From Leucoraja ocellata (lineage: Eukaryota): 64,000 nucleotides of DNA. The stretch lies in NCBI GenBank assembly GCA_036785375.1, contig JAWMAR010001797.1, positions 62,001 to 126,000 on the forward strand, read 5' to 3'. The notes beneath the pieces were generated by a model. It did not search any database and had not been told where the DNA came from. It worked only from the letters and a program-made list of their open reading frames with translations. Of this stretch, positions 1 through 64,000 are shown piece by piece. Each line of letters begins with the position of its first letter. Positions within the stretch are counted from its first letter, which is position 1. The position numbers and the translations under genes are program-made.

Positions 1-20
1 TTACCTTACAATACCCTGCG

Positions 21-168
21 TGACGTGTTGGGTCGAGACTGGAGAAGAGTCTCGATCCGAAACGTCATACATTCCTTCTCTCCAGAGATGTTGCCTGTCC
101 CGCTGAGTTTCTCCAGCTTTTTGTGTCTATCTTCGGATTAAACCGGCATCTGCTGTTCATCCTTACAC
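21..168 (+). mobile_element. Penelope-like pseudo-LTR fragment with degenerate hammerhead core and inverted 5' piece
   Basis: CTGGAGAAGAGTCTCGATCCGAAACGTCA followed by CCAGAGATGTTGCCTGTCCCGCTGAGTT, the same as the terminal part of the GIY-YIG element at 27056-27188. Bases 21-39 are an inverted copy of 49-67. Confidence 0.65.
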
Positions 169-708
169 CTCACAATGTTTATGCATGCACGTGTCAATAA
201 ACCCGGCTTGATTGGACGTGACGATGCATTTCACCAACAATCATTCCCTTTATAGAGGTATTTGGTTCAGCAATTAGCCAATCGAAAGCATTGTGTTCAC
301 GAACATCTTCTCCGCTATCTGGAAAGTGATAATTAAATTATGATTATGTCCTATGATCGCTAAAGAGGTCAACTTTGCTTTAAAATTATTTTCGTTGGAA
401 TGGGCATAATCATATCAAAGGAAATTATGCAGTCGTTATATGAATATATTTTCTTACTGCCCGGATGAGCGATTATAAGAGTTCCAACAACTGTAAACAA
501 AGACGATATATCCGATAATCTATTTATGGAGCAAGGAACATTTGTTGGGAATATCGCTGTGCATTCTAACAGACGGACATAATGTTTTAGTAATAACCTT
601 ATCCGGATGTGCCTGATGTGATATTCGAAGTTAAACGTAAAACAAAGCTCCTTCTTCAAACGTTTATTTATTTAGGGCATTTTATGGTTGCACACAATTA
701 AATGTGCA

Positions 709-875
709 GGAGAGCGGTACAGCTTTAAGAATTGTAGCTGCAGTTGTTGAAAAGAACTGGTCGTGTCGCTGTCTACCAATGAGAAGCTCGAGTACGCAGA
801 TGGATCCATTGCCCCTCCCACATCTCCAGAATAAAAACGCCAGACGCGACGACAGAGACCAGCTGTGCCTGCGTT
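709..875 (+). promoter_or_regulatory. Protocadherin promoter module with CSE-like CGCT box (767-770), unit 1
   Basis: TGCAG...AAAGAACTGGTCGTGTCGCTGTCTACCAATG...CCCCTCCC...AATAAAAA, conserved upstream of every full unit about 250-260 bp before the ATG. Matches the CGCT-box CSE of clustered Pcdh promoters. Confidence 0.8.
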
Positions 876-1026
876 TCCATTGCCGAAACAAGCTGAGCAG
901 GATAGATTTGCCGTCTGTTTAGATTGGGGATTGGAAATATATAAGATTTTGTATCTGGTGCGTGGAACATTTGCACGGATTAACCGAGGAGAGGCCTAGT
1001 CTTGGACTTTGACGGGGCGCGGAACA

Positions 1027-3507
1027 ATGGCGTTTCTATCGAGGTTTGCTTTCACTGTGTTTGCTTGCATATTTGCGATATGTCGACCTGGTCTTATCTC
1101 CGGGCAAATTCGCTATTCTATTCCCGAGGAAATGGAGCAAGGTGCATTTGTTGGGAATATCGCTGTGGATTTGAGCCTGAGTGTACATCAATTATCAGCT
1201 CGCAAATTCCGACTGAGCTCCGATGACGGAGGGCGATACATGAAGGTTAGTTTGGACAATGGAATCATGAGTATTCGTGAAAGAATCGACCGGGAACGTA
1301 TTTGTGGACAGAATGATCAATGTACTATACGTTTCGAAACAATACTGGAAAACCCTTTGGAGGTGTATGAAGGGGAATTGGAGATTCTTGACGTAAATGA
1401 CAATTCCCCCACTTTCCCGCAGAGGGGCATTGCTTTGCAGATGTCAGAAGCGAGTGCACCCGGTGCACGTTTCCGACTCGAGGGCGCGGATGATCCGGAC
1501 ATTGGTACAAATACCGTGGCCGCTTACACAATCGGTTCGAGTGATCACTTTAGCCTAAGAACACAGAAAACCGAGAGCGGCATTATAATTGTCGAATTGC
1601 TCTTGGAGAAATATTTGGACCGAGAACTACAATCATCATTTCAACTCTTGCTTACGGCGACTGACGGCGGAACCCCTCAGAGATCAGCCACAGCTCAGAT
1701 TCTCATTACTGTATTCGATAACAATGATAATCCACCTGTGTTCGATCATGATATTTACAGAGGTAGTGTAAGTGAGAACGCGCCGCGGGGTACGTTGGTG
1801 CTGAAAGTCAAAGCAATTGATTTGGATGAAGGACTGAATGCGGACCTGACATATCGTTTTAGTGATGTTGCTTTGCGAAGAGCGCAAAATGTATTCAGTT
1901 TGGAACCAGGCACCGGGGAGATTCGAGTCCAACAGCCACTAGATTTTGAAGAAGTAAACAGCTATTCTCTCGATATTCAAGCCCAGGACCACGGTTCCCC
2001 TGCAATGACAGGACACTCCAATGTACTGATCGAAGTCACTGATGTGAACGACAACGCACCTGAGATAAAGGTAACTTCAGCTTCCAACAAAATCCAGGAA
2101 AATGCGCCACCAGGAAGTTTCATATCCCTGATTAATGTGATGGATCGTGATTCAGCAGCGAACGGTCAAGTGCGTTGCGAGATACAAAAGAACGTCCCAT
2201 TTCGACTGCAAAGGACATCGAACCACTATAAATTAACCACGAGTGAAACGTTGGATCGTGAAGCCATCTCTGAGTATGACATACTTATTTCAGCCTGGGA
2301 CTTGGGGTCGCCGTCACTTTCAACAAATAAAACCATCCAGATTGCAATTTCGGACGTTAATGATAACGCACCGCAGTTCGGTGATGCATCCTACAACGTA
2401 TATGTAATGGAGAATAACCCTCCGGGTGCATTCATTTTTACAGTGACTGCAACGGATCCCGATCTGGACCAAAATTCATATGTTTCCTACTCCGTTCTCG
2501 ATAATCATATCCAAAACATGCCGGTATCCACTTATCTCACTATTAACCCAATGAACGGTACTATTTACGCGCTGCGTTCCTTTGACCACGAGGAACTCAA
2601 GAACTTCCAGATCCGTATACAAGCCCGTGACGCAGGGGTGCCTCCGTTGAGCAGCAGCGCCACGGTGAATGTGATCATCTTGGATCAAAATGACAACGCG
2701 CCGGTAATTGTTTCACCTTCAGAACAAAGTGGCCCAGCAACAGTGGAGATCGTGCCCCAGATAGCGGGTCAAGGGTACTTGGTCACCAAGATAATGGCAA
2801 CTGATGCCGATTCTGGTCAGAACGCTCGGCTCTTTTATCATATGGTGAAATCTACCGACCCTGGTTTGTACAACGTTGGACAACATTCAGGTGAAATCAG
2901 AACGGCGCGCAATATTATGCAGTCAGATGCTGTTGTACAAACTCTAGTCATCTTGGTTAAGGACAATGGGCAGCCAAGCCTGACCAGCACAGTTACAATC
3001 CACATTAGAGTTTTGTGGAACAGCACTGAAGGAACCGGCGAAAGCAGTACCTTGGTGAAGACTCCAGAATATTTCTCTGATCCAAACGTTTATTTAATCA
3101 TCATTTTCAGTTGCACTTCCGTGATATTTCTTCTGATCATCGTTCTGTTGATTGGCATCAAGTGTAAACAGGACAGAATTAATATCCAAGATTATAACTC
3201 CCCTAATTATTCTTACAATCATGCGGGTTCTCACGGCACGCTTAATGGGAGATCTGCCATGGAGGAAACTTTACGCTATCCTGGGACGGGCCGGGTACTC
3301 CGCTTGCAAGAGCCGAATCAATACTCGGTCTGTCTTTCTCCAGCGTCAGCGAAAAGCGATTTTCTCTTCTTGAAGCCATGCGGCGCACCCACCTCTCAAG
3401 CCCAATGCCAAATAACACTGATGCGTAGATTAAGGAATGCCAATTTTGTGTGCGGCCATTTTATTTCTGGCCGGAAATATGAATCAGTGCGAGTTAAATA
3501 TTTTTAA
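1027..3507 (+). CDS. Clustered-type protocadherin, unit 1 (826 aa, single exon; C-terminally extended by stop loss)
   Basis: ATG at 1027 in ACAATGG context. Signal peptide, EC1 with C-X5-C (ICGQNDQC), six cadherin repeats with DRE/DxNDN/AxDxG motifs, TM (VYLIIIFSCTSVIFLLIIVLLIGI), tail motif CLSPASAKSDFLFLKP. Confidence 0.93.
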   Translation: MAFLSRFAFTVFACIFAICRPGLISGQIRYSIPEEMEQGAFVGNIAVDLSLSVHQLSARKFRLSSDDGGRYMKVSLDNGIMSIRERIDRERICGQNDQCTIRFETILENPLEVYEGELEILDVNDNSPTFPQRGIALQMSEASAPGARFRLEGADDPDIGTNTVAAYTIGSSDHFSLRTQKTESGIIIVELLLEKYLDRELQSSFQLLLTATDGGTPQRSATAQILITVFDNNDNPPVFDHDIYRGSVSENAPRGTLVLKVKAIDLDEGLNADLTYRFSDVALRRAQNVFSLEPGTGEIRVQQPLDFEEVNSYSLDIQAQDHGSPAMTGHSNVLIEVTDVNDNAPEIKVTSASNKIQENAPPGSFISLINVMDRDSAANGQVRCEIQKNVPFRLQRTSNHYKLTTSETLDREAISEYDILISAWDLGSPSLSTNKTIQIAISDVNDNAPQFGDASYNVYVMENNPPGAFIFTVTATDPDLDQNSYVSYSVLDNHIQNMPVSTYLTINPMNGTIYALRSFDHEELKNFQIRIQARDAGVPPLSSSATVNVIILDQNDNAPVIVSPSEQSGPATVEIVPQIAGQGYLVTKIMATDADSGQNARLFYHMVKSTDPGLYNVGQHSGEIRTARNIMQSDAVVQTLVILVKDNGQPSLTSTVTIHIRVLWNSTEGTGESSTLVKTPEYFSDPNVYLIIIFSCTSVIFLLIIVLLIGIKCKQDRINIQDYNSPNYSYNHAGSHGTLNGRSAMEETLRYPGTGRVLRLQEPNQYSVCLSPASAKSDFLFLKPCGAPTSQAQCQITLMRRLRNANFVCGHFISGRKYESVRVKYF

Positions 3508-6202
3508 AAACATTCATTTATTGCATTTTTTTCTCTATCACTTAAATGGGAGTACAATTGTTAAACATATAATTTTCCTACAACTGGAATGAAAACATTT
3601 TGAAATTGTATCTTTTATTTCTAAAGACAGTCCTGCTGTCTCGGGATAATGTGCATAAACGTGTTGCTATTTAGTTTATTACGCAAAGTGTCTGGGCACC
3701 TGGATCCACTACGTATTAATAAGGGAAACTTGCGTTGAATAATTTGCTGATTGCGCACCGATGCATTCTATGAAAATTGTTGATAGTTCGTGATACAAAT
3801 AATACATGTAATAATAATGAGCAGGTGAAGGAAATAATTAAGCTCGTATAGTTGAAAAATAAGTGATGGCAGATGCTGAAATTGTGAGCACAACTGCCTG
3901 GAGGAAATCGATGAGTCAGGCAGCAACTGGAGCCAGATGACGTTTGGTGTCGAGTCCTTAGTGACGACAGGAGTAGAACCTTGTTGGTAGAAACAGAAGA
4001 GGGGAAGTCTCAGAACAAACTATATCAAGTGGTAGTTGGATCTAGTTGAGGAGGGATTTTTTGGCAGTGGTTCATGTAGAGGATAGCATTGGTTGAGGAA
4101 AACTGGCCGAATCTCCATTCTTAGATGAATCGGGATGTCCTGATGTCATCCTGATGCGGAATGGGCATGCAAAGCGACGTCATCCCTGGTAAAAATGAAC
4201 ATTGCCAAACAATATGCAAGTTATTAAAGTGATGGAGAGCATGTTTGGTGAGATTGAAGCACTAAGCATGTTGGGCTGCATATGTGGGGAAAAGTAGCAT
4301 CCTACTTTGAGAAACGGTCAGTTTGCCACACTGATGAAAACGTGAAACCACTTTAGTTTGGAAGTAGCGGAACAGGTGAATATGACTGAAATACATGTAT
4401 TGTGTCTGAAAGGGAGGAGAAAAATGAACGAAAGTAGTAGCAGGCGTAACTGAGGTTCAAATTGTGCTTTTTGCTCTGTGTTAGGAACTTCTAACGCCCA
4501 GCAATCATGAATGGATACTTTCTTAGTATCTTCTCACTACCCACCCTCTTGGATGGAACAAGAACAGGGTTTCTCAATGTGTTATCTTCCACTCGCAGAC
4601 TTTCACATTCAATGCAACTTGCATACATTCAAACAAAATTCCGTCACTGAGTACAGATTCCCCATCCCTGCCGGTTTAGCAGTTCAAACGTATCATTCAT
4701 TCATCAATGTCTATGCTAGTTAACTGACCCTACTGGCAACGCACCATACGTTCGCAGTTTTAGTTTGCTTAACTGTTTCATTCACATTTCCACACTAGCT
4801 AACCCCTTTGTCTCTGATTTCCAGCAACGTTGGAACACATTACAAAGCAAAGGCGCACACTTGAAAAAAAAAGCAGCACCTCGTCTTCCAAATGGACAAG
4901 TTGCAATCTTCGAGAACTCGCCACACTTGTCTGTTATCATTTCGGTTTAGTATTTCATTCTTGTTTGGGGAGGTGTAGATCATAGCAACAGACCACTCAG
5001 CACATCGCATCTAAGCCGACCATCATATTTACCTGTACAAATTCCACCATCGCGTAAATTCCATATGCATCAACTCCCTACATATGCACATTTCCATTCT
5101 GTGCCGTTTAAATACTTACCTCTTCCACCTCCACGGCAATCTCAATCCACATGCCATATTCCCCTTTTCTGAAATGATTAGCCATCTGGTCCACTCTCAC
5201 CGCACTCCATCTGATTTTAAAACTTATCTTCTAGTTTTGGACCGCCCTACCATTGGAAATGGCTACTGGCCATCTACCCTATCTGAGCCGCTCATGATTC
5301 TATATATCTCTAACATTGGCACCGGCCTATACAATCTCCCCTAATGACGGAAACCTCCCATTTTTGGTCTTACCATCAGAGAGATTCCTACATTTTTCTT
5401 TCCCATCCTCGCTCTTACTGAAAAATAACGTCGTTGCATTATTTTATAGTTCCGGTAAAGGAGCCAAGGCCAGAAACGTTAATTGTATTTCTTTCCTCGG
5501 GTGATATTTGAATCGGTGAGTGTTTTCAGCATTTCCAGCATTGTTGCACATGAAACGCCGTTGGCTGCTTTACAGTTTGTTGCGTATCTAAATAGCGATA
5601 GAAGCTTGCTTCTTGTTTGGTGGAAAGAACGATTCGTAATCTCACCTGTGGAGTTTCTTGTTGATTTGGAAGTTTTGTGCAGGTTTAATCATAATGATTC
5701 GGTTGATATTATTCTTATTGTAATTTGATTTTCGCTAGTTTCGCGTGGTTCGGTCATTGTAAAACGTTTATGTTTTGATGAAATATAATAGATGAAACCC
5801 AGGGCTAACTTGATAATGATGTCCAATTGACATCAGGTTAACCATATGTGGCATCGGACATATTCAGAATATTTTCAACCTATGGTGAACATAACCAATG
5901 CCATATTTGTGATGAACATTCTGTCTTCTACAACTGAAAGATGTGTCCCATTCACACTTTGCCGGGATCATGTACGATGTTGAGCATCCGCAGTTTACTT
6001 AATACCAGAAATGAAACTCGAATTGTTTTGAATACAAGACAAGTACTTTGGGCCATCTTGTCAGCTTTCAATGAAAAGGCATTTTACACAATAAATGTGG
6101 TACCAATAATTTAGTGTTATCTATGGCACATTACATACGAGAAAAATAAATATGGATTAATAGGTAATTGTGTCCTTCAGTTGGAAATTGCTATAACGAA
6201 AC

Positions 6203-8213
6203 AATAAGCGAGTTCGGTATTACATCTGCGCATGCCCAGGTCATGGATCATTCGGGATAAACATTTTCGCCAGCCGAGCGACTGTGTGTGTACGTACCAG
6301 CGTATTCATTTCAATGGGATTTCTAAATAAATGTATCCGCCAAATATGTCAGCAGTAGGCCACCGCGTACTGCAGGTTGCACAAATCCACAATTGTATCT
6401 ATTTGAATTATTAACCCAATACCCAATAAAAGAATGCCTGGAACGAACCTGTCAATTATAAAATCCCTGGCATTAGCCTGAGTCACAGCCATTCAAATTC
6501 GGTATTGATTTACACAAATTACAGGTTGTGTGGTCAACCAATTGCATTCATATTAAACATCCTTCCTGCACTGAAGGAAACGTGGAGAATGTGCTGGGTG
6601 AAAAGTTCAGATTGGATTCGGACGGGCTGGTTAAACTTTCGAGGTGGGTTGGCTTAAATAAATATGTTGTCGCTTTAACCTCTGGGGTTGGTTCCAGTCT
6701 GCCAGGGTACACAGTTGGGAGCCGAAGCTGGGTGACCGGGCGGTGATAATTATAAGAATTTGCAGCCATTTGAACCACTGCCAAATTAGAGGCTTCATTC
6801 AGTAGTGGGTCGCAGCTCACCAGCTAATGGGACCTGTTCTTGCTCTCTTCGAAGGAGGCACCAACCTCGGCAAATGCGGAGCCAACCCGTTATATGAGTT
6901 CTTCATCGAGGAAAGATACTGAAAAAAAGTATGCTCCTATTCCCCCCCCCCCCCCCCCCCCACATCATCTAACCAAGAAACATTGAAACAAACTATTAGT
7001 TCATACTTAAAACAATAAAAAACAGTAGAAAGGACAAACAGACTGTTGGTAAGGTTGCGCTACGGTGGCGCCACCCGGTGGAAGTGAGCTTCGGGTAACA
7101 CCTGCACAAAGAGCCTCTGTTAACAAGGGCTGACAAACTGTGCTGGTTAACTTGCACTGGGCGAGATGGCTGGGGGAAACGCACCGCATCCACCGCAAAC
7201 TTGGTACAGCACAGACCCTCCACTTAATCTATCCAATACTGAAGGGCAGGCATTTCGCAGTTAAATGTCTTATATCGGATTGGCGGTTCCTTCGCAGGGC
7301 CAACCCTGTACTCAGTTTTCCTCGGAGATTAATCTCTGCCTTAACGGTACATTCACACCACCTGTCGGTAAAGCATCAGCCCACATCACGCTGATACAGT
7401 CGCTGCCTGACGCAGATTAAATATCTTTTTACACATAAATTATGAATAAGGATAAGAAAATATTTAAAACACAAGTAATATTTTGTTATTCCAGTGGCAA
7501 ACACATTAAGGATCAATGAAAATAATAAATTCTTTAACTTTTTTAATATCTCACATTTGCAGATTAATGAACTGAACTAGAACCGGGACTGTGTAAGTAG
7601 TGTGTGAACAGCAGAACAAGAAAGGAAGCTATTGAGTTGAAGGGATTCTAGATCAACCGTTTGAAATGGCTTTGGTAATTGTGAGGGGAGGCCTTCTGCT
7701 TGTCATTTGATAATATGCACAAATGTGATGCTACTTGGTCAATTACGCAAATGATCTGGGTACCTGGATTGAATGACAATGCAAAATTGCGTTGAAATGT
7801 TTTCTGGTTGCTAAGCAATGCGTTCCACCTGAATTGTTGATAATAGTAGTAATAATATGTGTATATATAATAATATACAGCGGATGCTGCAAGTCTCGAT
7901 TAATACCACTTCGGTAAAAGGCGGGATGGCAGCTGGTGAAATCCTGTGCAAGAAATTAACTTACTGTAAAAACTCAGCCCTGTCAGACAGCAGCTGCGGA
8001 TAGTAGACGATGTTTGGTCTCGAGCCATTGACTACAGAGAGGGAGGTGAGGTTGTGTGTGTGGGGGGAGGGGGGGGGGGGGGTTGGCGAGAGAAAGGTTG
8101 GAAACAGTTGAGGATGGGACATTTTGGCTGTTGATTTGTGTGGGGAATACGGGCAGTTGAGGAGGAATTGTTGAATCACCAATCTTGGATGGAAGGGATG
8201 TCCCAGATGCCAC
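6203..8213. mobile_element. Compound insertion beginning with a putative DNA-transposon end (AATAAGCGAGTTCGGTATT...)
   Basis: Interrupts the paralogous spacer. Its first 47 bp or so are the reverse complement of 16810-16856. Family not established. Confidence 0.45.
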
Positions 8214-8979
8214 CCTGGTTCGGTCATTGTAAAACGTTTGTGATGTGATGTAATATAAAAATATAAATAGTAAAATGCATGAGAATGGCGTCTAACTGAC
8301 ACCCAATGAACCCGTTGTGGCATCAAAAACCTTCAGAAATATTTCACCCAATGGTGAACATGACCAATGCATTGAGTTTGAATAACATTCTATCCTCTAC
8401 GACATGAAGAACGTACTATTCAAACTTTGCCGTGATCATATACGACGTTGAACACCCAATGCCAACTCCAGTAGTGGAAATAAACTTCGAATGTCTGAAC
8501 ACATTACAAGTATTTTAAACCACCTTGTTAACGTTCACTGAAAAGGGTATTTTACACGGTAAACGTGGCAACAAGAGATTAGTATTAATTTGGACGCAGT
8601 TTAAATGAGAACAAATCTGCGGAATAATGCGCAATTGAGTCACTTAGTTGCAAATTGCAGGCACGAAGCCAGTCGGAAAAGGAACAATGAAAGAGAGAAT
8701 CTCAAATTAAATATGAATTGCAAAATTCACAAAATTTCCTGTGCTACACCTCACACCGACACCTATATTCTATGCTTCCAACAACATCCGTCGGGGTGTG
8801 CTGGACGATGTACTTGCGAAGCTGCTGCAAGCAAGATTTACATTGTAGCAGAACCTCGCCTCCTTACCTGTGCATGCACGTGTCAATAAACCCGGCTGGA
8901 CTTGGACGTGACGGTACATTTCTCCAACAATTACTTCCTTTCAACATGAATTTGGTTCCACAATTGGCCAATCGAAAGC

Positions 8980-9492
8980 TTTACGAGGATGTTGTCAGAT
9001 CTGGACGGTCAGAGCTATAGGGAGTGATAGTGTAGGCTGGGACTCTATTCCTTGGAGCGCACGGAGATGAGGGACGATGAATAGGCATGAATGGGTCGTG
9101 TAGATGCACATGTTTATGAAAGAACTACAGATGCTGGAAAAACGAAGGTAGATGCACATAGTCCCATTCCCAGAGTAGGAGAATCGAGGACCAGAGGACA
9201 CAGGTTAAAAAGTGAAGGGGAAAAGATAAGAGGAATATGAGGACTAACGTTTTCACACAAAGGATGGTGGGTGTGTGGAATAAGCTGCCAGCGGAGGTAA
9301 TTGAGGCAGGGACTAGCCTAACGTTTAAGAAACAGCTAGACAAGTACATGGATAAAACAGGTTTGGAGGGATATGGACCAAACGCGGGCGGATGGGATTT
9401 GAGCAGCTGGGATATGTTGGCCGGTGTGAGCAAGTTGTGCCGAAGAGACTGTCTCCACGTTGTATTAGTCTATGTCTCTATCATGACTCTAT
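8980..9492 (+). mobile_element. CR1-type LINE 3' fragment
   Basis: Encodes degenerate TRGH...FTQRMVGVWNKLPAEVIEAGTSLTFKKQLDKYM, typical of the CR1 ORF2 C-terminus; TCTAT-repeat tail. Confidence 0.8.
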
Positions 9493-9557
9493 TATATTCC
9501 CGAATCCATTATGCAATATATAGAAAGTGACAAAGAAATATTCTGATCGCTAAAGAG

Positions 9558-10760
9558 GTCATAAGGTCATAAGGATTACGAATAGAATTAGGCAATTCGG
9601 CCCATCAAGTCTACTTCGCCATTCGATCATGGGTAATCCATCACTCTCTTCTAATAACATTCTCCTGCCTTCTCCCCCTAACATCTGCACATAACTAATC
9701 AAGAATCTATATAACCATGCCTTAAGAATATCCACTGACCTGGCCTATACAGCCTTCCGTAATAAAGAATACGATAGACTCACCACCCTCTGAAACAAGA
9801 AATTTCTCCTCATCTCCATTCTAAAATATGTCCTTTAATTCTGAGGCGATGACCTCTAGTTCTAGACTCTCCCACTAATGGAAACATCCTCTCCACATCC
9901 ACTTTATCGAGCAACTGTCCATATGGTGCCAGCGCAATAACCTGGCCCTCAACACCAGCGAAACCAAGGAACTGATTTGTGGACTTTGGAAGGAGTAGGA
10001 GTAGGATTTATATCAACGGATCGATGGTTGAAAGGGTCAAGAGCTTCAAATTCCTGGGCGTGTACATCTCTGAAGATCGTTCCTGGTCCGAGAACACTAA
10101 TACAATTATCAAGAAAGCTCATCAGCGCCTCTACATCCTGAGAAGATTACGGAGAGCCGGTTTGTCAAGGAGGACTCTCTAACTTCTACAGGTGTACAGT
10201 AGAGAGCACGCGACCGGGTTGCATCGTGGCCTAGTTCGGCAACTTGAGCGCCCTAGAGAGGAAAATACTACAAGTAGTAAACGCTGCCCAGTCCATCATC
10301 GGCTCTGACATTCCTTGCATCGAGGGGATCTATCGCAGCCGCTTCCTCAAAAAGGCTGGTAGTATCATCAAAGACCCACACCATCCTGGCCACACACTCG
10401 TCTGCCTGCTATTTTCAGGTACAGGAGCCTGAAGACTGCAACAACCAGGTTCAGGAATAGCTACTTCCCCACAGCCATCAGGCTATTAAACCTGGCTCGG
10501 ACAAAACTCTGATTATTATTAACCCATTATCTGTTATTTGCACTTTATCAGTCGATTTTTCATGTGTGTATATATGTACATTATGGTATATGGACACACT
10601 TATCTGTTTTGTAGTAAATGCCTACTATGTTCTGTGTGGAGCAAAGCAAGAACTCCATTGTCCTATATAGGGACACATGACAATCAACTCACTTGAACTG
10701 AACTTTTCCAAGCCTTTCACTATTCTGTATATTTCAACGCGATGCCCCTTCATTTCTTCA
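9558..10760 (-). mobile_element. CR1-type LINE 3' fragment interrupted by a Rex/Babar insertion
   Basis: CATAAGGTCATAAGG tail and TAGAATTAGGC..GGCCCATC 3'UTR on the minus strand. The sequence breaks near 9910 and resumes near 10705. Confidence 0.7.
9912..10704 (+). mobile_element. Rex1/Babar-type LINE 3' fragment (RT C-terminus)
   Basis: Degenerate WCQRNNLALNTSETKELI-DF...VERVKSFKFLGVYISED...KKAHQRLYILRRL...IIKDPHHPGH; TTGAAC-like tail. Confidence 0.8.
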
Positions 10761-11095
10761 CTGGTCCAATATTCTTGAAAATTATTTTTGTTGGGAAGGG
10801 CGTAATCATGTCAAAGAAGGAAATTATGTCATCGTTATATAAATATAATGTACAACAGTAAGTGCTCCAAAATCAGTTAACAACGACTATATATCCGATA
10901 TGCTATACTTCATCATAGATATATTGATGCCATCTACTTATTCCCTATTGCATTTTATCTGACCAACAGAACGAGTTTCCGCTCTGGGAATAACTCACTC
11001 CAGACGTGATTGCTGTGACTTTAAAGATAAATGCAAAATAAATTCCTGCAAATTTTATTTTTATACTGGGTGTTTAATACACAATTAAATGTGCA

Positions 11096-11262
11096 GGAGA
11101 GCAGCACAGCTTTAAGAATTGCAGCTGCAGTTGTTGAAAAGAACTGGTCGTGTCGCTGTCTACCAATGAGAAGCTCAAGCACACAGATGGATCATTGCCC
11201 CTCCCACATCCCAGAATAAAAACGTCATACGCGACGAGAGATGCGAGCAGTGCCTGCGTTTC
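11096..11262 (+). promoter_or_regulatory. CSE-like promoter module, unit 2 (CGCT 11154-11157)
   Basis: Same conserved module. Confidence 0.8.
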
Positions 11263-11411
11263 CATTGCCGAAACAGGCTGAGGACGATAGATTTCCCGTC
11301 TGTTTCAATTCGGGATTGGAAATCTATAAGATTTTTTATCTGGTGCGTGGACCATTTGCACGGATTACCCGAGGAGAGGCCTGGTCTGGGACTTTGACAG
11401 GGCGCGGAACA

Positions 11412-13797
11412 ATGGCGTGCCTTCCGAGGTTTGCCTTCACTGCGTTTGCTTGCATATTTGTGATATGTCGATCGGGTCTAATCTCCGGGCAAATTCGTTA
11501 TTCTATTCCCGAGGAAATGAAGCAAGGGGCATTTGTTGGGAATATCGCTGTGGATTTGGGCCTGAACGTACGGCAATTGTCAGCTCGCAAATTCCGATTG
11601 GGCTCTGATGACGGAGGGCGGTACATGAAGGTCAGTTTGGACAATGGAATCATGTCTATTCGTGAAAGAATCGACCGGGAACGTATTTGTGGACAGACTG
11701 ATAAATGTACTATACCTTTCGAAAACCATACTGGCAAACCCTTTGGAGATGTATCACGGGGAATTGGAGATTCTTGATGTAAATGACAATTCCCCCACTT
11801 TCCCACAGAGCAGCATTGTCTTGCAGATATCGGAAGCCAGTGCACCCGGTGTACGTTTCCGACTCGAGGGCGCGGATGATCCCGACTTTGGTACAAATAC
11901 CGTGGCCGCTTACACAATCAGTTCCAGTGAGCACTTTAGTCTAAAAACACAGAGAGCCGAAGACGGTATTATAATAGCCGAGTTGCTGTTAGAGAAGTTG
12001 TTGGACCGAGAGCAGCAATCATCCCTTCAACTCTTGCTTACTGCGATTGACGGCGGAACCCCTCAGAGATCAGCCACAGCTCAGATTCTCATTAAAGTAT
12101 TGGACATCAACGATAATCCACCTGTGTTCGATCATGATAGTTATAGAGGCAGCGTAAGTGAGAACGCTCCGCGGGGTACGTTGGTGCTGAAAATCCAAGC
12201 AAATGATTTGGACGAAGGCCTGAATGCAGAGTTAACATATCGTTTCCATGATGCTACTTTGCGAAGAGTGCAAAATGTATTCAGTTTGGGTCCACGCACC
12301 GGGGAGATTCTAGTTAATGGGCCTCTAGATTTTGAAGAAGTAAACAGCTATTCTCTCGATATTCAAGCCCAGGATCACGGTTCACCTGCAATGACGGGGC
12401 ACTGCAAAGTTGTGATCAAAGTGATTGACGCGAATGACAATGCACCTGAGATAAGGGTAACATCAGCTTCCAACAAAATCCAGGAGGATACTCCACCAGG
12501 AAGTTTCATATCCCTGATTTATGTGATCGATCGCGATTCCGAAACGAACGGTCAAGTGCGTTGCGAGATACAAAAGAACGTCCCATTTCGACTGCAAAAG
12601 ACATCGAACCACTATAAATTAGTCACCAGTGAAACGTTGGACCGTGAAGCAATCTCTGAGTATAACATTCTTGTTTCAGCCTGGGACTTGGGTTCACCGT
12701 CACTATCAACAAATAAAACCATCGAGATTTCAATTTCGGACATTAATGATAACGCACCACAGTTCGGTGAGACATCCTACAACGTATATGTAATGGAGAA
12801 TAACGCGGCGGGTGCGTCCGTTTCCACAGTAACTGCAATGGATCCTGATCTGGATCTAAATTCCCATGTTTCCTACTCCTTTCTCGACAATCATATCCAA
12901 AACTTGCCAGTGTCCACTTACCTCACTATTAACACAATGAACGGTACTATTTACGCGCTGCGTTCCTTTGACTATGAGGAACTCAAGAACTTCCAGATCC
13001 ATGTTCAAGCCCGTGACGCCGGGGTGCCTCCGTTGAGCAGCAGCGCCACGATGAATGTGATCATCCTGGATCAAAATGACAACCCGCCGGTAATTGTTTC
13101 ACCTTCAGAACAAATTGGCTCAGCAACAGTGGAGGTCGTGCCCCAGACAGCGGGTCAAGGGTACTTGGTCACCAAGATAATCGCAACCGATGCCGATTCT
13201 GGTCAGAACGCACGGCTCTTTTATCAGATGATGAAATCTACCGCACCCGGGTTATATAACATTGGACAACATTCCGGAGAAGTCAGAACAGCGCGCAATA
13301 TTTTGCAGTCAGATAATGCTTTACAAACTCTAGCCATCTTGGTTAAGGACAATGGGCAGCCAAGCCTGTCCAGCACAGTTCTAATCAACATTAGATTGTT
13401 GTGGAACAGCACTGAAGGAATCAGCGAAAGCAGTACCTTGGTGAAGAATCCAGAATATTTCTCTGATCCAAACGTTTATTTAATCGTCATATTCAGTTGC
13501 ACTTCCGTGATCTTTCTTTTGATCATCATTCTATTGATTGGTATCAAGTGTAAACAGGACAGACATAGTATCCAAGAGTATAACTCGCCTAGTTATTCTT
13601 ACAATGATGGGGGTTCTCATGGTACGTTTAGTGGAAGACCTGCCCTGGAGGAAACTTTACGCTATCCTGGGACGGGCCGGGTACTCCGCGTGCAAGAACC
13701 GAATCAATACTCGGTTTGTCTTTCTCCAGAGTCAGCGAAAACCGATTTTCTCTTCTTGAAGCCATGCGGCGCACCCACCTCCCAAGCCGAATGCTAA
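11412..13797 (+). pseudogene. Clustered-type protocadherin, unit 2, with one +1 frameshift in EC1 (pseudogene or sequencing error)
   Basis: ORFs 11241-11777 and 11644-13797 join into a 794-aa protocadherin if one A is removed from the run at 11722-11725 (GAAAACC vs paralog GAAACA). No other lesions seen. Confidence 0.85.
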
Positions 13798-13948
13798 ATT
13801 ACGCTGATACGTAGATTAAGGAATGCCTATTCTTATGCGGCCATTTTCTTTCTGCCCAGTAATGTGAATCAATACGAGTGAAATTTGAAGAAAACATTCC
13901 CTTCTTGCGTTTTTTCTCTTTTGCTTAAATTGGAGTGCAATTGTCAAA

Positions 13949-13954
13949 AATAAA
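13949..13954 (+). terminator. Putative polyadenylation signal AATAAA, unit 2
   Basis: AATAAA at the homologous position about 150-195 nt after the stop in six units. Confidence 0.5.
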
Positions 13955-14865
13955 AATTCCTGAATCGGGAATGAAACCATTTTGAAATTGCATATTTTAT
14001 TTCTGAAGGCAGTCATTCTGTCACTGGATAATGTGCATAAACGTGTTGCCATTTAGTTTATTACTCAAAGTGTCTGGATATCTGGATCCACTACGTACTA
14101 ATAAGGGGATGTTGCGGTGAAAATTTTTCTGATTGCGTACCCACGCGTTCTATAAGAATTGTTGTTAGTTAGTGGTACAAAAAATACATATAACAATAAT
14201 CAACAGTTGAAGGAAATAATTAAGCTCCTATATCTGAAAGAGAATTGATGGCAGATGCTGAGATTGTGAGCACTACTGACTAGAAGAACTCAATGATCTG
14301 AGTGGTGGGGGGGGGGGGACGGGGGGGGGGGGGGGGGGGGGGACAAGAGCGGAGAGGCACATGGCGGTTGGTGTCGAGCCATTCGTGACTTCAGGAGAAG
14401 AACATTGTTGGTAGAAATAGACGAGGGGATGCTTATAGCAAACAGTATCAAGTGGTGGTTGGATTCAGTTCAGGAGGGGATTTTTTTATGCAGTTCATTT
14501 TGGTGAGGATAGCCTGGGTTGAGGAAAAATGCCTGAATCACCATTCTTGGATGTATCGAAAAGCCCCTGAGTCATCTTGATGTGGAGAGGAAAGACAAAG
14601 CGACGTTATCCATGGTTAAAATCAGCATTTGCAATTAATGTACAAGTTGATAAAGTGGTGGGGGGTGTGTGTTGTGAGACTAGAAACACTGATCATGTTG
14701 GGCTGCACAAGTTGGGAAAAGTGAGAAACGGGCAGTTTGGCACACTGATGAAAAATTGAAACCACTTTAGTTTGGAAGTAGAGGAACAGGTGGGGACCAC
14801 GTATGAATGGAATAATGTATTACGTGAAAGGGAGGAGAAAACGAGCGAAAGGCAATTAGCAGCTT

Positions 14866-15203
14866 GGTTCACAAGTTATATGGGTAGAATTAGGCCAGTC
14901 GGCCCATCGAGTCTCCTCCGACATGCAATCGTTGCTGATCTCTGCTTCCTAATCCAATTTTCCTGCCTTCTCCCCATAACCCTTGACACCCGTTCTAATC
15001 AACAATTTATCTATCTCTGTCTTAAAAATATCCACTGACAGCCCTCTGTGGCAATGAGTTGCGCAGATTAACTGCCGTCTGACTCAAGAAGTTCCTCTTC
15101 GCCTCCTTTCTAAAAGAGCGACCTTTAATTCGGAGGCTATGCCCACTGGTACAAAACTCTACCTCCAGTGGAAACATCCTTTCCATATCAACTCTATCTA
15201 TGC
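14866..15203 (-). mobile_element. CR1-type LINE 3' fragment
   Basis: Homologous to the element at 9558 (TAGAATTAGGCC..GGCCCATCGAGTC...GTGGAAACATCCT). Confidence 0.7.
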
Positions 15204-15472
15204 TGTGTTAACACATAATGTACTAGACTAAGTGTCGTGTATGCTGCAAACCAACAAAAACCAAGGCATTGTTTTGCATGACACCAAAGGACACCCCCGG
15301 GTGCATGAGGAAACCAGGTTAATGGCATTGCATGACCCCAAAGGACATTCTCTCAATCACGAGCAATCACCAATAATTGCAGATGTGTTAAATTTATACA
15401 TCACATTCCGGCTCCGAATGTGAAGGAGATCATCTACAATAGAGAGAATAACACGGTTAAGAAAATGACTGC

Positions 15473-16856
15473 AAAAAGCCAGTTCGGTATTTCGAAAAAC
15501 ACAAGGAATCATGGGATTTGTCAAAGGTCATCCGATATTTTTTTAATAAAACGCGCGGTAGTGGGGAGTGCGGGGTGCAACAGCGAGAGAGAAGAGGCAA
15601 ATGCGAGTGGGAGACAGGGAGAGACTGTGAGAGGTGGGGGAGAAAGGTTTCAGTTAGACAGACAACCATTGGTAAAGAAATGGCTCACTGCTTCTAGGAG
15701 AGTCGATAAAATGTCCTCAATCGAGAGAATGCAACTTCAGAACCACCTCGTCTCGACTGCGCTGGAGATTTCCGCGGTCGCAAGGAACACCTGACCTAAA
15801 GTTTGCGTTGAGTGAACTGAGTGTTCTTACCGTCCTTGTCGTACACCGGCATTTTGTGAGAGTGGTTGGATCCCGGAATCGAGGAGTCAGCGCCCGACAG
15901 GTGACGGGCCCGCGGTAGCTGGTGCCTCTCCGCTCGACGCTGGTAGAACTGACACCTCCACTCTCCGGGTCGGGCGCTGCCTCCTCGACCCAGCTGATTG
16001 GCGGCGGCCGACTAGGATTCCAGAGCATCGCCGATGCCTCATATCAGCTCCAGTTTCCCCGCTGCCTGTCCAGGTAATGTAACCTACGTTTGTGGAGCTG
16101 AAGCTGGGATCGAACCACTCACAAAATACCGGTGTACGACGAGAACGTTAAGAACACTGAGTTCACTCAACGCAAACGTTAAGTCATTTGTTGCTTGCGC
16201 CCGTGGACATCCCAGCTCCCATCCATCCCAACCACGGCGCAAAGGTCTAATGCGTAGTGAGTCTAAAGGAGGGTCTTCTATCCAAAGGTCCGCGGACGGG
16301 AGTGTCGGCCCAGGCCCGCAGCCAGCGGAGGGGAGGCGCCGGCCCCAGCTCGATTCTGCCTGTCCCGCCGCCCCGGACGTCCCTGGTTGCACCCCGGACC
16401 GGACACTCGGGAGGGGACGGGGACGGGCGCAGCGACGGCTGGATGGTGCCAGTTCGCCCACGGCCTGGCCGAGCTGCGCTCTGCCCCTATGGTACTTCAT
16501 CCAGCCGGCGGCTGCCCACCTTCAGCAGGATCTAGGTGTCAGACTGAGCGGAGGGGGGTGGAGGTGGATGGCTGCCGGCCACCCGGCATAGCCGAGCTTA
16601 AGCCAGCGGCTGCAAGTCAGGGGCCGCCCCGCCAGCCCAAAGCTACCCCGGACACCTCCGGACAGGGAGGGGACACTGGGTATGTGATGAGGACGGCCCT
16701 GCAGCAAAAAGAGCACCCCCACCTCGACCCCCACCCCGACCCCGACCAAGGACGAAACGTAAGCCTGCACACAATGCAGCACCACCGTTGCTGAGACTTT
16801 ATAACTAGTGACCTATGACCTGGGCATGCGCAGACGGAATACCGAACTCGCTTATT
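15473..16856. mobile_element. GC-rich putative DNA transposon remnant with imperfect TIRs and an internal inverted repeat
   Basis: AAAAGCCAGTTCGGTATT near 15473 is inverted relative to AATACCGAACTCGCTTATT at 16838-16856. Internal IR at 15792-15874/16106-16186. Absent from paralogous spacers. Confidence 0.45.
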
Positions 16857-19673
16857 ACATAGATTACATTACATTCCGTTAGTGTAACACGGTGTTTTTA
16901 ATTAAATATCGTACATTGTAATCTTTAAAGATAATGTTAACTATTCATTTATGTGTTTCAAAATTGATCATGTCCCCTAATATCGGACCGTGAGGATCAA
17001 ATTGTGTGTTTTTTTTGTTCTGGGTAAGGTACTGCTAACACGCCCAGCAATCAGGAAGGGATCGGTTCTCAGCATCTTGGCTCTCCTGGATGGAACAAGG
17101 ACAGCATTTCCTTATTGAATCCTCCATTCACTAACTTTCGCATTTAATTCAATTTACCTCAATTTAAACATAATTCCGTCACTGAGTACATACCCCCTTC
17201 CCTGTCTGTTCAGCAGTTCAAATGTAACACTTTTTCATCGAGCTATATGGTAGTCAACTGATCAGAAAACGTGTAACGTTCGTTTATTTTACCAGTTCCC
17301 TTCCACCATACAAGACCCGAAATTCTTCTCGGTGAAATAGTGATCTGCTTGCCTTTCTGCCAATATAATGTATTTGGTCTTCCCAATGCGGTAACACTGT
17401 ATTTGAGACACTGCAAGAAGATTGTGCCATTGCATTGTAGAGCACGTGCGGACAGTCTGCAGGAAATAAACTGATTTTTTCCCCATTTGTTTAACACTTT
17501 CGTTCTCAATTTCACACTATCTATTATTTTTCCTCTGAATTCCAACACTGTTGGAACAAGTGCAAAGCAAAGGTGCACGCTTGAGAAACAGCATTCATCT
17601 TCCACATGGACAAGTTGCAACCTTCCTGAGCTCGCCACTCTTGGCTGTTATCATTTCGGTTTAGTTTTGCATCATGTTTGCCGAGGTGTAGATCATACAA
17701 ACAAACCATTCGTTACATCGCATCTACGATGACCATCATGTTTATCTGTACTAATTCCACCCGAGCATTTACTCCGTGTCCATCAATTCCCAACATAGTC
17801 ACATTCCCATTATGTACCTTTTACATATTTAACTGTTCCCGTCTCCGTCACATAAACTGACATCTCAATCCACCTGCCGTATTCCGTATTTCTGAAATTA
17901 ATAGCCAACCGGCCGACTTTAAAAGTACTCCCTCTGATCCTAAAACTTATGTTCTAGTTTTGGAGCTCCCTAACATTGGAAATGGCTGTGGGAATCTACC
18001 CTGTCTCTCTCGCTCGTGATTGTGTCATGGCACCGCTCAGCTATGTTCACTCCAGGGAATGCAGTTCTAGCCTACACAATCTCCCCTCATGACGTAAACC
18101 TGCCCATCCTGGCAACGTACTTTGGAGTGTGGCCTGCTACCTATCTGGCTTAACCCAACAACTTATATATTGTGCATGCCAGATGTGCACACAATAATTC
18201 AAATCCAGCCTAACCAATGTTTTATTCAAATATATTACACCTCGACTCTTACATTCAGTACCGCTGCTGAGGGAGACAACCGTGCCATATGCCTTCGGTG
18301 AGACCCTGTCCACACTTTTCAGTTTTATAGAACAAATTTATTTCAGACGGAATCCCCGTCTGTTCAATAACCTGAACATGTCCCATTCCCTTGCTATTAG
18401 CTATACACCACAGAAACAACGAAGCATAATTTGTCCTATCAGCCTCTTTCCTATTTTTTTCTCCTTTACTTCCCATCATTAAACTTACTGAAAAATGAAC
18501 TATTTTTTAAATAATTCATCGTTCAGATAAAGCAGCCAAGCCCCGAAATGTTGATTTTATTTCTTTTCACAGGTGATACCTGAATCGATGAGTGTTTCAG
18601 CATTTTCAGTTGTTATTGCACATGACACTGTTGCGCTTTTGACTGCTTATCAGTTAATTGCTAAATTGCGAAAACAGCATGCTTCCTGGTTGGTGGAAGG
18701 AATTATCCATCATCTCACCTGTAGTTTTTCGTGTTGTTTGCGTTTTTATTTTGCAGATTTTATTACAATTATTCGGTTGATTGAATTTCATTGCAATTTG
18801 ATTTTTTTGCGGGGAGCGCGTGGTTCAGTAATTGTAAAACTTTTGTGTGGTTATGGAATATAAAAATTGAAACCCAGCGCTAACTTGAGAATGATATGGA
18901 ATTGATATCCAATAACCCAAGTGTGGCATCATAAATCTCCACAACATTTTCAACCAATGGAGAACATTACCATTTAGTTTGATTAGAGATTCTATCCTCT
19001 ACGTCATGAAGAACATGTCCCATTCAAATTTTGCCGGGATCGTGCATGACGTTGAACATCCACTGCAAACTCGAGGAGCAGAAATTAAACTTCAATTGTC
19101 TAACCACATTACAAGTACTTTAGGCCACCTTGTTAACGTTCACTAAAAATACTTGTTTACACGCTAAGTGTGGTACCACGAGATTAATGTTAACTAGGGA
19201 GTATTTTCAATGAACAAAATATCTGCGGATTAATGGGTAATCCAGTAATTTCATTGCAAATTGCGGTAATAAAACAAATTAAGAAAAAAGAAAAAGCGAA
19301 ACTGAGAATCCTAAGTTAAATAAGAATTCAAAAATTCACAAATTTTCCGCGCCAAACTTCACACCGACACCTATTTTCTATGTTCCCAAAACATCTGTCG
19401 GAATCTGCTGGGTGATGTGCTCGCAAAGCTGCTGCAAGCAAGATTTACATTGCAGCGTTGACTCTGCTCCATATACATGTACGTGTCAATAAACTTGGCT
19501 TGACGTGGACGTGAGGATGCCTCTCTCCAAACCTCACTTCCATTAAACAGGAAGTCGGTTGAACAATTGGCCAATTGAAAGTATTATATTCACGAACACC
19601 TTCTCCAAACTTTGGAAAGCGATAATGAAATACTCTTATCAAATAAGGGAAAATTATGTAGTCGTGATATGAA

Positions 19674-20288
19674 GGGCAATTGATGCAGATTCTGGTCAGA
19701 ACGCACGTCTCCTTTATCAGATTATGAAATCTACCGACCCCGGTTTGTACAACTATGGACAACATTCTGGAGAAATCAGAACAGCGCGCAATATTTTGCA
19801 AACAGGTACTGCTTTACAAACTCTAGTCATCTTGCTTAAGGACAATGGAGAGCCAAGCCTGTCCAGCACATTTACAATGAACATTAGTTTTGGAAAACAG
19901 CACTGAAGGAATCAGCGAAAGAAGTACCTTGGTGATGAATTAAGAATATTTCTCTGATCCAAACGGTTATTTAATTGTCATTTTCCGTTGCACTTTCGTG
20001 GTCTGTCTTCTGATCATCATCCTATTGATTGGCTTCAAGTGTAAACAGGCCAGAAATATTATCCAAGAGTATTACGCCCCCAGTTACTGTTACAATCGTG
20101 GGGTTTCGCACGGCACGTTTAATGGAAGATCTGCGATGGAGGAAATGTTAGGCTTTTCTTGGACAGAGCGGGCAGTCCGCGGGCCAGATCTGAATCAATA
20201 CTCGGTAAGTCTGTCTCCAGTCAGCGAAAAACGAGTTTTCTCTTTACTGAAGCCATGTGGTGCTGCCACCTCTCAAGGTCAATGTTAA
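19674..20288 (+). pseudogene. 5'-deleted protocadherin relic, unit 3 (part of EC6, TM and tail only)
   Basis: Begins at the ATDADSGQN-coding sequence fused directly to upstream spacer DNA. 2-bp deletion near 19887, CCA>TAA at 19941. Ends ...KPCGAATSQGQC*. Confidence 0.9.
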
Positions 20289-20930
20289 ATTACGCTGATA
20301 CGTAAATTGAAGAAGGCCAATTTTGTATGCGGCCATTTTATTTCTGCCGGGGCATGCGAATCAGTGCGAGTGAAATATTTATAAAACTTACCCTTGTTGC
20401 ACGTTTTTCTCTATCGGTTAAATGGGAGCACGGTTGTAATTGAAAAAGTAAAATGTCCTGCAACTCGAATGAAAACATCTTGAAATTGCATGTTTTATTT
20501 CTGAAGGCAGTCAGTCCTTCTGTTTGTCACTGGATAATGCGCACAAACGCGTTGCCATTTAACCTATTACGTACGGTTTGGGTACCTGGATCCATTTACG
20601 TGGATGAAAGTACTAATGTACGAAAGTTGCGTTGAAGAGTTTAATGATTGGGTACCCATGTATTCTAGAAGGATTGTTGATAGATCGTGCCACAAAATAT
20701 ACATATAATAATAATCAATAGGCGAAGGAAATAATTAAGCCCATTTTTTTGCAACACAACTCATGCCTGATGCTGACATTGTGAGGACGACTGGCTGGAG
20801 AAACTCAGAGAGTCTGGCAGCACCTGTGGAGAGAAACAGACAGATGACGTTTGGTGTCGAGCACGTCATGATTGGTGGAGAGGTCCGTTCTGCATAGAGA
20901 AGGCTTAGAGCAAACAGTATCAAGTGGTAG

Positions 20931-21023
20931 GTTACACAGAAAAGCTGGAGAAACTCAGCGGGTGCAGCAGCATCTATGGAGCGAAGGAAATAGGCAACGT
21001 TTCGGGCCGAAACCCTTCTTCAG
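20931..21023 (-). mobile_element. Short (~90 bp) Penelope-derived insert with hammerhead-like core, flanked by a TSD
   Basis: Minus strand reads CTGAAGAAGGGTTTCGGCCCGAAACGTTG. Direct repeat CAGTATCAAGTGGTAG at 20915-20930 and 21021-21036. Confidence 0.75.
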
Positions 21024-21625
21024 TATCAAGTGGTAGTTGCACCCAGGTGAGGAGGGGATTTTTCGCAGTTGTTTCTTGTGGAGGATAGCACAGGTTGCGG
21101 AGAACTGGCTGAGTCTCCATTTGTAGATGAACGAGAATACCCTGATGTCATCCTGATGCGAAATGAAAATGCAAAGCGACGTCGTCTATTGTAAAAATGA
21201 GGATTGGCAAAAAAATGAGAACAAATCTGCAAATTAATGGGCAATTCAGTAATTTAGTTGCAAATTGCAATAACACAACCAATCACGAAAAAAAGAAAAA
21301 AGAAAAATAGAATCTCATGTTAAATAAGAATTCAAAAAATCACAACATTTCCATGGATGTTTCCAACAACAAGCAAGTTATGTGCTTGTTAAGCTGCTGC
21401 ATGCACGATTTACATTGCAGCCGTGCCTCTGCGTCCTATGCATGCACAAGTCAATAAACTCGGCTTGTATTGGACGTGACGATGCATTTCTCCAGCAATA
21501 ACTTTAAAGAGGATGTTGGTTCAACAATTGGTCAATGGAAAGTATTATGTTCACGAACACCTTCTCCAAAATTTGGAAAGTGATAATGAAATAATTTTAT
21601 CAAAGTAGGGAAATTATGTAGTCGT

Positions 21626-21688
21626 TATATGAATAGAGATGCTGCCCGTCCCGGTGAGTTATACTCTAGCTTTTTGTGCTATCTTCTT
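21626..21688 (+). mobile_element. Very short Penelope pseudo-LTR fragment upstream of the unit 4 promoter
   Basis: AGAGATGCTGCCCGTCCCGGTGAGTT...CTTTTTGTG, absent from paralogous positions. Confidence 0.55.
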
Positions 21689-21960
21689 ATATTTTCTTAC
21701 TACCCTAAGGTGTGATTGTAAGGGGTCAAACATGTGTAAGCAAATACTGTATATCCGATATGATATGTTGCATCATAAAAATAACGATGCCATTTATTTA
21801 TTCGTTGTGGACTTTTGACTGAACCGACAAAACATGTTTACGTTCTGAGGATAACCCTCTTCCGACGTGCCTGATGTGAATTTCGACATTAAATGAAAAA
21901 AGATTCTTCAAGCTTCTTTTCAAAGAGGGCGTTTTATGGTTGTATCCCATCAAATGTGTA

Positions 21961-22128
21961 GGAGAGCAGTACAGCTTTAAGAATTGTAGCTGCAGTTGTG
22001 CAAAAGAACTGGTCGTGTCGCTGTCTACCAATGAAAAGCTCAAATACATAGATGGATCCATTGTCCCGCCCACATCCCAGAATAAAGACGTCAGACGCGA
22101 CGAGAAAGGCGAGGAGTGCCTGCGTTTC
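21961..22128 (+). promoter_or_regulatory. CSE-like promoter module, unit 4 (CGCT 22019-22022)
   Basis: Same conserved module. Confidence 0.8.
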
Positions 22129-22267
22129 GATTGCCGAAAAAGGCTGAGGAGGATAGATATCCCATCTGTTTCGATTCGGTATTGGGAATATATATGAATT
22201 ATTTTATTGTGTTTGGACTATTTACACGGAGAAATACCTAGAGTTGGACTTTGACTGATCACGGAAC

Positions 22268-24652
22268 ATGGCGTACCTACCGAGGTTTGCCGTCACTGCG
22301 TTTGCTTGCATATTTGCGATTTGTGCACCGGGACTAATCTCCGGGCAAATTCGTTATTCTATTCCCGAGGAAATGGAGCAAGGGGCATTTGTTGGGAATA
22401 TCGCTGTGGATTTGGGCCTGAGCGTACGGCAACTGTCAGCTCGCAAATTCCGGCTGAGCTCCGATGACGGAGGGCGGTACATGAAGGTTAGTTTGGAGAA
22501 TGGAATCATGTCTATTCGTGAAAGAATCGACCGGGAACGTATTTGTGGACAGAATGATCAATGTACTATACGTTTCGAAATTATACTGGAAAACCCTTTG
22601 GAGGTGTATGACGGCGATATGGAGATTCTTGATGTAAATGACAATTCCCCCACTTTTCCGCTAAGCAGCATTGCCTTGCAGATATTGGAAGCCAGTGTAT
22701 CCGGTGTACGTTTCCGACTCCAGGGCGCGGATGATCCCGACATTGGTACAAATACCGTGGCCGCCTATACAATCAGTTCCAATGAGCATTTTAGTCTAAA
22801 AACACAGAAATCCGAAGACGGTATTGTAATTGCCGAATTGCTGTTAGAGAAATCTTTGGACCGAGAGATGCAATCATCATTTCAACTCATGCTTACTGCG
22901 TTTGACGGTGGGACCCCTCAGAGATCAGCTACGACACAAGTTCTGATTACGGTATTCGACCAGAACGATAATCCACCTGTGTTCGACCATGATATTTACA
23001 GAAGCAGCGTAAGCGAGAACGCGGCGCGGGGTACGCTGGTGCTGAAAGTCCAAGCAAATGATTTGGACGAAGGACTGAATGCGGAGCTGACATATCGTTT
23101 CAATGATGTTGCTTTGCGAGGAGTGCAACATGTATTCAGTTTGGATCCACGCACTGGGGAGATTCTAGTTAAAGGGCCTCTAGACTTTGAAGAAGTAAAC
23201 AGCTATTCTCTCGATATTCAAGCCCAGGACCACGGTTCCCCTGCAATGACAGGACACTCCAAAATATTGATCAAAGTAATTGACGTGAACGATAATGCAC
23301 CTGAGATAAAGGTGACATCAGCTTCCAACAAAATCCAGGAAAATACTCCACCAGGAAGTTTTATATGTCTGATTAATGTGATGGATCGTGATTCTGGACC
23401 GAACGGCCAAGTACGTTGCGAGATACAAAAGAACGTCCCATTTCGACTGCAAAAGACATCAAACCACTATAAATTAGTCACCAGTGAAACGTTGGACCGT
23501 GAAGCGATCTCTGAGTATAACATTGTAATTTCAGCCTGGGACTTGGGGTCGCCTTCTCTAACATCAAATACAACCATCCATATTGCTATTTCGGACGTAA
23601 ATGACAATGCACCGCAATTCGCGGAGTCATCCTACAACGTATATGTAATGGAGAATAACGCTCCGGGTGTATCCATTTTCACAGTAACTGCAACAGATCA
23701 CGATCTGGATCAAAATTCCTATCTTTCCTACTACTTTCTCGATAATCATATCCAAAACATGCCAGTGTCCACTTACCTCTCCATTAATTCAATGAACGGT
23801 ACCATTTACGCGCTGCGATCCTTTGACTATGAGGAACTCAAGAACTTCCAGATCCATGTACAGGCCCGTGACGCCGGGGTGCCTCCGTTGAGCAGCAGCG
23901 TCACGGTGAATGTGATCATCCTGGATCAAAATGACAACGTGCCGGTAATTTTTTCACCTTCAGAACAGAGTGAATGGGCGGCAGTGGATACCGTACCCCG
24001 GTCAGCAGGTCAAGGGTACTTGGTCAGCAAGATAATGGCAACTGATGCAGATTCTGGTCAGAATGCACGGCTCTTTTATCAGATAGTGAGATCTACAGAG
24101 CCCGGGTTGTATAACATTGGACAACATTCCGGAGAAGTCCGAACAGCGCGCAATATTTTCCAGTCAGATACTGCTTTACAAACTCTAGTCATCTTGGTTA
24201 AGGACAATGGGCAGCCAAGCCTGTCCAGCACAGTTACAGTAAACATTAGAGTTTTAGGAAACAACACTGAAGGAATCAGCGAAAGCAGTACCTTGGTGAA
24301 GAATCCAGAATATTTCTCTGATCCAAACGTTTATTTAATCGTCATTTTCAGTTGCACTTCCGTGATATTTCTTCTGATCATCATTCTGTTGATTGGCATC
24401 AAGTGTAAACAGAACAGAAATATTATCCAAGAGTATAACTCCCCTAGTTATTGTTACAATCATGGGGTTTCGCACGGCACGTTTAATGGAAGACCAGCTA
24501 TGGAGGACACATTATGTTATCCTGGGACGGGCCGGGAAGTCCGGGGGGCAGAACTGAATCAATACTCAGTCTGTCTGTCTCCAGAGTCAGCGAAAAGCGA
24601 TTTTCTCTTCCTGAAGCCCCGCGACGCTCCCACCTCTCAAGCCCAAAGCTAA
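22268..24652 (+). CDS. Clustered-type protocadherin, unit 4 (794 aa, single exon)
   Basis: Intact ORF with signal peptide, six EC repeats, TM and CLSPESAKSDFLFLKP tail. Confidence 0.95.
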   Translation: MAYLPRFAVTAFACIFAICAPGLISGQIRYSIPEEMEQGAFVGNIAVDLGLSVRQLSARKFRLSSDDGGRYMKVSLENGIMSIRERIDRERICGQNDQCTIRFEIILENPLEVYDGDMEILDVNDNSPTFPLSSIALQILEASVSGVRFRLQGADDPDIGTNTVAAYTISSNEHFSLKTQKSEDGIVIAELLLEKSLDREMQSSFQLMLTAFDGGTPQRSATTQVLITVFDQNDNPPVFDHDIYRSSVSENAARGTLVLKVQANDLDEGLNAELTYRFNDVALRGVQHVFSLDPRTGEILVKGPLDFEEVNSYSLDIQAQDHGSPAMTGHSKILIKVIDVNDNAPEIKVTSASNKIQENTPPGSFICLINVMDRDSGPNGQVRCEIQKNVPFRLQKTSNHYKLVTSETLDREAISEYNIVISAWDLGSPSLTSNTTIHIAISDVNDNAPQFAESSYNVYVMENNAPGVSIFTVTATDHDLDQNSYLSYYFLDNHIQNMPVSTYLSINSMNGTIYALRSFDYEELKNFQIHVQARDAGVPPLSSSVTVNVIILDQNDNVPVIFSPSEQSEWAAVDTVPRSAGQGYLVSKIMATDADSGQNARLFYQIVRSTEPGLYNIGQHSGEVRTARNIFQSDTALQTLVILVKDNGQPSLSSTVTVNIRVLGNNTEGISESSTLVKNPEYFSDPNVYLIVIFSCTSVIFLLIIILLIGIKCKQNRNIIQEYNSPSYCYNHGVSHGTFNGRPAMEDTLCYPGTGREVRGAELNQYSVCLSPESAKSDFLFLKPRDAPTSQAQS

Positions 24653-24811
24653 ATAACACTGGTACGTAAATTGAAGAATGCCAATTTATATGCGGCCATT
24701 TTATTGCTGCTTGAGGATGTTAATCAGTGCCAGTGCATTGTTTAGAAAACTTACCCTTGTTGCATTGTTTTTCTCTGTCGCTTAAATGGGAGTACGGTTG
24801 TAATTGAAAAA

Positions 24812-24817
24812 AATAAA
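24812..24817 (+). terminator. Putative polyadenylation signal AATAAA, unit 4
   Basis: Positionally conserved among paralogs. Confidence 0.5.
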
Positions 24818-26571
24818 ACTGGAATGAAAACATCTTGAAATTGCAAATTTAATTTCTGAAGGCAGTCCTTCTGTTTGCCGCTGGATAATGTGCACAAACG
24901 TGTTGCCATTTAGTCAATCATAAATGATCTGGGTACATGGAACCACTTACTTAGCTGAAGTGTTAACATGTTGCGTTGAAGGGGTTATTGATTGCGTACC
25001 CATGCATTCTGGACGGATTGTTGCTAGTTCGTGGTACAACAAATATGAATGGAACTATAATAATAATCAATATATGAAGGAAATAATTAAGCTCATGTAT
25101 ATGAAATTCATGAAAGAAGTTGAAATTATGGGCACGACTGGCTGGAGGAACTCAGTGAGTCAGGCAGCACCCGTGGAGATAGACAGGCAGATGACGTTTG
25201 GTGTCGAGCCCATCAAGACCACCGGAAATTTGCCTTGTTGTTACAAATAGACGAGGGGAAGGCTTAGAGCAAACTATATCAAGTGGTAGTTGGATCCAGT
25301 TGAGGAGGGGATTTTTGGCAGTTGCTTGTTGTGGGGGAGAGCACAGGTTAGAGAGAACTGGCTGAATCTCCATTTTTAGATGAATCAAAATGCCTTGATG
25401 TCATCCTGATGCGGAATTAAAATGCACAGGGACGCCATCCATTGTAAAAATGAGGATTGGCAAAAAAAAAAGGAAGTTATTAAAATGGCAGCCGGCATGG
25501 GAAGAGGGACTGGAAACAGAGCACGTTGGGTTGCACATGCGGGGAACAGCAGCATTCTATGTTGAGGAACGGGCGCTGAGGAACAAGTAAAACCACTTTA
25601 GTTTGGATTTATTTGAACAAGTGAGGAACAGGTGAGTTTTAATGGAATAAATGTATTGTGTCTGAAAGGGAGGAGAAAAACGGGCGAAAGTAGTAGCAGG
25701 TGTAACCGTGCGGTTCAAATTGTGTTTTTGCTCTATGTAAGCTACTACAAACATGCCCAGTAATCAGGAAGGGATCGGTTCCCAACACCCCCCCCCCCCC
25801 CCCTCCCAGATGGAACAAGAACATGGTTTCCCATGTGTTATCTTCCACTCACAAACGTTCACATTCAATGCAAATTACCTCAATTTAAACACAACTCCGT
25901 CTGAGTGCAGATTCCCTTTCCCTGCCTGTTTAGCAGTTCAAAATGATCACTCATCCATCAGTCCCTAATATACTCATCTGACCGTACTGGCCACTCACCA
26001 TCCTTTGCCAGTTTCCAATGAAACCACAAAACGTGTAACTTTCGTTCTTTCACCAATTCCCTTCCAGCGTACAGAACGCCAAATTCTTCCCGGTGAAGCA
26101 GTGGCCTGCTTGCTCGTCCGTCAATATAATGTAAACATTTGGTCTTCCAACTGTGGTAACATTGTTTTGGAGACACTGAAAGATGGTTGTACCATTGCAT
26201 TGTAGCACACGTGGGTATAATCTGCATGAATTAAACAGGTTTTTCCCCGTTTGTTTAACATTTTTACTCTCAATTTCACGCTAGCTAATCTTTGTTTTTC
26301 TGATTTCCAGCACTGTTGGAACAAGGGGAAAGCAAAGGCGCACGTTTGAAAAATAGCGTGTCATCTTCCATATGGACACGCCACTCGTGTCTGTTATCAT
26401 TTCGGTTTAGCTTTGCACTCTTGTGTGCCGAGGTGTTGTTCATACATAGAAACAAACCATTCGTTACATCGAATCTCCGCCGACCATCATGTTTATCTGT
26501 ATTAATTCCACCCTTGCATTAATTCCGTATCCATCAATTCCCTACAAATTAAGTATCTTTTACATACTTAG

Positions 26572-27188
26572 CTGAAATATACACAAAAGCTGAATAACTC
26601 AGCGGGACAGGCAACATCTCTGGAGAGAAGGAATGGGTGCTGGGCGATCGTTTCGCTGAACACCTTCGCTCAGCCCGCCTGAACCTACCTGATCGCCCGC
26701 TTGCCAAACATTTAATTCTCCTTCCCTTTCGAACACAGACCTTACTGTCCTGGGTCTCCTCCATTGTCACAGTGAGGCTAAATGCAAACTGGAAGAGTAA
26801 CATATCATATTTTGCTTGGGCAACTTAAAGCACAGTGGTATGGATATTGATTTCTCTAACTTCAAGTAACCCCGACATTCCCTCGCTCTCTATCTTTCCC
26901 TACCGAAGTCGCACCAGCTTCTCGTTTTCACCCATCAAACAGCTAACAATTGTCTGTTGCCTTTATGATCGTTACTCTTTTGCAAATCTTTCATTCAGAT
27001 TGTTCTTCATCTCTCTACAGCATCGTCTACCTCTCGTTTCTCTTATCTCTAACAAGTCTGAAAAGGGATCTCGACACGAAGCGTCACCCATTCTTTGTCT
27101 CCAGAGATGTTGCCTGTCTCTCTGCGTTATTCCATGTTTTTGTGTCTATCGTCGGTTTAAACCAGCATCTGCAGTTCCTTCTTACACA
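26572..27188 (+). mobile_element. Penelope-like element 3' fragment (GIY-YIG C-terminus + pseudo-LTR, with inverted pLTR piece at 5' end)
   Basis: LGDRFAEHLRS...LPDRPLAKH peptide typical of Penelope GIY-YIG endonucleases. Bases 26580-26640 are an inverted copy of about 27085-27150. Confidence 0.75.
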
Positions 27189-28297
27189 CTTACCTGTTCC
27201 CGTCTCCACCACCTGAATTGTCATCTCAATCCGCATGCGACATTCCCTTGTTCTGAAATGATTAGCCACCCGGTCGACTTTAAAAGTACTCCTTCTGATC
27301 CTAAAACCCATCGTCTAGTTTTGGAGCGTCTTACATTTGGATATGTCTATTGGCCACCACCCTATCCGTGACGTTCGTGTTTGGGCCATAGCACCGCTCA
27401 GCTGTGTTCTATCCAGGGAATACAGTTCTGGCCTATACAATCTCCCCTCATGACATACCCACCCATCCTGGCAACGTTCTTTGGAGTGTGGCATGCTCCC
27501 ACTCTGGGTTAACCCAATCACTTACATATTGTGCTTACCAGACGTGCACCCAATAATTCAAATCCAGCCTAAGCAATATTTTATTCACCTACATTAGATC
27601 TCAACTCTTACAATCAGTACCACTGCTGAGGGAGGCAGCCATGCCATATGCATTTTTCACGATCCTGTCTACCACTTTTCACATTTTTAAAGAACAAATT
27701 GCTTTCACCCAAAATCCACAGCTGTTCAATGACCTGAACATGTCCACTGAAAAGGTAATTTTTAACGGTAAGTGTAGTACCAAGAGATTAGTGTTAACTG
27801 GGGCTCATTTTAAATGAGAACGAATCTGCGGATTAGTTAGTAATTCATTCATTTAGTTATAAATTGCATTATCAAAACCAATGGAAAAACTACTGAAAAA
27901 CGAACCAAAAAATCTCAAGTTAAATAAGAATCAAAAATCCACCAAAATTCCTGCGCAAAACCTCACACCGACACCTATTTTCCACGTTTCCTACGATATC
28001 GGTCGGGGTCTGATGTGTCATGTGCTTGTGAAGCTGCTGCAAGCAAGATTTACATTGCAGCAGTGGCTCTGCTTGCCGATGCATGCACGTGTCAATAAAC
28101 CTGGCTTGACCTGGGCGTGACGATGTACTTCTACAACAATCACTTTAAACAGGAAGTTGGTTCAACAATCGACCAATTGAAAGTATTATATTCAAGAACA
28201 CCCCCCTCTCGACTTTCGAAGTTAAATGGAAGAAAATTCCTTCTTCAAGCTACTTTTTAAAGAGGGCGTTTTACGGTTGCACATCATTAAATATATA

Positions 28298-28465
28298 GGA
28301 GAGCAGTACAGCTTTAAGAATTGCAGCTGCAGTTGCTGAAAAGAACTGGTCGTGTCGCTGTCTACCAATGAAAAGCTCAAGTACAGCGATGGATCCATTG
28401 TCCCTCCCATATCCGAGAATAAAAACGTCAGACACGTTTAGAGAGGCGAGCAGTGCCTGCGTTTT
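28298..28465 (+). promoter_or_regulatory. CSE-like promoter module, unit 5 (CGCT 28356-28359)
   Basis: Same conserved module. Confidence 0.8.
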
Positions 28466-28608
28466 GATTGACGAAACAGGAGGATAGATTTCCCGTCTGT
28501 TTCGATTCGGTATTGGGAATATATGTGCATTTTTATTTCGTGGTTTGACGATTCGCACGGATTACTCGAGGAGAGGCCCTGTGTTGGACTTTGACAGAGT
28601 GCGGAATA

Positions 28609-30981
28609 ATGGCGCACATACCGAGGTTTGCCCTCACAGCATTTGCTTGCATGTTTGTGATATGTGCACCGGGCCCAATCTCCGGGCAAATTCGTTATTC
28701 TATTCCCGAGGAAATGGTGCAAGGGGCATATGTTGGGAATATCGCTGTGGATTTGGGCCTGAATGTACGGGAACTGTCAGCTCGCAAATTCCGACTGAGC
28801 TCTGATGACGGAAGGCGGTACATGAAGGTCAGTTTGGACAATGGAATCATGTCTATTCGTGAAAAAATCGACCGGGAACGTATTTGTGGACAGAATGATA
28901 AATGCACTGTATATTTCGAAACAATACTGGAAAACCCGTTGGAGGTGTATCACGGGGAATTGGAGATTCTTGATGTAAATGACAATTCCCCCACATTCCC
29001 ACAGAGCAGCATTGCCTTGCAGATATCGGAAGCAAGTGCACCCGGTGTACGTTTCCGACTCGAGGGGGCGGATGATCCCGACATTGGTACAAATACCGTG
29101 GCCGCTTACACAATCAGTTCCAGTGAGCACTTCAGTCTAAAAACACAGAGAGCTGAAGACGGCATTGTGATTGCCGAGTTGCTGTTAGGGAAATCTTTGG
29201 ACCGAGAGCAGCAATCATCATTTCAACTCTTGCTTACGGCGACTGATGGTGGCACCCCACAGAGATCAGCCACAGCTCAGATTCTCATTACTGTATTCGA
29301 TAACAATGATAATCCACCTGTGTTCGATCATGATATTTACAGAGGCAGTGTAAGTGAGAACGCGCCGCGGGGTACGTTGGTGCTGAAAGTCAAAGCAAAT
29401 GATTTGGACGAAGGACTGAATTCGGAACTGACATATTGTTTTAGTGATATTTCTTTGTTAAGAGCGCGAAAATTATTCAGTTTAGACCCAGTCACTGGGG
29501 AGCTTCGAGTCAAAGGGTTTCTCGATTTTGAACAAGTAAACAGCTATTCTCTGGATATTCGAGCCCAGGACCACGGTTCCCCTGCAATGACAGGACACTC
29601 CAAAGTACTGATCAAAGTCACTGATGCGAATGACAACGCACCTGAGATAAAGGTACCATCACCTTGCAACAAAATCCCGGAAAATGCGCCACCAGGTAGT
29701 TTCATATGTCTGATTAATGTGATGGATCGTGATTCTGGAGCGAACGGTCAAGTACGTTGCGAGTTAAGACAAAAGAACGTCCCATTTCGACTGCAAAAGG
29801 TATCGAACAACTATAAATTAACCACGAGTGAAACGTTGGACCGTGAAGCCATCTCTGAGTATAACATTCTTATTTCAGCCTGGGACTTGGGGTCGCCGTC
29901 ACTCTCATCAAATACAACCATCCAGATTGCAATTTCGGACGTTAACGATAACGAACCACAATTCACAGAGTCATCCTACAACATATATATAATGGAGAAC
30001 AACGCTCCGGGTGCGTCCGTTTCCACAGTAACCGCAACAGATCCTGATCTGGATCAAAATTCCTATATTTCCTACTCCTTTCTCGATAACCATATCCAAA
30101 ACATGCCAATATCCACTTACCTCATTATCAATTCAATTAACGGTACCATTTACGCACTGCGTTCCTTTGATTATGAGGAACAAAAAAACTTCCAGATCCA
30201 TGTTCAAGCCCGTGACGCCGGGGTGCCTCCGTTGAGTAGCAGCGCCATGGTGAATGTGATCATCCTGGATCAAAATGACAACGCGCCGGTAATAGTTTCA
30301 CCTTCAGCAGCAGTGGATACCGTACCCCGGTCAGCGGGTCAAGGGTACTTGGTCAGCAAGATAATGGCAACTGATGCCGATTCTGGTCAGAACGCACGGC
30401 TCTTTTATCAGATAGTGAAATATACCGACCCCGGTTTGTACAACGTTGGACAACATTCCGGCGAAGTCAGAACAGCGCGCAATAGTTTGCAGTCGGATAC
30501 TGCTTTACAAACTCTAGTCATCTTGGTTAAGGACAATGGGCAGCCAAGCCTGTCCAGCACAGTTACAATGAACATTAGAGTTTTGGGAAACAGCACTGAA
30601 GGAATCAGCGAACTCAGTACCTTGGTGAAGAATCTAGAATATTTCTCTGATCCAAACGTTTATTTAATCGTCATTTTCAGTTGCACTTCCGTGGTCTTTC
30701 TTCTGGTCATCGTTCTGTTGATTGGTATCAAGTGTAAACAAGACAGAAATATTATCCAAGGGTATAACTCCACTAGTTATTGTTACAATCATGGGGTTAC
30801 GCACGGCACGTTTAATGGAAGACCAGCTATGGAGGAAACATTGTGTTATCCTGGGACGGGACGGGTAGTCCGGGGGGTAGAACTGAATCAATACTCAATC
30901 TGTCTGTCTCCAGAGTCAGCGAAAAGCGATTTTCTCTTCCTGAAGCCACGCGACGCACCCACCTCTCAAGCTCAAAGCTAA
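28609..30981 (+). CDS. Clustered-type protocadherin, unit 5 (790 aa, single exon; probable unit6/unit4 chimera)
   Basis: ATG at 28609. Intact six-EC/TM/tail architecture, with a 1-aa insertion (CELRQK) and a 5-aa deletion at the start of EC6. Confidence 0.95.
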   Translation: MAHIPRFALTAFACMFVICAPGPISGQIRYSIPEEMVQGAYVGNIAVDLGLNVRELSARKFRLSSDDGRRYMKVSLDNGIMSIREKIDRERICGQNDKCTVYFETILENPLEVYHGELEILDVNDNSPTFPQSSIALQISEASAPGVRFRLEGADDPDIGTNTVAAYTISSSEHFSLKTQRAEDGIVIAELLLGKSLDREQQSSFQLLLTATDGGTPQRSATAQILITVFDNNDNPPVFDHDIYRGSVSENAPRGTLVLKVKANDLDEGLNSELTYCFSDISLLRARKLFSLDPVTGELRVKGFLDFEQVNSYSLDIRAQDHGSPAMTGHSKVLIKVTDANDNAPEIKVPSPCNKIPENAPPGSFICLINVMDRDSGANGQVRCELRQKNVPFRLQKVSNNYKLTTSETLDREAISEYNILISAWDLGSPSLSSNTTIQIAISDVNDNEPQFTESSYNIYIMENNAPGASVSTVTATDPDLDQNSYISYSFLDNHIQNMPISTYLIINSINGTIYALRSFDYEEQKNFQIHVQARDAGVPPLSSSAMVNVIILDQNDNAPVIVSPSAAVDTVPRSAGQGYLVSKIMATDADSGQNARLFYQIVKYTDPGLYNVGQHSGEVRTARNSLQSDTALQTLVILVKDNGQPSLSSTVTMNIRVLGNSTEGISELSTLVKNLEYFSDPNVYLIVIFSCTSVVFLLVIVLLIGIKCKQDRNIIQGYNSTSYCYNHGVTHGTFNGRPAMEETLCYPGTGRVVRGVELNQYSICLSPESAKSDFLFLKPRDAPTSQAQS

Positions 30982-31173
30982 ATAACACTGGTACGTAGAT
31001 TGAAGAATCCCATTTAGTATGCGGCCATTTAATTGCTGCTGGGGGGTAGGGGAGGAGGGGGGGGGGGGGGAGGGGGGGGGGGGTGAATTAGTGCGAGTGC
31101 ATTGTTTAGAAAACTTACCCTTGTTGCATTTTTTCTCTGTCGCTTAAATGGGAGTACGGTTGTAATTGAAAAA

Positions 31174-31179
31174 AATAAA
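31174..31179 (+). terminator. Putative polyadenylation signal AATAAA, unit 5
   Basis: Positionally conserved among paralogs. Confidence 0.5.
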
Positions 31180-32960
31180 ATAAAACTGCAATGAAAACAT
31201 CTTGAAATTGCAAATTTTATTTCTGAAGGCAGTCCTTCTGCTTGTCATTGGATAATGTGCACAAACGTTTTGCCATTTAGTCAATCACTTAAATGATCTG
31301 GATACCTGGATCCACTTACTTAGCTGAAGTGCTAACATGCGAAAGTTGCGTTGAAGCGTTTATTGACTCCGTATCCATGCATTCTGGAAGTATTGTTGAT
31401 AGTTCGTGGTACAACAAATATGCATGGCACTTTAATAATAATCAACATATGAAGGAAATAATTAAGCTCATTTATATGAAATTCATGAAATAAGTTGAAA
31501 TTATGAGCACGATTGACTGGAGGAACTCAGTGAGTCAGGCAGCACCCGTGGATTGAAAGGCAGATGACGTTTGGTGTCGAGCCCATCATGACCACAGGAA
31601 AGTTGCATTGTTGTTAGAAATGGACGAGGGGAAGGCTTAGAGCAAACTATATCAAGTGGTAGTTGGATCCAGGTGAGGAGGGGATTTTTGGCAGTTGCTT
31701 CTTGTGGAGGATAGCACAGGCTGAGTCTCCATTTTTAGATGAATCATAAAGCTTTGATGTCATCCTGATGCGGAATAAAAATGCAAAGCGACGTCATCCA
31801 TTGTAAAAATGAGGATTGGCAAAAAAAAGTAAGTTATTAAAATGGTGGAGAGCACGGGAAGAGGGACTGGAAACACAGCGCACGTTGGGCTGCACATGCG
31901 GGGAACAGCAGCATTCTATGTTGAGGAACGGGCAGTTTGGCGTGCTGAGGAACAAGTAAAACCACTTTAGTTTGCATTTAATTGAACAGGTGAGGACCAG
32001 GTGAGTATTAATGGAATAAATGTATTGTGTCTGAAAGGGAGGAGAAAAACGAGCGAAAGCAGTAGGAGGTGTGACCGTGCGGTTTAAATTGTGTTTTTGC
32101 TCTACGTAAGCTACTACGCGCCCGGAAATCAGGAAGGGATCGGTTCCCAACATCTCACTACCCACCCCCTCTGGATGGAACAAGAACATGGTTTCCCCAT
32201 GTGTTATCTTCCACTCACAAACGTTCACATTCAATGCAAATTACCTCAATTCAAACAAAATTCCGTCACTGTGTACAGATTCCCCTTCCCTGCCTGTTTA
32301 ACAATTCAAAAGTACCACTCATCCACCAGTCTCTATTCTAGTCATCCGACCTTACCGGCCATTCACCATTCTTTGGCAGTTTCCTATGAAACCACAAAAC
32401 GTGTAACTTTCGTTCTTTTACCAATTCCCTTCCAGCGTAAAGGACGGCAAATTCTTTCGGGTGAAGCAGTGACCTGCTTGCTCTTCCGTCAATATAATGT
32501 AAACATTTGGTCTTCCCACTGTGGTAACACTGTTTTGGAGACACTGAAAGATGGTTGTAACATTGCATTGCAGCACACGTGCGTACAATCTGCAGGAATT
32601 AAGCAGTTTTTTCCCCGTTTGTTTAACATTTTCATTTACAATTTCACGCTAGCTAATCTTTTTTTTCTCTGATTTCCAGCACGATTGGAACAAGGGTAAA
32701 GCAAAGGCGCACGTTTCAAAAATAGCGTCTCATCTTCCATACGGACAAGCCACTGTTGTATGTTATCATTTCGGTTTAGTCTTGCGCTCTTGTGTGCCGA
32801 GCTGTTGTGTGCCGAGGTGTTGGGCATATAAACAAACCATTCGTTACATCGCATCTACGCCGACCATCGTGCTTATCTGTATTAATTCACCCTTGCATTA
32901 ATTCCGTATCCATCAATTCCCTATGTATTCACCTTCCCATTAAGTACTTTTTACATACTT

Positions 32961-33580
32961 AGCTGAAATAGACACAAAAAGCTGGGGTAACTCAGCGGGA
33001 CAGGTATCATCTCTGGAAAAAAAGGAATGGGTGCTGAGCGATCGTTTCGCTGAACACCTTCGCTCAGTCCGCCTGAACCTACCTGATCGCCAGTTTGCTA
33101 AACACTTTAATTCTCCTTCCCTTTCGCACTCAGACCTTTCTCTCCTAGGCCTCATCCATTGTCAGAGTGAGGCTAAACGTAAATTGGTAGAGTAACATCT
33201 CATATCTTGCTTGGGCAGCTTACAGCACAGTGGTATGAATATTGATTTCTCTAACTTCAAGTAACGCCGGCATTCCCTCTCTCTCTATCCCTCCCCACCC
33301 AAGTCGCACAAGCTTCTCGTTTTCACCCACCAAACAGCTAACCACGGCCTGTTGCCTTTATGATCGTTACTTTTGCAAATCTTGCATTCATTGTTCTTCA
33401 TCTCTCTACATCGTCGTCTACCTCTCTCGTTGTCCTTATCCCTAACAAGTCTCAAAGGGGATCTCGACATGAAACGCCACCCATTCTTATCTCCAGAGAT
33501 GTTGCCTGTCTCTCTGCGTTATTCCATATTTGTGTGTCTATCTTCGGATTACACCAGCATCTGCCGTTCCTTCTTACACA
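32961..33580 (+). mobile_element. Paralogous copy of the same Penelope-like insertion
   Basis: Same structure and same insertion site (TTTTACATACTTA) as 26572-27188. Confidence 0.75.
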
Positions 33581-35743
33581 CTGTTCCCGTTTCCACCACA
33601 TGAACTGTCATCTCAATCCACATGCGATATTCCCTTGTTCTGAAATGATTAGCCATCTGGTCGACTTTAAAAGTACTCTTTCTGACCCTAAAACCCATCC
33701 TCTAGTTTTGGGGCGCCTTACATTTGGATATGCCTATTAGCCATCTACCCTATCCGTGCCGTACGTGTTTGGGTCAATGCATCGCTCAGCTGTGTTCTAT
33801 CCAGAGGAATACAGTTCTGGCCTATACAATCTCCCCTCATGACATGACCATCCCATCCTGGCAACGTTCTTTGGAGTATGGCCTGCTCCCACTCTGGCTT
33901 AACCCAATCACTTACATATTGTGCTTACCAGACGTGCACACAATAATTGAAATCCAGCCCAAGCAATGTTTTATTCAACTACAATAGACCTCAACTCTTT
34001 CAATCAGTACCGCTGCTGAGGGAGGCAATCATGCCACATGCATTCTACACGATCCTGTCTACCACTCTTCTCATTTTTAAAGAACAAATTGCTTTAATCC
34101 AAAATCCACAGCTGTTCAATGACCTGAACATGTCCCATTCCCTTTATTCCTGCTAGGTCTCATCAAGGAACCATCTTGGCCCCATTCTCATCTAGGTCCC
34201 ATTCCCATGTTGTTCGCCATACACCACAGAAACAATGAAGTCGCCGATCTCTTATATTGAGGTGATTACAGGATGTATATTTATTTGGTCTTGCATCTGA
34301 GAAAGATTCCTATTTTTTCTCCTTTAATTCCCATGCTCGCTGTTATGGAAAAATAGCACATTTCATAGTTCAGGTAGAGGATCCAGGGCCCGAAGCGTTG
34401 ATTGTGTATCTTTCCTCGGATGATATTAGAATCGACGAGCGTTTTCAACATTTTAAGTTGTTGTTGCACAGACTGCTTGTCATTCAATTGCTATATAGCG
34501 TTATCAGTATGCGTCTTGTTTGGTGGAAGGAATTATCCCTAATCTCACCTGTAGTGTTTCGCGTTGTTTTTTTTTCAGATTTTATTACAATTATTCGGTT
34601 GATATTAATTTTATTGCTATTAGAATTTTTTTGCTAGTCTCGTGTGGTTCAGTCATGGCAAACCTTTGTTTGGCAATGGAATATAAAAGGTGAAACCCAG
34701 CGCTAACTTGAGAATGACGTGCAATTGACATCCAAGTGTGGCATCAGATATATTCACAACATTTTCAACCAATGGCGAACATGACCAATGCATTCCGTTT
34801 AATTCAAGAAGACATAGATTCTATCCACCATGTCATCAAAACGTGTCCCATTCAAACTTTGCCTGGGTCATGTATGAAGTTGAACATTCACTGCAAACTC
34901 CAGCAGCAGAAATGAAACTCCAATTGCCTAAAAACATTACAAGTACTTTGGGCCACCCTGTTAACGTTCACTGAAAGGCCGTTTTACACGGTAAGTGAAG
35001 TACCAAGAGATTAGTGTTAACTGGGGCTCATTTTAAATCAGAACAAATCTGCGGATTAGTTAGTAATTCATTCATTTAGTTGCAAATTGCATTAACAAAA
35101 CCAATGAAAAAAAAACCCGAAAAACGAAACAGAGAATCTCAAGTTAAATAAGAATCAACAATTCACCTAATTTCCTGCGCAAAACCTCACACCGACACCT
35201 ATTTTCCATGCTTCCTACAATATCTGTCGGGGTCTGCTGTGTTATGTGCTAGTGAAGCTGCTGCAAGCAAGATTCACATTGCAGCAGTGCCTCTGCTTGC
35301 CTATGTATGCTCGTGTCAATAAACCTGGCTTGACCTGGGCGTGACGATGTATTTCTAAAACAATCACATTAAACAGGAAGTTGGTTCAACAATCGGCCAA
35401 TTGAAAGTATTATATTCTCCAAAATTTGAAAAGTGATAATGAAATTCCCTTACCAAAGAAGGGAAAATTATGTAGTCGTTGCATTAATATATTTTCTTAC
35501 TACCCTAATGTGCGACTGTAAAGGTTCAAACATCTGTAAGCAAAAATTATATATCCGATATGATGTGTGGCATCATAGAAACAATGATGTCATCTATGTT
35601 TTCGTTATGGAATTCTGAATGAACAGACAGAACGTGATAACGTTCTGGGGATCTCACTTTCGAAGTTAAGTGTAAAGAAAAGTTCCTTCTTCAAGATTCT
35701 TTTTAAAGAGGACGTTTTACAGATTCACGCCATTAAATGTATA

Positions 35744-35910
35744 GAAGAGCAGTACAGCTTTAAGAATTGCAGCTGCAGTTGTTGAAAAGGACTGGCCGTG
35801 TCGCTGTCTACCAATGAGAAGCTCAAGTATAGAGATGGATCCATTGTCCCTCCCACATCCCAGAATAAAAACGTCAGACGCGACGAGAGAAGCGAACAGT
35901 GTCTGCGTTT
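35744..35910 (+). promoter_or_regulatory. CSE-like promoter module, unit 6 (CGCT 35802-35805)
   Basis: Same conserved module. Confidence 0.8.
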
Positions 35911-36052
35911 AGATTGACGAAACAGGCATAGATTTCCCGTCTGTTTCGAGTCGGTATTGGGAATATCTGTGAATATTTATTTCGTGATTTGACCATTTGC
36001 ACGGATTACTCGAGGAGAGGCCCAGTGTTGGACTTTGACAGAGCGCGGTATA

Positions 36053-38440
36053 ATGGCGTACGTACCGAGGTTTGCCCTCATAGCATTTGCTTGCATATTT
36101 GCGATATGTGCACCAGGTCCTATCTCCGGGCAAATTCGTTATTCCATTCCCGAGGAAATGGAGCAAGGGGCATTTGTTGGGAATATCGCCGTGGATTTGG
36201 GCCTGAACGTACGGCAATTGTCAGCTCGCAAATTCCGACTGAGCTCTGATGACGGAGGGCGGTACATGAAGGTCAGTTTGGACAATGGAATCATGTCTAT
36301 TCGTGAAAAAATCGACCGGGATCGTATTTGTGGACAGAATGATAAATGTACTGTACATTTCGAAACAATATTGGAAAACCCCTTGGAGGTGTATCACGGG
36401 GAATTGGAGATTCTTGATGTAAATGACAATTCCCCCACTTTCCCGCAGAGCAGCATTGTCTTGCAGATATCGGAAGCTAGTGCACCCGGTGTACGTTTCC
36501 GACTCGAGGGGGCGGATGATCCCGACATTGGTACAAACTCCGTGACCGCTTACACAATCAGCTCCAGTGAGCACTTTATTCTAAAAACACAGAGAGCCGA
36601 AGACGGTATTATGATTGCCGAGTTGCTGTTAGGGAAATCTTTGGACCGAGAGCAGCAATCATCATTTCAACTCTTGTTTACGGCGACTGATGGTGGCACC
36701 CCTCAGAGATCAGCCACAGCTCAGATTATCATTACTGTATTGGAAATCAACGATAATCCACCTGTGTTCGATCATGATATTTACAGAGGCATCGTAAGTG
36801 AGAACGCGCCGCGGGGTACGTTGGTGCTGAAAGTCAAAGCAAATGATTTGGACGAAGGACTGAATTCGGAGCTGACGTATTGTTTTAGTGATATTTCTTT
36901 GATAAGAGCGCGAAAATTATTCAGTTTAGACCCAGTTACTGGGGAGCTTCGAGTCAAAGGGCTTCTAGATTTTGAACAAGTAAACAGCTATTCTCTGGAT
37001 ATTCGAGCCCAGGACCACGGTTCCCCTGCAATGACAGGACACTCCAAAGTACTGATCAAAGTCACTGATGTGAACGACAACGCACCTGAGATAAAGGTAC
37101 CATCACCTTGCAACAAAATCCCGGAAAAGGCGCCACCAGGAAGTTTCATATGTCTGATTAATGTGATGGATCGTGATTCTGGAGCGAACGGTCAAGTACG
37201 TTGCGAGTTAAGACAAAAGAACGTCCCATTTCGACTGCAAAAGGTATCGAACAACTATAAATTAACCACGAGTGAAACGTTGGACCGTGAAGCCATCCCT
37301 GAGTATAACATTCTTATTTCAGCCTGGGACTTGGGGTCGCCGTCACTCTCATCAAATACAACCATCCAGATTTCAATTTCGGACGTTAACGATAACGAAC
37401 CACAATTCACAGAGTCATCCTACAACATATATATAATGGAGAACAACGCTCCGGGTGTGTCCGTTTCCACAGTAACCGCAACAGATCCTGATCTGGATCA
37501 AAATTCCTATATTTCCTTCTCCTTTCTCGATAACCATATACACAATGTGCCAGTATCCACTTACCTCACTATCAATTCAATTAACGGCACTATTTACGCA
37601 CTGCGTTCCTTTGATTATGAGGAACTAAAAAACTTCCAGATCCATGTTCAAGCCCGTGACGCCGGGGTGCCTCCGTTGAGCAGCAGCGCCATGGTGAACG
37701 TGATCATCCTGGATCAAAATGACAACGCGCCGGTAATAATTTCACCTTCAGAACTAAGTGGGTCAGCAGCAGTGGATACCGTACCCCGGTCAGCAGGTCA
37801 AGGGTACTTGGTAAGCAAGATAATGGCAACTGATGCAGATTCTGGTCAGAACGCGCAGCTCTTTTATCAAATAGTGAAAACTACCGTCCCCGGTTTGTAC
37901 AACGTTGGACAGCATTCCGGAGATGTTAGAACAGCGCGCAATATTTTCCAGTCAGACACTGCTGTACAAACTCTTGTCATCTTGGTTAGGGACAAAGGGC
38001 AGCCAAGCCTGTCCAGCACAATTACAATGAACATTAGAGTTTTGGAGAACAGCACTGAAGGAATCAGCGAAAGCAGCACCTTGGTGAAGAATCCAGAATA
38101 TTTCTCTGATCCAAACGTTTATTTAATCGTCATTTTCAGTTGCACTTCCGTGGTCTTTCTTCTGATCATCATTCTGTTGATTGGTATCAAGTGCAAACAG
38201 GGCAGAAATATTACCCAAGAGTATAACTCCCCCAGTTATTGTTACAACGGCGGGGTTTCGCATGGCACGTTTAATGGAATATCTGCGATGGAGGAAACAT
38301 TACGTTATCATGGGGCAGGCCGGGTAGTGCGAGGACCAGAACCGAATCAATGCTCGGTCTGCCTGTCTCCAGAGTCAGCGAAAAGCGATTTTCTCTTCCT
38401 GAAGCCATGTGGTGCTCCCACCTCTCAAGGCCAATGCTAA
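36053..38440 (+). CDS. Clustered-type protocadherin, unit 6 (795 aa, single exon)
   Basis: ATG at 36053. Intact six-EC/TM/tail architecture. Confidence 0.95.
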   Translation: MAYVPRFALIAFACIFAICAPGPISGQIRYSIPEEMEQGAFVGNIAVDLGLNVRQLSARKFRLSSDDGGRYMKVSLDNGIMSIREKIDRDRICGQNDKCTVHFETILENPLEVYHGELEILDVNDNSPTFPQSSIVLQISEASAPGVRFRLEGADDPDIGTNSVTAYTISSSEHFILKTQRAEDGIMIAELLLGKSLDREQQSSFQLLFTATDGGTPQRSATAQIIITVLEINDNPPVFDHDIYRGIVSENAPRGTLVLKVKANDLDEGLNSELTYCFSDISLIRARKLFSLDPVTGELRVKGLLDFEQVNSYSLDIRAQDHGSPAMTGHSKVLIKVTDVNDNAPEIKVPSPCNKIPEKAPPGSFICLINVMDRDSGANGQVRCELRQKNVPFRLQKVSNNYKLTTSETLDREAIPEYNILISAWDLGSPSLSSNTTIQISISDVNDNEPQFTESSYNIYIMENNAPGVSVSTVTATDPDLDQNSYISFSFLDNHIHNVPVSTYLTINSINGTIYALRSFDYEELKNFQIHVQARDAGVPPLSSSAMVNVIILDQNDNAPVIISPSELSGSAAVDTVPRSAGQGYLVSKIMATDADSGQNAQLFYQIVKTTVPGLYNVGQHSGDVRTARNIFQSDTAVQTLVILVRDKGQPSLSSTITMNIRVLENSTEGISESSTLVKNPEYFSDPNVYLIVIFSCTSVVFLLIIILLIGIKCKQGRNITQEYNSPSYCYNGGVSHGTFNGISAMEETLRYHGAGRVVRGPEPNQCSVCLSPESAKSDFLFLKPCGAPTSQGQC

Positions 38441-38601
38441 ATTACGTCGATACGTAGATTAAGGAATGGTAATTTTGTGTGCGACCATTTTATTTCTGCT
38501 GAGGGATGTGAATCAGTGCGAGTGAAATATTTAAGAAAACGTTCTCTTGGTGCATTTTTTCTCTTTTTCGTTTAAATTGGTGTAAAGTTGTAATTGTCCA
38601 A

Positions 38602-38607
38602 AATAAA
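38602..38607 (+). terminator. Putative polyadenylation signal AATAAA, unit 6
   Basis: Positionally conserved among paralogs. Confidence 0.5.
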
Positions 38608-39548
38608 ATTTCCTGCAACTGGAATGAAAACATCATGAAATTGCATCTTTAAATTCCGAAGGCAGTATTTCTGCTTGTCACTGCAAAATGTGCACAGCCG
38701 CGTTGCCATTTAGCCAATTACGCAAATGACCGGGGTACCTGGAGCTACTTACGTGGCTGAAGTACTAATATGTGAAATTTGGGTTGAAGCTTTCTCTGGT
38801 GCATTCTACCGACATGTTCTTGAATAATTGTTTTTAGTTTGTGGTACAGACAGTACCTATATCAATAATCAGCTGGCGAAGGAAATAATTATGCTCATAT
38901 ATTAGAATCACAAGAGATTGCAGATGCTGGAATTTTGAGCTCAACATGCTGGAGGAAATCAGAAAGTCAGGCAGCATCTGTGGAGATAAACTGGCAGAAG
39001 ACGTTTGGTATCGAACCCTTGGTGACGAGAGGAGAGGAAGGTTGTTGGTTGCAAATGGTCGATCGTAAGGCTTGGAGCAACCGATAGCAAGTGGATCCAG
39101 GTGAGGATAGTAATTTTGGCAGTTGATTCATGTGGGGGACAGCATAGGTTGAGGTGAACTGGTTGAACCTCTATTCTTGGATGAAACTGAATGCCTTGAT
39201 ATCCTGATGTGGAATGAAAATGCAAGGCGACATCGTTCATGGTAAAAATGAGGATTGGCAAAACATTTGCACGTTGTTATTTGGTGGGGAGCATGTGAGT
39301 TGAGACGAGAAACACTGAACATGCGGTGCTGCACATGTGGGTCAAAGTAACATTCTATGTTGCGAAACGGGTAATTTGGCAAACTGACTAAGAGTTCAAA
39401 GACTATAGTTTGGAAGTAACAGAACAGTCGAGGAAGGTATTAATGGAATAAATGTTTTATCTCTGAGAGGGAGAGGAAAACGAGCGAATGTAGTCGTAAC
39501 CATGAGGCTCAGATTGTGCTTTTTGATATGTGTAACGTACTGCTAACA

Positions 39549-39738
39549 CCATCATCATCATCATCATCGTTTATTGTCATATTGCAAAGCAACGTTGTAC
39601 AGTACAAAATGAGAAGACGTTTCCCAGGGAATACCGGAGCATCGCACATAAAACTTAAACATTTCACGCATAAAATAAAAACAATAAAAAAAGAATCCAG
39701 TTCCTGATAAAACAGTACGAATAGTTTAAAAAAAGTGT
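39549..39738 (-). mobile_element. LINE 3' tail fragment with (GAT)n tail
   Basis: (CAT)n run followed by CGTTTATTGTC (AATAAAC on minus strand). Absent from paralogous spacers. Confidence 0.45.
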
Positions 39739-40554
39739 GGGTGTTTGTCATCTTCCACTCACTAGCTTTCACGTTCAATGCAATTCGAACATTTCGCTAC
39801 TGAGCATATATATACTTCCCTGCCTGATTAGTAGTTCAAATGTATCACTCCTTCATCGATCCCTATTCTGGTCTTCTGACCATACCGACCACTGACCGTT
39901 CTTTACAGTTTTCCATGAAACCACAAAACGTTTCACGTTCGTTATTTTACAGATTCCCTTCCACCATACAGGACGTGAAATTATCCCCGGTGAAGCAGTG
40001 ATTTGCTTTCTCTTCTCCCTATACAATTTAAGTATTGGTCTACCCAATGTGGCGAGTGTGTTGAAACACTGAGAGGATTGCGCCATTCTTTGCAGAGCAC
40101 GTCTGCAGTAAAGAAATATATTTTCCAGTTCCTTTTCAGTTTAATTCACAATTTCAGCATGAGCTGATGTTTTTGTCTCTGACTTGCAGGACTCCAGATC
40201 AAGCACGCTTGAAAAACAGCGTCTCATCTTCCATCTGTTAAAATGTCGGCTTAGTTCTTCATTCTATTTTGCATAGAGGTGTAGAACATAGAAACAGATC
40301 TGTCGGTACAACGCATCGACGCTGGCCACCATGTTTATCACAACGAATTCCATCCTTCCATAAATTCCATTTCAACCAATTCCCTGCACGTCACATTCCC
40401 ATTAAGTACATTTTTCATACTCATCCGTTCCCGTCTTCACCATCTACACTGACATCGCAGTCGAGATGCTATGTTCTCTTTATTTTCTGAAATGATTAGT
40501 CCCCCACACCCGGTCAGCTTTAAAACTCATCTCTCTGATCTTATATTTTTCTAG

Positions 40555-41641
40555 CTTTGTAGTTCTGACAAAGGATCCCAGTCTTGAAGCGTTAGTTGTA
40601 TTTCTTCCCTCAGATGATATCTGTCGATGGGTGTTTTCAGCATTTTCAGTTGTTGTCACACATGAAACTTCATATTTCACTGATTATCATTAATTACCAT
40701 TATTGTTAAATAATGATAGCAGAATTATTCTTGTTTGGTGGAAGACAGGCCGACAATAACAGCAATATGTATCTGAAATTCCGAATGGCGTTCACTGAAA
40801 CGCATTCAATTGCATCTCATTATCCTTGCATATCACGCTGTTTTGACACCAATGGTTTCCAGTATCACCCATCTATATTTTCTAGCTTTGGACGGTCCTA
40901 TAGTTGGAAATGCTATTGGCCATCTACTCTATCTGTGTCTCGCATGTTTCTGTATCTCTCTCATAACACTCCTCAACTGTTTTCAATCCAGGGATTCCAG
41001 ATCTTGACTTACAATCTCCCCTGATAATGTAAGCCTTCCTATCCGGGAAACCTCCTTGAGAGTCTGCTCAGCTCCTTCTGTGGCTTGACCAAATCCTTTC
41101 TGGTCTGTGCTACACACAATAATTCACAACTTTCTTCAAACCCTGTGTACCAGTGTTCCAATGTTTAAAGAACACCTTTATTTTACCCGCGACCCTGTCC
41201 GTTCAATAACACGAGCACGCCCATTTCCGTTACTATTAACCATGACCCACAGAAGCAAAAAGCATAACGTGCCCTAACAGCTGCTCCGAGTGTATATATT
41301 TATTTGGTCTCGGCCTCAAAGAGATTCATGTTTTCTCTGCTTTACCTCCCATTCTCAATCCCCCTGAAAAAAAATTAACATTTTAATTCCTTTGCAGTTC
41401 TGACAAAGGATCCCAGTCTTGAAGCGTTAATTGTATTTCTTCCCTCAGATGATATCTGAGTCGATGAGTGTTTTCAGCATTTTCAGTTGTTGTCACACAT
41501 GAAACTTCATATTTCACTGATTACCATTAATTACCATTATTGTTAATTAATGATAGTAGAATTATTCTTGTTTGGTAGAAGACAGGCCGACAATAACAGC
41601 AATATGGATCTGAAATTCCGAATGACGTTCACTGAAACGCA
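40555..41641 (+). repeat. ~250-bp near-identical direct repeat (40555-40804 and 41390-41641)
   Basis: CTTTG(T/C)AGTTCTGACAAAGGATCCC...GTTCACTGAAACGCA appears twice. Confidence 0.9.
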
Positions 41642-42450
41642 ATTTTACTGCAAACATCTGGCAACAAGATATTAGTGTTATCCAAGGCGTTTTTATAAAG
41701 ATCTATGATCTGTAGATCAATGGGCAATTGAGTCATTTATTTGCAAATTACGATATGGGAACTTTTGGAAAGAAAGAAAGAAAGAAGAAACGATGACTCA
41801 CAAGGTGAATAAGAATTCAAAAATTCACAAAATTTACCGCGCAAAACCTCACGCCCTATTTTTGTTTTACATTTTCCACAATATCCGTCGGGGCCAGTGG
41901 CGTTATGTGCCTGTGAAGTTCCTGCAAACACATTTTTACACTGCTGCAGCGCCTCACCTTCTCTGTGCATATGTCAACAAACGGCTTAATTTGGTCTTGA
42001 CGATACCTTTCTCCAAGAATCAAGCGACAAGCAGGAATTTGCTTCAACAATTGGTCAATCAAACGCACTATGTTCACGAACAATATCTGAAAGTGACAAT
42101 AACATTCACAATGTTATGCCCTTTGATCGATAAAGAGGTAAACTTTGCTTGAAAAGTATTGTGTTGCGAGGGGCATAATAATAAAGAAGGACTATACAGT
42201 CGTTAAATTAAAGTATATTGTTACTACCCTTAGGCGCAAATGTGAGTGGCCCAACATCTGTAAACGGAGACTATATTATCGATATGAAACGCTGCATCAT
42301 AGAAATACTGGTGCCATTTATTTGCTTGCTATTGCGTTCTGAGTGAAACGATTTCTCGGTCTAAATCCCATCTGAACACGTCTGCTGTGAATTGCGAAGC
42401 TAAACGCTGCAAACAAAAAGGAACTGTTGTTTTTGTCGAGTACTGTTTGT

Positions 42451-42504
42451 GTACACCATTACATATTAAGGAGAGCGATACAGCTTTAAGAATTGTAGCT
42501 GTAG
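42451..42504 (+). promoter_or_regulatory. Truncated promoter stub lacking the CGCT box (remnant of a deleted unit)
   Basis: GGAGAGCGATACAGCTTTAAGAATTGTAGCTGTAG matches the 5' half of the promoter module, then breaks into distal spacer sequence. Confidence 0.7.
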
Positions 42505-42894
42505 GTGATTAACGTCCTATCCTCTACGACATAAAGAACTTGCCCCATTCAAGCTTTGCCAGGATCTCATACGATGTTGTGGATCTCCAAGGCAGAAATG
42601 AAACTGCAATCGTCTGAACACATTACAAGTACGTTGGGCCACCTTACCACCTTACTGAAAAGGCCATTTTACAAGGGGAACACGGCATCAAAAGATTAAT
42701 GTTAACCAGGGTGTAATTTAAATGAGAAAAGACATGCAGATAAATGGGAAATTGCGTAATTGAATTGCAATAATGGAACCAATGGAAAGAAAACTAAGTG
42801 AAATGGAGATCCTCAAGGTACATAAGAATTCAAATATTTAGTACAATCCCGCCATTTTCAAGGGTATGTTTTTTGGTGCTGCATTAAATGTATT

Positions 42895-43060
42895 GGGGAG
42901 CGGTACAGCTTTAAGAATTGTAGCTGCAGTTGCTGAAAAGAACTGGTCGTGTCGCTGTCTACCAATGAGAAGCTCAAGTACGCAGATGGATCCATTGCCC
43001 CTCCCACATCCCAGAATAAAAACGTCAGTCGCGGCCAGCGAGGCTAGCAGTGCCTGGTTT
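42895..43060 (+). promoter_or_regulatory. CSE-like promoter module, unit 7 (CGCT 42953-42956)
   Basis: Same conserved module. Confidence 0.8.
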
Positions 43061-43216
43061 GGATTGCGGAATAAAGCTGAGGAGGATTGATATCCCATCT
43101 GTTTCGAATCGGTATTTAGAACATCTTTGATTTATTTTTAAATCTTGTGGTTTTAACCTTTTTTACGGATTACTCGGAGAGAGGCCTAGTTTTGGACATT
43201 GACTGAGCTCGGAACA

Positions 43217-45595
43217 ATGGCGTTCCTACCGAGGTTTGCATTCAATGTGTTTCTGTGCATGTTTACGATATGTGCACCCGGTCTAATTTCCGGGCAACTT
43301 ATTTATTCTGTTCCCGAGGAAATGAAGCAAGGAGCATTTGTTGGGAATATCGCTCAAGATCTGGGCCTGAACGTACCTCAATTGTCAGCTCGCAAATTCC
43401 GACTGGGCGCTGATGACGGAGGGCGGTACATGAAGGTCAGTTTGGACAATGGAATATTGTCTATTCGTGAAAGAATCGACAGAGAACGTATTTGCGGAGA
43501 AGCGGATGTGTGCATTATTCCTTTCGAAATAATATTGGAAAAGCCCTTGGAGGTGTACCGCGGAAAAATAGAGATTCGTGATGTAAATGACAATGCGCCC
43601 ACTTTCCCGCAGAGCAGCATTGCCCTTCAGATATCGGAAGCGAATGCACCCGGTGTACGTTTCCGTCTCGAGAGCGCGGATGATCCCGACATTGGAACAA
43701 ATACCGTGACCGCCTATACAGTCAGTTCCAGTGAGTACTTCAGTCTGAGGACACAGAAAACCGAGGACGATATTATAATTGCCGAATTGCTGTTGGAGAA
43801 ATCTTTGGACCGAGAGATACAATCATCATTTCAGCTCTTTCTGACTGCGACTGATGGTGGGACCCCTCGGAGAACAGGCACAGCTCAAATTCTCATTACT
43901 GTCTTGGACATCAATGACAATCCACCTGTGTTCGAACGTGATATTTACAGGGGCAGCATAAGTGAGAACGCACCGCATGGTACCTTGGTGATGAAACTCA
44001 AAGGAAATGATTTGGACGAAGGAGAGAATGCAAAGATAATATATTCATTTAGTGATGTTGCCTTGCGAAAAGTCGGTAATTTGTTCAGTTTAGACCCAGA
44101 GACCGGGGAGATTCGAGTTGGCGGGCAGCTGGATTTTGAAGAAGCAAACAGTTATTCTCTCAATGTTGAAGTAGTGGACCACGGCTCACCTGTAATGACA
44201 GGGCACTCCAAAGTGCTTATCAAAGTAATTGACGTGAACGACAATGCACCCGAAATAAAGGTGACATCAGCTTCCAACATAATCCCAGAAAATGCTCCTC
44301 CAGGAACTTTAGTAACGTTGATCAGTGTTTTGGATCGTGATTCTGGAGAGAACGGCCATGTTCGCTGCACGGTACCAAGGAACATACCCTTTAAACTACA
44401 AACAGCATCGGATCATTATAAATTAATTACCAGCGAAATGTTTGATCGTGAAGCGATATCTGAGTACAGAATACTTATTTCCGCCTGGGACTTGGGATCG
44501 CCTTCACTGTCCGCAAATATAACCATGAGTATTACAATTTCAGACATTAATGATAACGCCCCTCGGTTTGCTGAATCATCGTACAACATATACGTTATGG
44601 AGAATAACGCTCCGGGTGCGTCCATTTTCACAATAACAGCAACGGATCTCGATCTGGACCAGAATTCGCGTGTTTCTTATACTTTTCATGAGAATCAAGT
44701 CATAAACGCGCCAGCGTCCACCTACCTAACCATTAACTCAATGAACGGTACCATTTATGCGCTGCGGTCGTTTGACTATGAGAATCTCAAAAACTTCCAG
44801 ATCCACGTTCAAGCCCGTGACGCGGGGATGCCTCCGCTGAGCAGCAGCGCCAGGGTGAATGTGATCATCTTGGATCAAAATGACAACGCGCCGGTAATTG
44901 TTTCGCCGTCAGAACATAGTGGATCAGCAGCAGTGGAGACTGTGCCAAGGTCAGCGGGGCAAGGGTACTTGGTCACCAAGATAATGGCAACTGATGCAGA
45001 TTCTGGTCAGAACGCTCGGCTCGTTTATCAAATGGTGAAGTCTACCCATCCCAGTTTGTACAAAGTTGGGCAAATATCCGGTGAAATTAGAACAGCGCGC
45101 AACATCATGCAGTCAGACACTGCTGTAAGTCAGACAAGTCTGGTCATCTTGGTGAAGGACAATGGGCAGCCAAGCCTGTCCAGCACGGTCACAGTGAACA
45201 TTAAAGTTTTGGAGAACAGCACTGAAGGAATCGTGGAAAGAAGCAACTTATTGATGGAACCAGAATATTTATCTGATCCAAACGTTTATTTAATCGTGAT
45301 TTTCAGTTGTACTTCCGTTGTCTTTCTTCTGATCATTGTTCTGTTGATTGGCATCAAGTGTAAACAAGACAGAAATAACATTCAAGCGTATAACTCCCGC
45401 GGTTATTGCTACAATCCTGGCAATTCTCACGGCACGTTCAATGGAAGACTTGCCATAGAGGAAACTTTACGCAATCCTGGGACAGGACGTGTAGTCCGCG
45501 TGTCAGATCTTAATCAATACTCGGCCTGTCTTTCTCCAGAATCAGCGAAAAGCGATTTTCTCTTCTTGAAACCATGCGGCGCTTCCACCTCCTAA
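43217..45595 (+). CDS. Clustered-type protocadherin, unit 7 (792 aa, single exon)
   Basis: ATG at 43217. Intact architecture; stop is four codons earlier than in paralogs (..GASTS*). Confidence 0.95.
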   Translation: MAFLPRFAFNVFLCMFTICAPGLISGQLIYSVPEEMKQGAFVGNIAQDLGLNVPQLSARKFRLGADDGGRYMKVSLDNGILSIRERIDRERICGEADVCIIPFEIILEKPLEVYRGKIEIRDVNDNAPTFPQSSIALQISEANAPGVRFRLESADDPDIGTNTVTAYTVSSSEYFSLRTQKTEDDIIIAELLLEKSLDREIQSSFQLFLTATDGGTPRRTGTAQILITVLDINDNPPVFERDIYRGSISENAPHGTLVMKLKGNDLDEGENAKIIYSFSDVALRKVGNLFSLDPETGEIRVGGQLDFEEANSYSLNVEVVDHGSPVMTGHSKVLIKVIDVNDNAPEIKVTSASNIIPENAPPGTLVTLISVLDRDSGENGHVRCTVPRNIPFKLQTASDHYKLITSEMFDREAISEYRILISAWDLGSPSLSANITMSITISDINDNAPRFAESSYNIYVMENNAPGASIFTITATDLDLDQNSRVSYTFHENQVINAPASTYLTINSMNGTIYALRSFDYENLKNFQIHVQARDAGMPPLSSSARVNVIILDQNDNAPVIVSPSEHSGSAAVETVPRSAGQGYLVTKIMATDADSGQNARLVYQMVKSTHPSLYKVGQISGEIRTARNIMQSDTAVSQTSLVILVKDNGQPSLSSTVTVNIKVLENSTEGIVERSNLLMEPEYLSDPNVYLIVIFSCTSVVFLLIIVLLIGIKCKQDRNNIQAYNSRGYCYNPGNSHGTFNGRLAIEETLRNPGTGRVVRVSDLNQYSACLSPESAKSDFLFLKPCGASTS

Positions 45596-45766
45596 GCTAA
45601 ATTCCGCTGATGGCTTGTGTTAAGGAATACCATTTTATTTTTAATGCAGCCATTTTTGTCTGCCCACGAATATGAATCGGTGCGAGTGGAATATTAATGA
45701 AAACATTCCCTTGTTGCATATTGTCTCTTTCGCGTAATTGGGAGTAGACTATTTGTAATTGTCAAA

Positions 45767-45772
45767 AATAAA
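45767..45772 (+). terminator. Putative polyadenylation signal AATAAA, unit 7
   Basis: Positionally conserved among paralogs. Confidence 0.5.
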
Positions 45773-46917
45773 ATTTCCTGCAACGGGATTGAAAACATCT
45801 TGAAAATGCATCTATTAATTCTGAAGGTAGTCTTTATGCTCGTCACATGATAATGTGCACAACTGTGTTGTAATTTAGTTACGTACTCAAAGATGTGTGT
45901 ACCTGTTACCAGTTACATGGCAAGGTATTAATAAGAGAAATTTGCGTGGAAAGGTTTCCTGATTGCGTTCCCATGCATTATATATTAATTATTAATAGTT
46001 CGTTGTACAACTTACAATAATCAGCAGATGCACGTAATAATGTGAAGGATATTGTTAGTTGGGGAGAAGTGGTTGAGTCTCCATTCGTAGATGAAACGGA
46101 AAGTTCTGATGTCTTCCTAATGCTTAATGGAAGTGCAAAGCGACGTCGTCCATAATTTAAAAAAATGAGTATTGACATAAAATTTGCAAGTTGTTAAAGT
46201 GATGGAGAGCATGTGAGGTGTTTTCGGATGGAGGATGGCATGAACCCTGACAGGGATGGGGGAACGGCGATAGATTCGATGTATGAGGAGATGAATTTAG
46301 TCGGACAATAGCAGGCAGGAAAAAATGGCCTAAACAGGACTGCCCTATCTAAGGATCCCAGGCAGTACACAAGACCCACTGAACATGTGGGCTACACATG
46401 TGGGGCAGTAAAATGCTATGTCGAGAAACGGGGCTGTTTGTCACACCGAGAACAAGTGAAACCACACTTGTTTGGTGAACTGGTGAGTAGCAGAATAAGG
46501 AGGAAAAACGTGTGAATGTAGCAACAGATAACCGCGAAGTTCGCATTATGCCATTTGCTCTGTGTAATTTAGTGCTCACGTACCCAGCAATCGGCAAGTG
46601 ATCAGGTTATCCCTGCTTGTCCCATTCCACTGACTAGTTTTCACATTCAATGCAATTCACTGGGCAAAGATTTCCCCGCCCTGCCTGTTCAAAAATCGGC
46701 AAATATCACCCCTTCACTAATCCCTGTTCTCGCTTTGTAACCACTCACCTTCCGTTGGCAGTTTCGCATGAAAACACAAAATATGTAAGGTTCTTGTACA
46801 GTACCACTTCCCTTGCACTGTACAGGACCAAAACGTCTTCCCGGTAAAGCAGTGATCTGCTTGCACCTTTTTTCAATGTAATGTAGATGTTTGGTCTTCC
46901 CAATGCGGTGGCACTGC

Positions 46918-47240
46918 CATAAGATATTGGAGCACAATTAGGCCACGGACACATTCGAATCTGCTCCATGATTCGATCAAGGCTGATCTATTTCCCCCCT
47001 CTCCCTTAGCCTTTTATACCCTTACTAATCAATAACCTATTAATCTCTGCCTTAACAATATACTATAACGACTTCGACATAACATTGTGGCAATGAATCC
47101 GTCAGATTCTCCATCCACTGGATAAAGACATTCTTATGGATCACCATTCTAAATGTGCGGCATTTTCTAGTGAGGCTGCGCCCCATTTACCTAGATTATC
47201 TCACAATTGGAAATATCCTCTCCACATCCATCCCATCCAG
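46918..47240 (-). mobile_element. CR1-type LINE 3' fragment
   Basis: CATAAGATATTGGAGCACAATTAGGCC...ATCCTCTCCACATCC, homologous to the other minus-strand CR1 ends. Confidence 0.6.
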
Positions 47241-47517
47241 GTCGTTTAGTCGTGCGGTTAGTTTGCAGCAAAGAAATAATGAACTTCCGGTTTCTTACCA
47301 CATTCATTCACAAAGTCACCAACAACTGATCTTTCTGTATATTACCTCGAGCGCTGCTGGAGCGAGGGAAGGTTAAGGCACACGCTTGGAAAACAGTACC
47401 TCGTCTTTCATATGGACAAGTTGCAAGGTTCCCGACCTGACCACACATGTCCGTTTTCATTCAGGCTTAGTTTTTTTCCCTCTATTTTGCATTGAGCTGA
47501 AGAGCATATAAACTTTC

Positions 47518-48128
47518 ACTCGTAGTGCAGTGGAGTGCGGTCGCTATTCGCTTACAGGCACTGGAGGGCAGTCGTAGGCCATCTCCTTCGCTGACCGGCC
47601 AATTTGATTGGCTCATTGGAGTTTCACGACCTAGGAAGACCTAGTGCCCGGTAAACTTTACTATATATCTCCACTCCTTCTCCCCACCTTCTCTCCTCTC
47701 CCCCTTCTCCCCCCCCTTCTCTCCCCCTTCTCTCCGCTTCTCTCTCCGTCTCTCTCCGTCTCTCCCCTTCTCCCCCCCCCCCCCCCCCCCCCCCGCGCTA
47801 TCTAAATGACTTACGCGCTCTGTGGTAGCCGTTTACCTTCCTCTTCACCACGCAGACAGTGCTCATCCGCTTTCCCTNNNNNNNNNNNNNNNNNNNNNNN
47901 NNNNNNNNNNNNNNNNNNNNNNNNNNNNNNNNNNNNNNNNNNNNNNNNNNNNNNNNNNNNNNNNNNNNNNNNNNNNNNNNNNNNNNNNNNNNNNNNNNNN
48001 NNNNNNNNNNCGGTTTCAACGCGGCCGGTCGATCCTGCTCGAGGCTTTCCAGAAGAGTGCCCTCGAGCATGAAAGTCGAAGGCACTATTCTGGAATCGCG
48101 GATTATGTCACCCAAGTGGGACAGGCCC
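47518..48128. mobile_element. Putative Harbinger-like non-autonomous element spanning the assembly gap
   Basis: Right end GTCACCCAAGTGGGACAGGCCC followed by TTTAA resembles a Harbinger TIR with a TWA target. The left TIR was not seen. Confidence 0.45.
47878..48010. other. Assembly gap (133 N)
   Basis: Run of N. Confidence 1.
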
Positions 48129-49618
48129 TTTAATTGTATTTCTTTCCGCAGATGATGTTTCCGCAATCAGTGTTTTCAGCATTTTCAGTTGTTGACGTGC
48201 ACGAAATGTCATCGTTGTTACACTCATCATGTCATCGAAATATTATCGTTGGCTCGTCTGAGTCTTTCCAAGGATTCTAATTTGACATGCAGCCGAAGTT
48301 ATTTACCACAAAACTAGAATCCGATGGTATATCTGGTGCCAATATTGAAATACTGTGTTTGATTAAACATCCTACCTTCCACGACATAAACAACTTGTTC
48401 GTCACCGTGTTGACGAGACCATGTGCGTCGTTGAATATCCGCTGTTAACCAACTGCCATTGTTTGATCACATTACAACCAATTTCTGCAACTTTGGGATA
48501 AAAGGATATGACGGTAAAGTAAAGTTGAAATCCGTATCAAGTAAGGGTTGGGACTTTAATGAATGGAGTGCATCAAATGACTGCGCATAGCAAGGTTGTT
48601 GCAGCCTTCAATGTGGGAAAAGAAAGTAGAGGTTTGGAGTCTGCCCTGCGAATACGATTTTTCTATTTTACCCGCTCTATCTGTTTCTAAGGAAATGTAT
48701 CTGTTTCTGGAAAATCTACTCAAAAGATGGCGCATGTCAACAAAGATGGCAGCTCTGAAATTCCGAATGGCATTTATCGAAAGGGCATTTTACAGGATAA
48801 ACTGGTAACAGGGGAGTAATGATTTCACGGGTGAATTTTAAATGAGCAACGATCCATGGATGAAAGGTTAATTGTGTCGTTTATTTGCAAATTGAAATAA
48901 AGGATCCTTTGCAAGAAACCCAGTATGAAATGGAGATTCTCAAGGTAAATAAGAATAAAATGTAAAACATTCATCATTTTTTCCACGTCCAACCAGACAT
49001 GGACACCTGTTTTCTCTGATCCCTACAATATCAATTGGAGTCTGCTGGGTCATGAGCCTGTGAGGTTGCTGGAAACATGGTTTAAAATGCAGCAGGACCT
49101 CACCTTACATATGCACGTGTTAGCAAACCAAAGATGAAATGGACTTGACGATGCCTTTCTCCAGGAATCACTTCCTTGAAACAAGAGATGGGTTCAACAA
49201 TTACTTAATGGAAAGCATAATGTGCACGGACAGCGACTTCAACATTTGAAAAGTTGCATTGATATTCTCATGATTATCTTATATGATCGCTAACTAGCTC
49301 AACTTTACTCGAAAATGATTTTTGTGCAAGAGGCATAATAATAGAATTCACGTCAAAGAAAGGAAAATTATGGTCATTAAATTAATATATTTTTGCTACG
49401 ATGCGCGCAGGGAGGGTCTGCACGTAGAGATCATGCATCTGATATAAACACTGATACCATATATTCATTCGGTATTGCCTTATGAGTGAAACAATAGACC
49501 ATGATAACATTTTCCATCAAAAATCCCTTTGCATGTGTCTCCCCTGAGTTTCGAAGTTAAATGCAGAAAGCTCGCTTTTTAAGAAGACGCTTTATGGCTG
49601 TACACCCTGAAATGTTTG

Positions 49619-49785
49619 GGAGAGCGTTACAGCTTTAAGAATTGAAGTTGCAGTTATTGAAAAGAACTGGCTGTGTCGCTGTCTACCAATGGAAAGCTCA
49701 ACCACACAGATGGATCTATTGCCCCTCCCACACCCCAGAATAAAAACGTCAGACGCGACGAGAGAGGCCAGCAGTGCCTGCGTTT
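49619..49785 (+). promoter_or_regulatory. CSE-like promoter module, unit 8 (CGCT 49677-49680)
   Basis: Same conserved module. Confidence 0.8.
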
Positions 49786-49937
49786 AGATTGCGGAATCAA
49801 GCTGAGGATGATAGATTTCCTGTTTGTTTTGAATCGGTATTTAGAATATGTATGATTTTGTTTAAAGCTAGTAGTTGGAATCTTTTCACGGATTAACCTA
49901 AGAGATTCCTGGTTTTGGACATTGACAGCGCGGAACA

Positions 49938-52322
49938 ATGGCGTGCCTACCGAGGTTTGCCTTCACAGTGTGTGTTTGCATGTTTGCGATATATGCACCG
50001 GGTCTAATCTCCGGGCAAATTCGTTATTCTATTCCCGAGGAAACCGAGCAAGGGGCATTTGTTGGCAATATCGCTCGAAATCTGGGCCTGAACATACGGC
50101 AATTGTCAGCTCGCAAATTTCGACTGAGCTCTGATAATGGCGGACGGTACATCAAGGTTAGTGCTGACAATGGAGTGTTGTCTATCCGTGAAAAAATCGA
50201 TAGGGAACGTATTTGTGGAGAAGCGGATGTGTGTATTATACCCTTCGACATTGTTCTGGAAAATCCCTTGGAGGTGTATCGCGGAAAAATTGAGATTCTT
50301 GATGTAAATGACAATCCACCTACTTTCCCGCACGGCAGCATTGCCTTACAGATATCGGAAGCGAGTGCACCCGGTGTACGTTTCCGTCTCGAGAGCGCAG
50401 AAGATCCTGACATTGGAATAAATACCGTGGCCGCCTACACAATCAGCTCTAGTGAGCACTTCAGTCTAAAAACACAGAAAACCGAGGACGGGTTTGTAAT
50501 TGCCGAGTTGTTGTTGGAGAAATCATTGGATCGAGAGCTACAATCATCATTTCAACTCTTGCTAACTGCGACTGACGGTGGAACCCCTCAGAGATCAGGC
50601 ACAACTCAGATTCGCATTAATGTATTGGACATCAATGATAATCCACCAGTGTTCGACCAGGATATTTACAGGGGGAGTATAAGCGAGAACTCCGCCAATG
50701 GTATCTCGGTATTGAAAGTCAAAGCACACGATATGGACGAAGGACTGAATGGGAAGATATCATATTCTTTTAGTGATGTCGCCGTGCGAAAGGTTCGTAA
50801 TTTGTTCAGTTTAGACCCAGATACTGGAGAGGTTCGAGTTGGTGGAAACTTGGATTTTGAAGAAACAAAGGTCTATTATCTAGATGTTCAAGCTATAGAT
50901 CACGGCTTAGCTGCAATGACAGGACACTCCAAAGTGTTGATCAAAATAATGGACGTAAACGACAATGCACCCGAGATACAGGTGACATCAGCTTCCAATA
51001 AAATCCCGGAAAATTCTCCGCCAGGAACTTTGGTAACGTTGATCAATGTTATGGATCGTGATTCTGGAGAGAACGGCCAAGTCCGCTGTTCGTTACCAAA
51101 GAACATACCATTTAAACTACAAACAGCATCGGATCGTTACAAATTAATTACCAGTGAAATGTTGGACCGTGAAGCGATATCTCAGTATAATGTAGCTATT
51201 TCGGCATGGGACTTGGGGTCGCCTTCACTCTCCGCAAATCTAACCATCCAGATTACCATTTCAGACGTAAACGACAACGCCCCTTGGTTTGCTGAATCAT
51301 CCTACAATGTATATGTGATGGAGAATAACGCCCCAGGTACATCACTGTTCACAGTATCTGCAATGGATGCTGATATAGAACAAAATTGCTATGTATCTTA
51401 CTCCATTGTGGATACACACATAGACAACCTGCCAGTTTCCACTTACCTCAGCATCAACGCAATTAACGGGACCATGTATGGGTTACACTCCTTTGATTAT
51501 GAGAAACTCAAAAACTTCCAAATACAAGTTCAAGCCCGTGACGCAGGGGTGCCTCCATTGAGCAGCAGTGCTATGCTGAATGTGATCATCCTGGATCAAA
51601 ATGACAATGCTCCGATATTTGTTTCACCGCCAGGACAGAGTGAATCGGCAGCAATGGAGATCGTGCCCCGGTCAGCGGGTCAAGGGTACCTGGTCACCAA
51701 GATAATGGCAACTGATGCAGATTCTGGTCAGAATGGTCGGTTCATTTATCAGATAGTGAAATCTACTGATCCCAGTTTGTACAATGTTGGGCAAAATTCC
51801 GGTGAAATTAGAACAGCGCGCAACATCCTACAGTCAGATATTTCTGTACACACACTGGTCATCTTGGCGAAGGACAACGGGCAGCCAAGCCTCTCCAGTA
51901 CGGTTACAATTAACATTAAAATATTGGAGAACAGCACTGAAGGAATCGCGGATACAAGCAGCTTATTGATGGATCCTGAATATTTCTCTGATCCAAACGT
52001 TTATTTAATCGTCATTTTCAGTTGCACTTCCGTTGTCTTTCTTCTGATCATTATTCTGTTGATTGGCATCAAGTGTAAACAAGACAGAAATAACATTCAA
52101 GAGTATAACTCCCGCAGTTATTGTTACAATCGTGGGGATTCTCACGATACGTTTAAAGGAAGGCCTGCCATGGAGGAAACTTTACGCTATCCTGGGACAG
52201 GTCAGGTAGTCCGCGTTGCAGATATGAATCATTACTCAGTCTGTCTGTCTCCAGAGTCAGCGAAAAGTGATTTTCTCTTCTTGAAGCCATGCGGCGCTTC
52301 CACCTCTCAAGCTCAAAGCTAA
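49938..52322 (+). CDS. Clustered-type protocadherin, unit 8 (794 aa, single exon)
   Basis: Intact ORF with signal peptide, six EC repeats, TM and tail. Confidence 0.95.
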   Translation: MACLPRFAFTVCVCMFAIYAPGLISGQIRYSIPEETEQGAFVGNIARNLGLNIRQLSARKFRLSSDNGGRYIKVSADNGVLSIREKIDRERICGEADVCIIPFDIVLENPLEVYRGKIEILDVNDNPPTFPHGSIALQISEASAPGVRFRLESAEDPDIGINTVAAYTISSSEHFSLKTQKTEDGFVIAELLLEKSLDRELQSSFQLLLTATDGGTPQRSGTTQIRINVLDINDNPPVFDQDIYRGSISENSANGISVLKVKAHDMDEGLNGKISYSFSDVAVRKVRNLFSLDPDTGEVRVGGNLDFEETKVYYLDVQAIDHGLAAMTGHSKVLIKIMDVNDNAPEIQVTSASNKIPENSPPGTLVTLINVMDRDSGENGQVRCSLPKNIPFKLQTASDRYKLITSEMLDREAISQYNVAISAWDLGSPSLSANLTIQITISDVNDNAPWFAESSYNVYVMENNAPGTSLFTVSAMDADIEQNCYVSYSIVDTHIDNLPVSTYLSINAINGTMYGLHSFDYEKLKNFQIQVQARDAGVPPLSSSAMLNVIILDQNDNAPIFVSPPGQSESAAMEIVPRSAGQGYLVTKIMATDADSGQNGRFIYQIVKSTDPSLYNVGQNSGEIRTARNILQSDISVHTLVILAKDNGQPSLSSTVTINIKILENSTEGIADTSSLLMDPEYFSDPNVYLIVIFSCTSVVFLLIIILLIGIKCKQDRNNIQEYNSRSYCYNRGDSHDTFKGRPAMEETLRYPGTGQVVRVADMNHYSVCLSPESAKSDFLFLKPCGASTSQAQS

Positions 52323-52484
52323 ATTGCGCTGATGTGTAGTATAAAGGAACACTATTAAAAATAATGCGGCCATTTTTTTCTGCGCAAGAATCTGAATCAG
52401 TGCTAGTGAAATATTTGAGAACACATTCCATTGTTGCATTGTTCTCTTTCGCTTTATGGGAGTACGGTTGTTGTAATTGTGAAA

Positions 52485-52490
52485 AATAAA
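52485..52490 (+). terminator. Putative polyadenylation signal AATAAA, unit 8
   Basis: Positionally conserved among paralogs. Confidence 0.5.
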
Positions 52491-53008
52491 TTGCTCCTGC
52501 AACTGGAATGAAAGTATCTTGAAATTGTGTCCGTTAATTCCGACGGCAGACCTTCTGCTGGTCATTGGATAACATGCACTAATTAGTTGCCATTTATTGG
52601 ATTGCGTGTTTGATTTGATTGGCTGGATCCAGTTACAAGTTGAAGTATTAATGTATGAAAATTGCGGTGAAAAGAGTCCCGATCGCGTAACGATACGTTC
52701 CATTGGAATTGTAGATACGTGCTCGTACAGAAATGCCTAAGAACAAATAGCTGGCGCAGGAAATAAATCTGCCGTCACTTGTCATATTTGAATGACAAGT
52801 GACGGCAGATGCTGAGATCGTGTGCACAACTTACCAGAGGAAATCAGCGATTCAGACCGCACCTGCGGAGCCCAACCAGCCCAACTTTTAGGGTCGAGCC
52901 TTTCGTGAGTACAGGAGAGGAAAGTTGTTGGTAGATAAAAACGCGGGGAAGGCATAGAGTAAACGATAGCAAGTGGTAGTTTGGATTCAGGTGAGGAGGG
53001 CATTTTAT

Positions 53009-53475
53009 AACCATATAACAATTACAGCACAGAAACAGGCCATCTCGGCCCTTCAAGCCCGTGCCGAACACTTTTTTCTCTCCCCCTAGTCCCATCTATC
53101 TGCACTCAGACCATAACCCTCCATTCCTTTCCCGTCCATATACCTATCCAATTTATTTTTAAATGATAAAATCGAACCTGCCTCCACCACTTCCACTGGA
53201 AGCTCATCCCACACAGCTACCACTCTCTGAGTAAAGAAGTTCCCCCTAATGTTACCCCTAAATTCTGTCCCTTAATTCTTAAGTAATGTTGTCTTGTTTG
53301 AATCTACCCTACTCTCAATGGGAAAAACTTATCCACATCAACTCTGTCTATCCCTCTCATCATTTTAAAGACCTCTATGAAGTCCCCCCTTAACCTTCTG
53401 CGCTCCAAAGAATAAAGACCTAACTTGTTCAACCTGTCTCTGTAACTTAGTTGCTGAAACCCAAGCAACATTTTG
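53009..53475 (-). mobile_element. CR1-type LINE 3' fragment
   Basis: AACCATATAACAATTACAGCAC..AAACAGGCCATCTCGGCCC 3' end followed by antisense ORF2 C-terminal sequence. Interrupts the paralogous spacer. Confidence 0.75.
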
Positions 53476-54500
53476 GCAGTTCATTCATGGGGAGGAGAGC
53501 ATACGTTGAGCAGAACAGACTGAATCTCCATTCTTAGATTAAACGGAATGCTCCAATGTCTTCCTGTTGCGGAATGGAAGCGGAAAATCGACGTTATCTA
53601 TGGTAAAATGAGGATTGGCATGGCATTTGCAAGTTGAATAAGTTGTGAGCTATTTCCTGATAGAGAGGTAATGGACAGGACTGGGATGGGGATTCGGCGA
53701 TAGACTCGAGGTATGAGCATATGAGTTCAGTTGTGCAACAGTAGGCTATAATGAATGGGCCAAACCAGGTAGTCCTGCCTATGGATCTCGGGTAGGAGGC
53801 ACTGGGAACACTGAGCACGTTGGGCTGCACATATTGGGAAAGGACAAATTCTGTTGAGAAACGGGCATTTTGGCACAATGAGGAAAGTTATTTTGGAAGA
53901 AGCAGACAGATGAGGAATCTATTAATAGAATATATATACATCTATGAAAGGGGGGAGGATAAACGAGCGAATGTAGTAGCAGGCATAACCGTGAGGTTCA
54001 AATTGTGCTTTTTTGTGATGTGTAAAGTGCTTCCAACACACCCAGCATTCGCGTAGGGATCTGTTCACAGTGGCTTCTCCCCGCCTCTGTTGCTGGGGAG
54101 AACAATAATAATGTTCCCCTATTTGTCATCGTCCACTCACTAGCTTTCACATTCAATGCAGCTTACCACAATTCGAAATATATTTCGTTACTGAGCACAG
54201 ATGATCCTTCTCTACCTGTTTAGTAGTTCAAAAGTATGTGGCCTTCATCAATCCCTGTTGTGGGCTTCTGACCCTTCCTATCACTCACCGTCCTTTGGAA
54301 GTTTTCCATGAAACCACAAAACGTGTAACACTTTTATTTTACCAAATCCTTTCCAGCACCCAACATTCTTTCAGGTGAAGCAGTGATTTTCTTGCTCTTC
54401 TGTCAATATAGCGTGTGTATTTGGCCTTCCCAAAGTGATGACACTGTATTGGAGACATTGAAAGAGGGTTGTGCCATTGTTTTGTAAAGCACATTCGTAC

Positions 54501-54597
54501 AGTCTGTAGTAGGATCTCGACCAGAAACGTCACTCATTCCTTTTCTCCAGAGAAGCTGCCTGTCCCGCTGATTTACTCCAGCATCTGTGTCTATAGT
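54501..54597 (+). mobile_element. Short (~95 bp) Penelope-derived insert with degenerate hammerhead core, flanked by a TSD
   Basis: AGTCTGTAGTAGGATCTCGACCAGAAACGTCA.... Direct repeat CACAT(T/G)CGTACAGTCTG at 54490-54506 and 54598-54614. Confidence 0.7.
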
Positions 54598-54839
54598 CAC
54601 ATGCGTACAGTCTGCATGAATTAAGCTGATATTTCTGTTTACATAACATTTTTATTCACAATTTCAGTACAAGTTAACATTTTTGTTTCTGACTTCCAGC
54701 ACTGTTGGAACACGGACAAACCAAAGCGCGCGATTGAAAAAGTGAACTTCATCTTCCATATGGACAAGTTGGACTCTGGAACGCAGCACTGTTGTCTGTT
54801 ATCATTTCGGTTCGGTTTTCACTATTTTCAATTGAGGTG

Positions 54840-55215
54840 TAGAAATATAGAAACATAGAAAATCGGTGCAGGAGTAGGCCCTTTGGCACCGCCGCTCATT
54901 GTGATCATGGCCTGATCATCCACAATCAGTAACCCGTGCCTGCCTTCTCCCCATATCCCTTAATTTCACGAGCCCATAGAGCTCTCCTTTAAATTCACCC
55001 AGTAAATTGGCCTCCACTGCCTTCTATGGCAGAGAATTCCACAAATTCACAACTCTCTGAGTGAAAAAGATTTTTCTCATCTGAGTATTAAATGGCTTCT
55101 CCTTTATTCTTAGACTATGGCCCCTGGTTCGGGACTCAACCAACATTGGGAATATTTTTCATGCATCTAGCTTGTCCAGTCCTTTTATAATTTTATATTT
55201 CTATAAAAAATAGAG
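54840..55215 (-). mobile_element. CR1-type LINE 3' fragment
   Basis: (ATAGAAAC)n tail and GGTGCAGGAGTAGGCC 3'UTR. Paralogous copy at 61965-62310. Confidence 0.7.
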
Positions 55216-57435
55216 CATAGAAACACACCCTTCGACACGCCGCGTCTACGCTGACAATAATGTTTATCTACATTAATTCAACATTAGTATATTTTACATA
55301 TCCGCCAATTCCTCGCATTTTCACATTGCCGTTAAGTAACTTTGACACGTTTGCTTTTTCCTGTCTCCACCACCTATAGCACCAATTCAATCCAGATCCA
55401 ATTCTTCATTTCAGATATGATGAGACCGCTGGTCGGCTTTAAATCTCCTCCCTCTGATCGTAAAACTACATCTTCTACTTTTGGACGTCCGTACCATTTG
55501 GAGTGACTATTGGTCAATGTCCTACCTGTGTCTCTCATTATTGAATATATCGCTCTCATAACTTCCCTCAACTGTGTTCACTGCAGGGAATACAGTTCTC
55601 GCCATCCAACCTGCCATGCTAACGTAAACCCTGCTGTCCTGACAAATTTTCTTGGAGTCTGCCTTTCTCCCCCACTGGCTTAAAAAAACCATCTCTTCAG
55701 TGTGCTGCCTAGACCTGCACAGAATGATGCAAATCCAGCCAATGCAATGTTTTGTTTAACTAAAACTAAATTATTGCATTCAATACCGCTGCTAAGGTAG
55801 GCGACCTTGCCAAATGCCTTCATCACAACTTGTTTACATGTGTTCCCATTGAAACAAAAAAAAACCCTTTCTTTTACCACACATCCACTTCAGTTTGTTA
55901 ACAGGAACATGTCCCATTCCCTTGCTATTAGCCATTCATTAAATAAGCTATTACAGAAACAATGAAGCATAGTTTGTCCTAACAGCTCCATCAACTACTG
56001 CGTATATTCGTCTCCTTTATTCCCATCCTCACCTACTGAGAAAAAACGTATTTTCATTCTTTCACAGTACTTATAATTTTATTACATTCCTCGGGTGATA
56101 TTTGAGTCGGTGAGTGTTTTCAGTAATTGCTAAATCACGATAGTAGCATGTTTCGTGTTTAGTGGAAGAATGATTCCCAATCTCACCTATAGTTTTCGTG
56201 GTGATTTTGATTTTCAGGTTTTATTAGAAATGTTGGATTGATATTTATTTTAGGATTTGATTTTTTGATACTTTCACCTGGTTCGGTTATTGTATTATCT
56301 CCCCGCTGTTATGGGATATTAAAAATGTAAATCCCAGAGCTAAATTGAGAATGTCGTCCAATAGGCATCTATTTGACCTATTGCGGCACCAGAAATCTTC
56401 GCAAATCTTGCAACCAATGGAGAACATGACCAATGCACCATTTTTGATTAACATTGTATCCTCTGCGACTTGCCTCATTTGTAAGTTGCCAGGATCATGC
56501 CCGACTTTGAGCATCTACTAAACTCCAGTAGCAGAAATGAAACTACAATTTTCTCATCACATTATAACTCAACGTTCACTGCAAAGGCCATTTTACAGTG
56601 TAAATATAGCACCAAGAGATTAGTGTTAATCAGGGCGCATTTTAAACGAACAATCACCTGCAAATCAATGGGCAATTGTCACTTATTTGCAAATTTCAAC
56701 AACGGAATCATTGGATGGAAAAACATGAAACGTAGATTCGCAAAGGAAATAATAATTCAAAAGTTCACCAAATTTCCCGCGCTCAGCCGTACACAAATCC
56801 TTATGTTCCACGCTTCCCCTCATATGTCCGGGTCGGCGGGTTATGTGCCTGTGAAACTGCTGCATGCAAGATTTATTTTGCAGCAATCCCTCACCTTAAT
56901 TTTGCATGTGTCAACAAACTCGTCTTGACATGGACGTGACGATGTCTTTATCCAATAATCACTTACTTCAAACAGGAATTTTCTTCAACAATTGCCCAGT
57001 TGAAGTAGTATGTTCACGAATACCTTCTCCAATATATGAAAAGTGATAATGCATGTTTTCAGATTATATCCTCTGATTACGGTGAAGGTCAACTTCGCAT
57101 AAAGTATTTTTGTTAGAGAGGGAATGATAATAGACTTCACATTTCAAACAAGGAATCATTACGTAATCGTTATATGAATATATTTTCTTCCTACCCTTAT
57201 GTGCGACTGTGAGAGTTCCAACAACTGTAGGTAAAGATATGTTTCTGATATGATAGGTTGCATCATAGAAATACCGATGCCATCCATTTATTCTCTATTG
57301 CATTATGCCTGTCCCGTTTTAACATTCTGGGTCAAAAACCCTCGGAACATGTGAATTGCGAAGTTAAATGCTGCAAGCAAAATAACCATTGTTGTTTTTT
57401 TAATACGTGTTATGGCTGCACACCTTTAAATAACA

Positions 57436-57602
57436 GGAGAGCAGTGCAGCTTTAAGAATTGTAGCTGCAATTGTCGAAAAGAACTGGTCGTGTCGCTGTC
57501 CACCAATGAGAAGCTCAAGTGCACAGATGGATCCATTGCCCCTCCCACATCCCAGAATAAAAACGTCAGACGCGACGAGAGAGGCGAGCAGTGCCTGCGT
57601 TT
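57436..57602 (+). promoter_or_regulatory. CSE-like promoter module, unit 9 (CGCT 57494-57497)
   Basis: Same conserved module, intact. Confidence 0.8.
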
Positions 57603-57751
57603 GGATTGCGGAATCCATGTTAGGAGGAAAATATCCCGACTGTTCCGAGTCAGTATTTCGATTATATATATATATTTAAATCTTGTGCTTGGAACATTTT
57701 ACGGATACGTGAGGAGAGGCCTGGTTTTGGACATTGACTGAGCGCGGAACA

Positions 57752-60128
57752 ATGGCGTACCGACCGAGGTTTGCCTTCACTGTGTTTGTGTGCATGTTTA
57801 TGCAATGTGCACCTGGTCTAATTTCCGGGCAAATATATTATTCTATTCCCGAGGAAATGGAGCAGGGGGCATTTGTTGGGAATATCGCCGAGGATTTGGG
57901 GCTGAATGTATGGCAAATGTCTCCTCGGAAATTACGACTGATTCTGATAATGGCGGACGGTACCTGAAGGTTAATTTGGAGAATGGAATATTGTCTCTTC
58001 GTGAAAGAATCGACAGGGAACGTATTTGCGGACAGGACGATAAGTGTACTATATCTTTCGAAACAATACTGGAAAATCCTTCCGAGGTGCATCGCGGAAA
58101 AATCGTGATTTTTGATGTAAATGACAATGCGCCCACTTTCCCGCACAACAGCATTGTCCTCCAGATATCGGAAGCGAGCGCACCCGGTGTACGTTTCCGT
58201 CTCGAGAGCGCAGATGATGCTGACATTGGAATAAATACCGTGGCCGCCTACACAATCAGTTCCAGTGCGTACTTTAGTCTAAAAACACAGAAACCGATGA
58301 CGGGTTTATAATTGCCGAATTACTGTTGGAGAAATTTTTGGACCGAGAGATGCAATCATCATTTCAACTCGTGTTTACTGCGACTGACGGCGGGACCCCT
58401 CAGAGATCAGGCACAACTCAGATTATCATTTCTGTGTTGGACTTCAATGATAATCAGCCTGTATTCGATCGTGATATTTACAGGGGAAGCGTAAGCGAGA
58501 ACTCCACCAAAGGTACCTCAGTGATGAAAGTCAAAGCAAATGATATGGATGAAGGACAGAATGCTAAGATAACATATTTGTTTAGTGATGTTGCCGTGCG
58601 AAAAGCTCGTAATTTGTTCCGTTTAGACCCAGATACCGGGGAGATTCGCATTGAAGGGCCCTTGGATTATGAACAAGCAAACGGCTATGCTCTAGATGTT
58701 AAAGCTGTGGACCACGGCTCGCCTGCAATGACTGGACACTCCAAAGTGCTGATCAAAGTAATTGATGTGAACGATAATGCACCCGAGATGAAGGTGACAT
58801 CAGCATCCAACAAAATCCCGGAAAATGCTCCGCCGGGAACTTTCGTAACGTTGATCAGTGTTATGGATCGAGATTCTGGAGAGAACGGTCAAGTCCGCTG
58901 CCAGATCCCAAATAACATTCCATTTAAACTACAATCAGCGACGGATCATTACAAATTAATTACCAGTGAAATGTTTGATCGTGAAGTGATATCTGGGTAT
59001 AAAATACTTATCTCAGCTTGGGACAAGGGGTCGCCATCACTATCCGCAAATATAACCATTGAGATTACAATTTCAGACGTTAATGATAACACTCCACGGT
59101 TTGCTGAATCTTCCTACAACATTTATGTCATGGAAAATAATGCCCCGGGTGTGTCCATTTTCACAGTAACTGCAACGGATCCTGATCTGGAGCAGAATTC
59201 CTATGTTTCCTACGCTTTTCTGGAGAATCAAGTCATAACTTGCCAGTGTCCACTTACCTGAACATTAACTCAATGAACGGAACAATTTATGCGCTGCGCT
59301 CGTTTGACTATGAGAATCTCAAAAACTTCCAGATACACGTTCAAGCCCGTGACGCTGGGGTACCTCCGCTGAGTAGCAGCGCCACGGTGAATGTGATCGT
59401 CCTGGATCAAAATGACAACGCTCCGGTAATTGTTTCACCTTCGGAACAAGGTGGATCAGCAACAGAGGAGATTGTGCCCCGGTCAGCCGGTCAAGGGCAC
59501 TTGGTCGCCAAGATAATGGCAACTGATGCAGATTCTGGTCAGAATGCGCGGCTCTTTTATCAGATGGTGAAATCTACCGATCCCAGTTTGTTCAAAGTTG
59601 GGCAAATTCTGGTGAAATCAGAACTGCGCGCAATATTTTGCAGACAGATGCGACTACACAAACTCTGGTCATCTTGGTCAAGGACAATGGGCAGCCAAGC
59701 CTCTCCAGCGCCGTTACAATGAATATTAGAGTTTTGGAGAACAGCACTGAAGCAATGTCCGAAAGCAGTAGCTTGGTGAAAAATCCAGGGGGGTTTCTGA
59801 TCCAAATGTTTACTTAATCATCATTTTCAGTTGCACTTCCGCTGTCTTTCTTCTGATCATCGTTCTGTTGATTGGCATCAAGTGTAAACAAGACAGACGT
59901 ATTATCCAAGGGTATAACTCCCCCAGTTATTGTTACAATCGTGGAGATTCACAAGGCACGTTTAATGGAAGAGCCGTCATGGAGGAAACTTTACGCTATC
60001 CTGGGACAGGTCAGGTATCCCGCGTGCCGGAATCGAATCAGTACTCTGTATGTCTATCTCCAGAGTCAGCTAAAAGCGATTTTCTCTTCTTGAAGCCATG
60101 CGGAGCTCCTCTCTCTCAGGCTCAATGA
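57752..60128 (+). pseudogene. Clustered-type protocadherin, unit 9, with five -1 frameshifts (pseudogene or assembly errors)
   Basis: Consecutive ORF pieces tile a full protocadherin. Single-base losses near 57942, 58292, 59237, 59605 and 59790. The span is 2377 nt; adding 5 nt gives 793 codons plus stop. Confidence 0.85.
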
Positions 60129-60947
60129 TGGGTATATTTAATTTATGGCCACTTTATATGAATCCATTAGTCTATACACATATATTAACGGTTGTAGTTG
60201 TAACATTTCAGTAAATAAGTTCCCCTGTCTGAAGAAGTGGTCCGATCCGAAATCTCGCCTATCCCCCCCCCTCCCCCCCCTCCCCCCCCCCCCCCCCCCT
60301 CCTTCGGTTTTTCATGTCTGCGGAAAGATGGGCCAGTTGGTGTAATGGTCGAAATTAACATACTCATCAAATGCAATCCAATCTTCTAAGAGTGGCACCG
60401 ATTTTCTCTGCAGGAAATCTTACTATTCACAATTGAATGGGCGTACACAAATGTAATCAATCCTTCAAGCAAGTGGTACAAATGTTATTTGTTCAATTAC
60501 GCCGAAGATCTTTATGCCTGGATCTAATAATGTCCTAATGTGACTCAGACTCAATGATGGGTACATTTAATGAATGGCCACTTCATATGAATCCATTAGT
60601 TTATACAAATATATTAATGGTTGTGTATGTAACATTTCAGTAAATAAGTACTTCTGCCTGAAGAAGTGGTCCGATCCGAAATTTCGCCTCTGTCCTCCCC
60701 GCTCCTTCGGTTTTTCATGTCTGCGCAAAGATGGGCCAGTTGGTGTAATGGTCGAAATTAACATACTCATCAAATGCAATCCAATCTTCTAAGAATGGCA
60801 CCGATTTTCTCTGGAGGGAATCTTGCTATTTGCAATTGAATGGGCGTACACAAATGCAATCAAGCCTTCAAGCAAGAGTGGTACAAATGTTATTTGTTCA
60901 ATTACGCGAAATATCTTTCTGTCTGCATCCAATTGTTTGCTGATGTG
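60115..60947 (+). repeat. Tandem duplication, period about 429 bp, immediately 3' of unit 9
   Basis: CTCAATGATGGGTA at 60121 and 60550; the two copies align throughout. Confidence 0.9.
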
Positions 60948-61116
60948 TTAATATTGGGACACTGCAATCAAAGCATTCATCGACAAGTTCATCCATAACA
61001 TGAAAAAGTTCGAATTACAAACGGAGACATTTCAAATAAAGACAACATTATTGAATACAATATGGTGATGCTGGAATCTTGGGGGGGGGGGGGAGAAGCA
61101 AGCTGAAGGCGAAGAA

Positions 61117-61628
61117 GTGCGGCTTAGTGCCTCAGCGGTAGACTTGCTGCCTCAATCTTCTCTGACCCCTCTGACCTCACTCTTTGAATCACTTACATCT
61201 GGAAGGCAACTCCGGACTGTCAAAGCTGCCGCAGTCAGATTAAAAAAAAACATTTTTCCCCACGAGCAGTAGCTCTACACTATAACCAAAAGTCTGCAGC
61301 CTCCTTTCGCTCTCGTATTTTATGTTATTAACATGTTTCAACTATCCTGTTTTATTCTTAATGTTTTATGCTTCATTCTTAATTGTTTACTGAATGTCGT
61401 GTTGTTAGTTGCGATCGGAGCACCAAGGTAAATTCCTTGTATGTATACATACTTAGCCAATAAACTTATTCATTTATTCATTCAAAACATCAGAGACCCC
61501 GGTTCACTCCTGGCTACGGATGCTGTCTGTACGGAGTTTGTACGTCCCTACCTGTGACCGCATGATTTTCCTCTGAGTACTTCGGTTTACTGCCACATAC
61601 CAAAGACATGTAGGTTTCTAGATTAATA
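61117..61628 (+). mobile_element. tRNA-derived V-SINE (HE1-like) split by a LINE insertion
   Basis: Head GGCTTAGTGCCTCAGCGGTAGACTTGCTGCCTCA at 61117-61154. It resumes near 61490 with B-box-like GGTTCACTCC and the V-domain GCTGTCTGTACGGAGTTTGTACGT. Confidence 0.7.
61155..61487 (+). mobile_element. Rex1/Babar-type LINE 3' end nested in the SINE
   Basis: Degenerate LFESLTSGRQLRTVKA...FFPRAV peptide, AATAAAC and (ATTC)n tail. Confidence 0.65.
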
Positions 61629-61964
61629 TCTATATTAATATTCTATTCTAGTAAGCTATTCGTTTTCTCCAGAGAAGCTGCCTGACCTGCTGAGTTACTC
61701 CAGCATGTGTATCTATCTTCACGTGCGTATAATCTTCAGGGACTATGTTGATATTTTTGTTTGCATAACATTTTTATTCACAATATTTGCACGTTAACCG
61801 TTTTGTTTCTGACTTCCAGCACTGTTGGAACAAGGACAAAGCAATGGCGCGCGATTGAAAAACTGAACATCATCTTCCAAATGGACGTTGGAACCCCCTG
61901 GATCTCAGCACTGTTGTCTCTTATCATTTCGGTTCGGGTTTTCATATTTTGCATTGAGGTGTTG

Positions 61965-62310
61965 AAACATAGAAAATAGTTGTAGGAGGAGGCCCTTTGG
62001 CACCGCCACTCATTGTGATCATAGCTGATCATCCGCAATCAGTAACCCGTGCCTGCCTTCTCCCCATACCCCTTTATTCCGCTACCCCTTAGAGCCCTAT
62101 CTTTCACCAGTGAATTGGCATCCACTGCCTTCTGTCGCAAATAATTCCACAAATGCACAACTCTCTGAGTGCAAAGTTTTTTTTTTCTCATCGCAGGTTT
62201 AAATGGCCTCCCCTTTATTCTTAGCCTCTGGTTCGGGACACCCCCAACATTGGGAACATTTTTCCTGCATCTAGCTTGTCCAGTCCTTTTATATTTTATA
62301 TGTTTCTAAA
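61965..62310 (-). mobile_element. CR1-type LINE 3' fragment (paralog of 54840-55215)
   Basis: Same sequence and same flanks as the copy after unit 8. Confidence 0.65.
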
Positions 62311-63331
62311 GAATAGAACATAGAAACACGCCGCGTCTACCCTGACAATAATGTTTATCTAGATTAATTCAACATTTGCATATTTTACATATCCGTCAAT
62401 TCCCCGCATTTTCACATTACCGTTAAGTACCTTTGACACATTTGCGTTTTCCTGTCTCCACCACCTATAGCGCTAATTCAATCCCCGTGTAGTTCTTCTT
62501 TTCAGACATGATGCGACCGGCAGGCGGCTTTAAACCTCCTCCCGCTGATCTTTAAACCCCATCTTCTACTGTTGGACTCCGTAACATTTGAAATGCCTAT
62601 TGGCCAACTGCCCTACCGGTGTCTCTCATGATTGAATATATCGCTCTCATGACTGCCCTAAACTGTGTTCACTGCAGGGAATACAGTTCTAGCCTATACA
62701 ACCTGCCATGCTAACGTAACCCCTCCTATCCTGGCAAAGTTCTTTGAGTCTGTTTTTCCCTGTCACTACTGGCTTAAACAAATCCTTTCTGCAGTGTGCT
62801 GCCGAGACCTGCACAGAACAATTCAAATCCAGCCAATATAATGTTTTGTTCAACTAAAACTCAATTATCTTATTCAATACCGCAGCTAAGGGAGTCGACC
62901 ATGCCATATACATTGATCACAACCCTGTGCACGCGTGTTCCCTTTTAAACAAAATACACTTTTCTTTCACCACATATCCACATCAGTTTGTTAACAGGAG
63001 CATGTCCCATTCCCTTCCTATTGGTCATTCATTAAATTAGCTATTAAAGAAACAATGAAGCATAGTTTGTCCTAACAGCTCCATCAACCACTGAGTATAT
63101 GTGTCTACTTTATTCCCATCTTCAACCACTGAAAACACATTTTTATTCGTTCACAGTTCTTATAAAGGATCTAAGGCATGACGCGATAATTTGATTACCT
63201 TCCTCAGGTGATATTTGAGTCGGTGAGTGTTTTCAGCAATAGCTAAATCACGGTAGCAGCATGTTTCGTGTTTGGTGGAAGAATGATTCCCAATCTCACC
63301 TATAGTTTTTCGTGGTGATTTTGATTTTTTT

Positions 63332-63552
63332 GAAACATGGAAAATAGGTGCAGGAGGAGGCCATTCGGCCCTTCGATCAAGCACCGCCATTCATTGCGGT
63401 CATGGCTGATCGTGCCCAATCAATAAACCGCGCCTGCCTTCTCCACATATCCCTTGATTCCACTAGCCCCTAGAGCTCTATCTAACTCTCTCTTATATCC
63501 ATCCAGTGATTTGGCCTCCACTGCCCTCTGTGGCAGGGAATTCCACAAATTC
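63332..63552 (-). mobile_element. CR1-type LINE 3' fragment
   Basis: GAAACATGGAAAATAGGTGCAGGAGGAGGCCATTCGGCCC...GAATTCCACAAATTC. Confidence 0.7.
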
Positions 63553-63968
63553 CAAAGACTTCGCGATGTTGATCAGCGCCGCCCGCGCTGGGAGCTCTGC
63601 AAACCACAGCTCCGCGATGTTGATGCAGCAGGCCCAACGATCCGGAGCCTCAAACGGCGCTCCCTGCTGACGCATCGCTGGTTCCGCGGTATCCCGCGCT
63701 GCGCCGCCGCTGCTGACGCTCTGGTCCGATCCCCGGCAGGAAAGGCCGCGTCAATCCAGTTGGTAGGCCGCGAGGAGGGGAGAGAGGGCGCGACTCGGAG
63801 AATAGTCGCATCCTCGCCAGGAAGTGACTGAAAAACGGTTTTCCCCGACCCCCCCTCCCCCACATAAAATACTGAAAAAATCCCCCAAAACATACTTTTA
63901 ACAAACTAAAAAAAAAGTTAGGAAAACAAACAGACTGTAGTCAGAGGCAGCCATCATGCAGCGCCCTC
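63553..63968 (-). mobile_element. GC-rich interspersed repeat (probable retroelement 5' region); related fragment at about 6942-7080
   Basis: Shares a C-run, an A-rich tract and the ACAAACAGACTGT...GCGCC layout with 6942-7080. Confidence 0.4.
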
Positions 63969-64000
63969 TTGATCTCACTATCGATCATGCCCGACTTTGA

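Follow-up and report, generated by a model that had tools for sequence, protein, structure and literature searches.

A contig of the skate Leucoraja ocellata (JAWMAR010001797.1) carries a tandem array of protocadherin genes, and a first-pass annotation had read the array as an undescribed subcluster without constant exons, whose delta-2-like tail might link clustered protocadherins to PCDH10. Is the array a new kind of protocadherin cluster or part of a system already known, and does each of its genes make a complete mRNA by itself? These questions were addressed in the whole stretch of 64,000 nt that was analysed (positions 62,001 to 126,000 of the contig), here called the window, in which all positions below are counted.

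The window contains eight tandem protocadherin units on the + strand (U1 to U8) and one promoterless fragment, all of epsilon type. Each unit encodes a signal peptide, six EC repeats, a TM and a short tail, either in one reading frame or in its frameshifted equivalent. Reading frames are intact in six of the eight (U1 and U3–U7; 790–826 aa). In U1 and U7, Pfam matches are PF08266, five stretches of PF00028, and PF16492, and PF15974 is absent. The array of self-contained units described earlier stands in that all eight units were found, but U2 and U8 are frameshifted, and the 3′ fragment had not been listed. The indels of U2 and U8 need not mark pseudogenes, as errors in the assembly may have caused them.

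Table 1 Units, CSE-type elements and poly(A) signals of the array, in window positions
Feature	Positions	Strand	Remark
CSE-type element of U1	763..781	+	CGCT box, then CCAAT
U1, Pcdh-epsilon gene	1027..3507	+	826 aa; CAA at usual stop, +32 residues
CSE-type element of U2	11150..11168	+	
U2, Pcdh-epsilon gene	11412..13797	+	1-nt insertion near 11722; pseudogene or assembly error
AATAAA after U2	13949..13954	+	
3′ fragment, EC6-TM-tail with 3′ flank	19649..20288	+	promoterless, frameshifted
CSE-type element of U3	22015..22033	+	
U3, Pcdh-epsilon gene	22268..24652	+	intact, 794 aa
AATAAA after U3	24812..24817	+	
CSE-type element of U4	28352..28370	+	
U4, Pcdh-epsilon gene	28609..30981	+	intact, 790 aa
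AATAAA after U4	31174..31179	+	second begins at 31179
CSE-type element of U5	35798..35816	+	stranded-run RNA depth begins in its bin
U5, Pcdh-epsilon gene	36053..38440	+	intact, 795 aa
AATAAA after U5	38602..38607	+	RNA depth ends in its bin
CSE-type element of U6	42949..42967	+	
U6, Pcdh-epsilon gene	43217..45595	+	intact, 792 aa; stop 4 codons early
AATAAA after U6	45767..45772	+	
CSE-type element of U7	49673..49691	+	
U7, Pcdh-epsilon gene	49938..52322	+	intact, 794 aa
AATAAA after U7	52485..52490	+	
CSE-type element of U8	57490..57508	+	
U8, Pcdh-epsilon gene	57752..60128	+	five 1-nt deletions; pseudogene or assembly errors

The stretch 21878-27745 matches 28211-34135 at 88% over ~6 kb, gene and spacer together, which points to recent duplication of a whole unit. 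When the six intact units are compared, EC3 varies more than any other EC domain (mean identity 74%), as expected for binding specificity. No strong gene-conversion gradient was seen across EC1–EC6, where fourfold-site identity is 0.56–0.77. At the VCD motif, fourfold-degenerate sites are 100% identical among the six intact units versus 56–77% in the EC domains, which could be local conversion or, the sites being few, chance.

Other features of the window were recorded as well. Many spacer blocks recur between units. The region 15700-17000 is G+C-rich (58% in 16001-17000), and an 85% inverted repeat is present there (15761-15874 versus 16106-16216). None of the six non-cadherin ORFs, including those of this G+C-rich region, matched a Pfam family, and the window gave no Rfam match. 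The assembly has a gap of 133 N at 47878-48010 beside a CT-rich repeat, and runs of G or C occur at 14307, 31041 and 60263.

Each unit was said to have a forward CGCT-box promoter of its own, and this was confirmed. The pattern GTGTCGCTGTCYACCAATG gave eight matches, all on the + strand and without mismatch, when 0.01 were expected by chance, and the CGCT-box element is located 253–268 nt upstream of the ATG in all eight units. The element is likened to the mammalian CSE by its CGCT box and its position, as described in the available portion of PMC7811963. The CGCT-box CSE of mammals binds CTCF according to the accessible part of PMC3333863. An NRSE pattern (PMC2926608) gave seven matches, all with three mismatches; it was discounted, five of the matches being one CDS-codon run in different units.

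At the 3′ ends, an in-frame stop follows DFLFLKP in all eight units, six of which end 9–10 residues further, and the constant domain is absent from the frames. An own stop after the FLKP motif thus holds for every unit as claimed, except that U1 overruns the usual stop position, because CAA replaces the usual TAA there. In addition, U1 (3409-3507) lacks AATAAA at the common position, and its skate counterparts stop normally. Past the stop at 38438-38446 and at equivalent positions, Ile-Thr is found in frame and, by eye in one comparison, in register with Lys-Ile-Thr of the tail of elephant shark epsilon5.

Splice donors were scanned in the eight units from the TM to 700 nt downstream, using a rough weight table rather than a published model. 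GT sites were only weak (3.1–3.6 on a scale reaching 8.9), the top scores were those of three scattered GC sites, and no GT site stood at one offset in more than two of the eight units. To the extent of this rough scan, the earlier statement that the variable region ends without a conserved GT donor is borne out.

AATAAA occurs 152–193 nt 3′ of the stop in six of the eight units, as had been noticed, but its position, taken to be the same in all six, slides inside an A-rich tract. It is also conserved no better than its surroundings, as 44 of 695 hexamers of the 3′ flank are common to at least six of the eight aligned copies. The signal is therefore weak evidence when taken alone. Its conservation as a sign of selection was rejected, the 44 flank hexamers being equally kept.

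Relatives of the units are widespread in cartilaginous fish. U5 shares 98% identity with a protein from Leucoraja, and U1 shares 95% with one from Amblyraja. The best 120 matches to U7 include ~795-aa proteins of skates, sawfish, stingrays, electric ray and many sharks, for which automatic annotation gives the names ‘gamma-C5-like’ or ‘protocadherin-10-like’; PF15974 is listed for none of these 120, which, like the other homologues, are mostly related automatic gene models and not independent cDNAs. The extra base of U2 sits in an A run, and its Leucoraja counterparts are intact; pieces of U8 are 85–94% identical to an intact Amblyraja protein, despite the five deletions.

The stop position is kept across sharks and rays, relatives ending at the same place. 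When proteins with the epsilon-type last motif were collected (n = 129), 119 ended at most 21 residues after it and three ended at 34, and the other seven were fused or extended gene models (one of the seven not inspected). Mu-type and nu-type proteins run on into a constant domain, but none of the epsilon-type proteins inspected does so. A search by motif found no beta-type tail among the stored proteins. In two epsilon-type elephant shark models, P0122 and P0124, the ends resemble, on visual inspection, a single downstream sequence read in two frames, which may be due to faulty gene prediction or to a genuine exon located downstream.

The identity of the array was examined by a tree of EC1–EC4 only (IQ-TREE, tail columns excluded). 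Its 78 rows, 71 of 213 extracted segments and seven others, were chosen so that every type of tail was represented. The frameshifted U2 and U8 were not included, beta and PCDH10 rows are absent, and the tree is read without a root. The named elephant shark proteins are one epsilon (epsilon5) and one mu (mu4). All six intact units group with epsilon5 and three unnamed elephant shark rows in one clade of 33 rows (support 100/100). Inside it, they belong to a 23-row clade of sharks and rays (100/99) and then to a 17-row clade of batoids only (100/100). Mu (five rows) and nu-type tails (ten rows) form separate clades, each at 100/100, the nu label being assigned by tail type. Clustered delta lies outside the epsilon clade. 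A branch with 99/91 support separates epsilon, mu, nu, clustered delta, gamma-C and one long unlabelled row from alpha, gamma-A and gamma-B.

The proteins themselves agree in organisation. Epsilon5 (ABV59323.1, 820 aa) carries CLSPESAKSDFLFLK, ends 34 residues later and lacks PF15974. On the other hand, mu4 (ABV59343.1, 964 aa) differs in its VCD and possesses a constant region containing PF15974, a domain also carried by clustered delta. The units are neither mu nor nu, being in separate clades from both and matching their tails poorly at the motif (7 of 22 residues between U7 and mu4, 5 of 22 with nu-type).

The first-pass annotation was right about a lineage-expanded subcluster free of constant exons with one CSE-type promoter per gene. 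It erred in taking the subcluster as undescribed, since the array groups with elephant shark epsilon5 at 100/100 on EC1–EC4 and neither has a constant domain. As far as it could be tested on EC1–EC4, the check by phylogeny that it had suggested returned orthology to a described subcluster of like organisation. Our verdict from these comparisons is that the array is orthologous to the known Pcdh-epsilon subcluster and represents it in the skate, enlarged by an expansion specific to rays. It is real and was correctly seen, but is an ordinary member of a known system.

The Pcdh-epsilon subcluster of elephant shark was reportedly named by Yu et al. in 2008, and epsilon is said to have been described there as without constant exons. 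According to the available text of Jiang 2009 (PMC2764143), the subclusters of elephant shark are delta, epsilon, mu and nu, of which epsilon, mu and nu lack bony-vertebrate orthologues. The constant-exon sets given in section 5 of that text are those of alpha, gamma, delta, mu and nu, and epsilon is not among them. The same subcluster picture is given in the accessible portions of PMC4978886 and PMC7811963. Beyond that indirect list in PMC2764143, the accessible portions of the open-access literature yielded no statement on epsilon anatomy, and nothing further came from PMC8289055, PMC7339444 and the angelshark preprint.

What, then, is the PCDH10-like tail? The tail motif is the end of PF16492, which also matches alpha, gamma, mu, nu-type and delta proteins. 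When 22 residues of the motif in U7 were compared, identity was 16 with epsilon5, 15–16 with three clustered delta-type proteins (one named ‘protocadherin delta 1’), 9–12 with gamma-C, 10 with teleost gamma and 7 with gamma-A and gamma-B. The best bony-vertebrate match to the tail is a clustered delta gene. A similar VCD motif was quoted for PCDH10 in the first-pass annotation. No PCDH10 tail was found among 24 representative matches, and a targeted search for PCDH10 tails returned one match from 69 candidates, which was clustered delta. In this comparison of clustered protocadherins, the delta-2-like tail does not stand out as a specific link to PCDH10: the motif is general to PF16492, and clustered delta equals epsilon5 at 16 of 22 residues. 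By our own alignment, the tail motif corresponds to the VCD motif treated in the accessible portion of PMC4660814, where alpha, beta and gamma are all described as having kept it, and where cytoplasmic association and endolysosomal trafficking are described as depending on it.

RNA evidence was obtained from four of 24 listed runs, all from one related organism, mapped to the U5 region (35600-39740) at 88% likeness. The reads are of low depth, come from another organism and derive mostly from paralogues, whose 3′ flanks are 74–80% like U5 and fall below the threshold. In X18, depth is one-stranded over the CDS, begins in the CSE bin, is 1.15 in the AATAAA bin (38519-38657) and 0 beyond. In X14, the CDS is covered, with 20 reads at 38410 and then a depth of 0.04 in the AATAAA bin. 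X12, a single-cell run, has little CDS depth, but its two bins of 38380-38657 have depths of 5.7 and 2.1, made by few molecules, and its highest depth in the unit is in the bin with the stop. X4 provides one contig colinear over 38338-38468, across the stop.

All six listed joints lie in repeats further downstream and none in the CDS or at the 3′ end, and all 24 loose ends listed of 216 likewise lie at repeats downstream. RNA over a unit is thus observed in a relative, and the U5 data are compatible with unspliced transcripts from the promoter to AATAAA. Elsewhere in the mapped region, 38909-38986 and 39594-39659 attract partial matches from reads by the hundred in each of the four runs and are thus likely high-copy repeats; 38909-38986 also shows tandem-like ‘goes back’ joints.

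Splicing could nevertheless occur in two ways. Transcripts without a constant domain could be spliced past the stop to a common or distal noncoding exon, so that the genes would not be strictly single-exon. CTG/GTACGT is found 10 nt past the stop in U3 and U4, the depth of X14 collapses just past the stop, AATAAA is not specially conserved, and the loose ends seen are a fraction of the total. However, the GT of U3 and U4 reads GAT in U1, U2, U5, U6 and U7, X18 and X12 do have depth in the AATAAA bin, and the X4 contig extends beyond the equivalent site. The drop in X14 could come from the lower identity of the 3′ flank (74–80% versus 80–94% in the CDS), although a splice explains it equally. 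We consider such downstream splicing improbable. It is very unlikely that the units are variable exons spliced from an in-tail donor to mu, nu or delta constant exons, with the stops ending unspliced forms only. Alpha and gamma clusters do splice in that way, as given in the available part of PMC7811963, and weak in-tail GT sites exist, such as CAG/GTCAGG in U7 and U8; but no in-tail donor is common to more than two of the eight units, and neither the stop position kept from sharks to rays nor the epsilon-type proteins inspected, none of which runs into a constant domain, would be expected from it.

The third alternative concerns lineage rather than splicing, the array being a tandem expansion of a non-clustered, PCDH10-like gene or else a new subcluster connecting the clustered protocadherins with delta-2. 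Many homologues bear the NCBI name ‘protocadherin-10-like’, but the same automatic naming extends to a clustered delta protein and the representative of the mu4 cluster. When EC1–EC4 were compared with solved structures, the six-domain PCDH10 chain was the top match with 479 bits over two stretches. Among chains of like length, PCDH10 scored 400 bits, above the other delta-2 members PCDH17, 18 and 19 (304–330 bits), yet within the range of alpha and gamma chains (alpha-4, 397; gamma-A8, 403; gamma-B7, 407) and below gamma-C4 (435). Besides, the units nest with epsilon5, albeit in a tree without a PCDH10 row, and their tail motif is matched by clustered delta. A separate lineage is hence a most implausible origin. 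On these scores, PCDH10 is the delta-2 gene nearest the clustered protocadherins, and nothing here makes epsilon a special bridge; the motif is equally present in the delta gene of the cluster. With regard to surface delivery of epsilon on its own, EC6 was compared and shows identities of 35% (alpha), 42% (teleost alpha) and 43–45% (gamma-A, gamma-B and teleost gamma). According to PMC12337331, such delivery is not predicted by interface residues.

We therefore regard it as highly probable that the window is part of the skate Pcdh-epsilon subcluster, in which tandem CGCT-box genes with their own stops are likely transcribed into unspliced single-exon mRNAs and are likely chosen promoter by promoter, like mammalian Pcdh-beta. 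If the units work as in mammals (PMC7811963), CTCF would bind the CSE and loop it to distal enhancers, each neuron would express a subset of the units, generating identity tags without common tail exons, and EC1–EC4 would bind homophilically in trans. Again by mammalian analogy, the terminal VCD motif would handle cytoplasmic association and endolysosomal trafficking, and constant-domain signalling could be supplied in cis by delta, mu or nu partners. The array itself grew by tandem duplication of whole units with their spacers within rays and skates.

This assignment fixes an identity: the epsilon subcluster is among the many shark and ray proteins entered in databases as ‘gamma-C5-like’ or ‘protocadherin-10-like’, and the resemblance of its tail to PCDH10 would reflect an old motif that the clustered delta gene has as well. 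Because skate single-cell RNA runs exist, it is now addressable whether epsilon expression is stochastic, beta-like or not. In mammals, the C-type/delta branch is mostly single-copy and constitutively expressed. We conceive, with somewhat less than even confidence, that epsilon is a convergent Pcdh-beta: cartilaginous fish would have built a second constant-exon-free, stochastic neuronal barcode independently, from the C-type/delta branch, and rays would have renewed it by an expansion of their own. If so, stochastic choice would follow promoter and enhancer geometry, not gene lineage. The significance is modest, with the subcluster named in 2008 and elasmobranch Pcdh tandem clusters already reported in the accessible text of the Squalomix preprint, where red stingray is expanded relative to whitebelly skate.

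Among known systems, elephant shark Pcdh-epsilon is shared in its EC1–EC4 clade (100/100), its CLSPESAKSDFLFLK tail and the lack of a constant domain, and a CGCT element was already identified in the elephant shark cluster, according to the available portion of PMC2926608. It differs in that epsilon5 has 34 residues past the motif versus 12 in skate, making the skate tail ~22 residues shorter, and in that the 23-row and 17-row subclades of the units contain none of the four sampled elephant shark rows. The short skate tail may have arisen by a nonsense change, judging by eye from a single comparison. Mammalian Pcdh-beta is alike in having single-exon genes, no constant domain and one CSE per promoter (accessible part of PMC7811963), but it is unlike in EC1–EC4, for which beta chains reach 350–361 bits and rank below gamma-C4, gamma-B7, gamma-A8, PCDH10 and alpha-4, a ranking by similarity with no beta row in the tree. 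Clustered Pcdh-delta has a near-identical VCD motif, CLTPESAKSDFMFLKP, with 15–16 of 22 residues, whereas it occurs as one gene only, located 5′ in the clusters of non-mammals, has the PF15974 constant domain and lies outside the epsilon clade. PCDH10, a non-clustered delta-2 gene, has the closest delta-2 ectodomain, yet it occurs singly and its tail is long, spliced and furnished with conserved motifs, whereas the skate units are tandem and CSE-driven and end 8–12 residues past the motif (44 in U1).
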